DNA of 64,000 nt from positions 6,992-70,991 of the forward strand of contig CAWJVX010000001.1 in the NCBI GenBank assembly GCA_963846435.1. The letters are read 5' to 3'. This DNA comes from an uncultured Gemmatimonadales bacterium. GTDB taxonomy: Bacteria; Gemmatimonadota; Gemmatimonadetes; Gemmatimonadales; GWC2-71-9. The notes under the pieces are model-generated. The model searched no databases. It worked only from the letters and a program-made list of their open reading frames with translations, and was not told the DNA's origin. Below, one piece after another: positions 1 to 64,000 of the stretch; position 1 is the first letter of the stretch, and every line of letters starts with the position of its first letter. The translations under genes and the position numbers were made by a program.

Positions 1-1260
1 GCGCGCATCGACCGGTTCTGGATCTGAGCGAGCTGCGCCAACAGCTTGCGCCCTTCTACAGTCACACAGGGCGTCCCTCGATTGATCCCGAGCTGATGAT
101 ACGGATGCTGATCGTCGGTTATTGCTCTGGCATCCGCTCGGAGCGCCGGCTGTGCGAGGAGGTGCATTTGAATCTCGCCTATCGGTGGTTCTGCCGCCTC
201 GGGCTTGAGGACCAGGTTCCTGATCACTCCAGCTTCTCCAAGAACCGGCACGGGCGCTTTCGGGAGAGCGATGCCTTCCGGCTTCGTGTTCGAGACGGTG
301 GTGACGCGTTGCATGGCCGAAGGCTTGGTCGAGCGGCGAGGGGTTTGCCGTGGATGCAAGCGTGGTGAAGGCTGATGCGAGCCGAGCTCACCGGGTGTCG
401 GGCGAGGAAGTTCGGTTCGTGGAGCATGGGCACCCGACGCGCGCCGTGCGCGAATACCTGGCGGCGCCTCGATGGCGAGAGCGATCAAGCAAAGCGCCAC
501 AGCGTCTCGCTCACCGATCCTGGTGCAGTTTGGACCGCGGCTCCTGGGGGTCCGGCCTTCTTCGGTTACTCGACCAATTACCTCATTGATGTGCAGGCTG
601 GAATCGTTCTAGATGTGGAAGCAACGGGCGCTGTCAGCGACCAAGAAGTAGAAGCCACCAAGAAGATGATCGAGCGAGTTGAACAGCAGTTGGAACTAAA
701 GCCCAACCACCTCATCGGAGACACGGCCTACGGTGCGGCGCCGATGCTCGCGTGGCTGGTGAAGGAGAAGAAGATCGAGCCGCACATCCCGGTGTGGGAC
801 AAGGCCGAGCGCCAGGACGGCACCTTCAGCCGCACCGACTTCACCTTCGAAGCACAGGACAACCGCTACGCATGCCCAGGCGGGCGCATCTTGAAACCAC
901 GGGCCGCCCAACGGCCGAAGGGACGATCCTCTACCGATCGAAGAACCTCGAGCGTGCGCAGCCTGCCCGTTGAAAGCCAAGTGCTGCCCCAACACGCCAA
1001 ACCGCAAGATCGCCCGCAGCGTGCACGAGTCCGTCTCGTGACATTGCCCGAGCACTGGCAAACACAGATGCTTATAGAAGTCACGTAAGGATCGCAAGAA
1101 GGTGGAGATGCTCTTCGCGCACCTGAAGCGCATCTTGAAGCTCGATCGGCTACGACTGCGCGGTCGAAGCGGTGCGCAAGACGAGTTCCTGCTGCCGCCA
1201 CCGCCCAGAACTTACGACGGCTTGCCAAACTGTGCGTGCTCTCGCCTCCCGCTGACAGCA
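1..1260 (+). mobile_element. IS5/IS1182-family DDE transposase gene remnant (5' end off-window, several frameshifts)
   Basis: Consecutive transposase pieces lie in different frames. These are SIDPELMIRMLIVGYCSGIRSERRLCEEVHLNLAYRWFCRLGLEDQVPDHSSFSKNR (N-terminal domain), STNYLIDVQAGIVLDVEATGA..IGDTAYGAAPMLAWL (DDE core) and VEMLFAHLKRILKLDRLRLRGRSGAQDEF (C-terminal motif). No terminal inverted repeats identified. Confidence 0.8.
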
Positions 1261-1521
1261 GAGGTGCGCCTGCATAAAGGGAAAACGACCAGAAATAGGT
1301 GAATCGAAGGCAATTAAGGGCCAGCGCAAGTACTACTGAAGCGCAAGTTCCAATCCGCCACGGGCGCGATGGCAGAAAGCGGCTCCGCTCAGACGTGTTC
1401 TTCAACAGAATCGGCCGACAGTACGCGTACGACGATCTATCCGCAGGACTACAAGTAGGCGCGCGATTGTTCGAACCGGCGCCGCGTGCTAGCGTGAGCG
1501 CGTCGAAGCGGAGGAGCCGCC

Positions 1522-2523
1522 ATGCATGCCGGAGTTCGTTCTCTAACGATGGGTTCGCATCTGCTCGTTCTCGGCATGCTGGGCGCGGCGGCGGTCGCCC
1601 GCGCCCAAGCGCCGGACGTAGCGGCCGCATACCCCAACCGCCCCATCCGCATCATCGTTCCGTTCTCGGCCGGCGCCGGGAGCGATTTCCTCGCCCGCTT
1701 GATCGGACCCAGGATGTCCGAGAAGTGGGGCCAGCAGGTAGTCGTCGACAACCGACCGAGCGCCGCGGGAACGGTGGCCGGCGAGATCGTGACACGCGCC
1801 ACAGCGGACGGACATACGCTGATGATCACGTCCTCGGGCATTGCAGCCAGCGCCGCGCTCTACCCGAAGCTGCCCTACGATACGGTCAAGGATTTCGCAT
1901 CGGTGACCAAGCTGGCCGTCACCGCTACGCTGTTCGTCACAGCGCCGAACAGCAGTCTGCGCACGATCAAGGATCTGATCGAACAGGCAAAGAAGCGACC
2001 CGGACAGCTCACCTACGGACATTCCGGGGTCGGCAGCGGCACCCATTTCGCCAGCGAACTGCTCAATGTGTCGGCCGGCATCAAGACCGTACACGTGCCC
2101 TACAAGGGCGGCGCGGAAGTGATGACGGACGTCGTTTCGGGCCGGATCGATTACGGCGTGGTGCCGATGCCGCCCTCCGTACCGCTCGTCAAGTCGGGGC
2201 GGGCCCACGGGATCGCCGTCACCACGGCCGAGCGCAGCTCCGCGCTGCCGGAAGTGCCGACCGTCGCAGAATCCGGCCTGCCCGGTTACGTCTATGACGG
2301 CTGGTTCGGAGTGTTCGCACCGAGCAAAGTGCCGGCTGCGATCATCAACAAGCTCTCGCAGGAAGTCGCGCGCATCCTGGCGCTTCCTGAAGTTCGCGAT
2401 CGCATCCACTCGATCGGCATGGAACCGACGCCAAGCTCGCCGCAGGAGCTGCACAGGCTGCTCACCACGGAAATCGAAGTGCGGAAGAAGATCTTCGGCA
2501 CTCAGGCGGGAAAGCTGCAATAG
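1522..2523 (+). CDS. Bug-family (TctC-like) tripartite tricarboxylate transporter substrate-binding protein
   Basis: 333-aa ORF with a signal peptide (LLVLGMLGAAAVARAQA). Family-typical motifs: YPNRPIRIIVPFSAGAGSDFLARL, VVDNRPSAAGTVAGE, YGHSGVGSGTHFASELL, HVPYKGGAE. Confidence 0.88.
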   Translation: MHAGVRSLTMGSHLLVLGMLGAAAVARAQAPDVAAAYPNRPIRIIVPFSAGAGSDFLARLIGPRMSEKWGQQVVVDNRPSAAGTVAGEIVTRATADGHTLMITSSGIAASAALYPKLPYDTVKDFASVTKLAVTATLFVTAPNSSLRTIKDLIEQAKKRPGQLTYGHSGVGSGTHFASELLNVSAGIKTVHVPYKGGAEVMTDVVSGRIDYGVVPMPPSVPLVKSGRAHGIAVTTAERSSALPEVPTVAESGLPGYVYDGWFGVFAPSKVPAAIINKLSQEVARILALPEVRDRIHSIGMEPTPSSPQELHRLLTTEIEVRKKIFGTQAGKLQ

Positions 2524-3139
2524 CGGCGGAGAACGATGATGCTCGCAGGTCGGTATGAGCTTCCCTTGTCTACGGCCTCCGCCGGCGTACGCGATGCCGA
2601 TGTCGACGGATACGAGCTGGCGCTCACCCTGTATCCGACGCGGTCGAGTCCGCTCGCCATCGACCCCGGCCTCGCGCTGGCCAATGCAGGCAAGGCGCAG
2701 GTCCAGATGTAACGGTAAACCCGACATTCGATGCCGCTCCGTCGGCAAGCGTCGTTGACCGTCTGTTGACCGGCGGCGACCGGTCAGCACACTTAACGTC
2801 CGCTCGCGGTGGCATGGCCGGATTCTGTTGAAAAACGGAAATTTCAGCTAGACCAATTTCCTCTCAGATGCGGGATGTCATCGAAAGACGAACCCCAATA
2901 CATCGCATCAGGAGCCGCCCACAGGTCCTACGTCGCACCGTCTACGTTCTTGGTGTCCCCCCAGCCTGATACGGGTTCCGCATCGTATAGACGGCTGGAC
3001 TCAGCGTCCGCAAAAAAAGAAAGTTCCCAAGATAATCGCCGGAGGAGCAGTCGTTGCCGGAGGCGACCATGACGATTCGGAGTTGGCCCGTTCGAGCCCG
3101 TTGGTTGCCGATTCCATATGCAAAAACAGTCGTTCGCAG

Positions 3140-4123
3140 CGCACCACTCTATTACCCGCGTCGCCGCGCAATGATCTCCATTGGCATCATCAGTCCAGTA
3201 GCTTCGCGGTATTCAGGTTTACCGCCAGTTCGAATGTCATAGGCTGCTCATCGGCAGGTCACCTGGTTTCGCTCCTTTAAGAATGCGGTCGACGTAGTAG
3301 GCAGTGCGGCGGGTCATGGCCACGCGGTCGGTGCCATATAACAGCGCGCCCTCGTCGGTCCACTCCCGAGCCCCTGCGACGAGTGGCCAGCGGCGGGCCA
3401 GTGCCAGTGTCGCGATGCGCCGCCGTTCGTTGAATAACAGCGGACCTGACATTGCAATGAGCGCTTGCACGTTCCGCTTAGCAAGACGCATCACGGCGGC
3501 ATCGATCTCCTCAGATGTCGCTGCCCCCTCGATATGGCCTTCAATTCAGTGGTGGGCGACCGAGCGTCGTGCCGAATCCATCAACGCAGCACGAATGACT
3601 GGCGGCAGGCTGGCATCGCCCAGAAACCCGATCCGCCGCAACTTCGGGACGGCATCCAGAAGACTTCAGATGTTTTGCGTTGATCTTCTCCCCATCGACA
3701 CTGGTGAGCCCGGTGATCATGCCACCTGGCCGAGCGAGGTTCGACGCAGCCTCCTGCCTGCCAGCGGATCGCCCGCAGCCACGATAATGGGCGTCGTTGG
3801 AGCGGCGTTCGCCGCCGCGGCGACCGCTGGAACTGTAGCCGCGACGATGACCGCTGGCTTTTTCGCCGCCAGCTCCCCGGCAAGGCTGGGCAGCCCATTC
3901 GCCATCCGTCCGCCCAGCGTTCCTCGATCACGAATTGGGAGCCGTGCTTTCGACCGAGTGCCCGAATCTCTTCTGTGAACGCGGCGAAGATCTTCTCGAA
4001 CGAACGACGTGAACCGGCATGCAGCCACCCGATGGCACTCCACTGGCTGCTTCGACGACCCGCCCGTGCAAGCGCCCACCATGACCCCGCGAGAATCAAA
4101 GCTCGTCTCTTCAGCTCAATCAT
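3140..4123 (-). pseudogene. ABC transporter substrate-binding protein (Bradyrhizobium-type periplasmic binding protein family), frameshifted
   Basis: Pieces lie in at least 3 minus-strand frames: IGWLHAGS..AAFTEEIRALG..FVIEERWADG, LAGELAAKKPAVIVAATVPAVAAAANAAPTTPIIVAAGDPLA, TRRTAYYVDRILKGAKPGDLP, then PMTFELAVNLNTAKLLD. Confidence 0.6.
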
Positions 4124-4846
4124 TAGTGTTGGGCAGCCTCAGCAAGGGATTCCGCCAATTCTCAACAAGAGCGCTTGATAAGTATGTGCGTGGGCGTACA
4201 TAATAAGCGCACAGGCAGCGCTGCGTAGCATGGCTCCCCAGCATATGCACGCTAGTTCCACCCAAGAACGGTTTCGTTCAGGATGGCGATGATGAAATGC
4301 TTTTCTGATGCATGCGCATGGTGATTTACGGCGGCATCGCTGCCGCGTTCGTCGCGATCACGGTGTATCGAATCTCGGCGAGTTCCAACGCGGCCTGTGC
4401 CGCGCATTGAATCTCGCGCCGTAATCGATCGGCTTCCTGGTGATCGACTGCGCAAGCACCTTGAGCTGTCCCGCGAACGACACCCCACAGGGCCCCCCAG
4501 ATTAGGAACCAGGGGGCAAATGCAAAGGGCATCAAAGCTACCCCAGATCGAAGCATGCTCCTCGGTCAGCTCAAACAGCATTGCCATGGCCGAAAGAAGG
4601 CAGACCGCAAGACCGCCTACGCCCAGCTTCGGCTCGACAGCCTGCCCCGCCGATGCTGCGGATCTGCTGGCAGCGCTCCTGGGCGGACCGTGTTGGTGCC
4701 CCTGACGCAGATGTTGGTGAAACTGGTAGGCAGCGGGCGAATTGCTTATCCTTGCTGCACAGGCCCTGTTGTAGAGGGGCAAGCGTTCGCGCCCACGGAG
4801 AGGACCTCATGGATTCAATTCGGTCCCTGACCCCAGTTCGCCAGGC

Positions 4847-5830
4847 GTGGCCCGGCGCCGATTCCTGAAGCGCGGCGCGGCGCTCGGCGGCTCTCCGGAT
4901 CGCGGCCGGCGGTCGAGCCCAGGAAACCCCAGCACCCGATGATCCATCGAGGTGCTGGGAAACCAGCCGGCCCTACGGCGACCGCTCCCGATTCGAGCCG
5001 GCCAGGGAAAGTTCGCCGGACGAAGACAGACGAGATCGCCGCCAGTCCCACACGCCGCTACAGGATATGCACGGGATCATCACGCCGTCCTCGCTCCATT
5101 ACGAGGTCCATCGCGGCGGCGTCCCGGACATCGATCCCGCGAAGCATCGACTCCTGATCCACGGATGGTCGATCGTCCGTTCATCCTCACCTGGAGGAAA
5201 TCCGGCGCCTGCCGTCCGTCTCGCGCATCCTCTTCGTCGAATGCTAGGGCAACTCGGTCGAGTGGCGCGCGCCCACGGGGAAGAACGTCCGGGCACGCAC
5301 GGGACCAGCTGCAGCGAGTGGACCGGTGTGCCGCTCTCGCTCCTTCTGCGCGAGGCCGGCGTGCAGAAGGGAGCCTCCTGGATCTTGGCCGAGGGCGGGG
5401 ACCGGCAGAGCAACGAGAAAGCATCCCGATCGAAAGGCGAGGCACGAAACGCTGGTGGCCGACGGATAGAATGGCGAGGCCGCCGCGGCCCGAGAACGGA
5501 TTTCCCCTGCGCCTGATCATCCCCGGCTGGACGTGCAACATCAACGTCAAGTGGCTGCGCGCGGCTCAAGGTGGTCGAAGAGCCGTACATCACACGCATG
5601 GACACCGTCGGCCAGCCGAGCGTGCTGCCCGACGGCAAGGCGCACGGATCAACTTCGTCATGGAGGCGAAGTTGGTGATCACCTCTCCCTCGGGCGGCCA
5701 GCGACTCCGGGGCCCGGGGTTCCATGAAGTTCGAGGCTCTGGCGTGGACGGGGCGGGAAGGGGGGGCTGATCCGCCGGGTCGATCAAGGCTGGCCCTCTC
5801 CCGATGGATACTCTTCTTTTGTCTTTTGCA
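4847..5830 (+). pseudogene. Sulfite dehydrogenase/oxidase-like molybdopterin subunit (SorA-like), multiple frameshifts and 3' decay
   Basis: GTG start followed by a Tat-like RRRFLKRGAALGGS. Later pieces in shifting frames: MHGIITPSSLHYEVHRGGVPDIDPAKHRLLIHG, FPLRLIIPGWTCNINVKWLR, FVMEAKLVITSPSGGQRLRGPGFHEVRG. Confidence 0.6.
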
Positions 5831-5926
5831 GGTTTTCTGCGCCGGCGGCGACGTGCGCGCCCGCAGTTTCTCGCCCGGAGGGAGTAGCAGTTCATGAAGT
5901 AAAGTCGAGCGACGAAGAGCAATGGG

Positions 5927-7198
5927 ATGGATCGCAGCTGGCTGGGCAAGCCGCACGAGGACGATCCGGGTCGCCTGTACAGCCAGACGGCCGCCGACTG
6001 GCGGTACCGCGTGGACGTCGATCGGCTGCGCAGTGAGCGGCTGGTCAAGCTGCAGGCCGAGATGAAGAAGGACGACCTCGGCGCGCTCGTCCTGTTTGCC
6101 GGCGCCAACATCCGCTACGCCACGGCTACCTACCAGGGCGACTGGAAATACAACATCAACATCCGTTACGCGGTCGTCCCCGCTGAAGGGAAGCCGACGC
6201 TGTTCGAGACCGCCGGCTCCGACCTGCAGTGCGCGAAGATCGACCTGCCGTGGATGGAAGGCCGCATCCGTCCCGCCATCACCTGGCAGTGGGCGGAAGG
6301 CGCCGTGCCCTACATGGCCGGCCGGATGGCCGACAGCGTGATGGAAGTGCTCAAGGAGCACAAGGTCGAGAAGGAGAAGATCGGCATCGACAACCTCGAC
6401 ATGCCCGCCTTCGAAGCCTTCAAGAAGCTGGGACTGAACATCGTCAACGGCTGGCCGGCGGTGTCGCGTGCACGCGTCGTCAAGACCCGCGACGAGATCG
6501 AGCTGCTCAAGATGGCGTCGAGCATCGGCGACGCCGCGATGTGGAAGATCAAGTACGAATGGCTCAAGCCTGGCGTCCGCGAACGCGAGATCGAGGCGAA
6601 GGTCCATGAGTTCATGCTCGAGCGGGGCTGCGAGATCGACTACGACATCATCGTCGCCTCGGGCGGCAACACCAGCCCGTACCGCCGCTGGGCGACCGAC
6701 AAGCTCATTCGCCAGGGCGACCTCGTCATCGTCGACATCAACGCGGTCGGCCCCTCAGGCTACTTCATCGATTTCGTGCGCTGCTTCAAGTGCGGCGGCC
6801 CGTACGGCGTGAAGATGAGCGGCAAGGAAATCGACCTCTACCGGGAGGTCTACGACTCCATGTATGCCGGGATCGAACAGCTCAAGCCCGGCAACACCAC
6901 CGCGGACGTCGCCAAGAAGTTCCCGGAGTACGACGACGACAAGTACGGGACGGTGACGCTGCAGCAGTTCGCCCACAGCATCGGCATCACGCTCTACGAG
7001 GGCATGTGGATGTCGCGTGCCTACTCGATGAAGTACCCGGCGGAGATCAAGGAGAACATGTATTTCGCGATCGAGACGTTCGCGGGGCATCCGTACCTGC
7101 CGCAGACCTGCCGGCTCGAGGAGAACGTGCTCGTCAGCGCCGACGGTCCGGTGATCTTCACGCGGATGGAGCACATGGAAGAGGCGATGGCCAAGTAG
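5927..7198 (+). CDS. M24-family metallopeptidase-fold protein (creatinase/prolidase/DddP-like)
   Basis: Intact 423-aa ORF. Creatinase-like N-domain, then a pita-bread domain (VKTRDEIELLKMASSIGDAAM, GDLVIVDINAVGPSGYFIDF, FAHSIGITLYE, YFAIETFAG). Confidence 0.7.
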   Translation: MDRSWLGKPHEDDPGRLYSQTAADWRYRVDVDRLRSERLVKLQAEMKKDDLGALVLFAGANIRYATATYQGDWKYNINIRYAVVPAEGKPTLFETAGSDLQCAKIDLPWMEGRIRPAITWQWAEGAVPYMAGRMADSVMEVLKEHKVEKEKIGIDNLDMPAFEAFKKLGLNIVNGWPAVSRARVVKTRDEIELLKMASSIGDAAMWKIKYEWLKPGVREREIEAKVHEFMLERGCEIDYDIIVASGGNTSPYRRWATDKLIRQGDLVIVDINAVGPSGYFIDFVRCFKCGGPYGVKMSGKEIDLYREVYDSMYAGIEQLKPGNTTADVAKKFPEYDDDKYGTVTLQQFAHSIGITLYEGMWMSRAYSMKYPAEIKENMYFAIETFAGHPYLPQTCRLEENVLVSADGPVIFTRMEHMEEAMAK

Positions 7199-7199
7199 G

Positions 7200-8178
7200 A
7201 TGGCGTATCAGGTAGCCGTCGCTGATTCCGTCTTCCCGAACCTCGACCCGGCCACGGCGGTCGTGTCGAGGATCGGGGCCACGCTCCACCTGGCGCCGGA
7301 GGCCACTCCGGACGCCATCATGAAAATCGCCAGGGACGCCGACGCGATTCTCGTCACCTACGCGAAGATCACCGGCGACATGATCCGGCAGCTCACCAGG
7401 TGCCGGATCATCTCGCGCTTCGGCATCGGCGTCGACAACGTCGATATCCCGGAAGCCACCAAGAAGGGCATCGTGGTGACGAAGGTGCCCGACTACTGCA
7501 TCGACGAGGTGTCCGACCACGCGATGGCGCTGCTGCTCGCCGTCGTCCGTAAGATCCCGATGATCAACGCCCAGGTGCACAAGGGCACCTGGAAGATGCC
7601 GAACGTCGTGCCGATCGCCCGCCTGCGCGGCAGCACGCTCGGGCTCATGGGCTTCGGCCGGATCCCGCAGCTCGTGGTGCCGAAGGCCAAGTCGTTCGGG
7701 ATGAAGGTCATTGCCTACGACCCGTACGTGCCCAAGGACGTCTTCGCGAAGCTGGGCGTGGAACAGGTGGACTTTCCGACCCTGCTCGAAGACGTCGGAC
7801 TACGTGTCGATCCACAGCCCGCTGGTGCCCGAAACGAAGGGCATCTTCAACGCCGAGGCGTTCAAGCAGATGAAGAAGACGGCCTATGTCGTCAACACGG
7901 CCCGAGGTCCGATCGTCGATGAAGCAGCGCTGGCGGCGGCCCTCGACGCCGGCGAGATTGCCGGTGCGGCGCTCGATGTGATGACGCAGGAGCCCCCGGG
8001 CGACAAGTCACCGCTGTTCGGGCGCGACAACGTGATCATCACGCCGCACACGAGCTTCTATTCGGAAGAGGCGCTGGTGGAGCTGCAGACGAAGGCAGCC
8101 GAGGAAGTGGTGGCCGTGCTGAGCGGCAAGGCGCCGCGCAATCCGGTGAATCCCGAAGCGCTGTCGAAGACGGCATAG
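7200..8178 (+). CDS. D-isomer-specific 2-hydroxyacid dehydrogenase (CtBP/PGDH-like), one apparent frameshift near 7791-7795
   Basis: ORFs 7200-7922 and 7711-8178 join as ..VDFPTLLE/SDYVSIHSPLVPETKG... Motifs GLMGFGRIPQ (NAD binding), VVNTARGPIVDEAAL, ITPHTSFYS. Confidence 0.8.
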
Positions 8179-8205
8179 AACAAAGACAGCCTCGAAACCA
8201 GCACG

Positions 8206-9234
8206 ATGGCCAACATGAGAGCGATGGTCCTGACCGGGCCGAACGAGTTGACACTCGACGAAGTCGCCAGGCCGGCAGCCGGTCGCGGCGATGTTCTGGT
8301 CAGGGTGACGCACAGCGGCATCTGCGGCACCGACTACAAGATCTTCAACGGCTCCATCCCGGTGCGTTACCCGCGCATCATGGGGCACGAGATGGCGGGA
8401 GAAGTCGTCGACGCCGGCGACAGCAGCCTGCGCGTCGGCGAGCGCGTCATCGTCGATCCGGAGCTCTATTGCGGCAACTGCTTCCATTGCCGCATCGGCC
8501 AGGCGCACCTGTGTCCGAACGGCCAACTGCTCGGGCGCGATGCCAATGGCGGGTTTGCCGAGTACCTGGCGGCGCCGAAAAGCCAGGTGTTCAGGCTGCC
8601 CGACAGCATCGGCCGGAACGCGGCGCCGATCATTCAGGTGCTGACCACCTGCCTTCACGCCCAGCGCCAGGTGGATATCTTCCCCGGCGAGTACGTGGTG
8701 GTCCAGGGGTTGGGGGTGACCGGTCAACTGCACGTGCAGCTCGCCAAGGCCCGCGGAGCCACCGTGATCGGCGTCACCCGCAGCGCCGACAAACGGGCGC
8801 TGGCCGAAACGCTGGGCGCCGACCTCACCATTCCCGGCGACGAACACGCCGTGAATGCGGTGCGCGAAGCCACCGAAGGGCGCGGCGCGGACATGGTGAT
8901 CGAAACCACCGGCTTCGTGCCGCAGCTGGCGTCCGGCATCAACATGACCCGCTCCGGCGGCCGCGTGCTGATGTTCGGCATCATCACGGCCAAGGAAGGC
9001 GCGCTGCCGTTCTACGACCTTTACTTCAAGGAAATCTCGCTCATCAACGCGCGGGTCGCCAAGAGCGAGGATTACCCGGGCGCGATCGGCCTGGTCGAGC
9101 GCGGCCTGGTGCGGCTCGAGCCGCTGATCAGCGACGTCATGCCTCTCGGGGAGCTGAAGGCGGCAATCGGGATGCTTGGTTCCGATGGCGGCGCCCAGCG
9201 CATGAAGATTGTTCTCGAACATGGAGTGAACTAA
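8206..9234 (+). CDS. Zinc-dependent medium-chain alcohol/polyol dehydrogenase
   Basis: 342-aa ORF. Motifs GICGTDYKIF, GHEMAGEVV, DPELYCGNCFHCRIGQAHLC (structural Zn), VQGLGVTGQL (Rossmann). Confidence 0.85.
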   Translation: MANMRAMVLTGPNELTLDEVARPAAGRGDVLVRVTHSGICGTDYKIFNGSIPVRYPRIMGHEMAGEVVDAGDSSLRVGERVIVDPELYCGNCFHCRIGQAHLCPNGQLLGRDANGGFAEYLAAPKSQVFRLPDSIGRNAAPIIQVLTTCLHAQRQVDIFPGEYVVVQGLGVTGQLHVQLAKARGATVIGVTRSADKRALAETLGADLTIPGDEHAVNAVREATEGRGADMVIETTGFVPQLASGINMTRSGGRVLMFGIITAKEGALPFYDLYFKEISLINARVAKSEDYPGAIGLVERGLVRLEPLISDVMPLGELKAAIGMLGSDGGAQRMKIVLEHGVN

Positions 9235-9302
9235 TTTGCGATTTGCGATTTGTGATTTGCGATTGGGTGAAATCACAAATCAAAGATCACAAATCACAAA
9301 TG
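9233..9302. repeat. Inverted tandem-heptamer hairpin element (ATTTGCG/ATTTGTG x4 versus AATCACA-type x4)
   Basis: Left arm 9233-9264, spacer gggtga, right arm 9271-9302. Most mismatches are C-A on the plus strand, i.e. G-U on the minus-strand RNA. It fills the gap from the ADH stop codon (9232-9234) to the SD/ATG of the next gene (9313). Confidence 0.85.
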
Positions 9303-9312
9303 AGGTAGAGAC

Positions 9313-9942
9313 ATGATGAAGACAATCGTGGGTATCTTGTTCGTGGGCGTTTTCCTGGTCGCGCCCTCCATGGCGAGCGCGCAGGGCGCGACGCCGATGC
9401 CAATCGAGAAGGCCGTGATTCCCGACGCCATCGCCGCGCGGACGCTGGTGAAGTACCAGCTCACCTCGACGCTGGCGCGTCAGATCGTCAATGCCTGCGT
9501 CGATTTCGCCCGCAAGCAGACGCCGAATCCCGGCAACTACGCCATCTTCGTGCTGGCCCCGAATGGCGACATCATCGACGCACACGTCATGGACGGCGTG
9601 GTCCCGATCGGCGTGGAGACCGGCCTGATGAAGGCGAAGACAGCGCTGTATGCGCGCTCCACGTCTCGGGCGGTGTCGGAGCGGTTCGCCGACGTTGAGG
9701 GTCGGCTGATTCGCACCGACCTTGGCCGTGAGCAGGGCCTGTCGTACTACTTCGTGGCCGGCGGCGTGCCAATCGTGCTGAATAACCAGCTGATTGGCGC
9801 GATCGGCGTCGGCGGCGGCAACATGGACGAGCCGTGCGCCTATGCGGCCCTCCAGCAGGTGCTCGGCATCCAGCCGCCCGCTCCCGCCGCTGCCGCGCCC
9901 GGCGCTGGTGGCGGCCGCGGCGGCCGCGGCGGCGGGCAGTAA
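9313..9942 (+). CDS. GlcG/HbpS-like (DUF336) heme-binding-family protein, secreted, with Pro/Ala then Gly/Arg tail
   Basis: Signal peptide MMKTIVGILFVGVFLVAPSMASAQG. Family motif GGVPIVLNNQLIGAIGVGGGNMDEPCA. C-terminal tail PPAPAAAAPGAGGGRGGRGGGQ. Confidence 0.75.
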   Translation: MMKTIVGILFVGVFLVAPSMASAQGATPMPIEKAVIPDAIAARTLVKYQLTSTLARQIVNACVDFARKQTPNPGNYAIFVLAPNGDIIDAHVMDGVVPIGVETGLMKAKTALYARSTSRAVSERFADVEGRLIRTDLGREQGLSYYFVAGGVPIVLNNQLIGAIGVGGGNMDEPCAYAALQQVLGIQPPAPAAAAPGAGGGRGGRGGGQ

Positions 9943-9946
9943 ATCT

Positions 9947-10047
9947 GTAGGGGGCAGGGGTTAGGGGGCAAGGGGGCAGGGCTGTCCTAGGGATCAGGCC
10001 TGATTCCTTAGACAGCCCTGCCCCCAGCCCCCTGCCCCCTCGCCCCC
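9947..10047. repeat. Long near-perfect palindrome built from GGGGCAG-like units (G-rich arm / C-rich arm)
   Basis: gtagggggcaggggttagggggcaagggggcagggctgtcctagggatcagg pairs with cctgattccttagacagccctgcccccagccccctgccccctcgccccc. Arms are about 50 nt, centred near 9998/9999. It fills the gap between stop 9940-9942 and the livH ATG at 10051. Confidence 0.9.
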
Positions 10048-10050
10048 TTC

Positions 10051-10905
10051 ATGACCTACGTCATCGTCCAGACGCTGAATGGGTTGTTTTCCGCAGCCCT
10101 CCTGTTCCTGATCGCGAGTGGTCTGACCCTCGCCTTCGGCGTTATGAAGATCGTCAACATCGCGCATGGGTCGTTCTACATGCTCGGTGTGTACGTCGCC
10201 TACAGCGTGATCCTGCGGACGCAGAGCCTCCTGCTCGGCGCCGTCGTCGCCATGCTCGTCGTCGGCGCCGTGGGCTTCGTCATGCAGCGCTTCTTCCTGC
10301 GCCGGTTTGGAAACGACCCGCTCGCCCAGATGATGATGACGATGGGGTTTGCGTTGCTGTTCAGAGACGCGGCGTTGATGATCTGGGGTGGAGATCCATT
10401 CACACTGCAGTACCCGGGACCGCTGCGTGGATCGCTGGAAGCCGGCGATGTCGTGTTCCCGTTTTACCGGTTGTTCGTGATCGTCGTGGCCGCGCTGGTC
10501 GGCGTGGCGCTCTGGGCGGTCAACGAGAAGACGCTGATTGGCGCGCGCCTGCGCGCCACCGTGGACGACCCGGAAATGGCGTCAGCCACCGGGATCAACG
10601 TGGCGCGGCTGTCGGGCCTGGTGTTCGCGGCGGGGGCCGCGCTTGCCGCGTTCGGGGGCGTGATGGGCGGCCCCATCCTCGGCGGCTACGCGGGCATCGA
10701 TTTCGACCTGCTCCCGCTGGCGTTCGTCGTGGTGATCATCGGCGGCATGGGCAGCTTGAAGGGCGCACTGGTCGGCAGCATCGTCGTCGGCATGATCGAC
10801 AACTTCGGCAAGGCGCTCGCCCCTGAGCTGTCGTACTTCACGCTGTTCGCGCCGATGGTGGTCGTGCTGGCGGTCAAGCCGACCGGGTTGTATGGACGTG
10901 CGTAG
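10051..10905 (+). CDS. livH: Branched-chain amino acid ABC transporter permease (LivH family)
   Basis: 284-aa polytopic ORF. Typical LivH start (QTLNGLFSAALLFLIASGLTLAFGVMKIVNIAHG) and GGMGSLKGALVGS near the C-terminus. Confidence 0.85.
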   Translation: MTYVIVQTLNGLFSAALLFLIASGLTLAFGVMKIVNIAHGSFYMLGVYVAYSVILRTQSLLLGAVVAMLVVGAVGFVMQRFFLRRFGNDPLAQMMMTMGFALLFRDAALMIWGGDPFTLQYPGPLRGSLEAGDVVFPFYRLFVIVVAALVGVALWAVNEKTLIGARLRATVDDPEMASATGINVARLSGLVFAAGAALAAFGGVMGGPILGGYAGIDFDLLPLAFVVVIIGGMGSLKGALVGSIVVGMIDNFGKALAPELSYFTLFAPMVVVLAVKPTGLYGRA

Positions 10906-11563
10906 GCTGGTGATCGTCGCGCTGGCGGTTGTGCTGCTGGTCGCGCCGTTCGCGTTCTCGTCCTACTGGGTGGGGCTGCTCACCGAGATCACGATCCTGG
11001 CGATGCTGGCGATGAGCCTTGACATCCTGCTCGGATACACCGGGCTGCCGTCGCTCGGCCACGCGTCGCTTTTTGGCGTCGCAGCCTACGCCGTGGGAGT
11101 GTTCTCGACCACCTACCAGATGGGATTCTGGAGCTGCGTGCTCGGCGGCATCGTCGTCGGCGTCCTGCTGAGCGCTGCGATCGGGCTGGTCGTCTCGCAC
11201 GTCAGGGACGTGTATTTCCTGATGATCACGCTGGCCATTGGCATGGTGTTGTGGGGTCTGAGCTACCGGTGGATCCCCGTGACGGGCGGAGACAACGGGC
11301 TGAGCGGGATCCCGCGGCTCGAACTTCACGCCGGCCTGCCTTTTGCGGGACCGAACACGTTCTACTACATCGCCCTGACGGTGTTTGCGGTGTCAGCGCT
11401 GGCGATCGCGATTCTCGTCCGATCGCCGTTCGGGCTGACGCTGCGTGGGATTCGTGAGAACGAAGCGCGGATGAAGAGCCTCGGCTTCAACACCTGGCTG
11501 CATTGCTATCTGAGCTTCATCGTGTCCGGGTTTTTCGCCAGCGTGGCCGGCATCCTGTGGTGA
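10892..11563 (+). pseudogene. livM: Branched-chain amino acid ABC transporter permease (LivM family), 3'-truncated
   Basis: Motifs ILLGYTGLPSLGHASLFGVAAY and LRGIRENEARMKSLGF are typical. The ORF stops at 223 aa, about 90-100 residues short of the usual C-terminus. No livG/livF follows, and unrelated sequence begins right after. Confidence 0.7.
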
Positions 11564-11574
11564 TACACCCCGAT

Positions 11575-12215
11575 AATGCTGGCCACCAGCGCCTACCTCG
11601 AGCCGGAGGCCGAGGCGGGCTTCAACGCGGTCGATGGCCCGGCGAGCCGACCGGCCAGGCCGAAGCCCATCATCGCCGCCCGCGACCCCCGGTGACGTCG
11701 ACCTGGTCGTCGACGTCGGTGGTGCGGGAACGGTGCGCTGCTGGAGGCCCTGGCCGACCCAGGGAGCCGCGGCTCCGCGGCCTCTGGGCGAACTCCGGCG
11801 GGACGTCGCGGCCGAGGCGGCACAGCGGATGGCGGCGGCCGGTCTCGCAGACCGCCGCAACACCGCCGTTGCCGACTTCTTCGCGCGTGTGCCCGGGGGC
11901 GGAGACGCCTACGTCCTGGTCCAGCATCCTCCACGACTGGGGCGACGACGACTGTCTCCGCATGGGGCGGGGTCGGCGGCACGCCGCGATGGCGCCGGGC
12001 ACTGGGTTGGCGAGGATCTTGGAGAAGGTCCTGGACCCCGACCCCGCGCGTCCCGCGCGGGAGCAGGCCGAGCTGCACCTCGTCGACCTGCACATGCTGG
12101 TGCTGTTCGCGGGTTGCGCACGCAGCTCCGACGAGTACGCCGCCCGGCCACCAAGGCCGGGTTCGACCCGCCCGTCGTGCACGCGCCTGTCCGCTCCCTG
12201 GAACACCATTCAGCT
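11575..12215 (+). pseudogene. Class I SAM-dependent O-methyltransferase (Methyltransf_2-like) fragment, lacks N-terminus, several frameshifts
   Basis: Motifs are scattered over three frames: YLEPEAEAGFNAV, DLVVDVGGAGT, AAAGLADR..VADFFARVPGGGDAYVL, ILHDWGDDDCLR, AELHLVDLHMLVLFAG..SSDEY. Local GC is visibly higher than in the flanks. Confidence 0.55.
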
Positions 12216-12291
12216 TGACCCGTCCGTCGATTACGACGGGTCAGCGTGTGGGTGTACGCATGTTCACTGAAACGGGCTAGCGTGCGCCGCC

Positions 12292-12745
12292 ATGACCACG
12301 ACTCGTGCCGAGCAGCCGGCGGTACCCGGCCTCGCCCGCAGGCGCTCTCCCGCGGCTGTCCGAGGTGGCCGACGAGCTGGTCGCGCGCACGGGCGGGACA
12401 GATCCAGCTCCTCGGTGGTCGCGGACCGCGTCCAGAGGATCACCCGGCGCGGCTGGCCCTGGCGCTCGGTGCGCCGAGCTGCCACGGGGTCCACCGGGGC
12501 ATCGCGGCCGCGGTGTACGGCGGCCTCAGCCTCGGCCTGCGCGCCGCGTCGGCCGGGCTGGACAAGGTGGCCGCGACCGGCACCAGCCCTCGGCTGGAGG
12601 GTGATGCCCGCGGCCGGTTCGTCAGCTCGGCCGTGAACGGCCTGATCGGGGACCGGCTGGTCCGGCAGCTGCTGCGCAGCTGGCGATCCCAATGGCGGTG
12701 CGGGCGCACGGGAGCGACGTACCCCTGGCATGACCTTGCTGCGCT
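12292..12745 (+). pseudogene. Fragmentary ORFs resembling the N-terminal region of an actinobacterial-type alpha/beta hydrolase (tentative)
   Basis: Peptide GVHRGIAAAVYGGLSLGLRAASAGLDKVAATGTSPRLEGDARGRFVSSAVNGLIGDRLVR, then LAIPMAVRAHGSDVPL in another frame. Assigned from memory of the family only. Confidence 0.3.
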
Positions 12746-12764
12746 GGCCCAACAGGTGACCACC

Positions 12765-13230
12765 GCGCCACTGGTGCGCGCCGACATGCGCAGCTGCCGA
12801 TCTGTCCGGCTCCATGGACCTGACCGTCAACCTTTTCACCAGCTCTTGGATATTTCGAGCAGGATGCGGAGCACACCGCTGCGCTCGGGGAGATGATCAC
12901 CACCGTGCGTCCGGGCGGCTGGTTCGTGATCGACTTCCTGAACCCGGCTGCCGTTCGGCGCCAACTGGTGCCGGAGGAGACGCTCGAGCTCGGAGGATCG
13001 ACGGTGCGGGTGTCGCGCTCGGTGTCGGCCGACGGGCGGTATGTCTGCAAAAGCATCCGTGGGGCAGGGGGGCGACACTTCAGTGAGCGGGTTCGCCTGT
13101 TCGAGCCCCAACAGATGGCAGACATGCTGGAGTCGGCCGGGGTGAGGGTACACTTCCGTTTCGGTGACTATCATGCCGCCCCGCTCACCTCGAGCTCCCC
13201 CCGACCCTTCTGGTGGGACAGGTCGGATGA
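12765..13230 (+). pseudogene. Class I SAM-dependent methyltransferase, 5'-truncated (SAM motif I missing) with frame breaks
   Basis: LVRADMR..DLTVNLFTS / GYFEQDAEHTAALGEMITTVRPGGWFVIDFLN..FGDYHAAPL. The C-terminus ..SSP/TLLVGQVG* is reached only after a shift in the C6 run 13197-13202. Its TGA would overlap the bshC ATG (ATGA at 13227-13230). Confidence 0.6.
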
Positions 13231-14756
13231 CACTCCGAATAGTGCCGACGCCGCTTCCGCCCGCGGTCGAGCTTCCCGCACCGCGGGAGGGGCCCTTCGA
13301 CCCCGCACTGGCCGCCGCGATCATCCCCTCTCCCGCCCGGGACACTGCCGTGGCGCGCCTCAGCGAGCCGGGTGCTTTCGTGGTCACGACCGGACAGCAG
13401 CCGGGACTCTTCACCGGTCCGCTCTACACCCTCTACAAAGCCATCTCCACAGCAGCCCTGGCCCGGGTACTCGAGCGCCAGTGGCAGCGCCCCGTGGTCC
13501 CGGTCTTCTGGGTAGCCGGGGACGATCACGATTTCGCCGAGGCCAGCCAAGCGAGCTGGATCTCGGGCGAGGGGGCCGTAGTCACGGCCGCGCTTCCGCC
13601 GCGGCTCCCGGAGGCCCCCCTCACCCCGATGTACCGTCAACCGCTGGGCTCTGAGGTGGAGCACGCTCTCGAGACGCTGGCCGCGGGCCTGCCGGCATCC
13701 GAGTTCCGCGAAGCGACGCTCAGCTGGCTCCGGAAGCACTATCAGCCCGGGGCAACGGTGGCGGAGAGCTTCGGGGGTGCGCTGGCCGAGCTGCTGGCTC
13801 CGGTGGGGGTCGCCGTCCTGGACAGCACCCATCCCAGCGTCAAACGCGCCGCGGCCCGGCACCTGGTGCGGGCACTCGGACTCGCGCGGGAGCTCGATCG
13901 CGATCTGGCCCATCGGTCGGAAGAGCTGCGAATGGCCGGTGTAGACCCCGGCGTGCCGGTAGGTGACGGCGCGAGCCTGGTGATGCTGGAGGGGACGTTA
14001 GGGCGGGATCGCCTGATGCTCGACGATGGCGGGTTCGTGACCCGCCGTGGCCGCGAGCGATTCGACCTGGCGGCGCTCCAGAGTATTGCGGCCACCGACC
14101 CGCAGCGGCTCTCCCCCAACGTGCTGCTGCGCCCGGTCGTCGAGAGCGCTCTGCTCCCCACGGTGGCCTACCTGGCCGGGCCCGGCGAGCTGAGCTACCT
14201 GACCCTCACGCCCCCGATATACGAGCGGATGCGCATCCCTCGCCAGCTGGCCCTTCCTCGCTGGTCGGGCATTCTGGTCGAGCCGCGGGTGGAGCGGGTA
14301 CTGCAGAAATTCAACCTCGAGCTGGCCGATCTGCTGGAGCCCGCCGGGGCGCTGGAGGCGAAGCTGGTGCGCTCCCAGCTGCCGGAGGGGGCGGTCCACG
14401 CCATCGACCAGTTGCGAACGGCCCTCGAGTCGGGCTACGAGGCGCTAGGGCGCAGCGCGGCCGAGATCGATCCGACTCTCTTGCGGCCGGTGCAGGGGGC
14501 CAAGCACCAGGGGCTGAGCGGGGTGAACGACATGGAGCGGAAGCTCATGCAGCATCTCAAGCGGCGGCAGGAAATCGAGCTGGGCCAGATCGCCAAGGCC
14601 CGCGCCATGGTGCTGCCCGACAACAAGCCTCAGGAGCGGGTTCTCACCGTGGCGCCGTTTCTAGCCCGTTACGGCCCCCGTCTTCTCTTCGAGCTCAGCG
14701 AAGCCATCGAAGCGTGGTATGCCTCCGCCCTTGAGGGCGCCTTGAATCCGTCATAG
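13227..14756 (+). CDS. bshC: Bacillithiol biosynthesis cysteine-adding enzyme BshC
   Basis: Family hallmarks VVTTGQQPGLFTGPLYTLYKAISTAALA, FWVAGDDHDF, PNVLLRPVVESALLPTVAYLAGPGELSYL. Internal Met 13227 preferred over the ORF-track start 13164. Confidence 0.85.
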   Translation: MTLRIVPTPLPPAVELPAPREGPFDPALAAAIIPSPARDTAVARLSEPGAFVVTTGQQPGLFTGPLYTLYKAISTAALARVLERQWQRPVVPVFWVAGDDHDFAEASQASWISGEGAVVTAALPPRLPEAPLTPMYRQPLGSEVEHALETLAAGLPASEFREATLSWLRKHYQPGATVAESFGGALAELLAPVGVAVLDSTHPSVKRAAARHLVRALGLARELDRDLAHRSEELRMAGVDPGVPVGDGASLVMLEGTLGRDRLMLDDGGFVTRRGRERFDLAALQSIAATDPQRLSPNVLLRPVVESALLPTVAYLAGPGELSYLTLTPPIYERMRIPRQLALPRWSGILVEPRVERVLQKFNLELADLLEPAGALEAKLVRSQLPEGAVHAIDQLRTALESGYEALGRSAAEIDPTLLRPVQGAKHQGLSGVNDMERKLMQHLKRRQEIELGQIAKARAMVLPDNKPQERVLTVAPFLARYGPRLLFELSEAIEAWYASALEGALNPS

Positions 14757-14765
14757 ACTCGACTC

Positions 14766-15047
14766 ATGTCGATTATAGCTCTCATTCTTCTCGTGGCCCT
14801 GCTCATCCCGATCATGGGGATCGTGGTGGACTCACCGATCGGCCGAGCGCTTGCCCGCCGTCTCGAGGGCCCGCAGGCGACGCCGCCTGCATTGGCCGAC
14901 CTGGCGAAAAAGGTGGAGTTGTTGGAGGCGGAGGTCGACGATCTCATGCGTAGCGTCCAGGGCCTGCAGGACGAGAACGCGTTTCTGCAGCGCCTGCTCG
15001 AAGATCCGTCGCAGCGTTCGACCCTCCCACCTCCACGGACTTCCTGA
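14766..15047 (+). CDS. Small membrane-anchored coiled-coil protein, unknown function
   Basis: 93 aa. N-terminal TM helix (IIALILLVALLIPIMGIVV) followed by a heptad-like segment (LADLAKKVELLEAEVDDLMRSVQGLQDENAFLQRLL). Confidence 0.5.
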   Translation: MSIIALILLVALLIPIMGIVVDSPIGRALARRLEGPQATPPALADLAKKVELLEAEVDDLMRSVQGLQDENAFLQRLLEDPSQRSTLPPPRTS

Positions 15048-15082
15048 CGGAACAACCCCGTCGGCCCCGCCGTCCCGCGGCC

Positions 15083-16622
15083 ATGGTGGCCGCGGGCATT
15101 CTGCTGAGCCGGATTCTGGGCCTGGTCCGGAACCGGGTTTTTGCTCACTACTTCGGTACGTCAGCCGCGGCGGACGCCTTCAATGCCGCGTTCAAGCTCC
15201 CCAACTTCCTTCAAAACCTGTTCGGTGAGGGAGTGCTCTCCGCCTCCTTCATCCCGGTCTATGTCAGGCTGCTGCAACGGGACCGGGACGAGGCGCGGCG
15301 GGTAGCCGTTGCGGTCGGCGCCCTCCTCGCGCTGGCTACCTCGATCGTGGTGCTGTTGGGGGTCCTGCTCACCCCGGTGCTGGTCACGATTTTCACCCCG
15401 GGCTTCGATGGTGAAAAGCGCGACGCCACCATCCGGCTGGCCAGGATCTTTTTCCCAGGCACCGGGTTCCTGGTTCTTTCCGCCTGGTGCCTCGGCGTGC
15501 TCAACAGCCACGGGCGTTTCTTCCTCTCTTATGCCGCGCCGGTAGTGTGGAACCTGACGATCATCGGCGTCCTCCTGGGCTTTGGCGATACGGCTGCGGG
15601 ATACCGGCTTGCGCAGGTCGCCGCCTGGGGATCGGTGGCAGGCAGCGTCCTCCAGTTCGGAATCCAGCTGCCCACCGTACTCGGTCTGCTCGGCCGGGTG
15701 GCGCCCTCGATCCGACAGGGGGCCGAGGCGGTTCGAACGGTGCTCCGCAATTCGGTTCCGGTCTTCGTGGGGCGAGGGGTGGTGCAGATCAGCTCCTATG
15801 TGGATACGGTCATTGCGAGCTTTCTGCCCACCGGTGCCGTTGCGGCGATTTCCTACGCGCAGGTGATCTATACCCTGCCGGTGAGCCTGTTCGGCATGTC
15901 GGTCTCTGCCGCGGAGCTGCCCGCGATGTCCGGGGTCAGTGGGGACGAGAGCGAGCGGGCCGACGCAGCTTCGCTCCCGGCTCGATGCAGGACTGCGGCA
16001 GATCGCGTTCTTTGTAATTCCGTCCGCGGTGGCCTTCCTGGCCCTGGGTGACGTCGTGGCAGGCGCCCTCTATCAAACCGGAGCCTTTACCCGACAGATG
16101 TCGGTATACGTCTGGGCCATTCTGGCCGGCTCAGCCATCGGGCTCCTGGCCTCAACCTGGGGCCGGCTCTATGCCTCCACCTACTATGCACTCCAGGACA
16201 CCCGGACCCCGCTGCGTTTCGCGATCATCCGCGTGGCGCTGACCATCGTGCTGGGGTACCTGTTTGCCATTCCCCTCCCGCTGCGGCTCGGCATCGACCC
16301 GCGCTGGGGAGCGGCGGGGCTTACGATATCGGCCGGCATGGCGGGGTGGATCGAGTTTCACCTGCTTCGCCGGGGACTTCTGCCCCGGCTGGGATCGACG
16401 CGGATTCCGGTCTCCTTTGTCGCCCGGCTCTGGGGCGGTGCCCTTGCGGCGGCCGCGGCGGCCTGGGTCGTGAAGCTCGCGCTGGAAGGCCGCCACCCCC
16501 TGGTCGTGGCGTTATTTTCCCTGAGCATGTACGCTGTCGCCTACCTTGCCATCACCGCCACCCTGGGCGTGCCGCACACCTGGCGACTCCTGAGCCGAGT
16601 AGGGTGGCGCAGAGGGGCCTGA
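15083..16622 (+). CDS. murJ: Lipid II flippase MurJ, apparent frameshift near 15940-15965
   Basis: GILLSRILGLVRNRVFAHYFGTSAAADAFNAAFKLPNFLQNLFGEGVLSASFIPV. ORFs 15083-16051 and 15939-16622 join as ..AAELPAMSG..// ..LRSRLDAGLRQIAFFVIPSAVAFL. Confidence 0.85.
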
Positions 16623-16632
16623 GCGAAAAACT

Positions 16633-18456
16633 GTGACCACTCCCGTCATACCAGAAGAACTCCAACGGAAACTCGACACGCTTCCGGAAGGGCCCGGTGT
16701 GTACCTCTGGCGAGGTAGTGACGGGGAGGTGTTGTACGTTGGAAAGGCTAAGCGTCTCCGCAACAGAGTCCGCAGTTACTTCGCCACCGATTTTCCGGAT
16801 AGCCCCAGGAACCGTCTGCTCCAACGGCTCATCGCCAACGTGGATACAATCGTCGTGCCGAGCGAGGCCGGCTCGCTCATTCTGGAGAACAATTTCATCA
16901 AGGAGTACCGGCCCCGGTTCAACGTCCGGCTGAAGGACGACAAGAGCTATCCATCCATCGCGGTGACGCTGGGTGAGCCCTTTCCCCGGGTGCTGGTGAC
17001 GAGAAAGCGCGACATTGCCGGCGCCCGCTATTTCGGGCCCTACACCGACGTGGGACAGCTGCGGCGGACGCTGGCGATTATCCGCCGGCTCTACACCGTC
17101 CGGAGCTGCCAGGACAAGTTGCCGGAGGAGCGCCGCCAGCGGCCCTGTCTGGACTTCTACATCGGACGCTGCCGCGCTCCCTGCATGGGCTGGCACGATT
17201 TGCCCGACTACCAACGCATGGTCACCGACGTGGTCGAGTTTCTCGAGGGCAGGACCCAGGATGTCCGGGTCCGGGTCCGGCAGGCGATGCTCGAGGCCAG
17301 TGAACGGGAGGACTTCGAGCGGGCTCGGGAGATGAGAGACGCGCTCCGTTGGCTGGACCGGCTCGACGAGCCGGCGAGCGTCGAGGTAATGGGGACTGGC
17401 GACGCCGATGTGATCGGTTATGCCCGAGACGGGGACGACGCCGTTGGAGTTCTCATCCGCGTTCGCAGCGGCCGGGTGGTTGCACGGGAGCACCGATTCC
17501 TCGAGGGGGTCGAGGAGGAGGAGGACAGCGCTGTGCTGAGCGCGTTCCTGGTGCGCTACTACGTCCCGGTCGAAGGCCGGGTTCGCCGGCTGGTCATCCC
17601 CCTGCCTCCGGACGAGTGGGATACCCTGCGCGAGCTGCTCCCGGACACCGATTGGCTGGTGCCCCAGCGTGGGACGGCCCAACGCTGGCTGGAGCTGGCG
17701 GATCAGAACGCCAGGCATCTGATGGAGAGCCTGCGGATCGAGTCGTTTGAAACCGAGGAGAGAGCGGAGGATCCGGTCTACTCACTGGGTCGCGACCTCG
17801 GGCTCAGCATCGTTCCTCGCAGCTTCGTCTGCGTGGACATCTCCCACAATCAGGGTCGGGACACGGTGGGCTCGCTGGTATGGTTCGAAGCGGGCCGGCC
17901 GCGGAAGAGCGAGTACCGCAAGTTCAAGATCAAAGGGGTTGGCCAGCAGGATGATTACGCCGCGATTCAGGAGGTCCTGACCCGCTACCTGACTCGACGG
18001 CGCGACGAGCAGCTGCCGTTTCCGGATCTGATCGTGATCGACGGTGGTAAGGGGCAGCTCAGCGCCGCGATCGAGGCGACCACGCAGCTCGGCCTGCCGG
18101 AGCTGCCGATCGTGAGCCTGGCCAAGCGGGAGGAGGAGGTCTTCCTTCCTGGCCGCGCCGACAGCCTGCGCCTCCCGCGCCGCAGCCCCTCGCTTCGGCT
18201 GCTTCAGCGGGCCCGAGACGAGGCGCATCGATTCGGGCTGGCCTACAACCGGAAGCGGCGGACCCAGCGCACAATCACATCCGAGCTGCTCAGCATCCCC
18301 GGTGTCGGTCCCACCAAGCGTCGCCGGCTCCTGGAGCGTTTTGGCAGCCTGGCGGGCGTCAGATCGGCTTCTGTTGGCGAGGTCGCCTCGGTGCCTGGGT
18401 TTTCAACCCGCCTGGCAGAACGAATTCTGGAGCATCTGAAGGCGAACGGGCGATAA
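16633..18456 (+). CDS. uvrC: Excinuclease ABC subunit C
   Basis: GIY-YIG motif GVYLWRGSDGEVLYVGKAKRLRNRVRSYF, UVR domain, endonuclease domain and C-terminal HhH (LLSIPGVGPTKRRRLLERFGSL). Confidence 0.95.
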   Translation: MTTPVIPEELQRKLDTLPEGPGVYLWRGSDGEVLYVGKAKRLRNRVRSYFATDFPDSPRNRLLQRLIANVDTIVVPSEAGSLILENNFIKEYRPRFNVRLKDDKSYPSIAVTLGEPFPRVLVTRKRDIAGARYFGPYTDVGQLRRTLAIIRRLYTVRSCQDKLPEERRQRPCLDFYIGRCRAPCMGWHDLPDYQRMVTDVVEFLEGRTQDVRVRVRQAMLEASEREDFERAREMRDALRWLDRLDEPASVEVMGTGDADVIGYARDGDDAVGVLIRVRSGRVVAREHRFLEGVEEEEDSAVLSAFLVRYYVPVEGRVRRLVIPLPPDEWDTLRELLPDTDWLVPQRGTAQRWLELADQNARHLMESLRIESFETEERAEDPVYSLGRDLGLSIVPRSFVCVDISHNQGRDTVGSLVWFEAGRPRKSEYRKFKIKGVGQQDDYAAIQEVLTRYLTRRRDEQLPFPDLIVIDGGKGQLSAAIEATTQLGLPELPIVSLAKREEEVFLPGRADSLRLPRRSPSLRLLQRARDEAHRFGLAYNRKRRTQRTITSELLSIPGVGPTKRRRLLERFGSLAGVRSASVGEVASVPGFSTRLAERILEHLKANGR

Positions 18457-18488
18457 GTCCCTGCTGTTCCGCCTTACCGCCTTACCGT
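18439..18488. repeat. Weak member of the tandem-repeat hairpin family (CCGCCTTA x2 with partial upstream complement)
   Basis: ccgccttaccgccttaccgtc (18469-18488) is partly complementary to aaggcgaacgggcgataag (18439-18457), which encodes the last uvrC codons and stop. About 11/17 pairs only. Confidence 0.35.
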
Positions 18489-18503
18489 CTATATTCTAAG
18501 TCT

Positions 18504-19817
18504 ATGCCTGATGGACGCTTTGCGATTCTGGATCCGGTCGCCGGCATCAGCGGGGACATGCTGCTGGGCGCCCTCCTGGCCGCGGGAGCGCCGCCGGAAT
18601 GGCTGCGATCGCTTCCCACTCGGCTCGGCTTCCCCGGCGTCACCGTCCGGGTGGGTTCGGTGGATCGCTGCGGGGTGCAGGCGACGAAGGTGGACGTGTG
18701 CCTCCCCGATGGCAGCCGGGAAGGACCTTCAGCAGTCGTCGACGCGCCCGCGCACGATCATCCGCATGGGCACGTTCATCCGGGCAGCGACGGGCACGGG
18801 CAAGACCACGGACCGCATCGCCACATCGGTGAGCTGATCGCCATCGTGGAACGAGCCAAACTCTCCCCCTGGGTGCGTGAGCGGGCCGTGCGCGCGTTCC
18901 GGCTGCTGGGCGAGGCCGAGGGTCGGGTCCACGGCCTCCCGGCCGACCAGGTCCCCTTGCACGAGGTCGGCGCCATCGATGCGTTGATCGATATTGTCGG
19001 GGGGATCGAAGGATTCGAACAGCTGGGCATTACCCGGATCTACAATCGTCCGGTGGCGATCGGGAGCGGCTGGGTTCGAGCCGCGCACGGGATCATGCCG
19101 GTTCCAGCCCCCGCCACCGCCATCCTGCTCGAGGGGCTGGAGCTGGGGCAGAATGGGCCGGTCCTGGGTGAGGCCACCACTCCGACCGGGGCCGTCCTGC
19201 TGAGAGTACTGTCTGCCGGCCCGCCACCGGCCCGCTGGCGTGCGGCTGGAGGCGGGGCCTGGGGAGCGGGGGGCCGCGACCCCAAGGACTATCCCAACGC
19301 TCTCCGGCTGATCCTCGCCACCGCCGCGCTCGAGGCCGGCGAGGTGGTTCTACTGTCCACTGATCTGGACGATCTGAGCCCCGAGTTTCTCGATCCGCTG
19401 CGCGAGGCGCTCTTTTTGGCAGGAGCGCTCGACGTTCAGGTGTGGACTACCCAGATGAAGAAGGGGAGGGCGGGCTTCCGGGTCGAGGTGACCGTGGCCC
19501 CTGCCGAGGCCGACAGGGCGGCCGAAGCCATGTTCCGGCACAGTACCACCGCGGGCATTCGCCGGTACAGCGCGGAGCGGGTGACCCTGGCCCGCCGCGA
19601 GGTGGAAGTGACCACCGCGGACGGAGCTTCTGTTCGCGTCAAGGTCCTGGATGGGCCGGACGGACCTAGAGTCAAGCCGGAATACGAGGACGTGGCCGCG
19701 CTGGCCCGCCGAACTGGCAGACCAGCCCATGAGGTGGCAAGGGACTTGCAATCCAGGGCTCTCCGTCTGGTGAGCGCCGATAATGCCGGGCCGGTGGCCC
19801 CGAACAAGGAGTCATAA
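18504..19817 (+). CDS. larC: Nickel-pincer cofactor biosynthesis protein LarC (DUF111 nickel insertion protein)
   Basis: N-terminus ILDPVAGISGDMLLGALLAAGAP, His-rich Ni-binding stretch DHPHGHVHPGSDGHGQDHGPHRH, HEVGAIDALIDIVG. Confidence 0.85.
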   Translation: MPDGRFAILDPVAGISGDMLLGALLAAGAPPEWLRSLPTRLGFPGVTVRVGSVDRCGVQATKVDVCLPDGSREGPSAVVDAPAHDHPHGHVHPGSDGHGQDHGPHRHIGELIAIVERAKLSPWVRERAVRAFRLLGEAEGRVHGLPADQVPLHEVGAIDALIDIVGGIEGFEQLGITRIYNRPVAIGSGWVRAAHGIMPVPAPATAILLEGLELGQNGPVLGEATTPTGAVLLRVLSAGPPPARWRAAGGGAWGAGGRDPKDYPNALRLILATAALEAGEVVLLSTDLDDLSPEFLDPLREALFLAGALDVQVWTTQMKKGRAGFRVEVTVAPAEADRAAEAMFRHSTTAGIRRYSAERVTLARREVEVTTADGASVRVKVLDGPDGPRVKPEYEDVAALARRTGRPAHEVARDLQSRALRLVSADNAGPVAPNKES

Positions 19818-19920
19818 AGAGTGAAAATCGAGAATCCTGTCCGCCGCAATCCTGCTCGGAACTTTCAGCAGCGCGCCGGTACTGGCTCAAACGGTCATCA
19901 ACGATCGGGTCGCCAAGGCG

Positions 19921-21243
19921 ATGCCATCCAAATACACTCCTCCGGTCTGCGGGCTCAAGGCGGGCCATTTCAAGGTGCAGAGCGGCGCCACCTACCTGAA
20001 GACGGGCATCGAGACCGAGGTGCCGGAAAACCGGGTACGAGCGCTCGCAAACGGTCGGAAGGTGCTACTCGAGGCGCTGGAGCAAAACCAGCAGGACAAG
20101 AACCCGGCCCTCTGGTACTATCTCGGGCGAATCAACCTGCAACAGGGCGACATCACCGGGGCGGATACTGCATTCACCAAGGCCGAAACGCTTTCGCCCG
20201 GGTGCAAGAAGGACATCAGCGATGCACGCTACCTGGGTTGGGTTCCCCTGGTGAACGCAGGCATCAGCTTCACCAAGGAAGAGAAAAACGACTCGGCACT
20301 GGCCCTCTACCGTCTAGCGAACACGATCTATCGGGACAAACCGATCGCCTTCCTGAACGCCGGGGTGATCTTTGCCAACGCCGGCCAGGCCGACAGCGCC
20401 ATCTTCTACTTCCAGAAGGCATCCGAGATCGCCGAGCGGACCAACTCGGTTGAAGACCGGAACCTGGCCACGCGGAATTGGGGTGCGCTGCTTCAGCGGG
20501 CCGGCCGCCATCAGGAAGCCATACCCGTCCTGGAGAAGTATGTCGCCTGGGTTCCCAAGGACGTGGACGTGAAGCGCGCACTTGCCACCTCCTATCGTTC
20601 GGCCGGTCAGACCGACAAAGCACAGGCAATCGAGAAGGAAGTCGGCGCCGCTCCGGCCGCAGCCGGCCCCGCGAGCTCACCCGCGGCCGCTCAGATGACC
20701 GCGGCAATAGCCCTGTATAACGAGAAGAAATACAAGGAAGCAGCAGCGGGCTTCGAGCAGGTCATCGCCCTCGAGCCGAACAATCGGGACGCGCTATACG
20801 GCCTGGCGAACGCGTATATCGGTCTCAAGAGTCCCAAGCTGGCCGACGCGGCGGCGCGGTTGGTGGCGATCGAGCCGCTGAACGACGACGCCGTGCGAAT
20901 GCTGGCCAATGGGCTGCGCCTGGCGAAGAAGGAGACCGCGGCGAATAAGACCGCGATCCAGTTGATCGGAATGCCGACCAGCGTGAAGGTCACTCAGTTC
21001 GCACCGACCGCCGAGGCCGCCACGATTACCGGAACGGCAACCGGTCGCGAGGCCGAGACCGCTCAGGGTAAACCGGTGGCACCCAAGCCGTTCACCTTGG
21101 CCTTCGAGTTCCTCGACGGCACCGGGGCGCCTCTGGCCACCCAGGAAGTCCAGGTGCCGGCCCTCAAGGCCGGAGAGTCCCATCCGATTGCGGTTGACGC
21201 GAAGGGAACAGGGATCACCGCATGGCGGTATAAGCAGAAGTAG
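19921..21243 (+). CDS. TPR-repeat protein, probably secreted (signal peptide lies upstream in frame, start obscured)
   Basis: Multiple TPR-like helices (WYYLGRINLQQGDITGADTAFTKAE, ALYGLANAYIGL). The in-frame upstream codons 19825-19920 read KSRILSAAILLGTFSSAPVLAQ. The GTG at 19821 is out of frame by one nt across the A4 run 19824-19827. Confidence 0.7.
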   Translation: MPSKYTPPVCGLKAGHFKVQSGATYLKTGIETEVPENRVRALANGRKVLLEALEQNQQDKNPALWYYLGRINLQQGDITGADTAFTKAETLSPGCKKDISDARYLGWVPLVNAGISFTKEEKNDSALALYRLANTIYRDKPIAFLNAGVIFANAGQADSAIFYFQKASEIAERTNSVEDRNLATRNWGALLQRAGRHQEAIPVLEKYVAWVPKDVDVKRALATSYRSAGQTDKAQAIEKEVGAAPAAAGPASSPAAAQMTAAIALYNEKKYKEAAAGFEQVIALEPNNRDALYGLANAYIGLKSPKLADAAARLVAIEPLNDDAVRMLANGLRLAKKETAANKTAIQLIGMPTSVKVTQFAPTAEAATITGTATGREAETAQGKPVAPKPFTLAFEFLDGTGAPLATQEVQVPALKAGESHPIAVDAKGTGITAWRYKQK

Positions 21244-21314
21244 AGTAGAGGCGGGCTCCGGCGGATGCCGGAGCCAGAACAGGGGATCGTTGCTCCCAAG
21301 CCGAGGGGGGTGCA

Positions 21315-22247
21315 ATGGCCGGTGTAGGAGCGGAGCGGACGGACGGGGCCGGCCTGACGACGACCAAGGCCCCGTTCATCGAGCAGGCTCAGCAGGAGGG
21401 GCGGCTGTACATCCATCAGCCGTACGACCTCTACTCCGAAGCCAACCACGATGCATGGCGCCGGCTATTCTCCCGGATGGAGGAGCGTTGGCGGAGATAC
21501 GCCAACCCGCGCTTCATTCAGGGAATCGACAGCCTCTGCCTCGACCCCAAGCGAATGCCGCGTCTGGAGGACGTCAACCGATTTCTCAGCCCGCTCACCG
21601 GCTTCAAGGCCAAACCGGTGAGCGGCTACATCCCTTCGTTTCTCTTTTTTGACTGTCTGCGGAATCGCGAATTTCCTACCACCATCACCATTCGGGACGG
21701 CGCCACCCTCGACTACCTGCCGGAACCGGACATCTTCCATGACATCGCCGGGCACGTTCCCATGCACACCGACCGCGCGTTTGCCGACACCCTGGTTCGC
21801 TTCGGGGACTGCGCTCACACGGCGGCCGAGATCGTAGCTGGCATCCGGGATGAGCGGGAGAAGATTCGTCGGGTCACCAGCATCTTCAAGGCAATGGCGA
21901 GGTTCTTCTGGTTCACCATCGAATTCGGCCTGATGCGGCAGGGCGGGGACCTCAGGGTCTATGGCAGCGGGCTGCTTAGTTCCTATGGCGAGATCGCACA
22001 TTCGATCGATTCCCCCGACGTACAGCGTTACCCGATGCAGCTCGAGTGGGTGATCAACCAGTACTTCGAGATCGACCACTACCAGCCGCTGCTGTTTGTA
22101 GTGGATTCCTTCGATCATCTCTTTGACCTGGTGGGCGAGCTGGAACGGTGGATGCGCCAGGGCCGGCTGGACAACGTGTCACCGGGAGAGCCAGCCATCA
22201 GTGAGCCCGACCTCCGAAGCTTCCTGGACGCCTCCGCGAAGATGTAG
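21315..22247 (+). CDS. phhA: Phenylalanine 4-monooxygenase (aromatic amino acid hydroxylase)
   Basis: YLPEPDIFHDIAGHVPMH iron-ligand motif, FWFTIEFGL, YGSGLLSSYGE. Confidence 0.9.
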   Translation: MAGVGAERTDGAGLTTTKAPFIEQAQQEGRLYIHQPYDLYSEANHDAWRRLFSRMEERWRRYANPRFIQGIDSLCLDPKRMPRLEDVNRFLSPLTGFKAKPVSGYIPSFLFFDCLRNREFPTTITIRDGATLDYLPEPDIFHDIAGHVPMHTDRAFADTLVRFGDCAHTAAEIVAGIRDEREKIRRVTSIFKAMARFFWFTIEFGLMRQGGDLRVYGSGLLSSYGEIAHSIDSPDVQRYPMQLEWVINQYFEIDHYQPLLFVVDSFDHLFDLVGELERWMRQGRLDNVSPGEPAISEPDLRSFLDASAKM

Positions 22248-22257
22248 GCCCGCCAGC

Positions 22258-22285
22258 TTGACCTGAACCCGACATCGCGTAACAT
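22258..22285 (+). promoter_or_regulatory. Candidate sigma-70 promoter for tRNA-Gly
   Basis: TTGACC (22258-22263), 16-nt spacer, TAACAT (22280-22285). It lies about 13 nt upstream of the mature tRNA 5' end. Confidence 0.35.
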
Positions 22286-22298
22286 TCCGGCCTGATCT

Positions 22299-22370
<72 letters not shown>

Positions 22371-22543
22371 CTCCTCGCGCCCGTTGTCCGCCCTGCCGCC
22401 TGTTCCTCATGCTGCTTTCATCGTTCCGTCACTGCCGGACCGTCGCAAGTTGTCGCGTGGAGCAACCGGTTCGGCCGGTCGCTGAGCAGTTCGTGTCCCG
22501 GGACACAGCGAAAGCGGCCCTCCGCTGAGATGTTGCGACCCTT

Positions 22544-22559
22544 TGGCACTGAGGCAGCT
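22544..22559 (+). promoter_or_regulatory. Candidate sigma-54 (-24/-12) promoter
   Basis: TGGCACtgaggcaGCt has GG-N10-GC spacing and a perfect -24 TGGCAC, but a weak -12 (CAGCT versus TTGCW). It lies about 190 nt upstream of the ATG at 22749. Confidence 0.25.
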
Positions 22560-22748
22560 TCGGGTTAGGCTTCTCGTGGCACGGATGCAACGCTGCCCCG
22601 GTGTGCGTTTACAACTCGCTCGGGCACAACAACTTATAGGCATTGTCCTCGGCTCCGCAGCGGCCCGGTACCTGCGTGTGACGCCGGTTTGACGCACGAC
22701 CTCGACCCTTTTGGCCGCTTCCGGGTGACCGGGCGGCTCCAGGCGACC

Positions 22749-24872
22749 ATGACCCGCACTTCTCAGCTCCGCTCCCTCGCTCTCGGCGCAGCCCTGGCAT
22801 TCGGCTCCCTCACCTGCGGTGGCGAGGGCGTCAAGCCTCCCCCAGAGGCGAAAGCCATCGAGATGTTGAATGGGAACGCACAGCATGGGATCGCGGGTCA
22901 GCCCCTCGCCAACCCCCTCGTGGTTCTCGTGACCGACGACAACGGGGGGCCCGTTAAGGACGTGACGGTGCACTGGGACGCCCAGGGCGGAGGAAGTGTC
23001 TCGGGCGGAACTTCCCTGACCAACGCCGACGGGCTCGCATCCATCACCCGGGTATTGGGACCCACGGCCGGTGAACAGACGACCACCGCCGCGGTCAGCG
23101 GGCTTGAGGGATCGCCCGTGACTTTTACGGCCACAGCCCTCTCCGGCGGCGAGCCCGGTCTCATCATCACGACGCAGCCACCGGGAGCAGCGGTCAGTGC
23201 GGAAGTCTTCGAGCCTGCCAGCCAGCCGGTCGTTGTTCTGACCGATGCCGGTGGCGACCCAGTAGCCGGCGCGGTTGTGACGGCGAGCCTGGCCTCGGGA
23301 AGCGGAACGCTGGAAGGGCAGGTCACGGCCACTACCAACGCCAGCGGCGTGGCGGCGTTTGAAGATTTGGGCATCAGGGGATCAGGCGCGCACACCCTGG
23401 AGTTCACCGCGGGCGCAGTCACGGCGACATCGTCGGCCATCAACATCTCGGCGCTGGCGGCCGAGGCGGCGACCGGCAGCTGGGGCCCGGTTGTTTCCTG
23501 GGACATCGTGCCGCTGCAGATGACCTTGTTGCCCAACGGGAAGATCTTTGCCTGGGGTAAGAGGGACGTCGCGGACAGCATGGGAATGCCCCGCGTCTGG
23601 GACCCGGCTCAGGGCGGTCCGTCCACCGCATCCATGATCGATGTCAACGAGATGCTGTTCTGCGCCGGGCACACCCTCATGGCCGACGGCACGCTGATGA
23701 TCGCCGGCGGTCACCACATGGACGACCGCGGCATCAAGGTGACGTACTTCTACGGCCCCAGTGGCTCCTGGATCAAGGGTCCGGACATGGCCTTCGGCCG
23801 GTGGTACCCAACCTTGACCACCTTGCCGGATGGCAACGTGCTCACCATGGCAGGGCGCGACGAGAGCGGTGCCGTGATCAGAACACCTGAGCTGTGGAAC
23901 GGCACTAACTGGGCCCAGCTCTCAGGCGCAGGCCCGCTGGAGATCCCGTACTATCCCAGGAACTTCGTGGATCCCAGGAGGGATGCGCAGGTCTTCTACG
24001 CCGGCGAACGGATCATGTCCCGTTGGTTCAGTTACGCCGGCTCGGGGAGCTGGGCTCCCGGTCCGGAACACATCTGGAAGTTCAACCGGGATTATGGGAC
24101 CGCGGTCATGTATGACACCGGCAAGATCCTCTACGCCGGCGGGGGCGGTGACACCGGATGGAACACGCCTGACCCCAAGTCGGCCACGCCGACGGCCACG
24201 GCCGAGAAGATCGACATCGATCAGGCTGCCCCGGCCTGGGAGGATGCCGGCTCCATGTCGTCGCCCCGGAGGCACCTCAACTCCACCGTCTTGCCCGATG
24301 GTGAAGTCCTGGTCACCGGCGGTGTCAGCGGCGGTGGGTTCAACAATATCGGCACCGCGGTAAGGACCGCGGAGATCTGGAACCCGGAGAGCAACGGGTG
24401 GACCACCCTGGCCGCCGGCTCAGTCGCCCGTGGCTACCACTCCGTCTCGCTACTGTTGGCGGACGGCACGGTGCTGCACGGCGCGAGCGGCGACGCCGCC
24501 ATCCCCGGCGGGGGTGGTGCCATCTACCCGGCCGAGCGGAATCACCAGATCTTCTCGCCGCCGTATCTCTTCAAGGGCGCGCGGCCCACAATCAGCTCCG
24601 CACCCGCGACCGTGGGCTACGGGGAGGTCTTCACGGTGACTACACCAAACGCGGCGCAGGTTACCAAAGTGCGGTGGATCCGGCTGGCCTCGGTGACCCA
24701 TGCCTTCGACATGAACCAGCGGGCCAATACGCTGAACTTCTCGGCCGCGGCGGGGAGTGTTCAGGTGACGGCTCCCTCGGGTCCGAAGCTCGCCCCTCCG
24801 GGCCACTACCTGCTGTTCATCCTGAACCGCAACGGGGTCCCGTCGGTAGGAAAGATCGTCAAGGTCCAGTAA
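22749..24872 (+). CDS. Lipoprotein with Ig-like (Big) domains fused to a glyoxal/galactose-oxidase-like beta-propeller and C-terminal DUF1929 domain
   Basis: Lipobox MTRTSQLRSLALGAALAFGSLTC. Two Ig-like repeats (GQPLANPLVVLVTDDNGGPV..). Propeller segment LLPNGKIFAWG..LFCAGHTLMADGTLMIAGG. DUF1929-type end RPTISSAP..IRLASVTHAFDMNQRANTL..APPGHYLLFILNRNGVPSVGKIVKV. Confidence 0.8.
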   Translation: MTRTSQLRSLALGAALAFGSLTCGGEGVKPPPEAKAIEMLNGNAQHGIAGQPLANPLVVLVTDDNGGPVKDVTVHWDAQGGGSVSGGTSLTNADGLASITRVLGPTAGEQTTTAAVSGLEGSPVTFTATALSGGEPGLIITTQPPGAAVSAEVFEPASQPVVVLTDAGGDPVAGAVVTASLASGSGTLEGQVTATTNASGVAAFEDLGIRGSGAHTLEFTAGAVTATSSAINISALAAEAATGSWGPVVSWDIVPLQMTLLPNGKIFAWGKRDVADSMGMPRVWDPAQGGPSTASMIDVNEMLFCAGHTLMADGTLMIAGGHHMDDRGIKVTYFYGPSGSWIKGPDMAFGRWYPTLTTLPDGNVLTMAGRDESGAVIRTPELWNGTNWAQLSGAGPLEIPYYPRNFVDPRRDAQVFYAGERIMSRWFSYAGSGSWAPGPEHIWKFNRDYGTAVMYDTGKILYAGGGGDTGWNTPDPKSATPTATAEKIDIDQAAPAWEDAGSMSSPRRHLNSTVLPDGEVLVTGGVSGGGFNNIGTAVRTAEIWNPESNGWTTLAAGSVARGYHSVSLLLADGTVLHGASGDAAIPGGGGAIYPAERNHQIFSPPYLFKGARPTISSAPATVGYGEVFTVTTPNAAQVTKVRWIRLASVTHAFDMNQRANTLNFSAAAGSVQVTAPSGPKLAPPGHYLLFILNRNGVPSVGKIVKVQ

Positions 24873-24895
24873 TCGAGAAGGTGCGCTGCAGCGGA

Positions 24896-24921
24896 GGGGG
24901 CCAGCCGAATCGGCTGGCCCC
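24896..24921 (+). terminator. GC-rich stem-loop downstream of the oxidase-like gene (no U-tract)
   Basis: gggggccagccg-aat-cggctggcccc, an 11-12 bp stem starting 24 nt after the stop codon. Confidence 0.4.
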
Positions 24922-25139
24922 GTCTCATATCCGGCCGCAAGGGCCAGGACTCCACCCAGTACACGACCTCACGTCTCCAGTGATCTCCTGCCCAACACTC
25001 CCACCAGAGCCGGGCCTCAGAAGCCACTTTGCTTATACGCGGGAAGTGAAACCCGGTCTTGAATTTAGGGGCGCGGAGAGAGATCTTTCCGGGCTTATCT
25101 CAGGCGGGTGTGCCTCCCTAGTTCTTCGACCGGCGCCGG

Positions 25140-26417
25140 ATGATCCGAGTAACTGCGGTACACCACGATTCGATCGCGGCCGAGCTGGGGCTCCGGGAAG
25201 GTACGGAGCTTCTGTCGGTCAATGGCCGCGAGCTGGACGATTTCCTCGACTGGGAGTTCCTCACCGCCGAGGAAGAGTTCCTGCTGCACGTGCGTCAGCC
25301 CGATGGCGAGGAGATCGAGTTCGACATCCAGCGTCCCCTGGGGGAGACTATCGGGGTAGAGCTCGAGGCGGCGCGGATTCGGCGCTGTGCCAACCGTTGC
25401 GACTTCTGTTTCGTGGATGGGCTGCCCGACGGCTTGCGTGACGTCCTTTACATCCGGGACGACGATTACCGGCTCTCGTTCCGTTACGGCAACTTCGCCA
25501 CGCTGACGAACCTGAAGCCCCACGACGTGCAGCGCATCATCGAATACCGGCTGTCGCCTCTGTATGTCTCGGTTCACGCCACCGATCCCACGGTGCGGCG
25601 CTACCTTCTGCGAAATCCGACTGCGCCCGACGTGCTCCCGCAGCTGCGGGAGTTTGCCAACCATGGCATCGAGTTTCACACCCAGATCGTGATGTCACCC
25701 GGGGTGAACGACGGGCCGGTGCTGCGGCAGACCCTCACCGAACTGTACCAGTTCGGCCCCCGGATCATCGGCTGCTCGGTGGTCCCGGTAGGGCTCACCG
25801 AATACTCCAAGCATCACCTGGTCCGGGAGCCCGGCGCGGAGGAGTGCCGTGCCGCCATCGAGCTCATCGAAGAGCGAGCCACCATTTCGCGCGCGGAGCG
25901 GGGCATCAATTGGGCGTTCGGCGCCGACGAGCTCTACCTCCGTGCCGGAGTCGAGTTGCCCGGGGCGGAGATTTACGATGGCTTCGATCAGGTCGAGAAC
26001 GGAGTAGGGTCGGTGCGCTGGCTGCAACAGCGGATCGATACGGTCTCCGCCGAGCTTCGGGGTTGGGAAGGCAAGCGGATTGCGGTGGTGACCGGTACGG
26101 CTATGGGTAGGCTCATGCCGATGGTGCTCGAACCACTGGCCAGAACGACGGGCGCCCAATTCGAGCTCATTCCGGTCGTGAACACCCTCTTCGGCCCAAC
26201 AGTCACCACGGCCGGGCTCCTCCCCGGCATGGCAATGCAACAGGCTCTGAAAGGGCGCCGCGATCTGGATCTGGCGCTGCTCCCCGGTGAGTCGGTGAAC
26301 GACGACGGACTCTTCATCGACAACATGAGCTTCGACGTGCTGACCCACTCAGTACCGGTGGAGCTGCGCCTGTCGCGGGATTTCACCGATGTGCTTCAGG
26401 TGCCGGTGGCAGCATGA
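25140..26417 (+). CDS. DUF512 protein (PDZ-like N-terminus + radical-SAM-like core)
   Basis: IRRCANRCDFCFVDGLP, IRDDDYRLSFRYGNFATLTNL, LSPLYVSVHATDP. The stop overlaps the der start (ATGA). Confidence 0.8.
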   Translation: MIRVTAVHHDSIAAELGLREGTELLSVNGRELDDFLDWEFLTAEEEFLLHVRQPDGEEIEFDIQRPLGETIGVELEAARIRRCANRCDFCFVDGLPDGLRDVLYIRDDDYRLSFRYGNFATLTNLKPHDVQRIIEYRLSPLYVSVHATDPTVRRYLLRNPTAPDVLPQLREFANHGIEFHTQIVMSPGVNDGPVLRQTLTELYQFGPRIIGCSVVPVGLTEYSKHHLVREPGAEECRAAIELIEERATISRAERGINWAFGADELYLRAGVELPGAEIYDGFDQVENGVGSVRWLQQRIDTVSAELRGWEGKRIAVVTGTAMGRLMPMVLEPLARTTGAQFELIPVVNTLFGPTVTTAGLLPGMAMQQALKGRRDLDLALLPGESVNDDGLFIDNMSFDVLTHSVPVELRLSRDFTDVLQVPVAA

Positions 26418-27736
26418 GCAGGCCTACCGTTGCCATCGTCGGCCGCCCCAATGTCGGCAAATCCACGCTCTTCAATCGCATCCTGGGCGGCCGCCCGGCG
26501 ATCGTATCGGAGCGTCCGGGCACCACTCGCGATCGCCACTTCGGCGACGCCGACTGGCAGGGGCGTCGCTTCTGGGTGGTAGACACCGGCGGGCTGCTGC
26601 CCGAGTCCGAGGACTCGATGGATCGTGCGATCCGGCGCCAGGTCGAATTCGCACTGGACGAGGCGGACGTGGTGGTGTTCGTGGTGGATGGGCGCGAGGG
26701 ACTCAATCCGGTGGATCGGGCCATTGCCGATCGGCTTCGGAAGGCTGGACGGCCGGTACTGCTCGCCGTAAACAAGCTGGATAACCTGGAACAGAGCACC
26801 GAGCAGTACGGGTTTTACTCTCTGGGGTTCGGCGACCCAGTTGGGGTGAGCGCCGCGGTGGGGAAAGGGAGCGGCGATCTTCTGGATGCTATCGTCGAGC
26901 GGCTCCCGCCCCACGATCCAGGGGAGGACGAGGAGACGATCAACGTGGCGGTGGTGGGGCGGCCCAACGTGGGGAAGTCCTCGGTGGTCAACCGGCTGCT
27001 GGGCGAGGAGCGGCATCTCGTGGCGGCACAGGCCGGTACCACCCGCGACGCGATCGATTCGATCTTGCGATTTCAGGGGAAAACACTCAACTTCATAGAT
27101 ACCGCAGGGTTACGTCGTAGAGCTAAAGTAGAAGATGACCTGGAGTTCTATTCCACCCTCCGGACCGAACGAGCGATCGAGCGGGCCCACGTGGCCGTAC
27201 TGGTGGTGGACGCGGCGGTGGGGTTGCACAACCAGGATCTCCGGATCGCCACCCAGGCCTGGGACGAAGGTGCTGGACTCATCGTCCTGGTAAACAAGTG
27301 GGACCTCATCGAGGAGAAGGACGCCAACACGGCCCGGCAGGGTCAGGAAGCGCTGGTGGCCAAGGCCCCATTTCTCCGGTACGTGCCGTTCCTCTACGTA
27401 TCCGCACTCACCGGGCAAAGAGTGCGGAAGGTGCTGGACCTGATCCTAGAGGTCGCCGAGGGACGGGAGCGCCGAGTGCCCACGGCCGAGGTCAACAAGG
27501 TGCTGGCGACGTTGATCGAGCGAAACGCGCCGCCCCAGAAGCCAGGTGAGGAGGTCAAGCTGCTCTACGCCTCACAGATCGCCACCGCGCCCCCCACTTT
27601 GGCCATCGTCAGCAACCGCCCCGACGAGGTGCCCGAGTCGTATCAGCGCTACCTGGTACACGGGTTTCGGGAGGCCTGGCCGTTCACCGGATCCCCACTG
27701 CGCCTGAAGTTCACCAGTCGAGGATCGCGACGCTGA
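26414..27736 (+). CDS. der: Ribosome biogenesis GTPase Der (EngA)
   Basis: Two tandem G domains (GRPNVGKSTLFNR..DTGG..NKLD and GRPNVGKSSVVNRL..DTAG..NKWD) plus a KH-like C-terminus. Confidence 0.95.
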   Translation: MSRPTVAIVGRPNVGKSTLFNRILGGRPAIVSERPGTTRDRHFGDADWQGRRFWVVDTGGLLPESEDSMDRAIRRQVEFALDEADVVVFVVDGREGLNPVDRAIADRLRKAGRPVLLAVNKLDNLEQSTEQYGFYSLGFGDPVGVSAAVGKGSGDLLDAIVERLPPHDPGEDEETINVAVVGRPNVGKSSVVNRLLGEERHLVAAQAGTTRDAIDSILRFQGKTLNFIDTAGLRRRAKVEDDLEFYSTLRTERAIERAHVAVLVVDAAVGLHNQDLRIATQAWDEGAGLIVLVNKWDLIEEKDANTARQGQEALVAKAPFLRYVPFLYVSALTGQRVRKVLDLILEVAEGRERRVPTAEVNKVLATLIERNAPPQKPGEEVKLLYASQIATAPPTLAIVSNRPDEVPESYQRYLVHGFREAWPFTGSPLRLKFTSRGSRR

Positions 27737-28356
27737 TGCCCGCGGCCGCGCTGTGGCTTCTCGCTTCCTACCTGTTGGGAGCCATACCGACGAGCCATCT
27801 TCTCAGCCGACTGTTTGCCGGCATCGATCTGCGGCAGCACGGCAGTGGCAACCTCGGCGCTACCAATCTGTACCGGGTGCTCGGCTGGAAGTATGCGATC
27901 CCTGCTGCGATGATCGACATCGCCAAGGGCACCATCCCCGTCCTCCTGTTCGCGCCGCAGGCGTCCGACTCCCAGCTGTTTGCTCTCGCCTGCGGGGTAG
28001 TGGCCATCCTCGGGCATGTGTTCTCGGTTTTTGTCGGGTTCAAGGGAGGGAAGGGGGTGGCGACCGCGGCGGGCGTCATGCTCGGCCTCGCTCCGCTCGC
28101 GCTGGCCGTGTCGGCCGTGGTCTGGGGCCTGCTGGTCCGGCTCACCGGGTACGTCTCGCTGGCGAGCATCGCCGCCGCCGCGGTACTCCCGCTGGCGGTC
28201 TATCTGTTGGAGGACTCGAGCTCACCGGCGCTCTTCTGGATCGCGGTGGCCATCGCGGTCGCCGTCATCCTTCTCCACCGGCGAAACATTCAGCGCCTGC
28301 TCAAAGGAACGGAGAACCGTTTCGGTCGCCGGACAGCGAGCACGCCGCAGCCATGA
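27736..28356 (+). CDS. plsY: Glycerol-3-phosphate acyltransferase PlsY
   Basis: LGAIPTSHLLSRL, GSGNLGATN, FKGGKGVATAAG. Polytopic membrane protein. Confidence 0.92.
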   Translation: MPAAALWLLASYLLGAIPTSHLLSRLFAGIDLRQHGSGNLGATNLYRVLGWKYAIPAAMIDIAKGTIPVLLFAPQASDSQLFALACGVVAILGHVFSVFVGFKGGKGVATAAGVMLGLAPLALAVSAVVWGLLVRLTGYVSLASIAAAAVLPLAVYLLEDSSSPALFWIAVAIAVAVILLHRRNIQRLLKGTENRFGRRTASTPQP

Positions 28357-29351
28357 CCTCCATCGCGGTGCTTGGCGCCGGCAGTTGGGGGACGACGCTG
28401 GCCAATCTCCTGGCCCTCAAGGGGGAGACGGTGCGGCTCTGGGCCTACGAGCCCGAGGTGGTGGCGGCGGTCAATGAGCGTCACGAGAATCCGCTGTTCC
28501 TGCCCGGTGTATCCCTGGCGCCGGGCCTCCGCGCATTCGCCGACGCGCGAGAGGCGGTAGCGGACGTACCGGTCATCGTCTCTGCCGCTCCGAGCCACGC
28601 CGTCAGATCAGTGGTCTCGGCCATCCGGGGCAGGGTACGGGGCGGCGCGCTGGTGGTGAGTGCCACCAAGGGAATCGAGACGGACACTCTGGCCCTGATG
28701 TCGAAGGTGTTCGAGGAGTGTCTCCCCGAGGCCCGCTTCGCGGCCTTGTCGGGGCCCAGCTTTGCGCTGGAGGTGTGTCAGGGGCAGCCAACGCTGGTGG
28801 TGGCTGCGGCTCGGGAGGAAGCGACGGCACGCGAGGCCCAGCGCATCTTCGCTACGCCGCGGTTCCGGGTTTATTCGCACGACGACGTGGTGGGCGTGGA
28901 GCTCGCCGGTGCGCTCAAGAACGTCATCGCCATCGCCGCAGGCATTCTGGAAGGGCTCGGAATGGGGCACAATCCCAGGGCAGCTCTGATCACCCGGGGA
29001 CTCGCCGAGATAACCCGGCTGGGAGTCGCGCTCGGTGCCAGCCCACTCACCTTCGCCGGTCTAGCCGGCATGGGGGACCTCATCCTGACTACGACTGGAA
29101 GTCTCAGCCGAAACCGCGCCCTGGGCGTGGCGCTGGCAGAGGGGCAGACGCTGGAGCAGTACAACGCCGCCCATCGCAGCGTGGCGGAAGGCGCCAACAC
29201 TTCCAAGGCCGGCGCGGCGCTGGGGAAACGGATGGGGGTAGAGCTTCCCATCATCGAGAAAGTCGGTGAAGTTCTGTTCAGCGGGAAGGCTGCTCGGGAG
29301 GGCATCGCCGAGCTCATGGCACGTGAACTCAAGTCGGAGCAGTGGAGATGA
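28353..29351 (+). CDS. gpsA: NAD(P)H-dependent glycerol-3-phosphate dehydrogenase
   Basis: MTSIAVLGAGSWGTTLANLLA, GPSFALEV, LKNVIAIAAGI, GDLILTTTGSLSRNR. ATGA overlap with plsY. The long ORF-track start 27753 was rejected. Confidence 0.93.
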   Translation: MTSIAVLGAGSWGTTLANLLALKGETVRLWAYEPEVVAAVNERHENPLFLPGVSLAPGLRAFADAREAVADVPVIVSAAPSHAVRSVVSAIRGRVRGGALVVSATKGIETDTLALMSKVFEECLPEARFAALSGPSFALEVCQGQPTLVVAAAREEATAREAQRIFATPRFRVYSHDDVVGVELAGALKNVIAIAAGILEGLGMGHNPRAALITRGLAEITRLGVALGASPLTFAGLAGMGDLILTTTGSLSRNRALGVALAEGQTLEQYNAAHRSVAEGANTSKAGAALGKRMGVELPIIEKVGEVLFSGKAAREGIAELMARELKSEQWR

Positions 29352-29734
29352 CCACCACCCGACCAGTCCAGGAGTTTTACTCGATCGGCGAGGTCTGTGC
29401 GCTGACCGACCTGAAGCCGCACGTCCTGCGCTACTGGGAAAGCCAGTTCCGCTTCCTGAACCCGGCGAAGAACCGTTCGGGCAACCGGGTGTACAAGGGA
29501 CGCGAGGTGGAGCTGATCATGCTGGTGAAGCATCTGCTTTATACCGAGAAGTTCACCATCGACGGCGCCCGCCAGCGGATCGACCACTACCGCCGCACCG
29601 GCGAGCTCCGGGTCTCGGCCAGACGCGCATTCGAGACGGAGATGGCCCAGGAGGTCCGCACCACGCTGGAGGAGGTGGTGGGGATTCTTGATGGTAAGCC
29701 GGTCCCGCAGAAAAGCGTGAACAGTGAACCGTGA
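29342..29734 (+). CDS. MerR-family HTH transcriptional regulator
   Basis: FYSIGEVCALTDLKPHVLRYWESQFRFLNPAKNRSGNRVYKGREVE. The ATG at 29348 (ATGA overlap with the gpsA stop) is an alternative start. The last 6 codons and the stop lie inside the repeat arm 29716-29748. Confidence 0.8.
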   Translation: MEMTTTRPVQEFYSIGEVCALTDLKPHVLRYWESQFRFLNPAKNRSGNRVYKGREVELIMLVKHLLYTEKFTIDGARQRIDHYRRTGELRVSARRAFETEMAQEVRTTLEEVVGILDGKPVPQKSVNSEP

Positions 29735-29784
29735 ACCGTGAACGGTCGGTTGAACCCGCTTACCGTTCACCGTTTACCGTTCAT
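29716..29784. repeat. Inverted tandem-heptamer hairpin element (GTGAACN x4 versus CCGTTNA x4)
   Basis: gtgaacagtgaaccgtgaaccgtgaacggtcgg / ccgcttaccgttcaccgtttaccgttcat, about 21/29 pairs. It spans the merR stop (29732-34) and ends 17 nt before the surE ATG. Confidence 0.8.
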
Positions 29785-29801
29785 GTTTATCTTCCGCGAC
29801 G

Positions 29802-30551
29802 ATGAACATCCTCGTGAGCAACGATGACGGTGTGCTGGCCCCCGGGCTGGCGCTCCTCGCCGACGTCTGCCGGGAGGTCGGAAACGTCACTGTGGTGGCT
29901 CCCGATCGGGAGCAAAGCGGTACGTCTCACTCGCTCACCCTGCACCGCCCGCTCCGGCCCACCCGGCGCCCCGACGGGGGCTGGCAGATCGATGGCACTC
30001 CCACTGATTGCGTCATGCTCGCCCTCCAGGCGCTCATGCCCGAGCGGCCAGACTTCGTATTTTCCGGCGTCAACCACGGCCCCAACATGGGCGAGGACGT
30101 GCTCTATTCGGGCACCGTCGCCGCGGCTATGGAGGCGGTGACGCTGGGCGTTCCCGGCATCGGCATCTCCTTCGCGGGCAACCAGCCGGAGACGATGGCC
30201 ACCTATCGGGAGCTACTGCTGGAGCTGGTCCGGCGAATTACCCAGGTGCGCGACTTTCCGGAGCAGATGCTGCTCAACATCAACTTTCCCAGAATCCCGG
30301 CGTCGGAGGTCAAGGGCATCCAGGTCACCAAGCTGGGAAGCCGCTACTTTTCCGAGTCGCTGACCCGGATGAAGGATCCGTGGGGCCGGGAGATCTTCTG
30401 GATCGGAGGTGGCACCATCACCTGGACCGGCGGGGAGAACTCCGACCACCTCGCCGTGGCCGAAGGCTACGTCTCGGTCACTCCGCTGCACATGGATCTC
30501 ACCAACTACTCTTTGCTGGAAACGGTTCGAGGATGGTCGCTGGAGGGGTAG
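29802..30551 (+). CDS. surE: 5'/3'-nucleotidase SurE
   Basis: MNILVSNDDGVLAPGL, SGVNHGPNMGEDVLYSGTVAAAMEA. Confidence 0.93.
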   Translation: MNILVSNDDGVLAPGLALLADVCREVGNVTVVAPDREQSGTSHSLTLHRPLRPTRRPDGGWQIDGTPTDCVMLALQALMPERPDFVFSGVNHGPNMGEDVLYSGTVAAAMEAVTLGVPGIGISFAGNQPETMATYRELLLELVRRITQVRDFPEQMLLNINFPRIPASEVKGIQVTKLGSRYFSESLTRMKDPWGREIFWIGGGTITWTGGENSDHLAVAEGYVSVTPLHMDLTNYSLLETVRGWSLEG

Positions 30552-31201
30552 GGGAGGGCGACAGCTACGGGGGATACCGGACCCGGCTGGTGGAGACTCT
30601 CCGGCGCAAGGGAGTGAGGGATCTCTCGGTGCTGCGCGCCATTCAGATGGTGCCGCGGCACCTCTTCGTGCCGGAGAGCGTGCGCCATCGTGCCTACGAT
30701 GACATCGCCCTGCCGATCGGCAGCGGGCAGACGATCTCCCAGCCATACGTGCAGGCCCGGTATCTCGAGTTGATCGGCCTCACCGGGCAGGAGAAAGTGC
30801 TCGAGATCGGAACCGGATCGGGTTACCAGACGGCCTTGCTCGGCCTGCTGGCCAGCATGGTCTTCAGCGTGGAGCGGGTTGCCGGGCTGGCCCAGAGTGC
30901 GCGCACGGCCCTCGTGGCTGCCGGCATTCGCAACGTAACCGTGCTGGTGGGAGACGGAACGCTGGGGTGGCGTCCGTTTGCGCCCTATGACGCCATTCTG
31001 GTTTCAGCGGCGTCGCCGGAAGTGCCGGCCCCCCTCGTCGACCAGCTCGCGCCCGGAGCGCGAATGGTCATCCCCCTGGGGGATCGCGCCGCTCAGACCT
31101 TGACGGTGGTGGAGCGCCAGGGTGACGGCGTGCGGACCAGCACCATCGCCGACGTTCGCTTCGTGCCACTGGTGGGCGAATTCGGCTTCCGCCAGGAATA
31201 G
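30533..31201 (+). CDS. pcm: Protein-L-isoaspartate O-methyltransferase
   Basis: [33 protein letters not shown], conserved surE-pcm pairing. The longer ORF-track start 30008 was rejected. Confidence 0.9.
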
Positions 31202-31218
31202 ACACCAGGAGACTGTGC

Positions 31219-31860
31219 ATGGATCTGCTGCCCCGCCTCATCGACCTCTTTTTGCACCTGGATCAGCACCTGGGCCAGCTGATCTCCCAGTACGGTACCT
31301 GGACTCACCTGATCCTGTTTCTCATCGTCTTCTGCGAAACCGGACTGGTGGTGACCCCGTTTCTGCCGGGTGACTCGCTGCTCTTTGCCGCCGGGACGTT
31401 CGCGGCGCTGGGCGCGCTCGACCTGTGGCTGGTCGTGCTGCTGCTGATCGTGGCTGCGATCGTGGGGGACACGGTGAACTACTGGATCGGCGCCTACATC
31501 GGCCCCCGGGCATTCAGGGGGGACATCCGCTTTCTCCGCAAGGAATACCTCGACCGCACCCACGCCTTCTACGAGAAGCACGGCGGCAAGACGATCATCA
31601 TGGCCCGGTTCGTTCCGATCATCCGGACGTTCGCGCCGTTCGTCGCCGGCGTCGGCGCCATGAGCTACCCCAAGTTCATCGTCTACAATGTGGTCGGCGC
31701 CGTCCTGTGGGTGGGATTGTTCGTGCTGGGTGGCTACTTCTTCGGCAACATCTCCGTGGTGCGGGAAAACTTTACCCTGGTCATTCTGGCGATCATCGCA
31801 ATCTCGGTGCTGCCTATCGTGGTCGAAGCGCTGCGGGCCCGCCGGAGCCGGCCGGCGTGA
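31219..31860 (+). CDS. dedA: DedA-family membrane protein
   Basis: [51 protein letters not shown]. Confidence 0.88.
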
Positions 31861-32126
31861 GTACCCGGTTTCTGGTCTTCGGAATGGTGCAGGGAGTCGG
31901 ATTCCGCTGGTTCGTGGCCCGGCACGCGAGAACGCTCGGTCTCACCGGCTATGCCCGCAATCTGGCCGACGGCAGCGTCGAGGTGGTAGTAGACGGGCCC
32001 GATGAAGCCTTCCCCGCGCTGGAGCAGCTACTCCGGCGCGGCCCGGCCCATTCGCAGGTGGACCGGGTGGAGCGGTCCACCGAAAGGACGGCCATCCCGA
32101 CAGGGGAAGGCTTCGATGTCATGTAG
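31857..32126 (+). CDS. acyP: Acylphosphatase
   Basis: GTG start overlapping the dedA stop. [37 protein letters not shown]. Confidence 0.85.
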
Positions 32127-32156
32127 CTGGGCATTCAACCCGAATCACGCGACCCG

Positions 32157-32684
32157 ATGACGACGGTTACCGACCGAGTTCTGAAAACGTTGCGACCCAT
32201 TCCCGACTACCCCAAGCCGGGCATCCTGTTCCAGGACATCACTCCGGTCCTCCGCGACGGGGGCCTGCTGCGAGACGTCGTCTCCGATATGTGCCGCCCA
32301 TTCCGCGACCGCGACGTCACCTACGTCATGGGCATCGAAGCGAGAGGCTTCATCCTGGGCGGGGCGGTGGCTGCTGCGCTGGGGGCCGGGTTCGTGCCGG
32401 CCAGGAAGCCGGGAAAGCTGCCCTGGGAACGGGCCACGGAGTCGTACGACCTCGAGTACGGCAGCGATTCGCTGGAAGCCCATCGGGACGCCTGGAACCA
32501 GGGAAGCCGAGTGCTCGTGGTCGATGATGTGCTGGCCACCGGTGGCACGGCCAAGGCCGCAGGACAGTTGGCGCGTGGGTTGGGTGCAGAGCTGGTGGGG
32601 TGGAGCTTCCTGCTTGAGATCGCCGGCCTGAAAGGGCGCGAGCGGCTGTCCGGTGCCCCGTATCACGCGGTGGCGTCCTGCTAG
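32157..32684 (+). CDS. apt: Adenine phosphoribosyltransferase
   Basis: DYPKPGILFQDITPVL, PRPP motif VLVVDDVLATGGTA. Confidence 0.93.
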   Translation: MTTVTDRVLKTLRPIPDYPKPGILFQDITPVLRDGGLLRDVVSDMCRPFRDRDVTYVMGIEARGFILGGAVAAALGAGFVPARKPGKLPWERATESYDLEYGSDSLEAHRDAWNQGSRVLVVDDVLATGGTAKAAGQLARGLGAELVGWSFLLEIAGLKGRERLSGAPYHAVASC

Positions 32685-32841
32685 CGGGGCGATGGGTTAC
32701 GGGGTTGCACCGGCCGGTGCAGGGGTGCCATTTTCCCCTGTTCCGGCGGATCGGAGCGAAGTCGCGGGCCGGCTGGGCCTCTGCTAAGAAACTACCTGAG
32801 GACTTGGTTCGCAGGTTGAGGTGAGCCAAGTAGTTGCACCC

Positions 32842-32915
32842 GCCCCCGTAGCTCAGATGGATAGAGCAGCAGTTTCCTAAACTGTTGGCCGCGTGTTCGA
32901 GTCACGCCGGGGGCA
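32842..32915 (+). tRNA. tRNA-Arg (anticodon CCT)
   Basis: Acceptor GCCCCCG/CGGGGGC, D arm GCTC-AGATGGATA-GAGC, anticodon arm GCAGT-TTCCTAA-ACTGT, T arm GCGTG-TTCGAGT-CACGC, discriminator A. Confidence 0.88.
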
Positions 32916-32968
32916 TCAGCGCGGTGCGGGCGATGGCCGCGGGATTTCCTTTAAAACCTTAGTGCTGG

Positions 32969-33637
32969 ATGGCCATGGCAACGACAGTGGAACCGACCCG
33001 GACAGGACCAGCTCCAGCACCTGCCACGACGAAACCCTGGTATCAGCAGCGCCAGCGGCACCTCCTGGCGGGCGTGGTGATCCTCGCCGTCCTGGCCCTT
33101 GCGGCTTGGTTCGTGATTGCAAGCGGGAAGCGCAAGGAGCAATTTGCCGCGCGCAGCCTCAATCAGGCCAGAGTGGCTGCGGAGGCGGGGAATCTGCCTC
33201 TGGCCTCGAGTGAGCTCCAGAAGCTGATCGCGTCCTACAAGGGCACTGACGCGGCCAGCGAGGCGGTAATCACCCTCAACCAGGTGCGGATGATCAACGG
33301 CCAGAACGAGCTGGCCGTGGTGGGGCTACGGGAGTTCCTGGCCAGCAAACCGAGCCCGCAGTACGTCACGCCGGCAACCGGGCTGTTGGCCGCGGCGTTG
33401 GAGAATTCCAAGCGCTGGGCTGAGGCCGGCAACGCGTATACCCAGGCCTCGACCTCAGCTGAGGTCGAGTACCTCAAGGCGAAGTATCTGGTGGACGCGG
33501 GTCGCGCTTTCCGCGAAGGCGGGAAGACGGAGGAGGCGGCCAAGGCGTATCGCACGGTGCTTCAGAAGTACCCCAAGGCCCCCAGCGTCACCGAGGCGGA
33601 GGTCCGCCTGGCCGAGCTGACTGACGGGAAGATGTAA
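32969..33637 (+). CDS. Membrane-anchored TPR-like protein (YfgM-like architecture)
   Basis: Single TM (LLAGVVILAVLALAAWFVIA) followed by helical repeat region ending in AAKAYRTVLQKYPKAPSVTEAEVRLAEL. Confidence 0.6.
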   Translation: MAMATTVEPTRTGPAPAPATTKPWYQQRQRHLLAGVVILAVLALAAWFVIASGKRKEQFAARSLNQARVAAEAGNLPLASSELQKLIASYKGTDAASEAVITLNQVRMINGQNELAVVGLREFLASKPSPQYVTPATGLLAAALENSKRWAEAGNAYTQASTSAEVEYLKAKYLVDAGRAFREGGKTEEAAKAYRTVLQKYPKAPSVTEAEVRLAELTDGKM

Positions 33638-33668
33638 GGCGGGGCTGAGAGGCTGGGACAAACAAGCT

Positions 33669-33702
33669 AGGGGCTCAACCGGCATGGGCCCCTCTTTTTC
33701 TT
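33669..33702 (+). terminator. Rho-independent terminator
   Basis: aggggc-tcaaccggcatg-gcccct followed by ctttttctt. Confidence 0.6.
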
Positions 33703-33850
33703 AGGTTTAAACTAAGTGTCGTATAAGATATGTTATGTTAAGTGCGCCTGGGGAAAACTGTGGAGAAGTGTGGATGATCCCCCCGGCCTTCTGTGTATGT
33801 GATTGTGGTACAATGTGATATGAGGTTCCTCCCCGCCCACCCCTCAGCTG

Positions 33851-34678
33851 CTATTTCCCCTCCCACACTCCCCGGAAGAGGAGTCGTCCCTGACCGGCCA
33901 ACCAGACCTCCGTGGCCTGGGCTCCGTTCAACTGCCCGCGCACCGCGAGCTCTGGCCCTCCCCTGCTGCGGAATCTCAGGGGCAGCACAGCTTCCCCTCT
34001 GCAGGCCAGCGCCAGCGCCGCAGCCACCGTCCCCGTGCCACAAGCCAGGGTCTCTCCCTCCACACCCCGCTCGAATGTTCGGATGAGCCAGGAGCCTCCG
34101 GACGCCTTCGGAGGACTCACGAAGTTCACATTGGCTCCGACCGGCCCCACCCAGGGGTCGGACCGGAGCATGCGCCCCCGACCAGCAACATCCACCGCTT
34201 CAATGTCGGCCACCCGGACCACGAGATGCGGCACCCCGACGGTCCCCACCGAAAACCAGCGCTCACCCGCCCCCAGCCTCAGCTCCGCCAGGTCCCGAGG
34301 GAGCTCACAGTCAGGCAGGTGGATCTCCGGTTCCTCATCCTGTCCCCGGGAGATCACCCGGACCAGGCCGGCGTCGGTCAGGAGGCAGAACTCGCCCGGT
34401 GGGACCATCTCGAGCTCCACCGAGAGCCGCCCGCTACAGAGCGCCGCGTTGCCGCACATGGCACCGTGGGAGCCATCCGAGTTCCAGTAGGACATCCGGA
34501 CCGCGCCAGGCGTCGAGGGCGTCAGGATGACCAGGCCGTCCGCGCCGACTCCATTGCGGCGGTCGCAGATGGCCCGGACGCGGGCCGGAGGCCAGGCATC
34601 GGGTGCCGTGGCGCGGCCATCGAGCACCACGAAGTCGTTGCCCGAGCCGGTCATCTTGTAGAAGAGCGTCCCCCTCAC
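33851..34678 (-). CDS. dapF: Diaminopimelate epimerase
   Basis: GTG start (34678) overlapping the upstream stop by 4 nt. FYKMTGSGNDFVVLD, NSDGSHGAMCGNAALC, ETLACGTGTVAAAL. The long ORF-track start 35158 was rejected. Confidence 0.9.
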   Translation of the reverse strand: MRGTLFYKMTGSGNDFVVLDGRATAPDAWPPARVRAICDRRNGVGADGLVILTPSTPGAVRMSYWNSDGSHGAMCGNAALCSGRLSVELEMVPPGEFCLLTDAGLVRVISRGQDEEPEIHLPDCELPRDLAELRLGAGERWFSVGTVGVPHLVVRVADIEAVDVAGRGRMLRSDPWVGPVGANVNFVSPPKASGGSWLIRTFERGVEGETLACGTGTVAAALALACRGEAVLPLRFRSRGGPELAVRGQLNGAQATEVWLAGQGRLLFRGVWEGK

Positions 34679-35394
34679 ATGCGTCCAACGAGCGACTGGA
34701 GCCGAAGCCACCATACCATCCAGATTGCCTCCCGAACGATGCGCTTGTTCATCTTGCTCTGGCCTTCGACCCGGTCGGTGAACACGATGGGGATCTCCAC
34801 CAGCCGGAAGCCCTTTTTCCAGGCTCGGAAACTCATCTCGATTTGAAAGGAGTAGCCGTTGGAGCGGACCTTTTCGAAATCGATGGCCTCGAGCACCTCG
34901 CGTCGAAAGCACTTGAATCCACCGGTGGAATCCGCCAGCGGCAGGCCGGTGATCCAGCGGGCGTACTCGTTGGCCCCAATGGAGAGCAGCAACCTCGAGA
35001 TCGGCCAGTTGATGACGTTGACCCCGGTACGGTACCGGGAGCCGATGACGACATCGGCGTCGTTGGCGGCCCGGACAAAGTCGCCCAGGAACCTGGGGTC
35101 GTGGGAGAAGTCCGCATCCATTTCGAAGATCAGGTCGTACCCATGGTCCAGCGCCCAACGAAACCCGGCCAGGTACGCCTTCCCCAGCCCCGATTTTGCC
35201 GGCCGGTGCAACACGTGCACTCTGGGCGTGGATGCCGCGAGCTCATCCGCCAGCTGTCCCGTGCCATCGGGCGAATTGTCATCCACGACGAGGACTTCGA
35301 GCCGTGGATCCTGATGGAGGATGGCGGGCACCACGAGTGGGAGGTTCACCCTCTCGTTGTACGTCGGCACCACGACCAGCAGACGGTCAGCCAC
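34675..35394 (-). CDS. Polyprenol-phosphate mannose/sugar synthase (GT2, DPM1/Ppm1-like, soluble type)
   Basis: LLVVVPTYNERVNLP, LVVDDNSPDGTG, FEMDADFSHDP, SNGYSFQIEM. Confidence 0.88.
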   Translation of the reverse strand: MADRLLVVVPTYNERVNLPLVVPAILHQDPRLEVLVVDDNSPDGTGQLADELAASTPRVHVLHRPAKSGLGKAYLAGFRWALDHGYDLIFEMDADFSHDPRFLGDFVRAANDADVVIGSRYRTGVNVINWPISRLLLSIGANEYARWITGLPLADSTGGFKCFRREVLEAIDFEKVRSNGYSFQIEMSFRAWKKGFRLVEIPIVFTDRVEGQSKMNKRIVREAIWMVWWLRLQSLVGRM

Positions 35395-37708
35395 GAGCGC
35401 GACGAAGGTGCAGGACAGCGCCGAGCAGCGTAATCAGGATGACTGCGGCCCAGGTCGCCACACTGATCATGGTAGCCGTACGGACGATGGAGGGCCGATA
35501 ACGCAGCACCACCCGATGCTCCCCGCCCCGGGCCAAAGGAACCGCCATCAACGCATGATTGGCTCGAATTACCGGCACTGAGACTCCATCGATCTCCGCC
35601 TGCCAGGATCGGTGATAGGTGCGGCTCACATGCAAGAGTGCCGGACCGGTAGAACGAACCCGCACCGCCAGCGTATCATCGCCGTTCCCCTCGATGGTTG
35701 CAGTGCCGGTTCCACCGGCCTGCCCCACCGCCAGGACCGGCTCCTCCACGACGGTGGTCTTGGCCGGATCGAAGGTCGGGGACCAGAGGGTAGCAATCCG
35801 CCGAGCCGAATCGGGCTCGACCTCAACCCCCGGCACCACCGAAACACCCGGCAGGGCCGCATCATTCACGTACACCGCCACCCGCTGATCGGCGCCGAGG
35901 AGCCGAAACCCGGGGAGGTCCACCTGCCCCGGCAGGAGCACGTACCGGGCGGCCAGGGTCCGCAGGGCGGCGCTGTTGAGGAAGCTGAGCCAGTACTGTT
36001 CGACCTCCCCGGTGGTACGGGCCGACTGGCGCGCGGTGTACCGGGTTAGATCATTGTACCAGCGGAGCTGGTTTCCATGGTAGCCGAATACCTCAGGAAC
36101 CCCGTAACTGGCCAGAAAGCCCTCCGGATAGACCCCGCCGACCGTGAGCACTCGCTCCCCCGCCACCAGGCGTGCCCGAAGCGCCTCGATCCCCGGATCC
36201 GGGGGGAAGTAATCATCGTAACGCACCACCTCGATATACCGGTTGTCGACCCGGATGAGGTCGATAGCCGTGAGCAAGATGAGGAACAGGGCCACGTGAG
36301 CGGCTCTCAGCTTGCCGCGGCTCCAGAGAAACACCGCCCCCCAGGCAGCTCCGCAGATCAGCGCTACGATCAGCCCGCCGGCCGCGAGTCTTCCAACATT
36401 GCCGGCAAAGGCGTCAATCCGCCCACCTGCTTCCGCCCCGCCGAAGATCGAAGTCCAGGTGCCGTAAAGCCCGGTCCCGCCAGCGAGAGTCACCACCGCC
36501 ACTAAGAGCCCTGCAAGAGCCCCAGACGCGAGACCCAACGACATTGCTCGGCGGGCGCGGGGGTCGCCCGCACCGAGGGCTCGCTCGACCAGCAGCGCCG
36601 CCAGCAGGGTGAGCGCCACAATGACGAGGTATGTTGCCAGGCTGGGGGCCCGGAAGTTCTTGAGACCCGGGATGACGGAATAGAGCAGCCGGAACACTGG
36701 CGTTCCCGCCCCCAGGGCGTACAGCAGGGCGACAGCGGCCATGGCCGCAAGACCCCAACGCCGCCGGTCACCCTTGAGCCCGGCCACCGCAGCAATCCCC
36801 AGCACCAACACCAGCACACCGCCGTACTCGGAATTGTGCTTGAACGGGTTCTTCCCCCAGTACGTCTGCGACTGCACGTCGGTTCCGGAGAACTCGGGAA
36901 TGAAGAGCGAGACCGCTTCTTCTGCGTGCAGCGACCAGCTGGCCGAGTACTCGAAGCCCCGTCCCACCCCCGCCCGGGGAGAGTCGTCTCTGAGATAGCG
37001 ATACATCGGCAGCAGGACCACAGCGGCTACGCCCGCCGCCGTCACCACCGCCAGCATTCCTCCGGCGAGTCCATTGGCGAGAAACGCCCCGCCCGCATGT
37101 CGCTTTGTCCAGAGACTGGCGAGGGCGTAAAGCGCCAGAGCGAAATAGGCGTAATACGCCAGTTGGGGGTGGGCCACCACCATCAGTCCTGCCACGACTC
37201 CAAGCCAGAGAAAACGAAGCCAGGAGTGGCGATCGAGCGCGGTCACCAGAAGCCAGAGCGCGGCAGGAAACAGCGCGGTAACGTACATCTTGCCGTCCTG
37301 CCCACCCCAGACGAGGCTCACGAGGTTAGCGGACAACAGGTACGCGGACCCGGCGAACAGCGCCACCAGGCGGCTGGCACCGAACGCTCGGGCCGCGAGG
37401 TACATGAAGACCCCCGCCAGATAGACGTGGACGATCAACTTCCACGCCAGGGCGCTGGTCAAGGGCAGGAGGAAATGCAGGATGGAGGCGGGATAGAGAA
37501 TATCCCCGCTGCCGGCTTCAATCGTCGGCACACCCCCAAAGAGATACGGGTTCCACAGGGGCAACCGGCCCAGCGCCCGGATGTGCTCGACGAAAAACTT
37601 GCGGAACATGATGCCGGCGGCGACGGTGTCCTGGCCCAGCAACATGCCGCCCGGGCCGCTCACCAAGTATTGGCGGAAGACAAGCAGGGTCAGCGCCGCC
37701 ATTCCCAC
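35387..37708 (-). CDS. YfhO-family polytopic membrane glycosyltransferase-like protein
   Basis: 773 aa and many TM helices. YfhO-type N-terminus (FFVEHIRALGRLPLWNPYLFGGVPTIEAGSGDILYP) and a large C-terminal extracytoplasmic domain. Confidence 0.75.
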   Translation of the reverse strand: MGMAALTLLVFRQYLVSGPGGMLLGQDTVAAGIMFRKFFVEHIRALGRLPLWNPYLFGGVPTIEAGSGDILYPASILHFLLPLTSALAWKLIVHVYLAGVFMYLAARAFGASRLVALFAGSAYLLSANLVSLVWGGQDGKMYVTALFPAALWLLVTALDRHSWLRFLWLGVVAGLMVVAHPQLAYYAYFALALYALASLWTKRHAGGAFLANGLAGGMLAVVTAAGVAAVVLLPMYRYLRDDSPRAGVGRGFEYSASWSLHAEEAVSLFIPEFSGTDVQSQTYWGKNPFKHNSEYGGVLVLVLGIAAVAGLKGDRRRWGLAAMAAVALLYALGAGTPVFRLLYSVIPGLKNFRAPSLATYLVIVALTLLAALLVERALGAGDPRARRAMSLGLASGALAGLLVAVVTLAGGTGLYGTWTSIFGGAEAGGRIDAFAGNVGRLAAGGLIVALICGAAWGAVFLWSRGKLRAAHVALFLILLTAIDLIRVDNRYIEVVRYDDYFPPDPGIEALRARLVAGERVLTVGGVYPEGFLASYGVPEVFGYHGNQLRWYNDLTRYTARQSARTTGEVEQYWLSFLNSAALRTLAARYVLLPGQVDLPGFRLLGADQRVAVYVNDAALPGVSVVPGVEVEPDSARRIATLWSPTFDPAKTTVVEEPVLAVGQAGGTGTATIEGNGDDTLAVRVRSTGPALLHVSRTYHRSWQAEIDGVSVPVIRANHALMAVPLARGGEHRVVLRYRPSIVRTATMISVATWAAVILITLLGAVLHLRRARG

Positions 37709-37763
37709 GAAGGGAACCCAGCGCGGAATCTGATCCAGCTCGGACGACCTCCGGGTGTGACAC

Positions 37764-38702
37764 TCAGACCTCTCGAACCGTCGGGGGGCTCGGCGCGCCG
37801 CGCCGAAGCAGCAGTGGAACGGCCGGCAGTACCTCAGTTCCCGTGAGCAGCAGCCGGCTCGCGAGGGCCAGCGCCGCGGCCGGCTTCAGTCCGATATCGC
37901 CGGCCAACATGAGGAGGAACACCGATTCCCTGGGGCCCAGGCCTCCCGGTGCGAACAGGGCGACAAAGCCGGCCAGATAGGAACAGGTGAACACGCCGAT
38001 CGCCTGAGGCAGACTCAAGACGACACCTGGCAGCAGTCCGCGAGCCAGGAGACGCAGCGCCACGCCGTAGCCAATCCAGGCAAGCACATTGGCGGCAAAC
38101 GCTGCCGCGACCATCCCCGCCGGAATGGCTCGAGGACGGGGCCAGGAAGAAGGCAGTAGCCGGCCGACCCGGTCGAGCAGCGGCTGCGAGGTGAGCGCAG
38201 CCACTCCGAACAGGGACAGGAGGATGACGACAGTCGCGATGGGGAGCGCCCCCTGCCCCACGGCCTGAAACGCCTCGCTTGCCGTTGCGGCCACTACCGC
38301 CGCCCCGCTCGCAAGGGCCAGGACCTGAAGCACCAGGGCTCCGGCCACCGCGACCGAGGGATCTACGCCCGCGCGTTGCGCCAGCACCGCGGCACCAGCC
38401 ACGGCCCATACCTTCCCGGGTACGTACTTGCCCAGGCTCGCCAGGAACCAAATGCGCGCGGCAGTGGAGAACGCCAGCATTTCCCCCATGCTGAGCACAA
38501 CCCGGCGCCACGCCTCGATCAGGACCGCGTAGCTGGCAAACACCACCAACACGCTGGCCGCGAGCCATCCGGTCGAGAACTGCCACTCGATAGGCTGGGC
38601 CCGCAGGCTCTGCCAGTTCACCGCGATCGATCGGACGGCCAACCCGACCAGGAGCACCCCGGCGACGATTTGCAGCCCGCGCCAGAGTCTAGGCCGCGCC
38701 AC
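37764..38702 (-). CDS. Flippase-like membrane protein of the MprF/LPG-synthase transmembrane-domain family (UPF0104)
   Basis: 312 aa, about 8 TM helices. Family-typical SLGKYVPGKVWAVAGAAVLAQRAGV and FAPGGLGPRESVFLLML. Confidence 0.7.
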   Translation of the reverse strand: MARPRLWRGLQIVAGVLLVGLAVRSIAVNWQSLRAQPIEWQFSTGWLAASVLVVFASYAVLIEAWRRVVLSMGEMLAFSTAARIWFLASLGKYVPGKVWAVAGAAVLAQRAGVDPSVAVAGALVLQVLALASGAAVVAATASEAFQAVGQGALPIATVVILLSLFGVAALTSQPLLDRVGRLLPSSWPRPRAIPAGMVAAAFAANVLAWIGYGVALRLLARGLLPGVVLSLPQAIGVFTCSYLAGFVALFAPGGLGPRESVFLLMLAGDIGLKPAAALALASRLLLTGTEVLPAVPLLLRRGAPSPPTVREV

Positions 38703-40161
38703 TGGGCCGCTTCGCTTTCACCTGTACCTGTACGGTGTCTCCGGCTTCATCTTCGATGGCGATGATCGTCCGCTGCCCTCCCGTCGTGGTCAAGAGCACC
38801 CGGCCATCGGCCGAGACACGGGCAGCTCGGACCGAGCGGCGGAGCCGGCGCCACTGGACGATCTTGTGTGCCGAGGCGAAATAGGGGCGGCCATCAGCCA
38901 GCGCTTGCAGCAAGGCTATGAAGGCCGGCTCGGCCCCGGGAAATCCGAGAGCCTCCGTAGTATTGGGGTGCCACAGTCCTACCCAGGCACCCTCAACCGC
39001 CTTGCATGTGCCGGCGAGCTCCCGAGCGTCATCGATCCAGCGGCCTGCTTCCTCCACTCCGGCGTACTTGCTCAGCGCCCGATCCATCCAGACGAGCGGC
39101 AACAGGTCGAGTGGTAAGGTCGTCTCCGCCGCAGCATCCCAGGCAGGAACCACATCCGCCACGCCGAGCCGGAAGCCATTCCGGTCGGCAAACCCCCAGG
39201 TGGCGTCGTATTCGAAACCGGCTTCGACCATGATCCGCTGGGTACGCCCCGGACGCATACGGAGGAAGTGCTGGCGAATCCCCTCGACCGGTGAGTCTGC
39301 CAGGCGACCGAGCGTCCGACGCTGCCGCATCATGGCCCTCACGTCCCCGGCGGTGGCGAAACTGCCATGGAGCCCGATCTCATGGCCGGCATGGGTCAAT
39401 GCGGTCAGGATTCGGCGAGCCCCCTGCCCTTCGGGCCGGTAGGTGGAATCGCCTGTCAGCATGGATCTGATGCTGGGATCGGCGCAGATCACAAACCAGG
39501 TTGCTCTGATCTGGTGATGCGCCTCGAGCTGAAGCAGGGAATGTACGCCGCGGGTAATGGGATCCCGGCTGATGCTCCGCAGGGCGGCGCGGGCCACTCG
39601 AGCGAAGAGACGCCAGTGCCCCTTGGTACCAAGCTCCACCATCCGGAGCAAAGGAAAGAGCAGCCACCAGTCCACGACGTCGAGGTCATGGGTCACGGCT
39701 ACCGCCCACCGGTGGCCCTCCGGCCAGGGCGCCACCGATCGCACGGGACGTCGCCCCGCCACTGCCAGAGCGGCTCGACGGAGCTCGACACCGAGGAGCG
39801 ATACGACCGGCTGGCGGCTCTGACCGGTCTGCACCAGTGGGTTTTCGCTCGCCGGCACGCGTCCGTGGCGATCGGTCGCGTTGGACCGCTGCTCCACGGC
39901 ACCGCCCGCCACCTCGGCCACCGCGCGGAGTGCAGCAGTCGTTACCCGGACCTCACCGTCTCCCCGCTCCAGTGCAGCCTGGAAACTCAGGTCTGCCGCC
40001 CCCGAGCCGGCGGACTCGCGGTCGACCACGGTCAGGCGCACTAGATCGCATTCGGCCCGCTCGGCGACCAAGAGGCGGGAGAGGTCGACCAGGAGATCGA
40101 GCCCGAAGCGTTCTGCTGGGCGAAGCCGGTCACGGGCGACATCTACCAGGATCACCGCCAC
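38689..40161 (-). CDS. Polysaccharide-deacetylase-like (CE4-like) protein with unassigned N-terminal domain
   Basis: AVAVTHDLDVV, IRATWFVICAD, GHEIGLHGSF, GIRQHFLRM, FEYDATWGF. Assignment is from motif spacing only. Confidence 0.5.
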   Translation of the reverse strand: MAVILVDVARDRLRPAERFGLDLLVDLSRLLVAERAECDLVRLTVVDRESAGSGAADLSFQAALERGDGEVRVTTAALRAVAEVAGGAVEQRSNATDRHGRVPASENPLVQTGQSRQPVVSLLGVELRRAALAVAGRRPVRSVAPWPEGHRWAVAVTHDLDVVDWWLLFPLLRMVELGTKGHWRLFARVARAALRSISRDPITRGVHSLLQLEAHHQIRATWFVICADPSIRSMLTGDSTYRPEGQGARRILTALTHAGHEIGLHGSFATAGDVRAMMRQRRTLGRLADSPVEGIRQHFLRMRPGRTQRIMVEAGFEYDATWGFADRNGFRLGVADVVPAWDAAAETTLPLDLLPLVWMDRALSKYAGVEEAGRWIDDARELAGTCKAVEGAWVGLWHPNTTEALGFPGAEPAFIALLQALADGRPYFASAHKIVQWRRLRRSVRAARVSADGRVLLTTTGGQRTIIAIEDEAGDTVQVQVKAKRPSGAA

Positions 40162-40616
40162 CCCGCTTCGGGGACCAGCTCCCGGACGGTCCGAGCCGGC
40201 TGGCCCGCCACGACGTGGAGGGACGGTACGTCCGAGCTCACCACGCTATTGGCGCCCACGATGGCCCCGCGGCCGATGCGCACGCCGGGAAGCACCACGC
40301 AGCCGGCGCCGAGCCAGGCGTCCTCTTCGATGACGATGGGCCCCTGGGAGACCGGTGCGAAGCCGCGGATTCGAGAGTGGTTGGGGTGCGACGAGGTGAC
40401 CAGGGTGACGCGGGGAGCGATGCTCACCCGGTCGCCGATGGTGATGTTTCCCCTGTCGGCGAGCTCCTCCACAATGAGGAGGTCGTCCGCGATGTAGACC
40501 TCCTGCCCGATGGTGAAGCCGCAGGAGCGGAGCAGGCTCACGCGCCAGCCCGGGAAGAATGCGTTCCGGGCCCACCGCTTGAGGATCTTCTTTCGAAGGC
40601 GCCACGCGAAGCTCAC
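40152..40616 (-). CDS. Left-handed beta-helix (hexapeptide-repeat) acyl/acetyltransferase
   Basis: Hexapeptide repeats ITIGDRVSIAPRVTLVT..IVIEEDAWLGAGCVVLPGVRIGRGAIVGANSVV. Confidence 0.85.
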   Translation of the reverse strand: MSFAWRLRKKILKRWARNAFFPGWRVSLLRSCGFTIGQEVYIADDLLIVEELADRGNITIGDRVSIAPRVTLVTSSHPNHSRIRGFAPVSQGPIVIEEDAWLGAGCVVLPGVRIGRGAIVGANSVVSSDVPSLHVVAGQPARTVRELVPEAGWR

Positions 40617-40619
40617 GAG

Positions 40620-41663
40620 CTATCCCAGGTAGCGGTAGAGGCCCGCGCCCAGCCGTGCGACCCGGGCCGGCAACCGGGACCAGAGAGCGCCGACTGCGGC
40701 CAGGGAGCCGCGGTCGCGCGCGGCGATGTTCAAACCGGCGGGCGTTGGCCAGTAATCATAGGCCAGCGGTATGGCCTGTCCACCCCAACGGCGCTTGAAC
40801 TCCACTAGGCCTTCCTGCTCCGGGGCTGCGCGACCCATGTCGAATCGGCAGCCTGCGGCCACGGCATCCTGAATGGCGGTCCAGAGCAGCACGTGATTGG
40901 GCCGGTGCTCCAGCTGGGCCGGATCCGAAGCACCAAAGGCATAGATCCAGGAACGCGCTCCCTTCCACACGGTGATGGCGGCAGCCGGGGTGCCCGCACT
41001 GCTGAAGGCGAGATACACCTCGGCCAGACCCGCGCCCTGGAGCCGCCGGCATCCCTCGACGAAGAAGCGCCGGGGTGGTGGAGGCAGTCCATGTCCATGG
41101 GCGGTTCGCTCCTCCAACTCGGCCATGATCAACCAGTCCTCCGCTGATTGTCCGCGGCGGACGACGAGTCCAGCCTTCCGGCCCTTCTTGATGCTCCGCT
41201 GGGTGCTGCTGGCGTGCAGCTGTTGCCAGACAGCGGACTCGCCCTGCTCCGTGGGGATCTCATACGTCGCATAGCGGGAGGCGCGCTGGTACCCGCTGGG
41301 AACCGGATATTCACCCCGGCTCTTCAGCTCGATCCGCCGGACGCCGCGTTCGCGCGCCCGCTCGAGTACCGCCGCGCACAACGCCGCAGCGGCCGCCCCG
41401 TCCTGCGCCAGCGGGCCCGCGGCGTAGCTGAACGGCAGGCTGACGAACCGTCTCGGGCCAAGCAGGGGCGGTATCTCCGCCACCGCCAGGAGACCGCGCA
41501 GCGCGCCATCTTCGCGAGCCGAGTAGTAGTCAAGCCGCAGGCGATAGATCTCACCCAGACACAGTGCCCACTCGGGGCGATGATAGAAGGTGCCGTGGAC
41601 GGCCGCGAAGTCGCGCCAATCCTCGGGCGGCTCAGCCGTGCGGCTGATGGTCAGCGACGGCAT
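40620..41663 (-). CDS. FemAB-like / GNAT-fold aminoacyl- or acyl-transferase
   Basis: FYHRPEW.., LPFSYAAGPL, RSIKKGRKAGL, IYAFGASDP...RPNHVLLWTAIQDAVAAGCRFDMGRAAPEQEGLVEFKRRWG. Start chosen at MPSLTISR; the ORF-track start is 41720. Confidence 0.65.
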   Translation of the reverse strand: MPSLTISRTAEPPEDWRDFAAVHGTFYHRPEWALCLGEIYRLRLDYYSAREDGALRGLLAVAEIPPLLGPRRFVSLPFSYAAGPLAQDGAAAAALCAAVLERARERGVRRIELKSRGEYPVPSGYQRASRYATYEIPTEQGESAVWQQLHASSTQRSIKKGRKAGLVVRRGQSAEDWLIMAELEERTAHGHGLPPPPRRFFVEGCRRLQGAGLAEVYLAFSSAGTPAAAITVWKGARSWIYAFGASDPAQLEHRPNHVLLWTAIQDAVAAGCRFDMGRAAPEQEGLVEFKRRWGGQAIPLAYDYWPTPAGLNIAARDRGSLAAVGALWSRLPARVARLGAGLYRYLG

Positions 41664-42819
41664 CGTAGATCTCGAGGAAGCGGTCGATGGCGGCTTCGGG
41701 CGCATAGGTCCGCAGCACATGCTCCTTCCCTGCCCGGGTCAGCCGCTCCCGAAGCGGCGCATCGGTGAGCAGCCGCTCGAGCTGGATGGCCAGGTCGGTG
41801 GGATCCCCGTCCCGAGCAAGGAGGCCGGTTTGTTCATGGACGACTACCTCGGGAATGCCGCCTGCGGCCGTCCCCACAACCGCGGAGCCGGCCAATAGGG
41901 CCTCCACCAGGCTCAGGCCCAAACCCTCTGCGTGGCCGCGACTGGGGAGAACCGTGACCGTGCTGGCACCGTACTCGCTCGCCATCCGCGCCTGAGGAAC
42001 GAAATCCGACCAGACGGTCCTGGACCCGATCCCGAGGTCGCGAGCCAGTGACTCCAGCTCCGATCTGGCGGGTCCTTCGCCCAGAATCTTGAGCTGGCAG
42101 GCAACGCCTTGCCGGGTAAGCTCAGCCACGGCTCGGAGCAGGATGTCCACTCCCTTGCTCGGCACCAGGTTCCCGGCGTAGAGCAGGCGCGGCGGGTCGA
42201 GCTTGGCCATCCGGGCACCCTCGAGGAATCCGCTCACATCGACCGGCATCGGGGTGACCTGCACCCCGGCGTGGAGTGCAGGGAGCATCCGCTGAATGTC
42301 GCCCGCCAGGAACTTTGATACGGTGGTGACCCGAGTGGCTCGGTGGAAAACCGGCAGCGCTATTCTGCGGACCAGAGCGCCACGCTCGAGCAGCCGGACA
42401 TCCGAGCCGTGACAGGTGATCAGGTACGGCACCCGGCCTCGACTCGCAAACCATCCCCCGGGCATCCACCAGTGGGCGTGCACTACATCGGGCGAGAAGC
42501 GCCGAATGGCGTTCCGAACTGCCCGTCCATAGCCGAGCAGAAAGCCGGGGAACGCAAGCGCCGCCACCGGTGACAGCAGGGTACGTCCGTGGAGATTGCC
42601 GGTGTAGGCAACCCGCTCGAGCGCGTCAGGACCGTACCGAAAGCGATGAATCCGGACCCCGGCAGCACGTTCGTCCGTGGCCGTGCCGGGCGCGTGCGGC
42701 GCAATGATCTCGACCTCGTGTCCCCGCGCGGCGGCCCCCTGGGCGATGCGGGCGACAAAGGCGCCCGCAGGGTCACCGGTGAAGCGAGGATAGTTGTGCG
42801 TGACGGTGAGAATCCGCAT
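41632..42819 (-). CDS. Glycosyltransferase family 4 (GT-B fold)
   Basis: MRILTVTHNYPRFTGDPAGAFV, C-terminal EGLGLSLVEALLAGSAVVGTAAGGIPEVV (E-x7-E region). Start is the internal Met at 42819. Confidence 0.88.
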   Translation of the reverse strand: MRILTVTHNYPRFTGDPAGAFVARIAQGAAARGHEVEIIAPHAPGTATDERAAGVRIHRFRYGPDALERVAYTGNLHGRTLLSPVAALAFPGFLLGYGRAVRNAIRRFSPDVVHAHWWMPGGWFASRGRVPYLITCHGSDVRLLERGALVRRIALPVFHRATRVTTVSKFLAGDIQRMLPALHAGVQVTPMPVDVSGFLEGARMAKLDPPRLLYAGNLVPSKGVDILLRAVAELTRQGVACQLKILGEGPARSELESLARDLGIGSRTVWSDFVPQARMASEYGASTVTVLPSRGHAEGLGLSLVEALLAGSAVVGTAAGGIPEVVVHEQTGLLARDGDPTDLAIQLERLLTDAPLRERLTRAGKEHVLRTYAPEAAIDRFLEIYDAVADHQPHG

Positions 42820-42829
42820 GCGCTCCCGG

Positions 42830-43837
42830 CTACTGCACGAAGCGGATGGCGCCGGCCTCGTCGGCAATCGCGGCCAGGGCGCCGGAGCGGTCGAATGCAA
42901 CCCGCCGCGGGGTCCCACCGATCTCGATGGTCGAGCGAATAGCTCGGGTGGCGCGGTTGACCACGTAGACGACCCCGGCAGTCGGGACCGTAACCCATAC
43001 CTGGGTCTGGTCCGGTGTGATCGCGAGCCCGAACCCGCCAGCGCCCAGTCCCACCCGCGCAACTTCGGCACCGGTTTCCAGGTTCAGCACGATGAGATCG
43101 CCATCCTCGCCCGCGGCATAGAGCTCCCTGCCGTCAGCCGACAGGCCCAGCCCCTGCGGTCTGCCGGGCACGGTGAATCCGCGCAGAACATCACCGGTAT
43201 CGTCGAGTTCGTAGATTCTGCCACCGACGTCACCAACATAAATCCGTGACCCGGCAGTGTTGATGACGAGGCCATTGAGGTTTCCACCGAGCTGAACCGT
43301 GCGGGTGACGCGGCGCATCGCGGGGTCAATCAACAGCAGGTCACCGGTGTTGGTGGTCACGTAGATCTGCTGCCCCTCCGGACCGACGGCTACCCGGTAA
43401 GGGTCGCCGGTAACGGCGATGGCGTGCACCTGCCTGGCGGTCCGAGCGTCCACCACCCCGATCGTCTGCGCTGCCTGATTGGTCACGTAGGCCCAGGTCC
43501 CGGCGGGGCTGAAGGCGACATCGGTCGGCACCTGACCGACCGGCACCGTGATCAGCGACTCAGCCTGGAGCGTGGTGCCGACCAGGCGTGCGGCGTCGAG
43601 AAGGGTACAGTACACGAGGCCGGTGTTGGAGATCGCGATCCCGAAGGGCCGGCGGCCGTCACGCAATGTGGCCGTGACCCTTCCCTGGGGATGGGTGCGG
43701 GCGGGTCGAGCAACACTATCCCGTACCGGCTCTGCACCGGCGGTGTTCCCTCTTGCGTCGGCGCCCTGGCCGGACTGGCAGCCGCACAGGACGGCGAGCG
43801 CGATCAGCCGGAAATGACCTCTAGTCGGCCAGTGCAT
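42830..43837 (-). CDS. YVTN/YncE-like beta-propeller repeat lipoprotein
   Basis: Lipobox LIALAVLCGC. About 7 repeats of the type G..P.GVA.S.DG..VYVTN....TV.VID. Confidence 0.75.
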   Translation of the reverse strand: MHWPTRGHFRLIALAVLCGCQSGQGADARGNTAGAEPVRDSVARPARTHPQGRVTATLRDGRRPFGIAISNTGLVYCTLLDAARLVGTTLQAESLITVPVGQVPTDVAFSPAGTWAYVTNQAAQTIGVVDARTARQVHAIAVTGDPYRVAVGPEGQQIYVTTNTGDLLLIDPAMRRVTRTVQLGGNLNGLVINTAGSRIYVGDVGGRIYELDDTGDVLRGFTVPGRPQGLGLSADGRELYAAGEDGDLIVLNLETGAEVARVGLGAGGFGLAITPDQTQVWVTVPTAGVVYVVNRATRAIRSTIEIGGTPRRVAFDRSGALAAIADEAGAIRFVQ

Positions 43838-44957
43838 TCCGGTACCACCCCTCGCACAGTTCAGCGACGTTGTCAGGTGCCAGCCGAGCCCGCCACGATT
43901 CGCCAATCAAGCGCCCCATAGCGAGGCGGTCGGGCTCCGCTTGAAGGTCCAGTACGCTGTCGGCGATCGCCTCGGCCGCTGGGAGCGTGAGCCGCCCGGG
44001 CCCGGACTCGGGAATGATCTCCACCGCCGCGCCACTATCCCAGCAGGCTACCACCGCGACGCCGGAGACCAGCGCCTCGATTGCCGATCCGGCCGTACCG
44101 TCTCCCCGTGCGGTGAAAAGCATGATGTCGGCACGCTCGAGGTACGACCGGGCCTGGGATGGGGCCATGGCTCCCACAAACCGGACCAGAGACGAGACCC
44201 CGAGCCGAGTCACCCGTTGTTCCAGAGCCGGACGCTCCGGTCCGTCCCCGATTATGGTCAGCGGAAATTCGTGGCCACACGAAGCCAGGACGGCGGCTGT
44301 CTCGATGGCGAGGTCCACCCGCTTCGAGGCGGTCAGCCGGGAGATGACCACTCCGCCGCCCCCGCCCCGAGTCCACGGATGGGAGCGCGTATCGATCGGC
44401 ATGGGATGGATATGCGCGGCGTCGATGAACCGGCCAGTGGCGGTCTGAATCCAGGTACCGACCTCACGGGAGACGGTGGTCACGACGGCGGCCCGCTGAA
44501 AGAGCGGCCGTGCCAGCGAGCGGGCGATACTCGACTCCCGCAGCAGGGAGGCATCGGTGCCGAGGGCCGTCAACACCAGAGGGGTGCCAGCCGGAGCCGC
44601 GAGGCCGGCTGGTATCCACCCGTAGGCGTGGACCAGGTCGGCCCCGTTCAAGAGCTCATGGCGGACGGCGGCCCGCATGGACCGCCGCAGCCGGGCCAGG
44701 GCGAGCCAGCTGATCGGGTTTCTCAGCGCAGCCGCGATGGAATCCTTGCGGGAGATCATTGCCCGGATGGAACGACCGGCCCGCAGCTGGTTGACGGCAA
44801 CCCCGTCGACCTGGGTCTCCCCTGAGGCATCGCTGGGAGTGACGACCCGCACCGAGATCCCCCGGCGCGTGAGAGCGCGGGCGAGCGTGCCGAGCGGGGC
44901 GCCGAAGAGGTCGCCTGGTCTGCGGGGGTAGTCGTGGGTCAGGAGGACGACCCGCAC
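43821..44957 (-). CDS. Glycosyltransferase family 4 (GT-B fold)
   Basis: MRVVLLTHDYPRRPGDLFG, C-terminal GTAGSAIEALVSGVAVVA. Confidence 0.85.
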   Translation of the reverse strand: MRVVLLTHDYPRRPGDLFGAPLGTLARALTRRGISVRVVTPSDASGETQVDGVAVNQLRAGRSIRAMISRKDSIAAALRNPISWLALARLRRSMRAAVRHELLNGADLVHAYGWIPAGLAAPAGTPLVLTALGTDASLLRESSIARSLARPLFQRAAVVTTVSREVGTWIQTATGRFIDAAHIHPMPIDTRSHPWTRGGGGGVVISRLTASKRVDLAIETAAVLASCGHEFPLTIIGDGPERPALEQRVTRLGVSSLVRFVGAMAPSQARSYLERADIMLFTARGDGTAGSAIEALVSGVAVVACWDSGAAVEIIPESGPGRLTLPAAEAIADSVLDLQAEPDRLAMGRLIGESWRARLAPDNVAELCEGWYRNALAD

Positions 44958-44960
44958 CGG

Positions 44961-45917
44961 TCAGTCCCGGACGTCGAGCTTCTCGAGCCGAGCGAGATCG
45001 CGGGCGATCTCCCGTGTCTCCTCGCGCATTCCGGCGATTATCTCCCCCAGAAAGCCGAACCCGAACAGGACGATGCCGCTGATCACCATCATTTCGACCA
45101 GATTCAGCAGCGGCCGGAGCCCGATACCGTAGCCGAATCGGAGCACCAGGGCCACAATGCCCGCCAGGAGGCCGATGACGAAGAGAATGGCGCCGCCGAC
45201 ACCGAAGAACAGCATCGGTTTGCGGCCGAACCGGAGCTGGAACCAGACCGAGATCAGATCGAACAGCCCGACCGGTATGCGCTTCCAGTTGAACTTCGAG
45301 ATGCCGGCCCGGCGCGGGTAGAGCGGAACCGGCAGCGACATCAGCCGATAGCCGTCGGCCGCGGCGATCACGACCATGTAGCGATGCCAGTCGGGGCGGA
45401 GCGGAACACCCAGCATGACCTCCCGCCGGTACGCCTTGACTGAATTGAGATCGGTGACCCGGACGCCGAACAGCCAGCGACACAGGACGTTGTAGATGTT
45501 GGAGACGAACGCCTTCTCGTACTTGCCCTGCTTGGTGCCGGTGACGATATCGGCCCGCCCGTCCAGAATCGGCGCCACCAGCCCGGGTATGTCCTCCGGG
45601 AGATACTGGAGATCGGCCGGGTAGAACACGAACACATCGCCCCGGGCGATGTCGCCGGCCGAGCGGAGGCTGTCCGCGATCCCGCGTTGCCGGCGGTGGG
45701 TCACGACCGACAGAAACGGGTATTGCCGCTCCAGGTCGCGAAGCACCCGGTCGCTCCCGTCCCGGGAGCCGTCGTTGACGACAATCACCTCGAAGGAGAA
45801 GCCCGAAGGGCCGAGGGCTTCGGCGCAGCGCTGGAGAAACTCGGGAAGGTTGGGCGCCTCGTCCTTGGCCGGGACGAGTACGCTCACATCCAGCGTCTCG
45901 ACCGGGGCGATGGTCAT
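44961..45917 (-). CDS. Polyprenyl-phosphate glycosyltransferase (GT2, GtrB/ArnC-like, two C-terminal TM helices)
   Basis: VSVLVPAKDEAPNLP, VVNDGSRDGS, YPADLQY, then TM helices MLFFGVGGAILFVIGLLAGIVAL and MMVISGIVLFGFGFLGEII. The start overlaps the rpoN stop (ATGA). Confidence 0.88.
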   Translation of the reverse strand: MTIAPVETLDVSVLVPAKDEAPNLPEFLQRCAEALGPSGFSFEVIVVNDGSRDGSDRVLRDLERQYPFLSVVTHRRQRGIADSLRSAGDIARGDVFVFYPADLQYLPEDIPGLVAPILDGRADIVTGTKQGKYEKAFVSNIYNVLCRWLFGVRVTDLNSVKAYRREVMLGVPLRPDWHRYMVVIAAADGYRLMSLPVPLYPRRAGISKFNWKRIPVGLFDLISVWFQLRFGRKPMLFFGVGGAILFVIGLLAGIVALVLRFGYGIGLRPLLNLVEMMVISGIVLFGFGFLGEIIAGMREETREIARDLARLEKLDVRD

Positions 45918-47483
45918 ACGCGTTTCCGCATTCGCGCCGGAAGGATGCCCAGCTGGTCGCGGTACTTGGCGACCGTGCGGCGGGCGATCTGAATCCCCTG
46001 CTCCTGAAAGAGGTGGACGATCTGCTGGTCGGTGAGCGGCTTGGCGCTGTTTTCCTCGCTCACCATCTTTTCCAGCTTGGCCCGGATCGAGCGGGCGCTC
46101 GCATCTTCACCTGAGGCAGTGGAGAGCGCACTGGAGAAGAAGAACTTGAGCGGGAAGCACGCCCCGTGGGGTCTGCACGTACTTCTCATTGGTTACCCGG
46201 CTCACCGTGGACTCGTGCATGTTGATGACCTCGGCCACTTCCCGCAGGGTGAGCGGCTTGAGGTACTCGATGCCCTTCTCGAAGAAGTCGCGCTGCCGGT
46301 CGACGATGAAATTCATGACCTTCAGCATGGTCTGGCGCCGCTGCTCGATGGCCTGAATCATCCAGTTGGCGCTGTTCATCTTGGAGGCGATGAACTCGCG
46401 ATTCTCCGGGGTCATCTTTTTCTTGTCCCGGGCGATCTCCTGATAGGAGCGGCTGAGCCGAAGCCGCGGCATGCCGGTGTCGTTGAGGAACACCTGGTAG
46501 CGGGTCCCGATCTTTTCCACGATCAAATCGGGAATGATGTACCCATCGCTCTGCTGGGAGTACTTGAGCCCGGGCTTGGGGTCGAGTCGGGAAAGCTGGT
46601 CGGCGGCGGCCTGCACCGCTGCCGGCTCCACCCCGAAGCGCTTGGCCAGGTCGTTCCAGCGATGGGCGATGAGGTCGGGGAAAGTCTCCGAGACCAGACG
46701 GTAGGTGAGAGAGCTGGTATCGGCCAGCTCCACCAGCTGGATCAGCAGGCACTCCCGGAGGTCCCGCGCCCCGATGCCGGATGGATCGAGCCGCTGGATG
46801 ACGGCGAGCATCTCCTCGGCCTCTGTCATCGTGTAGAAGGGCGGGGATGACGGAGAGGACGGAGAAGGTGGAGAAGACGGAGAAGACGCGGAGGAAGGAG
46901 ACGATGCCGGGCTGGAGGCCAAGGCGGCAGCGGGCATGTCCAGGTCCTCAACCTCTCCATCCTCTCCGTCGTCTCCGGCCCTGCTGACGTGCCCCGCCAT
47001 CAACAGGTTGACCGAGTTGAGAATCTCCTCCAGCGACGCGGCCAGGTAGCCTTCCTCGTTGACGTTGCCCAGGAACTCCTCGGCCAGCAGGAGCTGGCGT
47101 GGGGTCAACACCAGCATCTGGAGCTGCTCTCGGAGGTGGTCAATCAGGTTGCGGGACTCCACCGTGACCGGTTCGGTGTACTCCAGCTGCTCGTACTGCT
47201 CCCGGGTGCCGCCCACTTCGAAGCCGTTGAGCAGGATCTCCTCCCAGTCGACCTCATCCTGCTTGTCTTTCTGCTCCTTCTCCTTCTCGGCGGTGGCGGT
47301 CGGTTCCGGGGCTTCCTCTTCCGGCTCCAGCAGCTCGAGGAAGGGGTTGGCCAGCAGCTCCTGCTTGAGATGCTGCTGCAAGTCCATCATGGGCATGTAC
47401 AGCATGTCCATGGCCTGGTACAGCCGCGGATTGACCCGCAGCTCCTGCCGCATACTGGTGTGCTGCGACAGTCCGGTTCTCAT
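45914..47483 (-). CDS. rpoN: RNA polymerase sigma-54 factor, apparent frameshift near 46157
   Basis: N-terminal region I ([33 protein letters not shown]), core-binding region, HTH ([20 protein letters not shown]) and RpoN box ARRTVAKYR in the downstream ORF 45914-46189. The join is [16 protein letters not shown]. Confidence 0.92.
46845..46980. repeat. In-frame palindromic 9-nt tandem-repeat insertion inside rpoN region II
   Basis: Arms are GACGGAGAR units (46845-46905) and CTCTCCRTC-type units (46944-46980), about 22/27 pairs in the best register. On the coding strand they encode [11 protein letters not shown] and [26 protein letters not shown]. Confidence 0.8.
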
Positions 47484-48640
47484 GCGACGGCCTCGAGACG
47501 GGTGCGGAGCCGCGCGGTGAGAGTCGGTCCGAGGTACAGCTGGGCAACCCGGTCGTCGTAGACCAGATCGCGAACGGTGCCGGCGGCCTGTACTTTTCCT
47601 TCGAACATGATGTAGGCCCGATCCACGATGTCGAGGGTCTGCTCTACGTTGTGATCCGTGATCAGCACGCCGATGCCCCGATGCCTGAGGCCGGCGACGA
47701 TGGTCTGGATGTCGTGGACGGCGATCGGATCGACGCCGGCGAACGGCTCATCCAGCAGCATGAACTTCGGGTCGGACACCAGCGCCCGGGTGATCTCGAG
47801 CCGCCGCCGCTCACCGCCGCTCAAGGTGTAAGCCCTGTTCTTCCGCAGGTGTTTGATCGACAGCTCGTCCAGCATGCGGTCGAGCCGGCTGTAGCGCTCG
47901 TCCCGGCCGAGGTTGCGCGTCTCCAGGATGGCTAGAATGTTCTCCTCGACGGTCATCTTGCGGAAGACCGAGGGTTCCTGGGCCAGGTAGCCGATGCCAT
48001 TGCGGGCCCGCTGGTACATCGGCGCGTCGGTGAGCTCGACGCCGTCCAAGCGAACCCGGCCCTCGTCCGGCCGGATGAGGCCAGTAATAAGGTAGAAGGT
48101 CGTGGTCTTTCCCGCGCCGTTGGGGCCGAGCAGCCCGACGATCTCGCCCTGCTCCACCCGAACACTGACATCGTCCACGACCCGGCGCCCCTTGAAGCTC
48201 TTGCTCAGCCCGAGTCCTTCGAGCAGGCTGGCTTTGGTGCGCTGCCGGGTGAAGGACTTGGCCCGCTGCACCGCACGCCGGGCCGATCCGAGCAAGGCAT
48301 CGTAGACCGTCTGCCGCTCCTCGGGTGCGGGTCCCCACCACGCCACCCGGGGCCTAACGGTCTGCCAGTAGCCCGGGCCGGTGTCGAGAATCCATCCCTC
48401 CGTGGCCAACCGGGGAAGCACGGAATCAATGAGGTGGTGCCGTACCTCATCGCCGGAGACTTCCTGGTCGGCGTCGCCGGTCGGCTGATAACAGGCCAGG
48501 TAGGCTTCGCGATAGCTGTGGACCAGATCGGAGAACGGGATGCTGTCGGTCGGGCCGGCGGCGCGGACGATGGCGGCGAGCCCGATGGGCACCGACGGAT
48601 CGCGATCGCCGAGCGCAGCGACCCATTCCGGGGCGGTCAT
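47480..48640 (-). CDS. lptB: LPS export ABC transporter ATP-binding protein LptB with about 135-aa N-terminal extension
   Basis: The C-terminal 250 aa are LptB-like ([42 protein letters not shown]). The ATG at 48640 overlaps the lptA stop (ATGA). The extension keeps GC-rich third codon positions. Confidence 0.88.
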
Positions 48641-49782
48641 CGTCTGACCGGCCCAGGTGGCGTCGCAACCGGACGCGGCTTGGTGGAATCGGGTGCTGCG
48701 ACAGCATCGGTGGCCTCGAGCTGGATCCCATCCACCTGGCCGCGGACATCTACACGATCCACTCCACCCTTTGCCGCCTGGCTCATCGTCATGACGATGA
48801 CATCACCACGGGCGTAGTTGATGGACGGCCGCTCCGGGTGCTTCTGGCTCGGGTCGACGTGGTACGACTGGGCGCCCTTCCGCGCCACGATGCGGCTCAG
48901 CGCAGCCCGGCGGGTCCCGGCCGAGTCACGCTGGACGAAGCTGGCCACCACGGTATCGCCCCGCATCCAGTCCCGCTGCTTGCTGACGGAATCGATCGTG
49001 CCGCCCAGCCAGGCCGACCCGAAGCCTCGGACCTCCTTGAGTTGCTGGGCTGGGGTATCGAGGGCGAGCGAATCGGCGCGCATGGCATAGGCCGGCGAGG
49101 TGGCATAGGGACGGATCGAGTCGCCCCAGGCGAGCGTCTGTTCCAGCTTGCGGTTGTTCAGGTCAAGCCCGATGGTGTCCGCCACCAGGTCCCACTCCTT
49201 GCTGACGGCATGGCCGCTGCCCTTGGCGACCACGTAGGTCAGCTCTCTCTGGTCGAGCTTCAGATCGAGCCGGCGGCCCGTCAGGTTGAAGCTGTCCCGC
49301 CCCAAGCCACGCATTACGGGGGTTCCGCCGCTGAGAGTGCCGTCGCTCGCCTTACCGGTGTCCAGCCTCAGCGAGTCGCCCCGGGCCGCGAAATCGCTGC
49401 GGTCGATCGTCACCTTTCCGCCGGCCCAGAGCCGATCGCTGCCCTTCAGGCGCACCCGGTCCGCCACGATGATGTACGGCTCGGCCGGTTTGGCTCCGGC
49501 CGGGGTCGTCCCATACTGGATCCGGGGACGGCCGGTGGAGAACATCTCCAGGGTGTCGCGCACTCCCTTGACGACCCGGTAGTAGTCGAGCGCCGGGCCG
49601 GTGAGCGTCGAGCCGGTCTTGAGATTCTTGGTGGTCACCCGGCCCCGCGCCTGCCACTTCTCCCCGTTCCGGTAGTAGGTCCCGTGATCGGCATCCATGG
49701 TGAGGGTGGAGTCGCGGTACTTCACGTTGCCGATGAACTGGACCACGTTGCCCCCATACGCGGCCACACTGTCGCTCTGCAT
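48637..49782 (-). CDS. lptA: LptA/OstA-like periplasmic LPS transport protein, oversized (at least 381 aa); homology continues upstream to about 49950
   Basis: Repeated OstA-type beta-strand pattern ([27 protein letters not shown]..; [20 protein letters not shown]..). The in-frame upstream codons read ..CVFQIDNVDRQGSVKETSAGTNYFAGGNVRL but lack a start. A signal peptide (LGLAVLLLVARVAA) lies in another frame. Confidence 0.75.
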
Positions 49783-49962
49783 GGTAAGCTGCTGTCCGCG
49801 GCATCTGAGCCGAACGTTGCCCCCGGCGAAGTAGTTGGTGCCGGCGGAGGTTTCCTTGACGCTGCCCTGGCGGTCGACGTTGTCGATCTGGAAGACGCAC
49901 CGGTCGGACTGGCCGTACGCGAGCTGCGACCCTGGCCACGAGGAGCAGGACGGCCAGTCCGA

Positions 49963-50091
49963 GCGGGTAGGCGGGGAGGCGGGGAGGCGGGGAAGTAAAA
50001 GTATGCCGCGACGAGGCTCTTACCCAGAGCAAGCTTACCCGCTTACCCGCGTACCCGCGTACCGTCTTACCCGCTTCCCCGCTTCCCCGCG
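49963..50091. repeat. Inverted tandem-octamer hairpin element (GCGGGGAG-type versus CTTACCCG/CTTCCCCG-type)
   Basis: gcgggtaggcggggaggcggggaggcggggaag .. cttacccgcttacccgcgtacccgcgtaccgtcttacccgcttccccgcttccccgcg. It lies between the lptC stop (50092) and the lptA-homologous region. Confidence 0.8.
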
Positions 50092-50703
50092 TCATTGCTG
50101 CCCCGGCAGCAACAGGCCCTCGCCGGACACGCCCCGGGGGCGGTCGGTCACCACGTTCTTGAAGTCAGGGTCGGACCGGAAGCTGTTGCCCTCCAGGTGT
50201 TCGGCACCCCGGTCGAAGGAGAACTGCTTGTCGGTCATGATCGTGTTGGTGGCATTGTCGTAGCGCAGCGACTCGGTCGTGAGCCGGCGCCCGTCAGGTG
50301 ATACCACCCGCACGTTTCCCGTGGCCTCCATCGAACCGTCCTGCCAGCGATACGTCCCCCGGTGAGCGGTCAGCGTGGACCCCTCCGCACCCTTGAGGTC
50401 GAAGAACACCACCTTGACGTTGTGCAGCTCGGTGATCTGGGTCGGCTCGTAGTAAAACGCGGTATCGGCTTCCACCCGGCTGCGCCTGACCCCATCATTG
50501 GTCACGTAGTGGGAGAACCCCTCGAGCACCTGGTCGGCGCTGTCTGCCGCCTGCACCGTCGACGTGGGCCGGACCCCGGGGTCCTCACAGGAGAGGACGG
50601 ACAGGATGAAGAGGAACGCGGGAACGAGGGAACGAGGAAACGCGCGCCACGCTGCCCTCCCGGATTCCCTTCCCTCGCTCCGTCCTGCCCTCGTTCCCCT
50701 CAT
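50092..50703 (-). CDS. lptC: LptC-like LPS export protein (lipobox-type N-terminus)
   Basis: Position between kdsD and lptA. N-terminal anchor FLFILSVLSC. LptC-like strands (FSHYVTNDGVRRSRVEADTAFYYE.., TLTAHRGTYRWQDGSMEATGNVRVV). Confidence 0.7.
   Translation of the reverse strand: MRGTRAGRSEGRESGRAAWRAFPRSLVPAFLFILSVLSCEDPGVRPTSTVQAADSADQVLEGFSHYVTNDGVRRSRVEADTAFYYEPTQITELHNVKVVFFDLKGAEGSTLTAHRGTYRWQDGSMEATGNVRVVSPDGRRLTTESLRYDNATNTIMTDKQFSFDRGAEHLEGNSFRSDPDFKNVVTDRPRGVSGEGLLLPGQQ
50591..50701. repeat. Inverted tandem-octamer element (GGAACGAG-type versus CCCTCGTT-type) at the kdsD/lptC junction
   Basis: gaggaacgcgggaacgagggaacgaggaaacgcg .. ccctcccggattcccttccctcgctccgtcctgccctcgttcccctc. 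It encodes the first ~37 codons of the lptC ORF if ATG 50703 is used. Confidence 0.7.
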
Positions 50704-51665
50704 ACCGCCCCCGCCCGCATCAGATCGTGAAGATGGACCACGCCCACAATCGCGCCGCGCTCATCCACCACCGGAAGCACGATGATCTTGTGTTTCTGCA
50801 TCGCTCCAACCGCGGCAGCGGCCAGATCGCCGGGGGCCGCGGTCTTGGCCGATCGGGTCATCACCTCGGACACCGGGCGCTCCAGGAAGCCGGGATCGCG
50901 CTCCGCCAGGCGGGTCAGGTCCCCCGTGGTGAGCACACCGGACAGATGCCCGTTTTCCGCGACCATGGCGAGCCCCCGCTCGCGCGCCAGACTGACGACT
51001 GCCTCCCGCATGGTGGCGTCGGGCCGGAGCACCCGTCCCGCCGGGAGCATCACGTCCTGGACCCGGAGGAGAAGTTGACGGCCGAGACTGCCGCCGGGGT
51101 GGCGCTCGGCAAACTGCTCCCGGGTAAATCCCCTCTCCTCCAGCAGGGCCACCGCGATGGCGTCGCCGAGAGCCAGGGCGACAGTAGTGCTCGCGGTCGG
51201 AGCGAGATCGTGGGGACAGGCCTCCTCCGCCACGGTGCCGTCCAGCGCCACCGCAGCCACTCGCGCCAGCAACGAGTCCCCTGCCCCGGTGATGGCGATG
51301 ATCGGCACGTTCAGCCGCTGCAACGATCCCACCAGGCCGAACAGATCCTGCGACTCCCCGCTCTTGCTCAGCACGATGGCGACGTCGTCCGGCCCTACGA
51401 TGCCCAGGTCGCCATGGAGCGAATCGACCGGATGGAGGTAGGAGGCCGGGGTGCCGGTCGAGGTCAGGGTGGAGGCAAGCTTCCGCGCGATGAGCCCCGA
51501 CTTCCCGACACCCGACACGATGACTCTTCCCTTGGCCTCGGCCAGCAGACGCACCGCCCGGGCAAACTCGCTCCCTAATCGGCGCCCGGTCTCTGAGACC
51601 GCCGCCGCCTCCAGCTGGAGCACTCGGCGCCCCGCTCCGATCAACTCCGAGTCGTCAAGCCGCAC
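50700..51665 (-). CDS. kdsD: Arabinose-5-phosphate isomerase (KdsD/KpsF; SIS + tandem CBS)
   Basis: VIVSGVGKSGLIARKLASTLTSTGTPA, SKSGES, then two CBS domains. The GTG start 51665 was chosen because the upstream part of the ORF overlaps kdsC. Confidence 0.9.
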   Translation of the reverse strand: MRLDDSELIGAGRRVLQLEAAAVSETGRRLGSEFARAVRLLAEAKGRVIVSGVGKSGLIARKLASTLTSTGTPASYLHPVDSLHGDLGIVGPDDVAIVLSKSGESQDLFGLVGSLQRLNVPIIAITGAGDSLLARVAAVALDGTVAEEACPHDLAPTASTTVALALGDAIAVALLEERGFTREQFAERHPGGSLGRQLLLRVQDVMLPAGRVLRPDATMREAVVSLARERGLAMVAENGHLSGVLTTGDLTRLAERDPGFLERPVSEVMTRSAKTAAPGDLAAAAVGAMQKHKIIVLPVVDERGAIVGVVHLHDLMRAGAV

Positions 51666-52215
51666 CGGCGGTCTGCTCCGTAAAATAGCGGGCCAGCGTG
51701 TCGTCCCACTCACCCCGCGCGCGCAGGAGAGCCTCGACCACCTCCCGCACCGCCCCATGACCCCCGGGAGCCACGGTTACGTGTGCCGCCACCGCTTTGA
51801 CTTCGGACACCGCGTTGGCCACGGCAATCGGCAGTCCTACCTTCCGCAGAATCGGCAGATCGGCGAGATCGTCGCCGACGAAGGCAACCTCCTCCCACGC
51901 GATGCCGCGACGCTGGAGCAGGTCCGCAAGGGCTGCGGCTTTCCTCGGCCCTGGGACCTGGAGCAGCTCCTCTACCCTGAGCTCCGCCGCCCGCAGCGCG
52001 GTTGCCTCGGAGGTCCTTCCGCTGAGCCAGACGACCGGCAATCCCGTGCTGCGGAGGAGAATCAACCCCAGGCCGTCCTGGATGTCGAAGCGCTTGAGCT
52101 CTACCCGCTGTCCAGCGACCGGCCCGATGAAGACGCCGTTGTCGGTCAAGACCCCGTCAACGTCGAGCCCGAGAAGCCGGACCCGTCGCGCCGCAGCGGC
52201 GCCGAGCGATTTCAT
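51655..52215 (-). CDS. kdsC: 3-deoxy-D-manno-octulosonate 8-phosphate phosphatase (HAD-IIIA)
   Basis: VRLLGLDVDGVLTDNGV, FVGDDLADLP. ATGA overlap with the kdsA stop. Confidence 0.88.
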   Translation of the reverse strand: MKSLGAAAARRVRLLGLDVDGVLTDNGVFIGPVAGQRVELKRFDIQDGLGLILLRSTGLPVVWLSGRTSEATALRAAELRVEELLQVPGPRKAAALADLLQRRGIAWEEVAFVGDDLADLPILRKVGLPIAVANAVSEVKAVAAHVTVAPGGHGAVREVVEALLRARGEWDDTLARYFTEQTAGAA

Positions 52216-53011
52216 ACCCGGGCCCGCCCCCAGATGTCGAGCGTTTGCCCCAGTAGGTCGGCCAACTGGCTGAGCGGCCACTGGGTGGCCGGATCGCTCA
52301 GCGCGCGGGCGGGATCGGGATGAGTCTCGATGAAGAAGCCGTCGGCGCCGGCGGCCGCCGCCGCGGCGAGGAGCGGCGGGATGAACTCGCGCTGCCCCCC
52401 GCTGGCTCCGTCCTCCCCCTGCCCCGGCTGCTGCACCGCGTGGGTGGCATCGAAGATCACCGGAGCGCCCGTGGCCTGTCGCAGGCGGACGAAGTTGCGC
52501 ATGTCCACAACCAGATCACCGTACCCAAAAAAGGTCCCTCGCTCCGTGACGGCGACCTCCGAGGCGCCGGCGCTCCGCACCTTCTCTACGGCTCCCCGCA
52601 TGCCTTCCGCCTGCATCCATTGACCCTTCTTGATATTGACCGGCTTCCCGGTGCGTCCCGCGGCCACGAGGATGTCGGTTTGCCGGCAGAGAAATGCCGG
52701 GATCTGGAGCACATCGGCCACCTGGGCGACGGCCGCGGCCTGCTGGGCCTCGTGGATGTCGGTAAGCACCGGCAGACCGCTCGCGGCTCGGGCGCGCTCC
52801 AGGGCACGGAGCCCATCGTCCAGCCCGGGACCACGGTTGGCGGTGAGCCGTGAGCGGTTCGCCTTGTCGAAGCTGGCCTTGAGGCACACCGGGATTCCGA
52901 GGTCGTGCTCGATGCGCGCCAGCTCCTCGGCGACCGTGGGCAGCACGTCGCCGGGCTCGATGACACAGGGCCCGGCGATGAGAAACGGAGTGCGCCCGAA
53001 GGACCAGCTCA

Positions 53012-53012
<1 letters not shown>
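52212..53012 (-). CDS. kdsA: 3-deoxy-8-phosphooctulonate synthase
   Basis: FLIAGPCVIE, LKASFDKANRS, DIHE, IFDATHAVQQPG. ATGA overlap with the pyrG stop. The long ORF-track start 53276 was rejected. Confidence 0.92.
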
Positions 53013-55428
<2,416 letters not shown>

Positions 55429-55520
55429 GGAAGCTAATAAAGCGCGGCCCCCTAGTCAAAAGTTGTGCCGCGCGAGCCAGGAGCTAGGGACCCCAGGCTA
55501 GAAGATTGTACGTCAAAGAG

Positions 55521-56135
55521 TTAGACAGTTAGCAGCTGATGGGATGGGAGGGTGATCCCGGCCAGAGACAGAAAGTTGGCGAGGAGGCGCTTGCCCTGCA
55601 GAGTGGCAACCGATTCCGGATGAAATTGGACCCCATACACCGGGAGGGTTCGGTGACAGAGGGCCATGATTTCCTGACCAACGGGACGGTCGCTGGACCA
55701 GGCCACGGTCTCGAGCTCGGCCGGAAGTTGCTCGGGTGAAACCACGAGGGAGTGGTACCGCATTACCTCCACCGGGGAAGGAATGCCCTGGAAGAGCCGG
55801 TGCCCCGTATGGGCCACCATGGTGGTCTTCCCGTGCATGAGTCGGTCGGCTCTTACCACCCTGCCCCCGAAGGCCTCGCCGATGGCCTGGTGTCCCAGGC
55901 AGACGCCCAGTACTGGCACTACCCCCGCCGCCGCCCGGACCAAGGGGACCGAGATGCCGGCCTCACGAGGAGTGCCAGGTCCGGGAGAGATGACGATGGC
56001 CGATGGCCGCAACCCCAGGGCCGCCTCGGGCGTCAGCGCGTCGTTGCGGTAGACCACCGGGTCGGCGCCCAGCTCACCCGCGTATTGAACGAGGTTGTAG
56101 GTGAAACTGTCGTAGTTATCGAGGACCAGGAGCAT
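55521..56135 (-). CDS. trpG: Anthranilate/aminodeoxychorismate synthase glutamine amidotransferase component II
   Basis: [37 protein letters not shown]. Confidence 0.9.
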
Positions 56136-56144
56136 CGTTCGAAG

Positions 56145-56840
56145 CTACCGGGAGCGCGCCGAGTCCGCCATCTGTCGGACAACGCTCCGTACGGAGTCTC
56201 TCCGGCGCCGCCCTTCAGCCCGAAGCGAGTCACCCATGCGAAAGTGCACGGCCTTGACTGAATCGGCCATAACCTGGGCGGCGGCTACGATCGAATCCAC
56301 CTGGACCTCGTCCACGGGCGGCGTCGAATCGCCACCGAGATCCAGATCCTGGAGCTGGTCAACCAGCCCCTCTGAAAGCAAGAGTGGAACCGTCACGTCA
56401 CCCGGATGGAAGACCGCCGTGCCGTACTCGACCAAGTCCTCGCTCGTGGAGTCGTCCTTGGCGCACCAGAAGCTTCCTTCCGTAAACGGCCCGCGGTGGA
56501 CGTTGACGCCGGGACGGCCAGGCGTTTCGCTCTCGAGGTTGGCGGCCAGGCGGCAGCCCTCCAGTCCTCGAGCCAGCAGCGAATCGCCGAGCTTTACTTC
56601 CAACTCGACACTGGTCACCCGGTTCGGCGCCTCCCGCTGCAAGGTTACCCGCTGGAGCGTGCCCAGTTTGTCTCCGTTGAGCTTGAACGGGATGAAGGCG
56701 AGGGGAATGCTGATGGGACCACTGCCGTGGACCACTCCGTGCACGGTGCCCAGGCCTCGACGCACCAGGGTCACTCCGACCATTCCCACGGTGAATATGG
56801 CCAGGGCGCCGAGGGCGATCCGCACCCAATAGTTTCGCAT
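56145..56840 (-). CDS. Membrane-anchored protein of unknown function
   Basis: 231-aa ORF. N-terminal TM (IALGALAIFTVGMVGVTLV), GC-rich third positions, Arg-rich C-terminal helix. No recognisable family. Confidence 0.5.
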   Translation of the reverse strand: MRNYWVRIALGALAIFTVGMVGVTLVRRGLGTVHGVVHGSGPISIPLAFIPFKLNGDKLGTLQRVTLQREAPNRVTSVELEVKLGDSLLARGLEGCRLAANLESETPGRPGVNVHRGPFTEGSFWCAKDDSTSEDLVEYGTAVFHPGDVTVPLLLSEGLVDQLQDLDLGGDSTPPVDEVQVDSIVAAAQVMADSVKAVHFRMGDSLRAEGRRRRDSVRSVVRQMADSARSR

Positions 56841-56927
56841 AGACTCCGCGCTCCGTTCGTGCGGGTGATATGTTTCGCCCTACGTGACGACCTCGAAATC
56901 CGGAAAGTTTCAGCGGCAACCCCGGGG

Positions 56928-57671
56928 ATGCCCGTGATCGACGTCGATGGACTTCAGAAGCTGTATGGTGACTTCCCCGCCGTCCAGGGGCTCTCCTTCC
57001 ATGTCGGATCTGGGGAGGTCCTGGGGTTGGTGGGCCCGAACGGCGCCGGCAAGACCACCACTATCCGGAGCATCGCCGGAATCATCATCCCCAGCGCTGG
57101 GAAGATCAGGATCGCCGGCCATGACCTGGCGCAGGACCCGGTGGGCGCCAAGGCTGCCCTGGCCTTCATTCCGGATGAGCCTCATCTCTTCGAGTACCTC
57201 ACGGTCGAGGAACACCTGCGATTCGTCGGCCGGCTGTACGGCGTAGCCGACGTCAGCAATCGGATTCCGGGACTGCTCGAGGAGCTGGATCTGGCCGACA
57301 AGCGAGGCTCCCTGCCGGGGGAGCTGTCCCGGGGAATGAAACAGAAGCTGGCCATCGCCTGCGGGCTCCTCCACGAGCCCAAGGCGCTGCTGCTGGACGA
57401 ACCGCTCACCGGCCTGGATCCAGTGGGAATCCGCCGGATGAAGGCCACCATTATGCGACGGGCCGCGGCCGGGTCGGCCATCATCCTCAGCTCTCACCTC
57501 CTCCATCTGGTTGAGGAGATCTGTACCCGCCTGCTCGTCATGCAGCGGGGACGGGCGGTGGCAATCGGTACCACCGCCGAGATCATTGCCCGGCACCCGG
57601 AGCTGGGAACGCGGAGCCTGGAAGACGTGTTTCTCGCCCTCATCGGTCAGGACGAGGGCGCCGAGCGGTGA
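56928..57671 (+). CDS. ABC transporter ATP-binding protein (ABC-2/DrrA-like)
   Basis: [45 protein letters not shown]. Start taken at ATG 56928, not the ORF-track 56406. Confidence 0.92.
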   Translation: MPVIDVDGLQKLYGDFPAVQGLSFHVGSGEVLGLVGPNGAGKTTTIRSIAGIIIPSAGKIRIAGHDLAQDPVGAKAALAFIPDEPHLFEYLTVEEHLRFVGRLYGVADVSNRIPGLLEELDLADKRGSLPGELSRGMKQKLAIACGLLHEPKALLLDEPLTGLDPVGIRRMKATIMRRAAAGSAIILSSHLLHLVEEICTRLLVMQRGRAVAIGTTAEIIARHPELGTRSLEDVFLALIGQDEGAER

Positions 57672-57676
57672 TCCGC

Positions 57677-59390
57677 ATGTTCGGCTACCTGGTCTGGCGC
57701 TCGGCGTACAACCGGGTTGCCCGCCAGCTCGGCCACCTGCGCAGCCCGAGATACTTAGCCGCGCTCCTGCTGGGGCTGGCGTATCTCTGGTTCATGGTCC
57801 TGGCGCAGCGGCCCGGCCCCCGTGGCCGGCGGGCTGGCTGACCCCCGTTGGCTCGAGCTGGTCGGCGCTCTCGGCTTACTGGGCGTGGTGGCGTGGGGCT
57901 GGATCTTCGGCGTCGAGCGGCGGGTGCTCGCCTTCAGTCCGGCCGAGGTCACCTTTCTGTTCTCGGGTCCGGTCTCCCGCCGAGGGCTGATCCAGTTCAA
58001 GCTGCTTCGCACCCAGCTCCTCATCCTTTTCAATGCCCTCCTGTGGACCTTGATCCTGTCCCGCGAGCGCTTCGGGGTCTCACCCTGGCTCCGGGTCATT
58101 TCGATCTGGGTGCTGCTGACGACGGTGTCGTTTCACCGGCTGGGAGCATCCTTCGTTCGCACCAGTCTATCCGAGCATGGTCGGCTGGGCGTGCGGCATC
58201 GAGTCGTCTCGCTCGTCGTGTTGGGGATCATGCTGATCGCCCTGACCTGGAGCATTGCCGAGGCGCTGCCCCGGTTGGCCGGGGCCGAGGCGCGGACACT
58301 GACGGGGTTCCTGTCGGTGCTGGGGGAGGCCGCGGCACAGCCGATTCCGACGGCCCTGACCTACCCGTTCCGGGTGATGATCCGACCACTTACCGCCCAC
58401 AACGCTTCCGAGTGGCTCCACGCCTTGTGGCCGGCGTTAGCACTACTGGTGCTCCATTACGTCTGGGTGGTGCGCTCCGATACCGCCTTCGAGGAGGCCG
58501 CCGCCGCGGTGTCTCTTCAGCAGGCTCAGGCCCTATCGGAGCGACGGGCCGGGCGCGCCGCCCCGCTCGCCCCGGGCCGGATCACTCCGACCTGGTTTCG
58601 GCTGGCGCCCCGGGGCTGGCCCGCCGGGGCCATTCTCTGGAAGAACCTGGTGGCCATCACTCGGACCCAGCGGGTGAGGAATGTCGCGGTTGTCCTGGGG
58701 ATCGGAGGGGTGGTCGTGTCCGCCCTCTCGTTCGAGCCGGAGGGATCGCTGGCTGGGATCGCCGGGTGGTTCGCGATCATCTGGGCCGGCGCCATGACGG
58801 TCATCGGGCCACAATGGGTACGCAACGATCTCCGGGGCGACCTGTTGAAGCTCGATCTGCTCCGGACCTACCCGGTGCGGGGCTGGTCGGTGGTCATCGC
58901 TGAGGTCGGCGCATCCGCGCTGGTGCTGACCGTAATTCAGCTGACGCTTTTCGTGATCGGCTACCTGGCCTTCCTTGGTAACCGGTCAATGACGATGCTG
59001 CTGGAAGAGCGCACTCTGGCGCTCCTCGCAGCCTTCGTGTTTCTCCCCGGCATCAACCTGCTGGGCATGATCATCCAGAACGGTGCGGCCTTGCTCTACC
59101 CTGCCTGGGTGCATCTCGGGTCGGGCCGGCCCGCCGGCGTGGAAGCCCTGGGACAGAACATGTTGATGATGGTGGTGTTCGTGGCCTTGCTCGGCGCGAC
59201 CCTGCTGTTGCCGGTGGCGGTTGGTGGAGGTGCCTATCTGCTGCTGCATGGTGCGATCAACGGCTGGGCGGCCCTTCCTGCCACGGGGCTGGTACTCGCA
59301 ATCATAGCATTCGAAGCCGCCCTGCTCGTCGAGTGGCTCGGTCGGGTCTTCGAGCGAACCGACCCCGCGTCGGCCGGTATCGGGGGGTGA
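57677..59390 (+). CDS. Polytopic membrane protein resembling the 'putative ABC exporter' family, apparent frameshift at C5 run 57817-57821
   Basis: A short ORF (MFGYLVWRSAYNRVARQLGHLRSPRYLAALLLGLAYLWFMVLAQRPGP) continues in the frame of ORF 57822-59390. About 10+ TM helices. Start coupled to the ATPase stop. Confidence 0.6.
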
Positions 59391-59393
59391 AGA

Positions 59394-59503
59394 GGCTATT
59401 GGCTATGGGCTATGGGCTATGGGCGATCGGAAAAGAAACCCTCCGGTTCGGAGGGTCTCAGAGTTCGGAGCAGCCAATAGCCAGTAGCCAATGGCCAACA
59501 GCC
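59394..59503. repeat. Inverted tandem-heptamer hairpin element (GGCTATG x5 versus CCAATAG-type x4) with inner 8-bp stem-loop
   Basis: ggctattggctatgggctatgggctatgggcgatcgg .. accctccg-gtt-cggagggt .. gcagccaatagccagtagccaatggccaacagcc, about 25/34 outer pairs. It fills the gap between convergent stops at 59390 and 59507. Confidence 0.85.
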
Positions 59504-59506
59504 TGT

Positions 59507-59989
59507 TCAGCTCGGGCCGGTGCCGCCCATGGGCTTGGCATCCGGCAGCAGGCGGCGGACTTCCCGGTCCAGCGCGGACAGGGACTCGTTCACACTCCGC
59601 TTGGCCTCGTCCCAGTTACGGTCGGTGGCGGCAGCGAGGCCGTCCAGATCGCGGCTTACCGCTTTGCGGGCCGCGCGGACGTTCACGATGGCGCTATCCC
59701 GGGCGTGGTCGACGCCCCGCTTGGTATCGCGCTCGATCCCGGCGATTTGCTCGTCGAGCTTCTTAAGCTGCAGGTCGAGGTCGCGCCGAAAATCGTTCCG
59801 CTGCTCATAGCTGTAATCCCGGGCCTCCCGCGCCTCCTCCCGAACCTCTTCGGCGCCCTCCCGAGTCTCCGCTCGCACGTCCGCGGCGACTGAATCCACC
59901 TTGCTCGCCGTCTCCTGACGATCGCGCGGACTGCAAGCAAATGCAGTTGCCATCAGCACCGCCGCAGCGGCACAGGTGATCTGCCTCAT
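59507..59989 (-). CDS. Lipoprotein of unknown function, charged helical repeats
   Basis: Lipobox AAAAVLMATAFAC and a good SD (aggagg) 6 nt upstream. E/R/D-rich helical sequence. Confidence 0.6.
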   Translation of the reverse strand: MRQITCAAAAVLMATAFACSPRDRQETASKVDSVAADVRAETREGAEEVREEAREARDYSYEQRNDFRRDLDLQLKKLDEQIAGIERDTKRGVDHARDSAIVNVRAARKAVSRDLDGLAAATDRNWDEAKRSVNESLSALDREVRRLLPDAKPMGGTGPS

Positions 59990-60135
59990 GTCGTTCCTCC
60001 TAGTCCGTCCGTTTGGTATGGCGTTGGAGTACGGAACAGGATAACCGTGGAGGGGGGATTACAGAGGTGACCTAGCTCACCGGAGGTGGTCCAGCGCGAG
60101 CCTTGGGACGTAATAGGGTGCCGCTGACACGTTTA

Positions 60136-60460
60136 CCACTAAGGGACAAAGACCACAAAGGGCCACTAAGGGTAAGAGAAGTCACCACCCATTAAGGACT
60201 CGCCTGAAGCCTTCTCTCAAGGAATTGACGTTGAAGTTGATGAGAAGACCCAGCCAAAGGTCCTGAAGTCGGAGATATGTTAAAAGTTGTGCGGTATGAA
60301 TGGAAATTAGTCTGTCGACCGCTTTTACTTCAACGATGACACTTTTTTCAACCAGGCCCCATCAGACGGTGGACCTCTATTGCAGAACCAATGATCTCGT
60401 GCGACAACACCAGTGCAGACGCCTTTGTGCCCTTCGTAGTCTTCGTTCCTTCGTGGTGAA
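60136..60460. mobile_element. Hairpin-flanked element carrying a GxxExxY-family gene remnant
   Basis: Left arm ccactaagggacaaagaccacaaagggccactaaggg (60136-60177). Right arm gcctttgtgcccttcgtagtcttcgttccttcgtggtg (60421-60460) is its approximate reverse complement. The core is about 240 bp and of visibly lower GC. Confidence 0.75.
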
Positions 60461-60464
60461 CCAT
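60182..60464 (-). pseudogene. GxxExxY-family (PD-(D/E)xK-like, PDDEXK_3) protein pseudogene: frameshift plus internal deletion
   Basis: The ATG at 60464 gives MVHHEGTKTTKGTKASALVLSHEIIGSAIEVHRLMGPG*. A second frame gives GLVEKSVIVEVKAVDRLISIHTAQLLTYLRLQDLWLGLLINFNVNSLREGFRRVLNGW*. Both ends match the family pattern, but the central ~45-50 residues including the ExxY part are missing. Confidence 0.8.
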
Positions 60465-60545
60465 CAGCCAAATCTTCGGGACAACGACGAGCCTCACCAA
60501 CCGCCCGGATGCAAGCCCAACCCAACTAGCGCAGATCTTGCCGTC

Positions 60546-61463
60546 TCAGCCGCGGGGGTGGAATTGCTTGTGTACGGAGCGGAGGTATTCCCGGTCCACG
60601 TGGGTGTAGATCTGGGTGGTGGAGAGGTCGGCGTGTCCCAGCATCTCCTGCACCGCGCGGAGATCGGCTCCGCCCTCGAGCAGGTGAGTGGCGAAGGTGT
60701 GTCTCAATGTATGAGGGGTAACCCGCTTGGTTATTCCGGCGCGCTGGGTGGCGCGGCGAACCACACCCCACGCGCCCACCCGGGAAAGCGGCTCGCCTCG
60801 CGCATTGAGCAGGACCCTGTTCTTGCTCTTCCCGCGGTCGAGGACCGGCCGCATCTGGTGCAGGTACACCGAGGCGGCACCAATTACGCTCCGCCCGATG
60901 GGCACCAGCCGCTCCTTGCCGCCCTTACCGAAAATCCGCACCAGATTTTCCGTCAGGAGGAGATCGGTCAGGCCGAGGCCACAGAGCTCGGAGACTCGGA
61001 GCCCGGCTCCGTAGGCCAGCTCCAGAAGGGCGCGGTCTCGCCAGGCGAGCGGTTGCTCCAGATTGGGCGCGGCGAGCAGCCTCTCCACCTCCTGGACGCT
61101 CAACGTGTCGGGTAGCACCCGCCCCCGCCGAGGGCTCTCCAGCCGGTCGCTGGGATCTTCGCTGACTCGCCCTTCCCCGATCAGAAATCCGAAATAGGTC
61201 CGGATGGCCGAAACGCCGCGACGAATCGACGCCGGGCTCAGGCCGAGATCCTTCAGCAGATAGACGAAGTCGCGCAGCAGAGAGCGGGTAAGACGACCGG
61301 GGTCGCGCGCACCCCGGGCCACGGCGAATTCCCCCAGGCGCCGGAGGTCCCGCATATACGACTCAACGGTGTTGGCGCTGTGCCCCGCTTCGAGGGCCAG
61401 ATAATCACGGAAGCTTTCGAGCCAGAAATCCCGGTCGATCTGAGCCTTCAGCTCTCGAATCAC
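60546..61463 (-). CDS. xerD: Site-specific tyrosine recombinase XerD/XerC
   Basis: SANTVESYMRDLRRL, RDRALLELAYGAGLRVSEL, FGKGGKERLVP, HTLRHTFATHLLEGGADLRAVQEMLGHADLSTTQIYTHV. Confidence 0.9.
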   Translation of the reverse strand: MIRELKAQIDRDFWLESFRDYLALEAGHSANTVESYMRDLRRLGEFAVARGARDPGRLTRSLLRDFVYLLKDLGLSPASIRRGVSAIRTYFGFLIGEGRVSEDPSDRLESPRRGRVLPDTLSVQEVERLLAAPNLEQPLAWRDRALLELAYGAGLRVSELCGLGLTDLLLTENLVRIFGKGGKERLVPIGRSVIGAASVYLHQMRPVLDRGKSKNRVLLNARGEPLSRVGAWGVVRRATQRAGITKRVTPHTLRHTFATHLLEGGADLRAVQEMLGHADLSTTQIYTHVDREYLRSVHKQFHPRG

Positions 61464-62530
61464 GAGGGGTTCGGGGTCTGGAGTCTGGTCCGCGCCTCGA
61501 TCAGATCCTGCTTGTCGATGCCCAGCAGCTCTCCGGCGAGCAGCATGAGGCGCTCCTCATGGAGGCCAATGGCGCCGTCACTGAACGCCACCGTCCACAT
61601 CCGCTCGACCAGCGCCAGGCGCTCCTTCTGTCCGAACCGCTGGCCCAGGCGGCGGGCGTACTCGATGAAGCGGGTCTGGCGCTCCTGCTCGGCCTCCGGT
61701 GCCGGCGGACTCTCCGATGAGGCCAACCCCCATCGATCGCGCAGGTGGGAAGCGACGAGCTCCCTGTCCCCCGGGGTCAGGGCTTGATCCGCATAGGCCA
61801 GCTCCAGAACCAGCAGCGCCGCCGCCTGTCGAGCCGAGCCCTCCATGACTTCGGACCCGGCGAGGAACGACGGCCCTGCGGGGTCGAGCGCTTCCTCGGT
61901 CGCGTGCCACACCCGTTCTCGCTGCCGCCGCCGCCGCCGCAACAGGTACCAGACCAACCCAGCGGCCAGCACGAGAAGAGTAGCGATCCCAAGGGTGCGG
62001 TTGATCCCGGTGACGATCTGGTTGATACGCTCCCAATTCGAGCCGATCAGCGTCCCCAGAATGGTGATGCTGCCGTACCAGATGCCCGACGCGACCGCCA
62101 TCGGTATGAACGTTCGCATCGGGCTCAGGCCCACCAGACCGGCGAAGGGGGGTACAACGGCGCGGATGCCGGGAAGAAACCTGCTGACAAAGATTCCGGC
62201 GACGCCAAAACGGAGGTACTCCCGCTCGATCACGGCCAGCGATCGCGGCGCGAGCAACCGGCGGCCGACCTTGGTTGCGAAGAGGCGCCGCCCGTAACGC
62301 CGGGCGACGAAGTAGACCGCGACCGCTCCGGCAAGGTTTGACACCCAGGTAACGCCGAAGACACCGAGGGGCGTGGTTAGGCCCCGGTTGGTCAGGAACG
62401 CACCGAGCGCAACCGCGGCGTCGGACGGAACCGGCGGGATGACGTTCTCGACCGCTGCGAGCAGTGCGAGAACGGCGTAGACGGCGGCGGGCGGCAGTTG
62501 CGAGAGCCACGCCAGCAGCGATTCGATCAG
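61460..62530 (-). CDS. DedA-family membrane domain fused to a TerB-like C-terminal domain (probable non-ATG start)
   Basis: The ORF-track start 62344 is internal. The frame stays open upstream and reads LIESLLAWLSQLPPAAVYAVLALLAAVENVIPPVPSDAAVALGAFL, a typical DedA N-terminus. The only candidate start is a CTG overlapping the ispF stop (CTGA). C-terminal part: AALLVLELAYADQALTPGDRELV..LALVERMWTVAFSDGAIGLHEERLM. Confidence 0.65.
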   Translation of the reverse strand: MIESLLAWLSQLPPAAVYAVLALLAAVENVIPPVPSDAAVALGAFLTNRGLTTPLGVFGVTWVSNLAGAVAVYFVARRYGRRLFATKVGRRLLAPRSLAVIEREYLRFGVAGIFVSRFLPGIRAVVPPFAGLVGLSPMRTFIPMAVASGIWYGSITILGTLIGSNWERINQIVTGINRTLGIATLLVLAAGLVWYLLRRRRRQRERVWHATEEALDPAGPSFLAGSEVMEGSARQAAALLVLELAYADQALTPGDRELVASHLRDRWGLASSESPPAPEAEQERQTRFIEYARRLGQRFGQKERLALVERMWTVAFSDGAIGLHEERLMLLAGELLGIDKQDLIEARTRLQTPNPS

Positions 62531-63003
62531 CGCGCCTCCAGGGTGGCGACCGCGATGACCGCGATGCCTTCACCCCGGCCGATGAATCCCATTCCCTCGT
62601 TGGTCTTGGCCTTGAGACTCACGGAGCCCGGCCGGGCTCCCAGCCGCGCGGTCAGAGCCGCGGCCATGCTGCCGAGGTGAGGGCCGAGCTTCGGCTGCTC
62701 GGTGATGATCGTCAGATCGGCCTGAGCCAGCGCGTAGCCCCGTCGCCGTACCAACTCATGTGCGCTGCGCAACAGCTCCATCGAATCTGCGTCCTTCCAC
62801 TGTGGGTCGGTGTCGGGAAACAGCTGCCCGATGTCGCCGGCCGCCGCCGCCCCCAGGATGGCATCGGTCAGCGCGTGGGCGACGGCATCGGCGTCGGAGT
62901 GTCCCGCAAGGCCCCGCGCGTGGGGGATGGTCACCCCGCCAAGAATCAGCGGGCGGCCCTCAGCGAACCGGTGGGAGTCATAACCGATACCAACCCGGGT
63001 CAT
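62527..63003 (-). CDS. ispF: 2-C-methyl-D-erythritol 2,4-cyclodiphosphate synthase
   Basis: RVGIGYDSHRF, GHSDADAVAHAL. Confidence 0.95.
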   Translation of the reverse strand: MTRVGIGYDSHRFAEGRPLILGGVTIPHARGLAGHSDADAVAHALTDAILGAAAAGDIGQLFPDTDPQWKDADSMELLRSAHELVRRRGYALAQADLTIITEQPKLGPHLGSMAAALTARLGARPGSVSLKAKTNEGMGFIGRGEGIAVIAVATLEAR

Positions 63004-64000
63004 GCGGCCACGGTGGCCGGCTGGTCGATGATCGAGTAGTCCTGGCGCCGGCGCCGTACCTCGTACCCGGCATCGCGAATGGAGCGTTCCATCTCCTCGA
63101 TGCTGGCGCGGTGGGTGGTGCCAGCCGAGGAAACCACGTTTTCCTCCATCATCAGGCTGCCGAAGTCATTGGCCCCGAACCGGAGCGCAACCTGTCCCAC
63201 CTTGAGTCCCATGGTGACCCAGGACGATTGAAGGTTGGGGACGTTGTCGCAGATGATTCGCCCCATTGCCAGGGTCCGGAGGTACGCCACGGCGTCGGTC
63301 TTGGGCTGGGTGGCCATCTCGGTGCCTTCAGGCTGGAGCGGCCAACAGATGAAGGCGGTAAACCCACCGGTCCGGGCTTGCAGCTCGCGGACCCGCAACA
63401 GATGCTCGATTCGGTCGGCGTTGCTCTCCCCCAGACCGTACATCATCGTGACCGAGGTCTTCATTCCCTGCCGGTGCGCCTCCTCTTGCACCCCGAGCCA
63501 TTCCTCGGTCTGCGCCTTTTTCCGGGCAACCCGCTCTCGCACCGAGTCTACCAGGATCTCGCCTCCCCCTCCGGGAATGCTGTCGAGCCCAGCAGCCCGG
63601 AGCTCGCGCACCACCTCAGCCACCGGCAAACCAAAGCGCTGGCTGAAGAAAACCACTTCGGAGGGGGAGAAGCCGTGGATATGAATCGGGTGATGCTGCT
63701 TGATGTAGCGCATCAACTCGAGATACCACTCGAACGGGATGTAGGGGTTGTGCCCGCCCTGGAGCAGGATCTGCACCCCACCGATGGCCTTACACTCGTC
63801 GATCTTGGCGCCGATCTGCTCGAAGCTGAGAACGTATCCCTCGCTGTGCTTGGGCCGGCGGTAGAACGCGCAGAACTTACAATCGGCCACACAGACGTTG
63901 GTGTAATTGATGTTTCGGTCGATGATGTAGGTGACCACATTCTCCGGGTGCTGGCGCCACCGCTCGTCGTCGGCCAGCTGGCCCAGCTCCAGCAGGCTGG
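63000..64000 (-). CDS. Futalosine-pathway radical SAM enzyme (MqnC/MqnE/CofH family), 5' end beyond window
   Basis: VTYIIDRNINYTNVCVADCKFCAFYRRP, ILLQGGHNP, LDSIPGGGGEIL, TVTMMYG, GGFTAFICWP. The frame remains open to position 64000. Confidence 0.85.
   Translation of the reverse strand, partial: SLLELGQLADDERWRQHPENVVTYIIDRNINYTNVCVADCKFCAFYRRPKHSEGYVLSFEQIGAKIDECKAIGGVQILLQGGHNPYIPFEWYLELMRYIKQHHPIHIHGFSPSEVVFFSQRFGLPVAEVVRELRAAGLDSIPGGGGEILVDSVRERVARKKAQTEEWLGVQEEAHRQGMKTSVTMMYGLGESNADRIEHLLRVRELQARTGGFTAFICWPLQPEGTEMATQPKTDAVAYLRTLAMGRIICDNVPNLQSSWVTMGLKVGQVALRFGANDFGSLMMEENVVSSAGTTHRASIEEMERSIRDAGYEVRRRRQDYSIIDQPATVAA

What the first reader, a model, noticed from the sequence alone, without database searches (positions are those of the whole stretch)
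9233..60464. Family of gene-boundary hairpins built from inverted arrays of short tandem repeats, every copy with a different repeat unit
At least eight clear loci share one architecture: 9233-9302, 9947-10047, 29716-29784, 46845-46980, 49963-50091, 50591-50701, 59394-59503 and 60136-60460. A weaker ninth lies at 18439-18488. Each has a left arm of 3-6 tandem copies of a 7-9 nt unit, a spacer, and a right arm made of the reverse-complement units. This gives imperfect stems of roughly 27-50 nt.

The units are unrelated between loci: ATTTGYG, GGGGCAR, GTGAACN, GACGGAGAR, GCGGGGAG/CGGGTAAG, GGAACGAG, GGCTATG and CCACNAAGG. This is therefore not a REP/BIME- or MITE-type family with a consensus sequence. 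It is also not CRISPR, because there are no spacers.

The elements sit flush against stop and start codons and fill entire intergenic gaps. The two copies that are clearly translated (rpoN and the GxxExxY N-terminus) have 9-nt, codon-periodic units, while the others use 7 or 8 nt. One copy carries a decayed GxxExxY nuclease-fold gene.

Working hypothesis: the ORF-less hairpins are non-autonomous or decayed relatives of a GxxExxY-encoding hairpin element. Alternatively, the structure rather than the sequence is what is propagated, for example by slipped-strand or templated synthesis. I do not know of a description of such a system.
Basis: partly seen in the sequence, partly recalled or inferred. 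Interest (0 to 1): 0.82.

Follow-up and report, generated by a model that had tools for sequence, protein, structure and literature searches.

The report
Gene-boundary hairpins built from tandem repeats
This Gemmatimonadales genome has long stem-loops at gene borders whose two arms are mirror-image arrays of 7-9-base repeats; position and pairing are kept between relatives while the repeat sequence changes, as in the poorly understood STRR repeat hairpins of cyanobacteria.

Summary
Seven short loci and one ORF-carrying locus in the window are inverted arrays of 7-9-nt tandem repeats. Most fold far better than shuffled controls. The ninth locus is not significant.

The window comes from a Gemmatimonadales genome. 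The same architecture is common in about 2 Mb of related MAG and metagenome DNA, and in the cultured isolate Gemmatirosa kalamazoonensis, where it occurs about once per 7 kb.

At orthologous gene junctions the hairpin position persists, but the unit differs between close relatives. Some relatives carry only a plain terminator-like hairpin or nothing at all. Variable unit positions change in all units of an arm together and are compensated in the other arm. Three window copies lie inside coding sequence and stay in frame: rpoN, and the 5' leaders of lptC and an lptA-like gene.

The GxxExxY link is one decaying insertion, not the source of the family.

My best reading is that these are STRR-like "accordion" hairpins. 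They would be ordinary gene-boundary stem-loops that are lengthened and remodelled in place by slippage, with pairing restored afterwards. They would then act like terminator or REP-type punctuation. That function is inferred, not shown.

Partial precedents exist in cyanobacteria, Xanthomonas and Geobacter, so I rate this a new variant of a known kind.

The parts
9234..9301 (+). Hairpin 1. Left arm ATTTGCG x4.4, 5-6 nt loop, right arm AAATCAC x4.6, with one mismatch per 7-nt unit. It fills the gap between the stop of a Zn-alcohol-dehydrogenase gene (9232-9234) and the GAGG plus ATG (9313) of an HbpS-like gene.
   Evidence: I6/I10; z -7.4. Orthologous site: empty in L084/L085, a similar array in L089, a plain hairpin in L083/L116.
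9946..10051 (+). Hairpin 2. A near-complete 106-nt palindrome with (GGGGCAG-like)x5 and (CTGCCCC-like)x4.6 arms. It runs from 4 nt after the HbpS-like stop (9940-9942) to the ATG (10051) of a branched-chain amino-acid permease gene.
   Evidence: I1; z -8.6, -93.6 kcal/mol. Orthologous site shows other units, plain terminator-like hairpins, or nothing.
29716..29783 (+). Hairpin 3. (CGTGAAC)x4 and (ACCGTTC)x3. The MerR-family ORF ends at a TGA inside the left arm (29732-29734). surE starts at 29802.
   Evidence: I15; z -5.8
46839..46980 (-). Hairpin 4. 9-nt units GACGGAGAR and CCTCTCCGT inside rpoN. It is translated as [11 protein letters not shown] ... [16 protein letters not shown] and lies in a lineage-specific hypervariable insertion within the sigma-54 core-binding domain.
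   Evidence: I2/I8/I11; z -5.6
49962..50093 (-). Hairpin 5. 8-nt units GCGGGGAA and GCGGGTAA on the sense strand, against CTTCCCCG and CCTCCCCG. It starts 3 nt after the ATG of the lptA-like (weak OstA_2) gene, which overlaps the lptC stop (ATGA). It is open in frame into the signal-peptide h-region LGLAVLLLVA.
   Evidence: I3/I20; z -2.6; DNA z -3.6
50591..50701 (-). Hairpin 6 (weak). GGAACGAG x3.8 with a degenerate partner. It covers the first ~37 codons of lptC, whose ATG overlaps the kpsF stop. The 3' arm encodes part of the lipoprotein signal peptide.
   Evidence: I25; RNA z -3.0; DNA z -0.6
59394..59503 (.). Hairpin 7, between convergent genes (stops at 59388-59390 and 59507-59509). (GGCTATG)x4.4 and (AGCCAAT)x4.6 arrays flank an inner GC hairpin AAACCCTCCGgttCGGAGGGT, which is bordered by an A-run and a T-run (terminator-like by eye).
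   Evidence: I9; z -8.6/-8.7; inner core conserved in L004, L006, L007; the terminator scan did not call it
60136..60460 (-). Hairpin-enclosed remnant of a GxxExxY (TIGR04256) gene. The 5' arm (about 60424-60460, 9-nt CACGAAGGN units) encodes the N-terminus MVHHEGTKTTKGTK. The 3' arm (about 60136-60172) follows the former stop. The ORF has an internal deletion.
   Evidence: z -3.6; L011 ortholog 121 bits, L044 84.6 bits
18439..18488 (+). Doubtful member. CCGCCTTA x2.4, with a degenerate complementary stretch, in a 47-nt intergenic gap.
   Evidence: z -1.9; 6 of 200 shuffles fold as well

Best explanation
These are STRR-like "accordion" hairpins.

Shown: stem-loops sit at gene boundaries, in 5' coding leaders and in one variable linker. 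Their stems consist of 3-7 tandem copies of a short unit (7-9 nt in the window, up to 15 nt in relatives) on one arm, and the reverse-complement units on the other.

Shown: the position and the pairing persist across Gemmatimonadales, but the unit turns over quickly. Variable unit positions change in all units of an arm together (concerted evolution). They are compensated in the opposite arm. Arms gain and lose whole units. Some relatives have only a plain GC hairpin, or nothing, at the same site.

Inferred mechanism of origin: replication slippage expands and contracts units at the base of an existing hairpin, such as a terminator, an intercistronic stem, or the naturally complementary n-region and h-region codons of a signal peptide. 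Pairing is then restored either by selection or by hairpin-templated (quasipalindrome) strand switching. The stem therefore grows outward and its sequence drifts.

Inferred function: the hairpins work like terminator or REP/BIME-type punctuation. They would end or protect transcripts at gene borders. Where the next start codon overlaps the previous stop (kpsF-lptC-lptA), they would occlude the start region, so that translation depends on coupling to the upstream gene.
For: Architecture and significance.

Not an assembly artefact. About 65 strong copies (partner score at least 16) lie in positions 100-550 kb of the complete plasmid 1 of the cultured G. kalamazoonensis. Where a flanking gene end could be assigned, nearly all lie within 50 nt of a stop codon.

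Position is kept while the unit changes. The kpsF-lptC junction carries at least 13 different 8- or 9-nt units in relatives with 65-94% KpsF identity. The lptC-lptA junction carries at least 7.

An empty site: the L005 lptC leader is a plain signal peptide.

The HbpS-permease junction shows arrays of four unrelated units, or only terminator-like hairpins (L082, L085, L093, L094), or nothing (L097, L099).

Arrays flank a conserved inner terminator-like core at the convergent junction and in L088.

Covariation in five orthologous 159-nt leaders:
- a helix of 32 pairs
- 92.4% of cells paired, against 83.4 +/- 2.0 in shuffles (0 of 500 reach it)
- 13 double-change cells, against 6.6 (0 of 500)
- slid controls give only 38-55% paired

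Micro-evolution:
- L137 and L141 (about 99% identical) differ by an 8-nt indel in one arm.
- L127 and L131 (99.7% identical flanks) carry unrelated hairpins at one junction and a duplicated hairpin at the other.

Frame constraint: in about 16 of 21 hairpin-bearing lptC leaders, the frame stays open from the overlapped start codon through both arms.
Against: No expression data exist, so termination, RNA protection and translational coupling are all untested.

The test for which strand acts was inconclusive. G-U pairs number 216 on the sense strand and 191 on the antisense strand. The sense strand is the more stable in 42 cases and the antisense in 30.

The tool's terminator scan did not call the inner core of hairpin 7, nor anything in 9000-10200.

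Most arms lack a U-tract.

In G. kalamazoonensis the same units and loops recur at many loci. One loop motif is shared by two junctions 650 bp apart. Copying of whole elements therefore also happens, and growth in place cannot be the only process.

Template switching is inferred from general knowledge of quasipalindrome mutagenesis. It was not observed here.

Many of the compared loci are orthologous, so the counts are not independent events.
Confidence: 0.5

Rival explanations
1. Mobile non-autonomous elements (MITE- or REP/REPIN-like) that are copied to new gene borders by a trans-acting enzyme. On this view the different units in the window are simply different families, each sampled once.
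For: G. kalamazoonensis has multi-copy families with shared units and shared loop cores. One example is 12 copies of (GGACTGAAGRR)n-GGACCAAACAC...-(YYCTTCAGTCC)n.

The loop motif CAGCAACAGCACACC occurs at the lptC-lptA junction in L003, L004 and L005, and at the kpsF-lptC junction in L006, L021 and L044.

Presence/absence polymorphism occurs at orthologous sites.

One junction is completely replaced between strains with 99.7% identical flanks.
Against: Orthologous hairpins of identical length differ only at the variable unit positions, with compensation in the other arm. This is divergence in place.

The inner cores resemble the plain hairpins found in relatives.

Single-arm expansions, and arrays with only a left arm, exist (L006 and L007 at the lptC-lptA junction).

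No target-site duplication is evident when filled and empty sites are compared (L084/L085 against L089 and the window).

No candidate transposase was looked for.
Confidence: 0.2
2. A neutral mutational by-product. Palindromes at sites that tolerate them grow and shrink through slippage and fold-back or template-switch synthesis, with no function of their own. The apparent conservation of position would then reflect where insertions are harmless.
For: Sites can be empty or collapsed without loss of the neighbouring genes (L005, L084/L085, L044 and L001).

Arms are often unequal (locus 5).

There is no clear sense-strand G-U signal.

The hairpins occupy tolerant places: signal-peptide n-regions, a hypervariable RpoN linker, and intergenic gaps.
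Against: Compensatory changes keep 92% of pairs across orthologs, although templated correction could do this without selection.

The hairpin recurs at the same junction across lineages down to about 65% protein identity.

There is a strong intrinsic polarity, with the purine-rich arm 5' in 62 against 8 cases, and 42 against 2. A purely symmetric DNA process does not obviously predict this.
Confidence: 0.2
3. Arrays of binding sites for a DNA-binding or DNA-bending protein. This is how the paired tandem repeats of Geobacter metallireducens were interpreted (as IHF/HU-type global regulator sites).
For: The architecture matches the paired sites on opposite strands, each made of 3-5 tandem 7-9-mers at variable distance, described in PMC2700814. 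The 8-mer CACGGAGA (L123, L125) and the window's GACGGAGAR are the reverse complement of that paper's class 2 consensus TCTCCGTS[Y].
Against: In the window every locus has a different unit, and units change between close relatives at one site. A sequence-specific protein cannot explain that. Covariation between arms points to base pairing, not to recognition of a motif.
Confidence: 0.05
4. Decayed or non-autonomous relatives of a hairpin-enclosed GxxExxY (PD-(D/E)XK-fold) gene.
For: Locus 60136-60460 is such an element. Its orthologs decay to a solo 3' arm in L004 and L006. L134:698-813 has CACGAAG-type arms without an ORF.
Against: Only one orthologous enclosed GxxExxY locus was found in 2.18 Mb, against more than 150 hairpins. 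The second GxxExxY gene found is not enclosed. The other hairpins have unrelated units and short loops with no ORF remnant, and several are built around terminator-like cores.
Confidence: 0.03

Closest known systems
Cyanobacterial STRR (short tandemly repeated repetitive) sequences that form hairpins
   Same: Both have tandem 7-bp units in intergenic regions that can fold into a hairpin, for example between hupS and hupL. The function is unknown, with transcript stability, termination or translational coupling proposed (PMC2670836).

From my memory of Vioque 1997 (NAR 25:3471; only the title is confirmed, in the reference lists): STRR lengthen helix P12 of RNase P RNA, and closely related strains carry unrelated STRR there. 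That is the same pattern of fixed structure and free sequence.

One unit is identical. CAGTTGT (L092, L103) is a rotation of Nostoc TTGTCAG.
   Different: - The phylum differs (Gemmatimonadota).
- The units here are 7-15 nt, and many are 8 or 9 nt.
- In the window each locus has its own unit, rather than a few genome-wide STRR types.
- Copies are embedded in frame in coding leaders and in rpoN.
- Covariation and orthologous turnover are documented here.
Xanthomonas GGGAATC heptamer repeats, including inverted pairs (PMC4692102)
   Same: That paper reports 70-75 cases per genome of two tandem heptamer arrays in convergent orientation close together. They are able to form stem-loops, are mostly intergenic, and their type (single or inverted pair) is conserved between species while their length varies.
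   Different: Xanthomonas has one genome-wide unit, which was studied as a G-quadruplex former. There is no locus-specific unit turnover. Most units here cannot form G4.
Geobacter metallireducens paired tandem-repeat sites, classes 1-3 (PMC2700814)
   Same: Pairs of sites lie on opposite strands at variable distance. Each site consists of 3-5 tandem 8-mers (GTTGCTYN), 8/9-mers (TCTCCGTS[Y]) or 7-mers (MTYCTGA), for example between proB and proA. The class 2 unit is the reverse complement of units seen here.
   Different: Geobacter has three families with consensus units. They were interpreted as binding sites for IHF/HU-type regulators, and no structural or evolutionary analysis was done.
REP/BIME/REPIN elements of enterobacteria and pseudomonads
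   Same: These are imperfect palindromes in intergenic regions at the 3' ends of genes and between cistrons. By established knowledge they affect mRNA stability, termination and translation of the upstream gene. The proposed way of working is the same.
   Different: REPs share a genome-wide consensus of about 20-40 nt and are mobilised by RAYT transposases. Their arms are not tandem arrays.
Rickettsia palindromic elements (RPE)
   Same: These are palindromic DNA inserted in frame into protein-coding genes and tolerated as extra peptide segments (own knowledge). Hairpins 4, 5 and 6 here are comparable.
   Different: RPEs are a dispersed family with a consensus sequence and are not built from tandem units.
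23S rRNA intervening sequences carrying small ORFs (four-helix-bundle or GxxExxY-type)
   Same: A small ORF is enclosed by a long stem formed from its flanks (own knowledge). Locus 60136-60460 and its orthologs L011 and L044 have this layout.
   Different: The element here lies in an intergenic spacer next to a xerD-like gene, not in rRNA. Its arms are 9-nt tandem arrays, one of which encodes the N-terminus.

Membership tests
STRR-type tandem-repeat hairpins | Tandem arrays of a short unit (classically 7 nt), at least 3 copies | tested here: met
   TRF periods are 7, 7, 7, 9, 8, 8 and 7, with 2.9-7.2 copies.
STRR-type tandem-repeat hairpins | A nearby reverse-complement array, so that the region folds into a hairpin | tested here: met
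   Partner test: 70 observed against 6 in the control.
STRR-type tandem-repeat hairpins | A few unit types shared by many loci in one genome | tested here: inconclusive
   Not met within the 64-kb window, where all units differ. Met in 550 kb of G. kalamazoonensis. The rest of the source genome is not available.
STRR-type tandem-repeat hairpins | Occurrence in heterocyst-forming cyanobacteria | tested here: not met
   Relatives of the window are Gemmatimonadales MAGs.
REP/BIME/REPIN | A conserved palindromic consensus shared by the copies | tested here: not met
   The eight window loci share no unit or loop. Rfam finds nothing there.
REP/BIME/REPIN | An associated RAYT (TnpA_REP) transposase | not tested
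   No search for RAYT genes was made, and the whole genome is not available.
MITE | Terminal inverted repeats related to an IS element, plus a target-site duplication | tested here: inconclusive
   No duplication is evident when the empty sites (L084/L085, L005) are compared with filled ones. This was inspected by eye only, and no IS relative was sought.
CRISPR | Direct repeats of 24-48 nt separated by unique spacers of similar length | tested here: not met
   The units are 7-9 nt, contiguous and paired in inverted orientation.
Intrinsic (Rho-independent) terminator | A GC-rich stem followed directly by a U-tract | tested here: inconclusive
   The consensus scan calls nothing at 9000-10200 or 59300-59600.

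By eye, the inner core of hairpin 7 is bordered by an A-run and a T-run (read on the minus strand...GGAGGGTTTCTTTTCC). Orthologous plain hairpins in L085, L082 and L093 end in T-rich runs.
Hairpin-enclosed GxxExxY element (locus 60136-60460 only) | An ORF belonging to TIGR04256 GxxExxY | tested here: met
   Orthologs score 121 bits (L011:1989-2333) and 84.6 bits (L044:1421-1666), against a cut-off of 35. The window copy itself matches only by tblastn, in two pieces with an internal deletion.
Hairpin-enclosed GxxExxY element (locus 60136-60460 only) | Long inverted repeats flanking the ORF | tested here: met
   9-nt arrays lie at both ends (L011 score 27, L044 score 18).
Rickettsia palindromic elements (in-frame palindromic insertions) | Insertion in frame within a protein-coding gene | tested here: met
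   rpoN; the lptC and lptA-like leaders.
Rickettsia palindromic elements (in-frame palindromic insertions) | A shared element consensus | tested here: not met
   The units and loops differ between loci.

The most novel reading that the evidence does not exclude
An active, structure-templated process builds these hairpins. It could be a particular replication or repair activity, or a dedicated hairpin-recognising enzyme. It would add units symmetrically to both arms of any suitable stem. The same process would then underlie the long-unexplained STRR of cyanobacteria and the paired tandem repeats of Xanthomonas and Geobacter. Architecture and 5'-purine polarity would be fixed by the mechanism, while the sequence is free.
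Probability: 0.12. Interest if true: 0.85.

Novelty: new variant of a known kind. Interest (0 to 1): 0.55.

Why it matters
Inverted arrays of short tandem repeats have been noted in cyanobacteria (1990s onward), Xanthomonas and Geobacter. I found no explanation of their origin or role in the papers I could search.

This lineage offers what those cases lacked:
- Many orthologous sites show the same hairpin with different units.
- Empty and plain-hairpin states exist for comparison.
- Strains differ by unit-scale steps.
- In-frame copies put a reading-frame constraint on how the repeats can change.

That makes the origin question testable: slippage plus templated correction, against mobility. 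A cultured host, G. kalamazoonensis, carries dozens of copies.

There are also practical consequences. The hairpins lengthen predicted N-termini of secreted proteins and insert peptides into RpoN. Several short-read contigs end at or inside them. They may also mislead gene-start calling.

Tried and rejected
- Exact-protein look-up of KpsF to find the source contig returned nothing on record.

- G-U against A-C asymmetry, used to decide whether the sense RNA is the selected strand, was inconclusive: 216 against 191.

- I first read the bias towards a purine-rich 5' arm as an orientation relative to transcription. I rejected this. An inverted repeat reads the same on both strands, and in G. kalamazoonensis the polarity holds whatever the strand of the neighbouring genes. 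It is an intrinsic class, the same one as a bidirectional terminator.

- G-quadruplex formation could apply to GGGGCAG- and GCGGGGAA-type arms, but not to ATTTGCG, GTGAACC or GGCTATG. I rejected it as a general explanation.

- Assembly artefact is rejected. The same loci occur in independent short- and long-read MAGs, and in a finished isolate replicon.

- Rfam at gathering thresholds found only two tRNAs.

- The consensus terminator scan gave no calls.

- In the 11-mer family of G. kalamazoonensis, arm similarity within a copy is only modestly higher than between copies (0.74 against 0.65, permutation p about 0.03).

- Similarity of the heptamer units to published STRR units is suggestive only. 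Pairs with at most one mismatch number 14, against 6.8 +/- 3.1 expected (p about 0.03).

- Literature searches for GxxExxY, for Gemmatimonadetes with repeats, and for "inverted tandem repeats" found no description in this phylum.

- Vioque 1997 could not be read.

Full report

Yes. TRF reports tandem arrays of period 7, 8 or 9 at every claimed locus. In each case a second array with the reverse-complement unit lies 5-80 nt away. The inverted-repeat scan of the whole window returns these loci as its top hits.

As RNA, the loci at 9230-9305, 9943-10053, 29713-29787, 46839-46982 and 59391-59506 fold with z-scores of -5.6 to -8.7 against dinucleotide shuffles. None of 200 shuffles does as well. 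Locus 49960-50095 (z -2.6) and locus 50588-50703 (z -3.0) are weaker. The 346-nt locus at 60125-60470 gives z -3.6.

DNA parameters give the same picture, except that 50588-50703 falls to z -0.6. The "weaker ninth" at 18435-18500 is not significant (z -1.9).

The 7-nt stems show one mismatch per unit. This is what one expects if a unit that already carried a mismatch was multiplied.

**2. Gene context**

- Hairpins 1 and 2 bracket an HbpS-like gene. It lies between an alcohol-dehydrogenase gene and a branched-chain amino-acid permease gene.
- Hairpin 3 lies between a merR-family gene and surE.
- Hairpin 7 lies between two convergent genes.
- Hairpin 4 is inside rpoN and is translated.
- Hairpins 5 and 6 are not intergenic. 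The operon reads kpsF - lptC - lptA-like (weak OstA_2) - lptB - rpoN on the minus strand. The lptC ATG overlaps the kpsF stop, and the next ATG overlaps the lptC stop. Both hairpins begin a few bases after those start codons and are open in frame.

**3. Source and spread**

KpsF relatives place the window in Gemmatimonadales.

With a simple detector (a TRF array plus an ungapped reverse-complement partner), the window plus 80 related loci (1.26 Mb) give 70 arrays with a partner scoring at least 12. The reversed-only control gives 6. At a score of at least 16 the counts are 44 and 0. Soil metagenome contigs around the HbpS-like gene add dozens more, with many different units.

The finished plasmid 1 of the cultured Gemmatirosa kalamazoonensis KBS708 carries about 30 copies within positions 100-250 kb, and about 65 strong ones within 100-550 kb. 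Where a flanking gene end could be assigned, nearly all lie within 50 nt of it. The feature is therefore not an assembly artefact, and it is a major component of these genomes.

In that isolate the units recur. Examples are an 11-mer family with 12 copies and a shared loop core, plus 7-, 8-, 9- and 10-mer families, nested double hairpins, and 15-mer-armed elements with a conserved non-coding core of about 120 nt. "Every copy has a different unit" is thus a property of this 64-kb sample, not of the phenomenon.

**4. Orthologous sites**

This is the most informative result.

*kpsF-lptC junction.* At least 13 different 8- or 9-nt units occur in relatives with 65-94% KpsF identity. The lptC-lptA junction has at least 7. 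L005 has a plain lipoprotein signal peptide (MRRVSLLIVLSAAAALAC) with no hairpin. At the lptC-lptA junction, L007 has two left-arm units only, L006 has four left-arm units and no right arm, and L044 has four plus three units.

*HbpS-permease junction.* Relatives carry one of the following:
- GGGGNAG-type arrays
- CAGTAGG or CAGTCGG arrays around an inner GC hairpin
- CAGTTGT arrays
- only a plain GC hairpin followed by a T-rich run (L082, L085, L093, L094)
- nothing (L097, L099)

*ADH-HbpS junction.* L084 and L085 are empty where the window and L089 have the ATTTGCG-type hairpin.

*Convergent junction.* A terminator-like core (AGAAACCCTCC...GGAGGGTTTCTTTT) is conserved. The GGCTATT and GGCTATG arrays flank it. 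One relative has collapsed the structure, and another keeps only one arm.

*Near-identical strains.* These show the steps directly. L137 and L141 differ by an 8-nt indel confined to one arm. L127 and L131 have 99.7% identical flanks, yet they carry unrelated hairpins at one junction and a duplicated hairpin at the other.

**5. Concerted and compensatory change**

Five orthologous lptA-leader hairpins have the same total length of 159 nt (L002, L004, L009, L011, L044). Each has four 8-nt units of the form GCGGG[G/T][A/C]N. The variable positions are the same in all units of an arm and are complementary in the other arm.

RNAalifold predicts a 32-pair helix, and 10 of the 41 predicted pairs show changes on both sides. 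For the 32-pair helix:
- 92.4% of cells are paired, against 83.4 +/- 2.0 in shuffles (0 of 500 reach it).
- There are 13 double-change cells, against 6.6 expected (0 of 500).
- Sliding the partner by 1-3 columns drops pairing to 38-55%.

**6. Translation through the arms**

Across about 70 loci, the lptC start overlaps the kpsF stop, and the lptA-like start overlaps the lptC stop. Leaders are 45-70 nt without a hairpin and 90-300 nt with one. In about 16 of 21 hairpin-bearing lptC leaders the frame stays open from the overlapped start through both arms. In L003 the 3' arm itself encodes the signal-peptide h-region (ILSVLSVLSAFSVLSC).

The RpoN hairpin lies in a hypervariable insertion of 40-90 aa, with an acidic run followed by an S/P/A-rich run. 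The insertion is present in Gemmatimonadales and absent in Longimicrobiales.

Mechanically, 9-mers are most often inside open frames (21 of 31), then 8-mers (25 of 43), 7-mers (9 of 31) and 11-mers (1 of 12). These counts include orthologs.

**7. GxxExxY**

Locus 60136-60460 is the deleted ortholog of L011:1989-2333 (TIGR04256, 121 bits) and of L044. Its 9-nt CACGAAGGN arms encode the N-terminus (HEGTK...) and follow the stop.

The element decays to a solo 3' arm in L004 and L006, and it is absent in L007.

tblastn finds no other enclosed copy in 2.18 Mb. The one further GxxExxY gene, in G. kalamazoonensis, simply has an ordinary boundary hairpin after its stop. I conclude that the hairpins are not derivatives of this element.

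**8. RNA or DNA?**

This is unresolved. G-U pairs are only slightly commoner on the sense strand (216 against 191).

A striking regularity is that the 5' arm is purine- or G-rich in 62 of 70 cases in the MAG and metagenome set, and in 42 of 44 asymmetric cases in the isolate. Because an inverted repeat reads the same on both strands, this is an intrinsic polarity, not an orientation. It is the polarity of a bidirectional terminator (A-tract 5', T-tract 3').

On either transcript, this polarity would keep a C-rich arm from being exposed before its partner is made. It also places T-purine-purine stop triplets in the 5' arm. These are ideas and were not tested.

**9. How it most likely works**

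*Shown.* The architecture, its abundance and its location at gene boundaries are shown. So are persistence of position with turnover of the unit, concerted change within arms, compensation between arms, unit-scale indels, and frame maintenance.

*Inferred.* Slippage multiplies units at the base of an existing stem. Pairing is then restored by selection, or by hairpin-templated strand switching (quasipalindrome correction, which is established in E. coli genetics but was not observed here).

Signal-peptide leaders are natural seeds in a GC-rich genome, because n-region codons (AAG CGG GGC) are the reverse complement of h-region codons (GCC CCG CTT). This can be read directly from L007 and L044.

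*Function (inferred).* The hairpins would act as terminator or REP-type punctuation. At overlapped stop/start junctions they would occlude the start region, making translation depend on the upstream cistron.

Copying of whole elements also occurs. Evidence comes from the loop motif shared by two junctions and the families in the isolate. A mobile component therefore cannot be excluded.

**10. What is known**

- PMC2670836 states that STRR sequences of 7-bp repeats can form hairpins between cyanobacterial genes. Their function is unknown, and transcript stability, termination or translational coupling are proposed.
- PMC4692102 reports 70-75 inverted pairs of GGGAATC arrays per Xanthomonas genome.
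- PMC2700814 lists three classes of paired tandem 7-, 8- and 9-mers in Geobacter metallireducens, read there as regulator binding sites.
- From memory, Vioque 1997 found STRR extending helix P12 of RNase P RNA, with unrelated units in close relatives. The paper could not be read here.
- I found no description for Gemmatimonadota.

The architecture is therefore a known kind. What is new, as far as I could find:
- its presence in this phylum
- locus-specific units
- documented covariation and turnover
- extension of terminator-like cores
- in-frame residence in signal-peptide leaders and in RpoN

**11. Caveats**

- Many compared loci are orthologous, so the counts are not independent.
- Gene starts are inferred from frames and alignments.
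- The window has likely indel errors: rpoN is split at about 46150, and there is a 1-nt shift in the lptA-like signal peptide.
- No expression data were available.

Noticed in passing
window 45914-46190 and 49900-49960: rpoN is split by a frameshift. ORF 46107-47483 ends within Sigma54_DBD (positions 2-85), and ORF 45914-46189 carries positions 81-160. The lptA-like gene has one extra base in its signal-peptide region compared with L001. These are either indel errors of a long-read assembly or real pseudogenisation.
   Followed up: partly
window 46839-46980; RpoN alignment of 30 loci: Gemmatimonadales RpoN carries a hypervariable insertion of 40-90 aa (an acidic run, then an S/P/A-rich run) inside the core-binding domain. 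Longimicrobiales (L067, L070, L079) lack it. Only a subclade shows clean 9-nt inverted arrays there.
   Followed up: partly
window 9873-9935: The C-terminal tail of the HbpS-like protein is a Gly/Arg/Ala/Pro low-complexity stretch. It is encoded by 9- and 15-nt tandem repeats just upstream of hairpin 2, and its length and sequence vary among orthologs.
   Followed up: no
L003/L004/L005 (lptC-lptA junction) and L006/L021/L044 (kpsF-lptC junction): The loop motif CAGCAACAGCACACC(N)GAG is shared by hairpins at two different junctions 650 bp apart, and is read in different frames. A whole hairpin appears to have been copied between neighbouring junctions.
   Followed up: partly
L163:19972-20345, L165:21658-21993, L169:30777-31201, L170:10141-10466 (G. 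kalamazoonensis plasmid 1): These elements have long arms of 14-15-nt units (GGCGGGACGAYNGAC). The arms enclose a conserved non-coding core of about 120 nt (...CACCTTGGGCGAAGGGGGGGAGCCCCCCTGG.ACCTAGGTAC...). The core occurs in either orientation relative to the arms, and there is no convincing ORF.
   Followed up: partly
L163:12343-12511, L164:37559-37728, L164:43409-43569 and others: Nested double hairpins: outer CCGCAGAGGG arms enclose an inner hairpin with CACAGAGGA or CACGGAGGA arms. They recur at several loci of the isolate plasmid.
   Followed up: no
L083, L086, L087 (contig ends); L090: Several short-read metagenome contigs stop inside or at these hairpins. One (L090) runs into poly-C junk after the left arm. 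The hairpins seem to break assemblies.
   Followed up: no
all hairpins (window, L001-L160, G. kalamazoonensis): There is an intrinsic polarity. The 5' arm is purine- or G-rich and the 3' arm pyrimidine-rich, in 62 against 8 cases and 42 against 2. This holds regardless of the neighbouring gene strand and is unexplained.
   Followed up: partly
L092:6658-6733, L103:6513-6662; L123:243-302; window 46849-46888: Some units match repeats published for other phyla. CAGTTGT is a rotation of Nostoc TTGTCAG. CACGGAGA and GACGGAGAR are the reverse complement of the Geobacter class 2 consensus TCTCCGTS[Y]. Over all heptamers, the excess of near matches is marginal (p about 0.03).
   Followed up: partly
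window 60136-60460; L011:1916-2371: The GxxExxY element reads as much more AT-rich than the 63-70% G+C of the surrounding window (by eye from the sequence; not computed). It sits next to a xerD-like integrase gene (60546-61463), which suggests horizontal acquisition.
   Followed up: no
L127:2380-2390 against L131:1050-1090: A plain GC hairpin upstream of the HbpS-like gene is tandemly duplicated as a whole (about 35 nt) in one of two strains with 99.7% identical flanks.
   Followed up: no

Follow-up and report, generated by a model that had tools for sequence, protein, structure and literature searches.

Among the closest described counterparts of the locus analyzed here is the REP/REPIN repeat together with its RAYT enzyme (PMC2817692, PMC3116915, PMC3333891), in which, as here, a small enzyme gene is located between inverted copies of a short palindromic repeat, the repeat is far commoner as gene-less intergenic hairpins, and the encoded enzyme is presumed to recognise the hairpin. 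The RAYT enzyme is an HUH/Y1 (IS200/IS605-like) transposase, whereas the family dealt with in the current work consists of PD-(D/E)xK nucleases of ~125 aa; searches of Pfam, NCBIfam and PADLOC returned only PDDEXK_3 plus a weak Cas4-like match, and not HUH/Y1. Furthermore, a REP repeat is a single imperfect palindrome of 20-40 nt with a GTAG or CGTC head (for the classification of heads see PMC3733652), whereas the arms described here consist of 3-4 tandem units of 8-10 nt with a TCACC head and are often translated as the N- or C-terminus of the protein. REP/RAYT repeats are species-specific, in contrast to the present motif, which is common to many phyla. A second likeness is found in the STRR hairpins of filamentous cyanobacteria (PMC2670836), which are intergenic and have arms of short tandem units, an architecture shared by the locus in our window (the 64,000-nt stretch of DNA that was analyzed) with a unit of ~9 nt. 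STRRs, described from cyanobacteria, are built of 7-bp units, share no terminus and have no gene associated with them, whereas the window originates from a member of the Gemmatimonadales and the hairpins in question combine 8-10-nt CRCRRAG units and a TCACC terminus with a nuclease gene as their cargo.

Homing endonuclease genes, which include some of PD-(D/E)xK type such as I-Ssp6803I, likewise place a small nuclease ORF centrally in a symmetric site, with an allele history that is discordant with the host background, a flank divergence bubble resembling a co-conversion tract, signs of invasion and decay, and low GC content. The element described here is, however, located outside any intron or intein, its putative cleavage ‘target’ would be a many-site repeat hairpin, and GxxExxY has no sequence membership in the known homing families. 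MITEs and other TIR transposons similarly possess terminal inverted repeats, a conserved outer terminus, subterminal motifs and gene-less copies that far outnumber the gene-bearing ones, yet in the present case no target-site duplication was seen in the few flanks inspected by eye, no DDE transposase is present, the solo loops are unrelated to the gene rather than being internal-deletion derivatives, and copies within a genome are not near-identical. At the RNA level, the stem of the 23S rRNA IVS is processed by RNase III, while the hok fold-back (fbi) silences translation. As in the present element, a small ORF is enclosed in both by a long stem between the RNA ends, and the stem of the element could likewise undergo processing or silence translation; the element is, however, found outside rRNA (no rRNA match in Rfam in the window or at 20 element loci), the ORFs of the IVS are from another protein family, and no antisense RNA or toxin-antitoxin features of the hok kind were found. 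Rfam holds no family at any of the hairpins, and the intrastrand-triplex repeat (PMC4666352) was set aside as having a different motif.

A GxxExxY pseudogene between inverted arms

On the minus strand, positions 60131-60464 of the window represent a pseudogene from the nuclease family GxxExxY / PDDEXK_3 between inverted repeat arms, located between xerD and a lipoprotein-like gene. Its features are as follows.

60465..60545, minus strand: spacer of 80 nt from the xerD stop codon (60546) to the element, read from the sequence
60462..60464, minus strand: ATG start codon, bordering the 5’ arm on its outer side and inside the closing stem of the predicted RNA fold
60422..60461, minus strand: 5’ arm (gene sense) GTTCACCAC-GAAGGAAC-GAAGACTAC-GAAGGGCAC-AAAGG, its terminus and unit motif being also present in homologous loci
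60351..60461, minus strand: N-terminal coding fragment (..SALVLSHEIIGSAIEVHRLMGPG), from TIGR04256 positions 2-20 and alignment to the intact allele L232
60348..60354, minus strand: deletion junction with GGT microhomology, a single 137-column gap against L232
60185..60347, minus strand: C-terminal coding fragment (SVIVEVKAV..NFNVNSLREGFRRVLNGW) in another frame, PF13366 positions 66-117, with the active-site E-x-K kept
60131..60172, minus strand: 3’ arm (on the plus strand GTTTACCAC-TAAGGGAC-AAAGACCAC-AAAGGGCCAC-TAAGGG), complement of the 5’ arm, compared with L232 and L067

A decayed gene of this family had been proposed in an initial annotation of the window, together with an HMM search of the two reading-frame pieces, and profile-HMM matches of these pieces bear the proposal out, the C-terminal piece and the joined pieces both scoring far above the cutoffs. 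The C-terminal piece matches Pfam PDDEXK_3 (PF13366) with E=3.5e-16 and 60.1 bits (cutoff 22) over profile positions 66-117 of 117, and TIGR04256 with E=2e-16 and 60.4 bits (cutoff 35). When the coding pieces are joined, the TIGR04256 score rises to 71.4 bits (E=7.7e-20), while the N-terminal piece alone gives a suggestive match to the same profile (E=0.11, profile positions 2-20). For comparison, the intact allele at the same syntenic site reaches 139.7 bits in the family profile search.

The first coding piece reads MVHHEGTKTTKGTKASALVLSHEIIGSAIEVHRLMGPG up to a premature stop at 60348-60350 (minus strand), and the second, in a different frame, ends in ..SVIVEVKAVDRLISIHTAQLLTYLRLQDLWLGLLINFNVNSLREGFRRVLNGW before a stop at 60182-60184. 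The frameshift and the deletion claimed earlier are both present, although they correspond to one contiguous gap of 137 nt against the intact allele L232, with GGT microhomology at its bounds. Lost with this deletion are profile positions ~21-64, which include the catalytic Asp D62 as well as the GxxExxY motif (E22, Y25), and the reading frame is shifted. Accordingly, the motif (G19, E22, Y25 in alignment A1), present in L232, L068 and L001, is missing from the window copy, whose N-terminal piece ends in ..GPG. Of the PD-(D/E)xK catalytic set (E22, D62, E72-x-K74), only VEVK is left, in a shifted frame; the set is incomplete and the window copy is therefore a pseudogene of the family and not a functional member. 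It is a non-functional relic, and the practical message for the window itself is modest. The final stop, said to lie 5 nt from the left arm, is indeed close to it, at a distance of 2-9 nt depending on where the arm end is placed, and the low GC content ascribed to the core was confirmed (0.45-0.49 versus 0.656 for the window).

The two arms, at 60131-60163(-60172) and 60422(29)-60461, extend over 33 nt with 82% complementarity. The best inverted-repeat score in 60001-60600 is 36, compared to a mean of 19.6 and a maximum of 28 in 150 random 600-nt segments of the same sequence, and to a maximum of 23 in shuffles. The repeat units are tandem and of ~9 nt as noted previously, though they are degenerate 8-10-mers rather than strict 9-mers. 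In the current work, a hairpin-borne GxxExxY unit is defined by an ORF adjoining inverted arms that have T(T/C)ACC(A/G)C as their outer terminus and contain 3-4 CRCRRAG-like units at a spacing of 8-10 nt; the window arms (GTTCACCAC-GAAGG.. and ..CCTTAGTGGTAAAC) fit this definition with degenerate units. The 3’ arm is decaying, with G-to-T changes and CTAAGG where CGAAGG is expected from L232 and L067.

The outer terminus of the 5’ arm, TTCACCAC, adjoins the start codon, and the arm codes for residues 2-14 (VHHEGTKTTKGTK), so that the ATG and the first 13-19 codons of the window copy lie inside the arm. The start context ATG-nTTCACCAC is kept in L067, L232, L068, L001 and L227. In predicted RNA folds the 5’ arm closes on the 3’ arm in both MFE and centroid structures (z = -3.3 and -3.4). 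No sigma-70-like promoter or terminator was found in the spacer between xerD and the element (60465..60545), and read-through from xerD is therefore possible; judged by eye, this spacer appears similar whichever way round the element lies in the genomes compared.

Arms around GxxExxY genes in other phyla and gene-less hairpins

The GxxExxY/PDDEXK_3 family is very large and is found in bacteria as well as archaea, at least 8000 scored candidates having been obtained in each protein search. Its members are ~125 aa in length and have E22, D62, E72 and K74 as invariant residues; an intact copy is present in a cultured isolate, Algoriphagus sp. A40 (L399). AlphaFold2 models built from alignments of 42 and 59 sequences reached pLDDT values of 66.6 and 63.9, with a disordered C-terminal third; a Foldseek comparison of the low-pLDDT model with the PDB returned nothing below E=0.18, and a profile search of PDB sequences gave no match. 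The models are too poor for fold comparison, and only the order of predicted secondary-structure elements can be said to fit the PD-(D/E)xK core. As regards a role in defence, the PADLOC matches amounted to weak similarity to a Cas4-like active site (E 5e-4 to 5e-3), and PHROGs gave no match. In the open literature the family name and accessions are rare and are mentioned in passing only, while the searchable literature yielded no description of a nuclease-hairpin element and none of the arm sequences.

Across many phyla, 58-68% of the family members sampled are flanked by inverted arrays of one motif, TCACC-(CRCRRAG-N1-4)3-4, and 32-42% are without detectable arms. The general form of the hairpin is 5’-T(T/C)ACC-[C-R-C-R-R-A-G + 1-4 nt]x3-4 ... 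loop ... complement-GGTGA(A)-3’, the unit occurring in several flavours such as CACGAAG, CGCAGAG and CACAGAG. In a first sample, arms were present at 15-17 of 35 loci. A second sample, comprising 74 loci picked by core peptide patterns only, contained 43 loci above the 95th percentile of a cross-locus null and 28 above the 99th, and a metagenome sample contained arms at 42 of 64 loci. Whether intact homologues are always flanked in this way had been raised as a test in the initial annotation; they usually are (43/74 and 42/64 loci), though not always. Two or more copies of the pattern C[AG]CN[AG]AG are found upstream in sense orientation at 57 of the 74 loci, downstream in antisense orientation at 62, and in both positions at 50; the density of the pattern near the genes is 20 times that of gene bodies, with spacing peaks at 9, 8 and 10 nt. 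The gene start and stop are located within 0-45 nt of the arms; both arms are upstream of the gene in ~20% of loci. The composition is foreign-like: at 62 of 70 loci the gene has a lower GC content than its flanks, the mean difference being 7.8 points overall and 12 points where the host is GC-rich. Decayed copies were also encountered elsewhere (L067, L392 and Terriglobia copies).

The two arms of a locus co-vary, since they match each other far better than they match the arms of other loci: mirrored arm positions 11-32 are 0.65-0.71 complementary within a locus versus 0.40-0.42 with the arm of another locus, the maximum in 200 permutations being 0.48. The mismatch spectrum (67 G-U-type versus 48 A-C-type) gives no clear preference to a role in RNA over one in DNA, or the reverse. 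At the protein level, more than 100 Gemmatimonadales protein clusters begin with M-x-HHEGTKxTKxTK, and arm-encoded termini in other reading frames occur in other phyla (FTAENAESAEM, FTTEDTEDTE, NHRGTEAQR), in agreement with the HEG/TKD-type N-termini that the initial annotation had ascribed to many database members of the family. Its claim of a start codon and N-terminus within the arm is valid for the window copy and for more than 100 related protein clusters, and does not extend to every lineage: an estimate by eye, without a count, places the start codon at the arm’s inner end in about half of the other lineages inspected. The arm-encoded peptide lies outside the Pfam domain (residues 20-135), differs in frame between lineages and is not conserved as protein. 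The odd low-complexity N- and C-termini of thousands of database entries are explained as translated repeat arms, and annotators may mis-call their starts.

A search with the arm motif TCACCRCRRAG..CRCRRAG..CRCRRAG retrieved at least 165 arm matches, 102 of them paired among the matches listed. The RAYT/REP-like analogy drawn earlier holds as an association pattern because the arms occur mostly as gene-less hairpins, i.e. 99 of the 102 paired arms among the matches listed; this sample demands three strict units, and the resulting gene-bearing fraction of 2-3% is a rough figure among those matches. Loops of 20-150 nt account for 90 of the paired arms listed, whereas loops longer than 300 nt (490-507 nt) all contain GxxExxY and no other cargo among the matches listed. 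No gene remnants were seen in the loops of solo hairpins, which are therefore not simply deletion derivatives. Nested hairpins also occur. These data define a widespread intergenic hairpin family that has no Rfam match and was not found in the literature searched, and they tie the nuclease family to a defined DNA/RNA motif, thereby providing a concrete and testable candidate substrate.

Readings of the proposed nuclease-hairpin pair

The same design, along with many empty hairpins of the same repeat motif, is found again in other phyla of bacteria and archaea, a recurrence that suggests a hitherto undescribed genetic element composed of nuclease and hairpin. By analogy, the best reading is that nuclease and hairpin form a pair comparable to RAYT and REP, with a PD-(D/E)xK enzyme, a proposition that we judge to be about evenly balanced, both the mobility of such a unit and its mechanism being what we infer. 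The window locus would then be a dead copy of a two-part unit, in which a small nuclease gene occupies the loop of a palindromic hairpin built of repeat arrays. The nuclease would be the cognate enzyme of the hairpin; it may bind to the array of CRCRRAG repeats and act on the DNA, in hairpin or cruciform shape, at either the loop or the TCACC terminus. A break made by the nuclease would be repaired by copying, through which, much as in homing, the gene-bearing unit would spread to hairpin sites or be replaced there; alternatively, the enzyme may mobilise gene-less hairpins in trans, a role proposed for RAYT with respect to REPs. In the mRNA the arms would pair the 5’ end with the 3’ end and hide the start codon, and the buried start codon may keep expression of a potentially toxic nuclease low. 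The window copy would represent the degenerate end stage of this cycle, now without protein function.

In its full form, the proposal states that GxxExxY and TCACC-(CRCRRAG)n constitute an undescribed, prokaryote-wide class of selfish DNA, in which the nuclease, a minimal PD-(D/E)xK enzyme in place of an HUH, DDE or serine/tyrosine one, recognises the hairpin or cruciform, drives homing or replacement and spreads gene-less hairpins, while the arms act as an mRNA 5’-3’ clamp that limits expression; this we consider possible and put forward tentatively. Should the nuclease act on the hairpin, the pair would be a second prokaryotic enzyme-repeat partnership beside RAYT/REP, possibly with a new mobilisation chemistry, and a source of structure- or sequence-specific nucleases. 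A handful of the 16-nt outer flanks, taken from a set of 42 loci, showed on visual inspection no direct repeats that would indicate a target-site duplication. Multicopy families were rejected as proof of transposition: the copies in Terriglobia (at least 11) and Waddliaceae (4) are located within larger repeats or beside IS-like ORF fragments, and therefore do not prove autonomous spread.

It could instead be that the arms function purely in RNA-level cis-regulation, with the paired mRNA ends occluding the start codon and SD-like purine units of an ordinary or domesticated host nuclease gene, nothing being mobile; RNase III processing or stabilisation and insulation from neighbouring transcripts may be added to this, solo hairpins then being independent stabilisers or attenuators. 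The placement of the ATG within the predicted closing stem of MFE and centroid folds (z about -3.3), the purine-rich 5’ arm with its GGAG/AAGG/AGAGG-like units and a start codon at either arm edge, the co-variation of arms within a locus and the slight sense-strand excess of G-U-compatible over A-C mismatches (67 versus 48) are all consistent with such a role, as is the fact that a palindrome, being the same on both strands, would allow the device to work either way round. A transcript-stability effect has moreover been proposed for STRR hairpins (PMC2670836). We nevertheless regard this explanation, though credible, as unlikely: structure alone leaves unexplained why TCACC/CRCRRAG is conserved from archaea to Bacteroidota while loops and peptide vary, as well as the low GC content, the frequency of pseudogenes, the replacement of alleles within backgrounds of 98% identity and the nested hairpins, and in the ~20% of loci with the partner arm upstream the stem does not enclose the ORF.

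Quite unlikely in our estimation is the proposal that the hairpins are an independent REP- or STRR-like repeat, either beneficial to the host or spread by another enzyme, and that GxxExxY is an unrelated selfish or passenger gene which lands or stays in their loops as permissive sites or insertion hot spots and does not act on the arms. Such independence would agree with the ~97% of hairpins that are gene-less among the matches listed and whose loops contain no gene remnants, with the nested hairpins, which show that loops tolerate insertions, with the copy-number bursts examined, which ride on larger repeats or IS-like DNA, and with REPs being known targets of insertion sequences (PMC1525189). 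Against this, GxxExxY is the sole cargo of long loops among the matches listed, precisely this arm family is found on 58-68% of the genes in dozens of phyla, and the distance of 0-45 nt between start or stop and the arms, which are often translated, is tighter than an opportunistic passenger would predict.

Element alleles at the xerD-lip site group by orientation, with L283 as a third allele, and are discordant with the lip gene. Between L232 and L227, both from soil populations of Gemmatimonadales, xerD is 97.9%, the far flank 98.2% and lip 87.5% identical, while the elements, in opposite orientation, are 70.6% identical. A divergence bubble of this kind at xerD-lip could also be an old inversion polymorphism. 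Simple in-situ inversion was dropped as the sole explanation, considering flanks that are 98% identical around an element of ~70% identity. A programmed invertible cassette, in which recombination between the arms would flip the gene relative to xerD transcription as an on/off switch resembling phase variation, was also weighed and is very unlikely. Close relatives do have the element in one or the other orientation at the same xerD-lip site, the arms read alike on the xerD strand in either orientation, the flanks beyond the arms are similar by eye, and L283 has an ATG at both outer ends. However, orientations differ by ~30% in sequence within ~98% identical backgrounds and alleles group by orientation; the flip would therefore be ancient, or the alleles replaced, rather than there being frequent switching. 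In addition, the sole adjacent recombinase is a housekeeping-type xerD, and the ~10 nt upstream of the ATG (TTGGCnnATG) move with the gene and not with the site.

Finally, the view that the locus is an assembly artefact or a random ORF fragment between fortuitous low-complexity repeats, for which the shortness of the fragments is the sole support, is refuted by HMM scores far beyond the cutoffs, by the intact syntenic alleles L232, L235 and L237, by an arm score above that of all 150 random segments and by the repetition of the design in hundreds of independent assemblies.

Other hairpins of the window

The locus had also been linked to seven other hairpins of the window, a link that did not withstand comparison: these possess neither the TCACC terminus nor the CRCRRAG unit and are not connected to the GxxExxY gene, and no second hairpin of the GxxExxY type was found within the window. 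Their units are of 7-8 nt, except for one hairpin with the 9-nt unit GACGGAGAA, and they resemble the cyanobacterial STRRs (PMC2670836). One of the seven is vertically conserved at its site.

The GxxExxY relic of the window

The dead GxxExxY gene remnant of the window exposes a conserved, cross-phylum unit, in which a GxxExxY nuclease gene (PDDEXK_3, PF13366, TIGR04256) is located inside a hairpin with TCACC/CRCRRAG arms, and also a large population of matching hairpins that are empty. The window copy is organized as follows.

Features at the window copy of the element
60546-61463, minus strand: xerD-type recombinase gene, upstream neighbour of the element
60131-60464: element region, between the xerD stop and the start of the lipoprotein-like gene
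60462-60464, minus strand: ATG opening the first coding piece, MVHHEGTKTTKGTKASALVLSHEIIGSAIEVHRLMGPG and then a stop
60182-60184, minus strand: stop of the second coding piece, ..SVIVEVKAVDRLISIHTAQLLTYLRLQDLWLGLLINFNVNSLREGFRRVLNGW, in a different frame
60131-60163(-60172) and 60422(29)-60461: arms, 33 nt, 82% complementarity
59507-59989, minus strand: 160-aa lipoprotein-like gene, the other neighbour

The initial annotation had placed a decayed GxxExxY gene within a tandem-repeat hairpin, and a profile search with the two reading-frame pieces, together with scoring of the arms, confirmed this. The second piece matched PDDEXK_3 in Pfam over profile positions 66-117 of 117 (E=3.5e-16) and ‘GxxExxY’ (TIGR04256) in NCBIfam (2e-16), the first piece corresponds to profile positions 2-20, and the joined pieces reached an E-value of 7.7e-20. 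The arms score 36; 150 random 600-nt stretches of this sequence average 19.6 and reach at most 28, and no shuffle came as high either. The GC content of the element core is 0.45-0.49, as compared to 0.656 for the window. Rfam matches in the window were restricted to two tRNA genes (22299-22370 and 32842-32915).

Among public sequences, the window is closest to uncultured Gemmatimonadales/Gemmatimonadaceae, whose XerD is 89-95% identical to its own. At the same spacer between xerD and the lipoprotein-like gene (lip), intact alleles are present in loci L232, L235 and L237, while the L067 allele carries a 1-nt deletion. Global alignment with L232 revealed a single contiguous 137-column gap in the window, with GGT microhomology at its edges, so that one 137-nt event shifted the frame and cost the gene its GxxExxY motif as well as the catalytic Asp. 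Among the residues invariant in 21 diverse aligned cores (G17, G19, E22, Y25, D62, E72, K74, Y90, N103, F104 and R115), E-x-K is all that the window copy retains of the active site, and the copy is a pseudogene.

Inverted arms around homologous genes and their translation

Strong inverted arms surrounded the ORF in 15-17 of 35 intact-looking loci of a first sample. A second sample, picked solely on peptide patterns of the protein core ([VLI][IL]VEVK[AS]VD and HRxLGPGLLE), covered Chlamydiota, Verrucomicrobiota, Planctomycetota, Chloroflexota, Proteobacteria, Cyanobacteria, Bacteroidota, Acidobacteriota and archaea; here the arm match was above the 95th percentile of a cross-locus null in 43 of 74 loci and above the 99th in 28, this null being conservative because arms of different loci have a motif in common. 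A third, metagenomic sample contained arms in 42 of 64 loci. The three samples concur that the gene's layout includes inverted arms as a conserved feature. The question raised by the initial annotation, namely whether intact homologues are always flanked by inverted arrays, is answered positively for most loci (43/74 and 42/64), but not for all.

In the second sample, two or more copies of the heptamer C[AG]CN[AG]AG were present on the sense strand upstream of the gene in 57 of 74 loci, on the antisense strand downstream of it in 62, and on both sides in 50. The heptamer was 20 times as dense as in gene bodies, and neighbouring copies were most often 9 nt apart (99 cases), followed by 8 nt (54) and 10 nt (28). 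The outer terminus of the arms reads T-(C/T)-A-C-C-(A/G)-C-R-R-A-G. At mirrored positions 11-32 the two arms of one locus matched at 0.65-0.71, as opposed to 0.40-0.42 against the arm of another locus (maximum over 200 permutations, 0.48), which indicates that arms co-evolve per locus while retaining the common motif.

The initial annotation had pointed to low-complexity HEG/TKD-type N-termini in this family. This was correct and is explained by the arms: more than 100 protein clusters with at least 67% identity to the L068 protein begin with M-(L/F/I)-(H/Q/Y)-HEGTKxTKxTK, and their lengths differ in 3-residue steps (135, 138 and 141 aa), reflecting in-frame gain or loss of repeat units. In other lineages the same arm DNA is read in other frames (e.g. 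FTAENAESAEM, FTTEDTEDTE, NHRGTEAQR, PQRHRDTE), and the 3’ arm is frequently translated as a tail (e.g. PDSPRSLRAQR). An arm-encoded start codon and N-terminus, as previously described, hold for the window and the HEGTKxTKxTK clusters; in those other lineages the start lies at the outer or inner arm edge. Since the frame varies between lineages and the Pfam domain covers residues 20-135 only, the constraint acts on the nucleic acid rather than on the peptide. In an ANME-1/Chloroflexi-type subfamily (proteins P0121-P0240), alternative starts are annotated (MFTAENAESAEM... or M[TI]KKERLN...) and many proteins carry PDSPRSLRAQR-type tails, i.e. a translated 3’ arm; start and stop calls across the family are probably inconsistent.

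Hairpins without the gene

Species-representative genomes were scanned from the arm side with TCACCRCRRAG-N1-4-CRCRRAG-N1-4-CRCRRAG (at least 120 stretches). Among the matches listed, 165 arm hits were obtained, and for 102 of them a second arm lay no more than 750 nt away. Of the loops so defined, 90 measured 20-150 nt and none 300-420 nt, long loops (490-507 nt) occurred only in L392 and L399, both with a GxxExxY gene, and 99 paired arms had no GxxExxY within 700 nt. These counts identify the hairpin as the abundant entity and the gene as a rare cargo, the only one among the matches listed; conversely, the hairpin is present at most GxxExxY genes. The loops of gene-less hairpins are related neither to each other nor to the gene, and such hairpins lie in long stop-free spans in 43% of cases versus 84% for random segments, a depletion that fits an intergenic location. 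Some loops contain a second hairpin of the same type (TCACC/TTCAAC-type; L361 6023-6231, L364 3950-4135, L367 3556-3800, L390 804-1040), suggesting that loops are sites of insertion or duplication. The arm motif turns up often in IMG/VR as well, where at least 120 stretches (L427-L546) come from contigs classed as viral, some of which (e.g. L487, L450, L435) hold several hairpins within a few kb. On an Armatimonadetes chromosome (OY970325; L143 3387-3410), from an unrelated phylum, a CGCCAAG-type array starts directly after the xerD stop.

Seven other tandem-repeat hairpins lie in the window; their units are 7-9 nt long and differ from one hairpin to the next.

Other tandem-repeat hairpins of the window
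9231-9304: unit ATTTGCG
9946-10051: unit GGGGGCA
29716-29783: unit CGTGAAC
46839-46980: unit GACGGAGAA
49963-50090: unit GCGGGGAG
50613-50698: unit GGAACGAG
59394-59503: unit GGCTATG

The proposed link between the nuclease and these hairpins was not supported: their units differ and none of the seven has a TCACC terminus or a CRCRRAG unit; no second GxxExxY-type hairpin was found in the 64-kb window. Several occupy an entire inter-ORF spacer, from stop codon to next start, and their architecture resembles that of the STRR hairpins of cyanobacteria, which have 7-bp units (PMC2670836). Their density looks lineage-specific: the window has 6-8 per 64 kb, whereas xerD-anchored loci of 80 other genomes, 420 kb in total, yielded approximately 3. 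The 59394-59503 hairpin (GGCTATG/GCTATTG), located between the lipoprotein-like gene and the gene upstream, which is convergent, has counterparts at the orthologous site in L068 (4049-4201) and L001 (reverse complement, ~3060-3190), with 4-9 unit copies and unrelated loops across the three, and is half-deleted in L067 (~4600-4640), where one arm is lost. Hairpins of this kind are old, vertically inherited and dynamic.

Allele turnover, mobility and possible function

Gene GC is below flank GC in 62 of 70 loci (mean gap 7.8 points, 12 in high-GC hosts; 0.51-0.55 versus 0.66 in Gemmatimonadales), and decay is frequent, with degenerate copies in the window, L067 and L392 and several in Terriglobia. 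At the xerD-lip site the element lies on the xerD strand in the window, L067, L232, L235, L237, L231 and L283, and on the opposite strand in L227, L228, L068 and L001. In the metagenome contigs L232 and L227, xerD is 97.9% identical over 1382 nt and sequence further downstream 98.2% over 621 nt, whereas the elements (L232 1501-1969; L227 1453-1914, reverse complement) lie in opposite orientations with an identity of only 70.6%, and the lip genes next to them reach 87.5%. Element alleles group by orientation into classes A and B (81-91% within A, 70-78% within B, 62-69% between them), with a third allele in L283 (~700-1165) at 51-61% nucleotide identity to the others; the lip gene groups differently, placing L227 and L283 with A-type hosts. 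This discordance, and the divergence bubble centred on the element, fit a homing-like allele replacement by recombination with co-conversion. They also fit an old inversion polymorphism at the site, but not a recent flip. In L283 each outer end has an ATG directly against the arm (GCAAATGCTTCACCAC ... GTGGTACAGCATTGGC), and the inverted repeat thus runs through a start codon on each side.

No target-site duplications were seen by eye in a handful of outer flanks from 42 loci, and both multicopy cases examined ride on larger repeats, which gives no support for autonomous transposition. In the Terriglobia MAG CAVVFX (L040-L064) a 577-740-bp unit is present at least 11 times. Its copies are 95-98% identical, several of them with deletions or frameshifts, and in them the two arms form an ‘empty’ hairpin upstream of the gene; the unit adjoins IS-like ORF fragments. 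The Waddliaceae MAG CAVVNU (L188-L191) has four identical gene-in-hairpin copies inside a larger repeat extending well past both arms.

The closest analogue in logic is REP/RAYT, where inverted copies of a repeat surround an enzyme gene and the copies elsewhere mostly lack the gene; by this analogy the GxxExxY gene and its hairpin may form an enzyme-repeat partnership of an already known kind, although they differ from REP/RAYT in enzyme class, repeat anatomy and phyletic breadth. Homing endonuclease genes, MITEs, ORF-bearing rRNA intervening sequences and hok-type 5’-3’ fold-back each have one aspect in common with the unit, and for each at least one defining feature fails. The family name or accessions appear in no more than 3-4 open papers, as passing mentions only, and the arm sequences in no open paper found; neither an Rfam family for the hairpins nor a solved structure detectable by sequence was found. 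That the unit is a nuclease-driven hairpin element of a genuinely new class is a tentative proposal which we consider somewhat improbable.

We regard as established the anatomy, the two-way statistical association, the arm co-variation, the foreign-like composition, the decay of copies and, at one site, the turnover of alleles. In a combined explanation, which we judge to be evenly balanced between right and wrong, the nuclease would act on the hairpin of its own unit, this action would lead to spread or replacement of the element, and an mRNA clamp formed by the arms would limit expression. In the predicted folds of the intact L232 unit and the window relic (MFE and centroid), the 5’ and 3’ arms form a closing stem that contains the ATG (z-scores -3.3 and -3.4). 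Arm mismatches comprise 67 of G-U type versus 48 of A-C type, a spectrum that clearly favours neither RNA nor DNA as the level at which the arms act. No sigma-70-like promoter or terminator was found between xerD and the element. A 16-nt palindrome, GGTGAGCTAGCTCACC, at window ~60066-60085 (GGTGACCTAGCTCACC), approximately 60 nt upstream of the lipoprotein-like gene, looks like a putative operator and occupies the same position in L067, L232, L227 and L228, even where the adjacent element differs.
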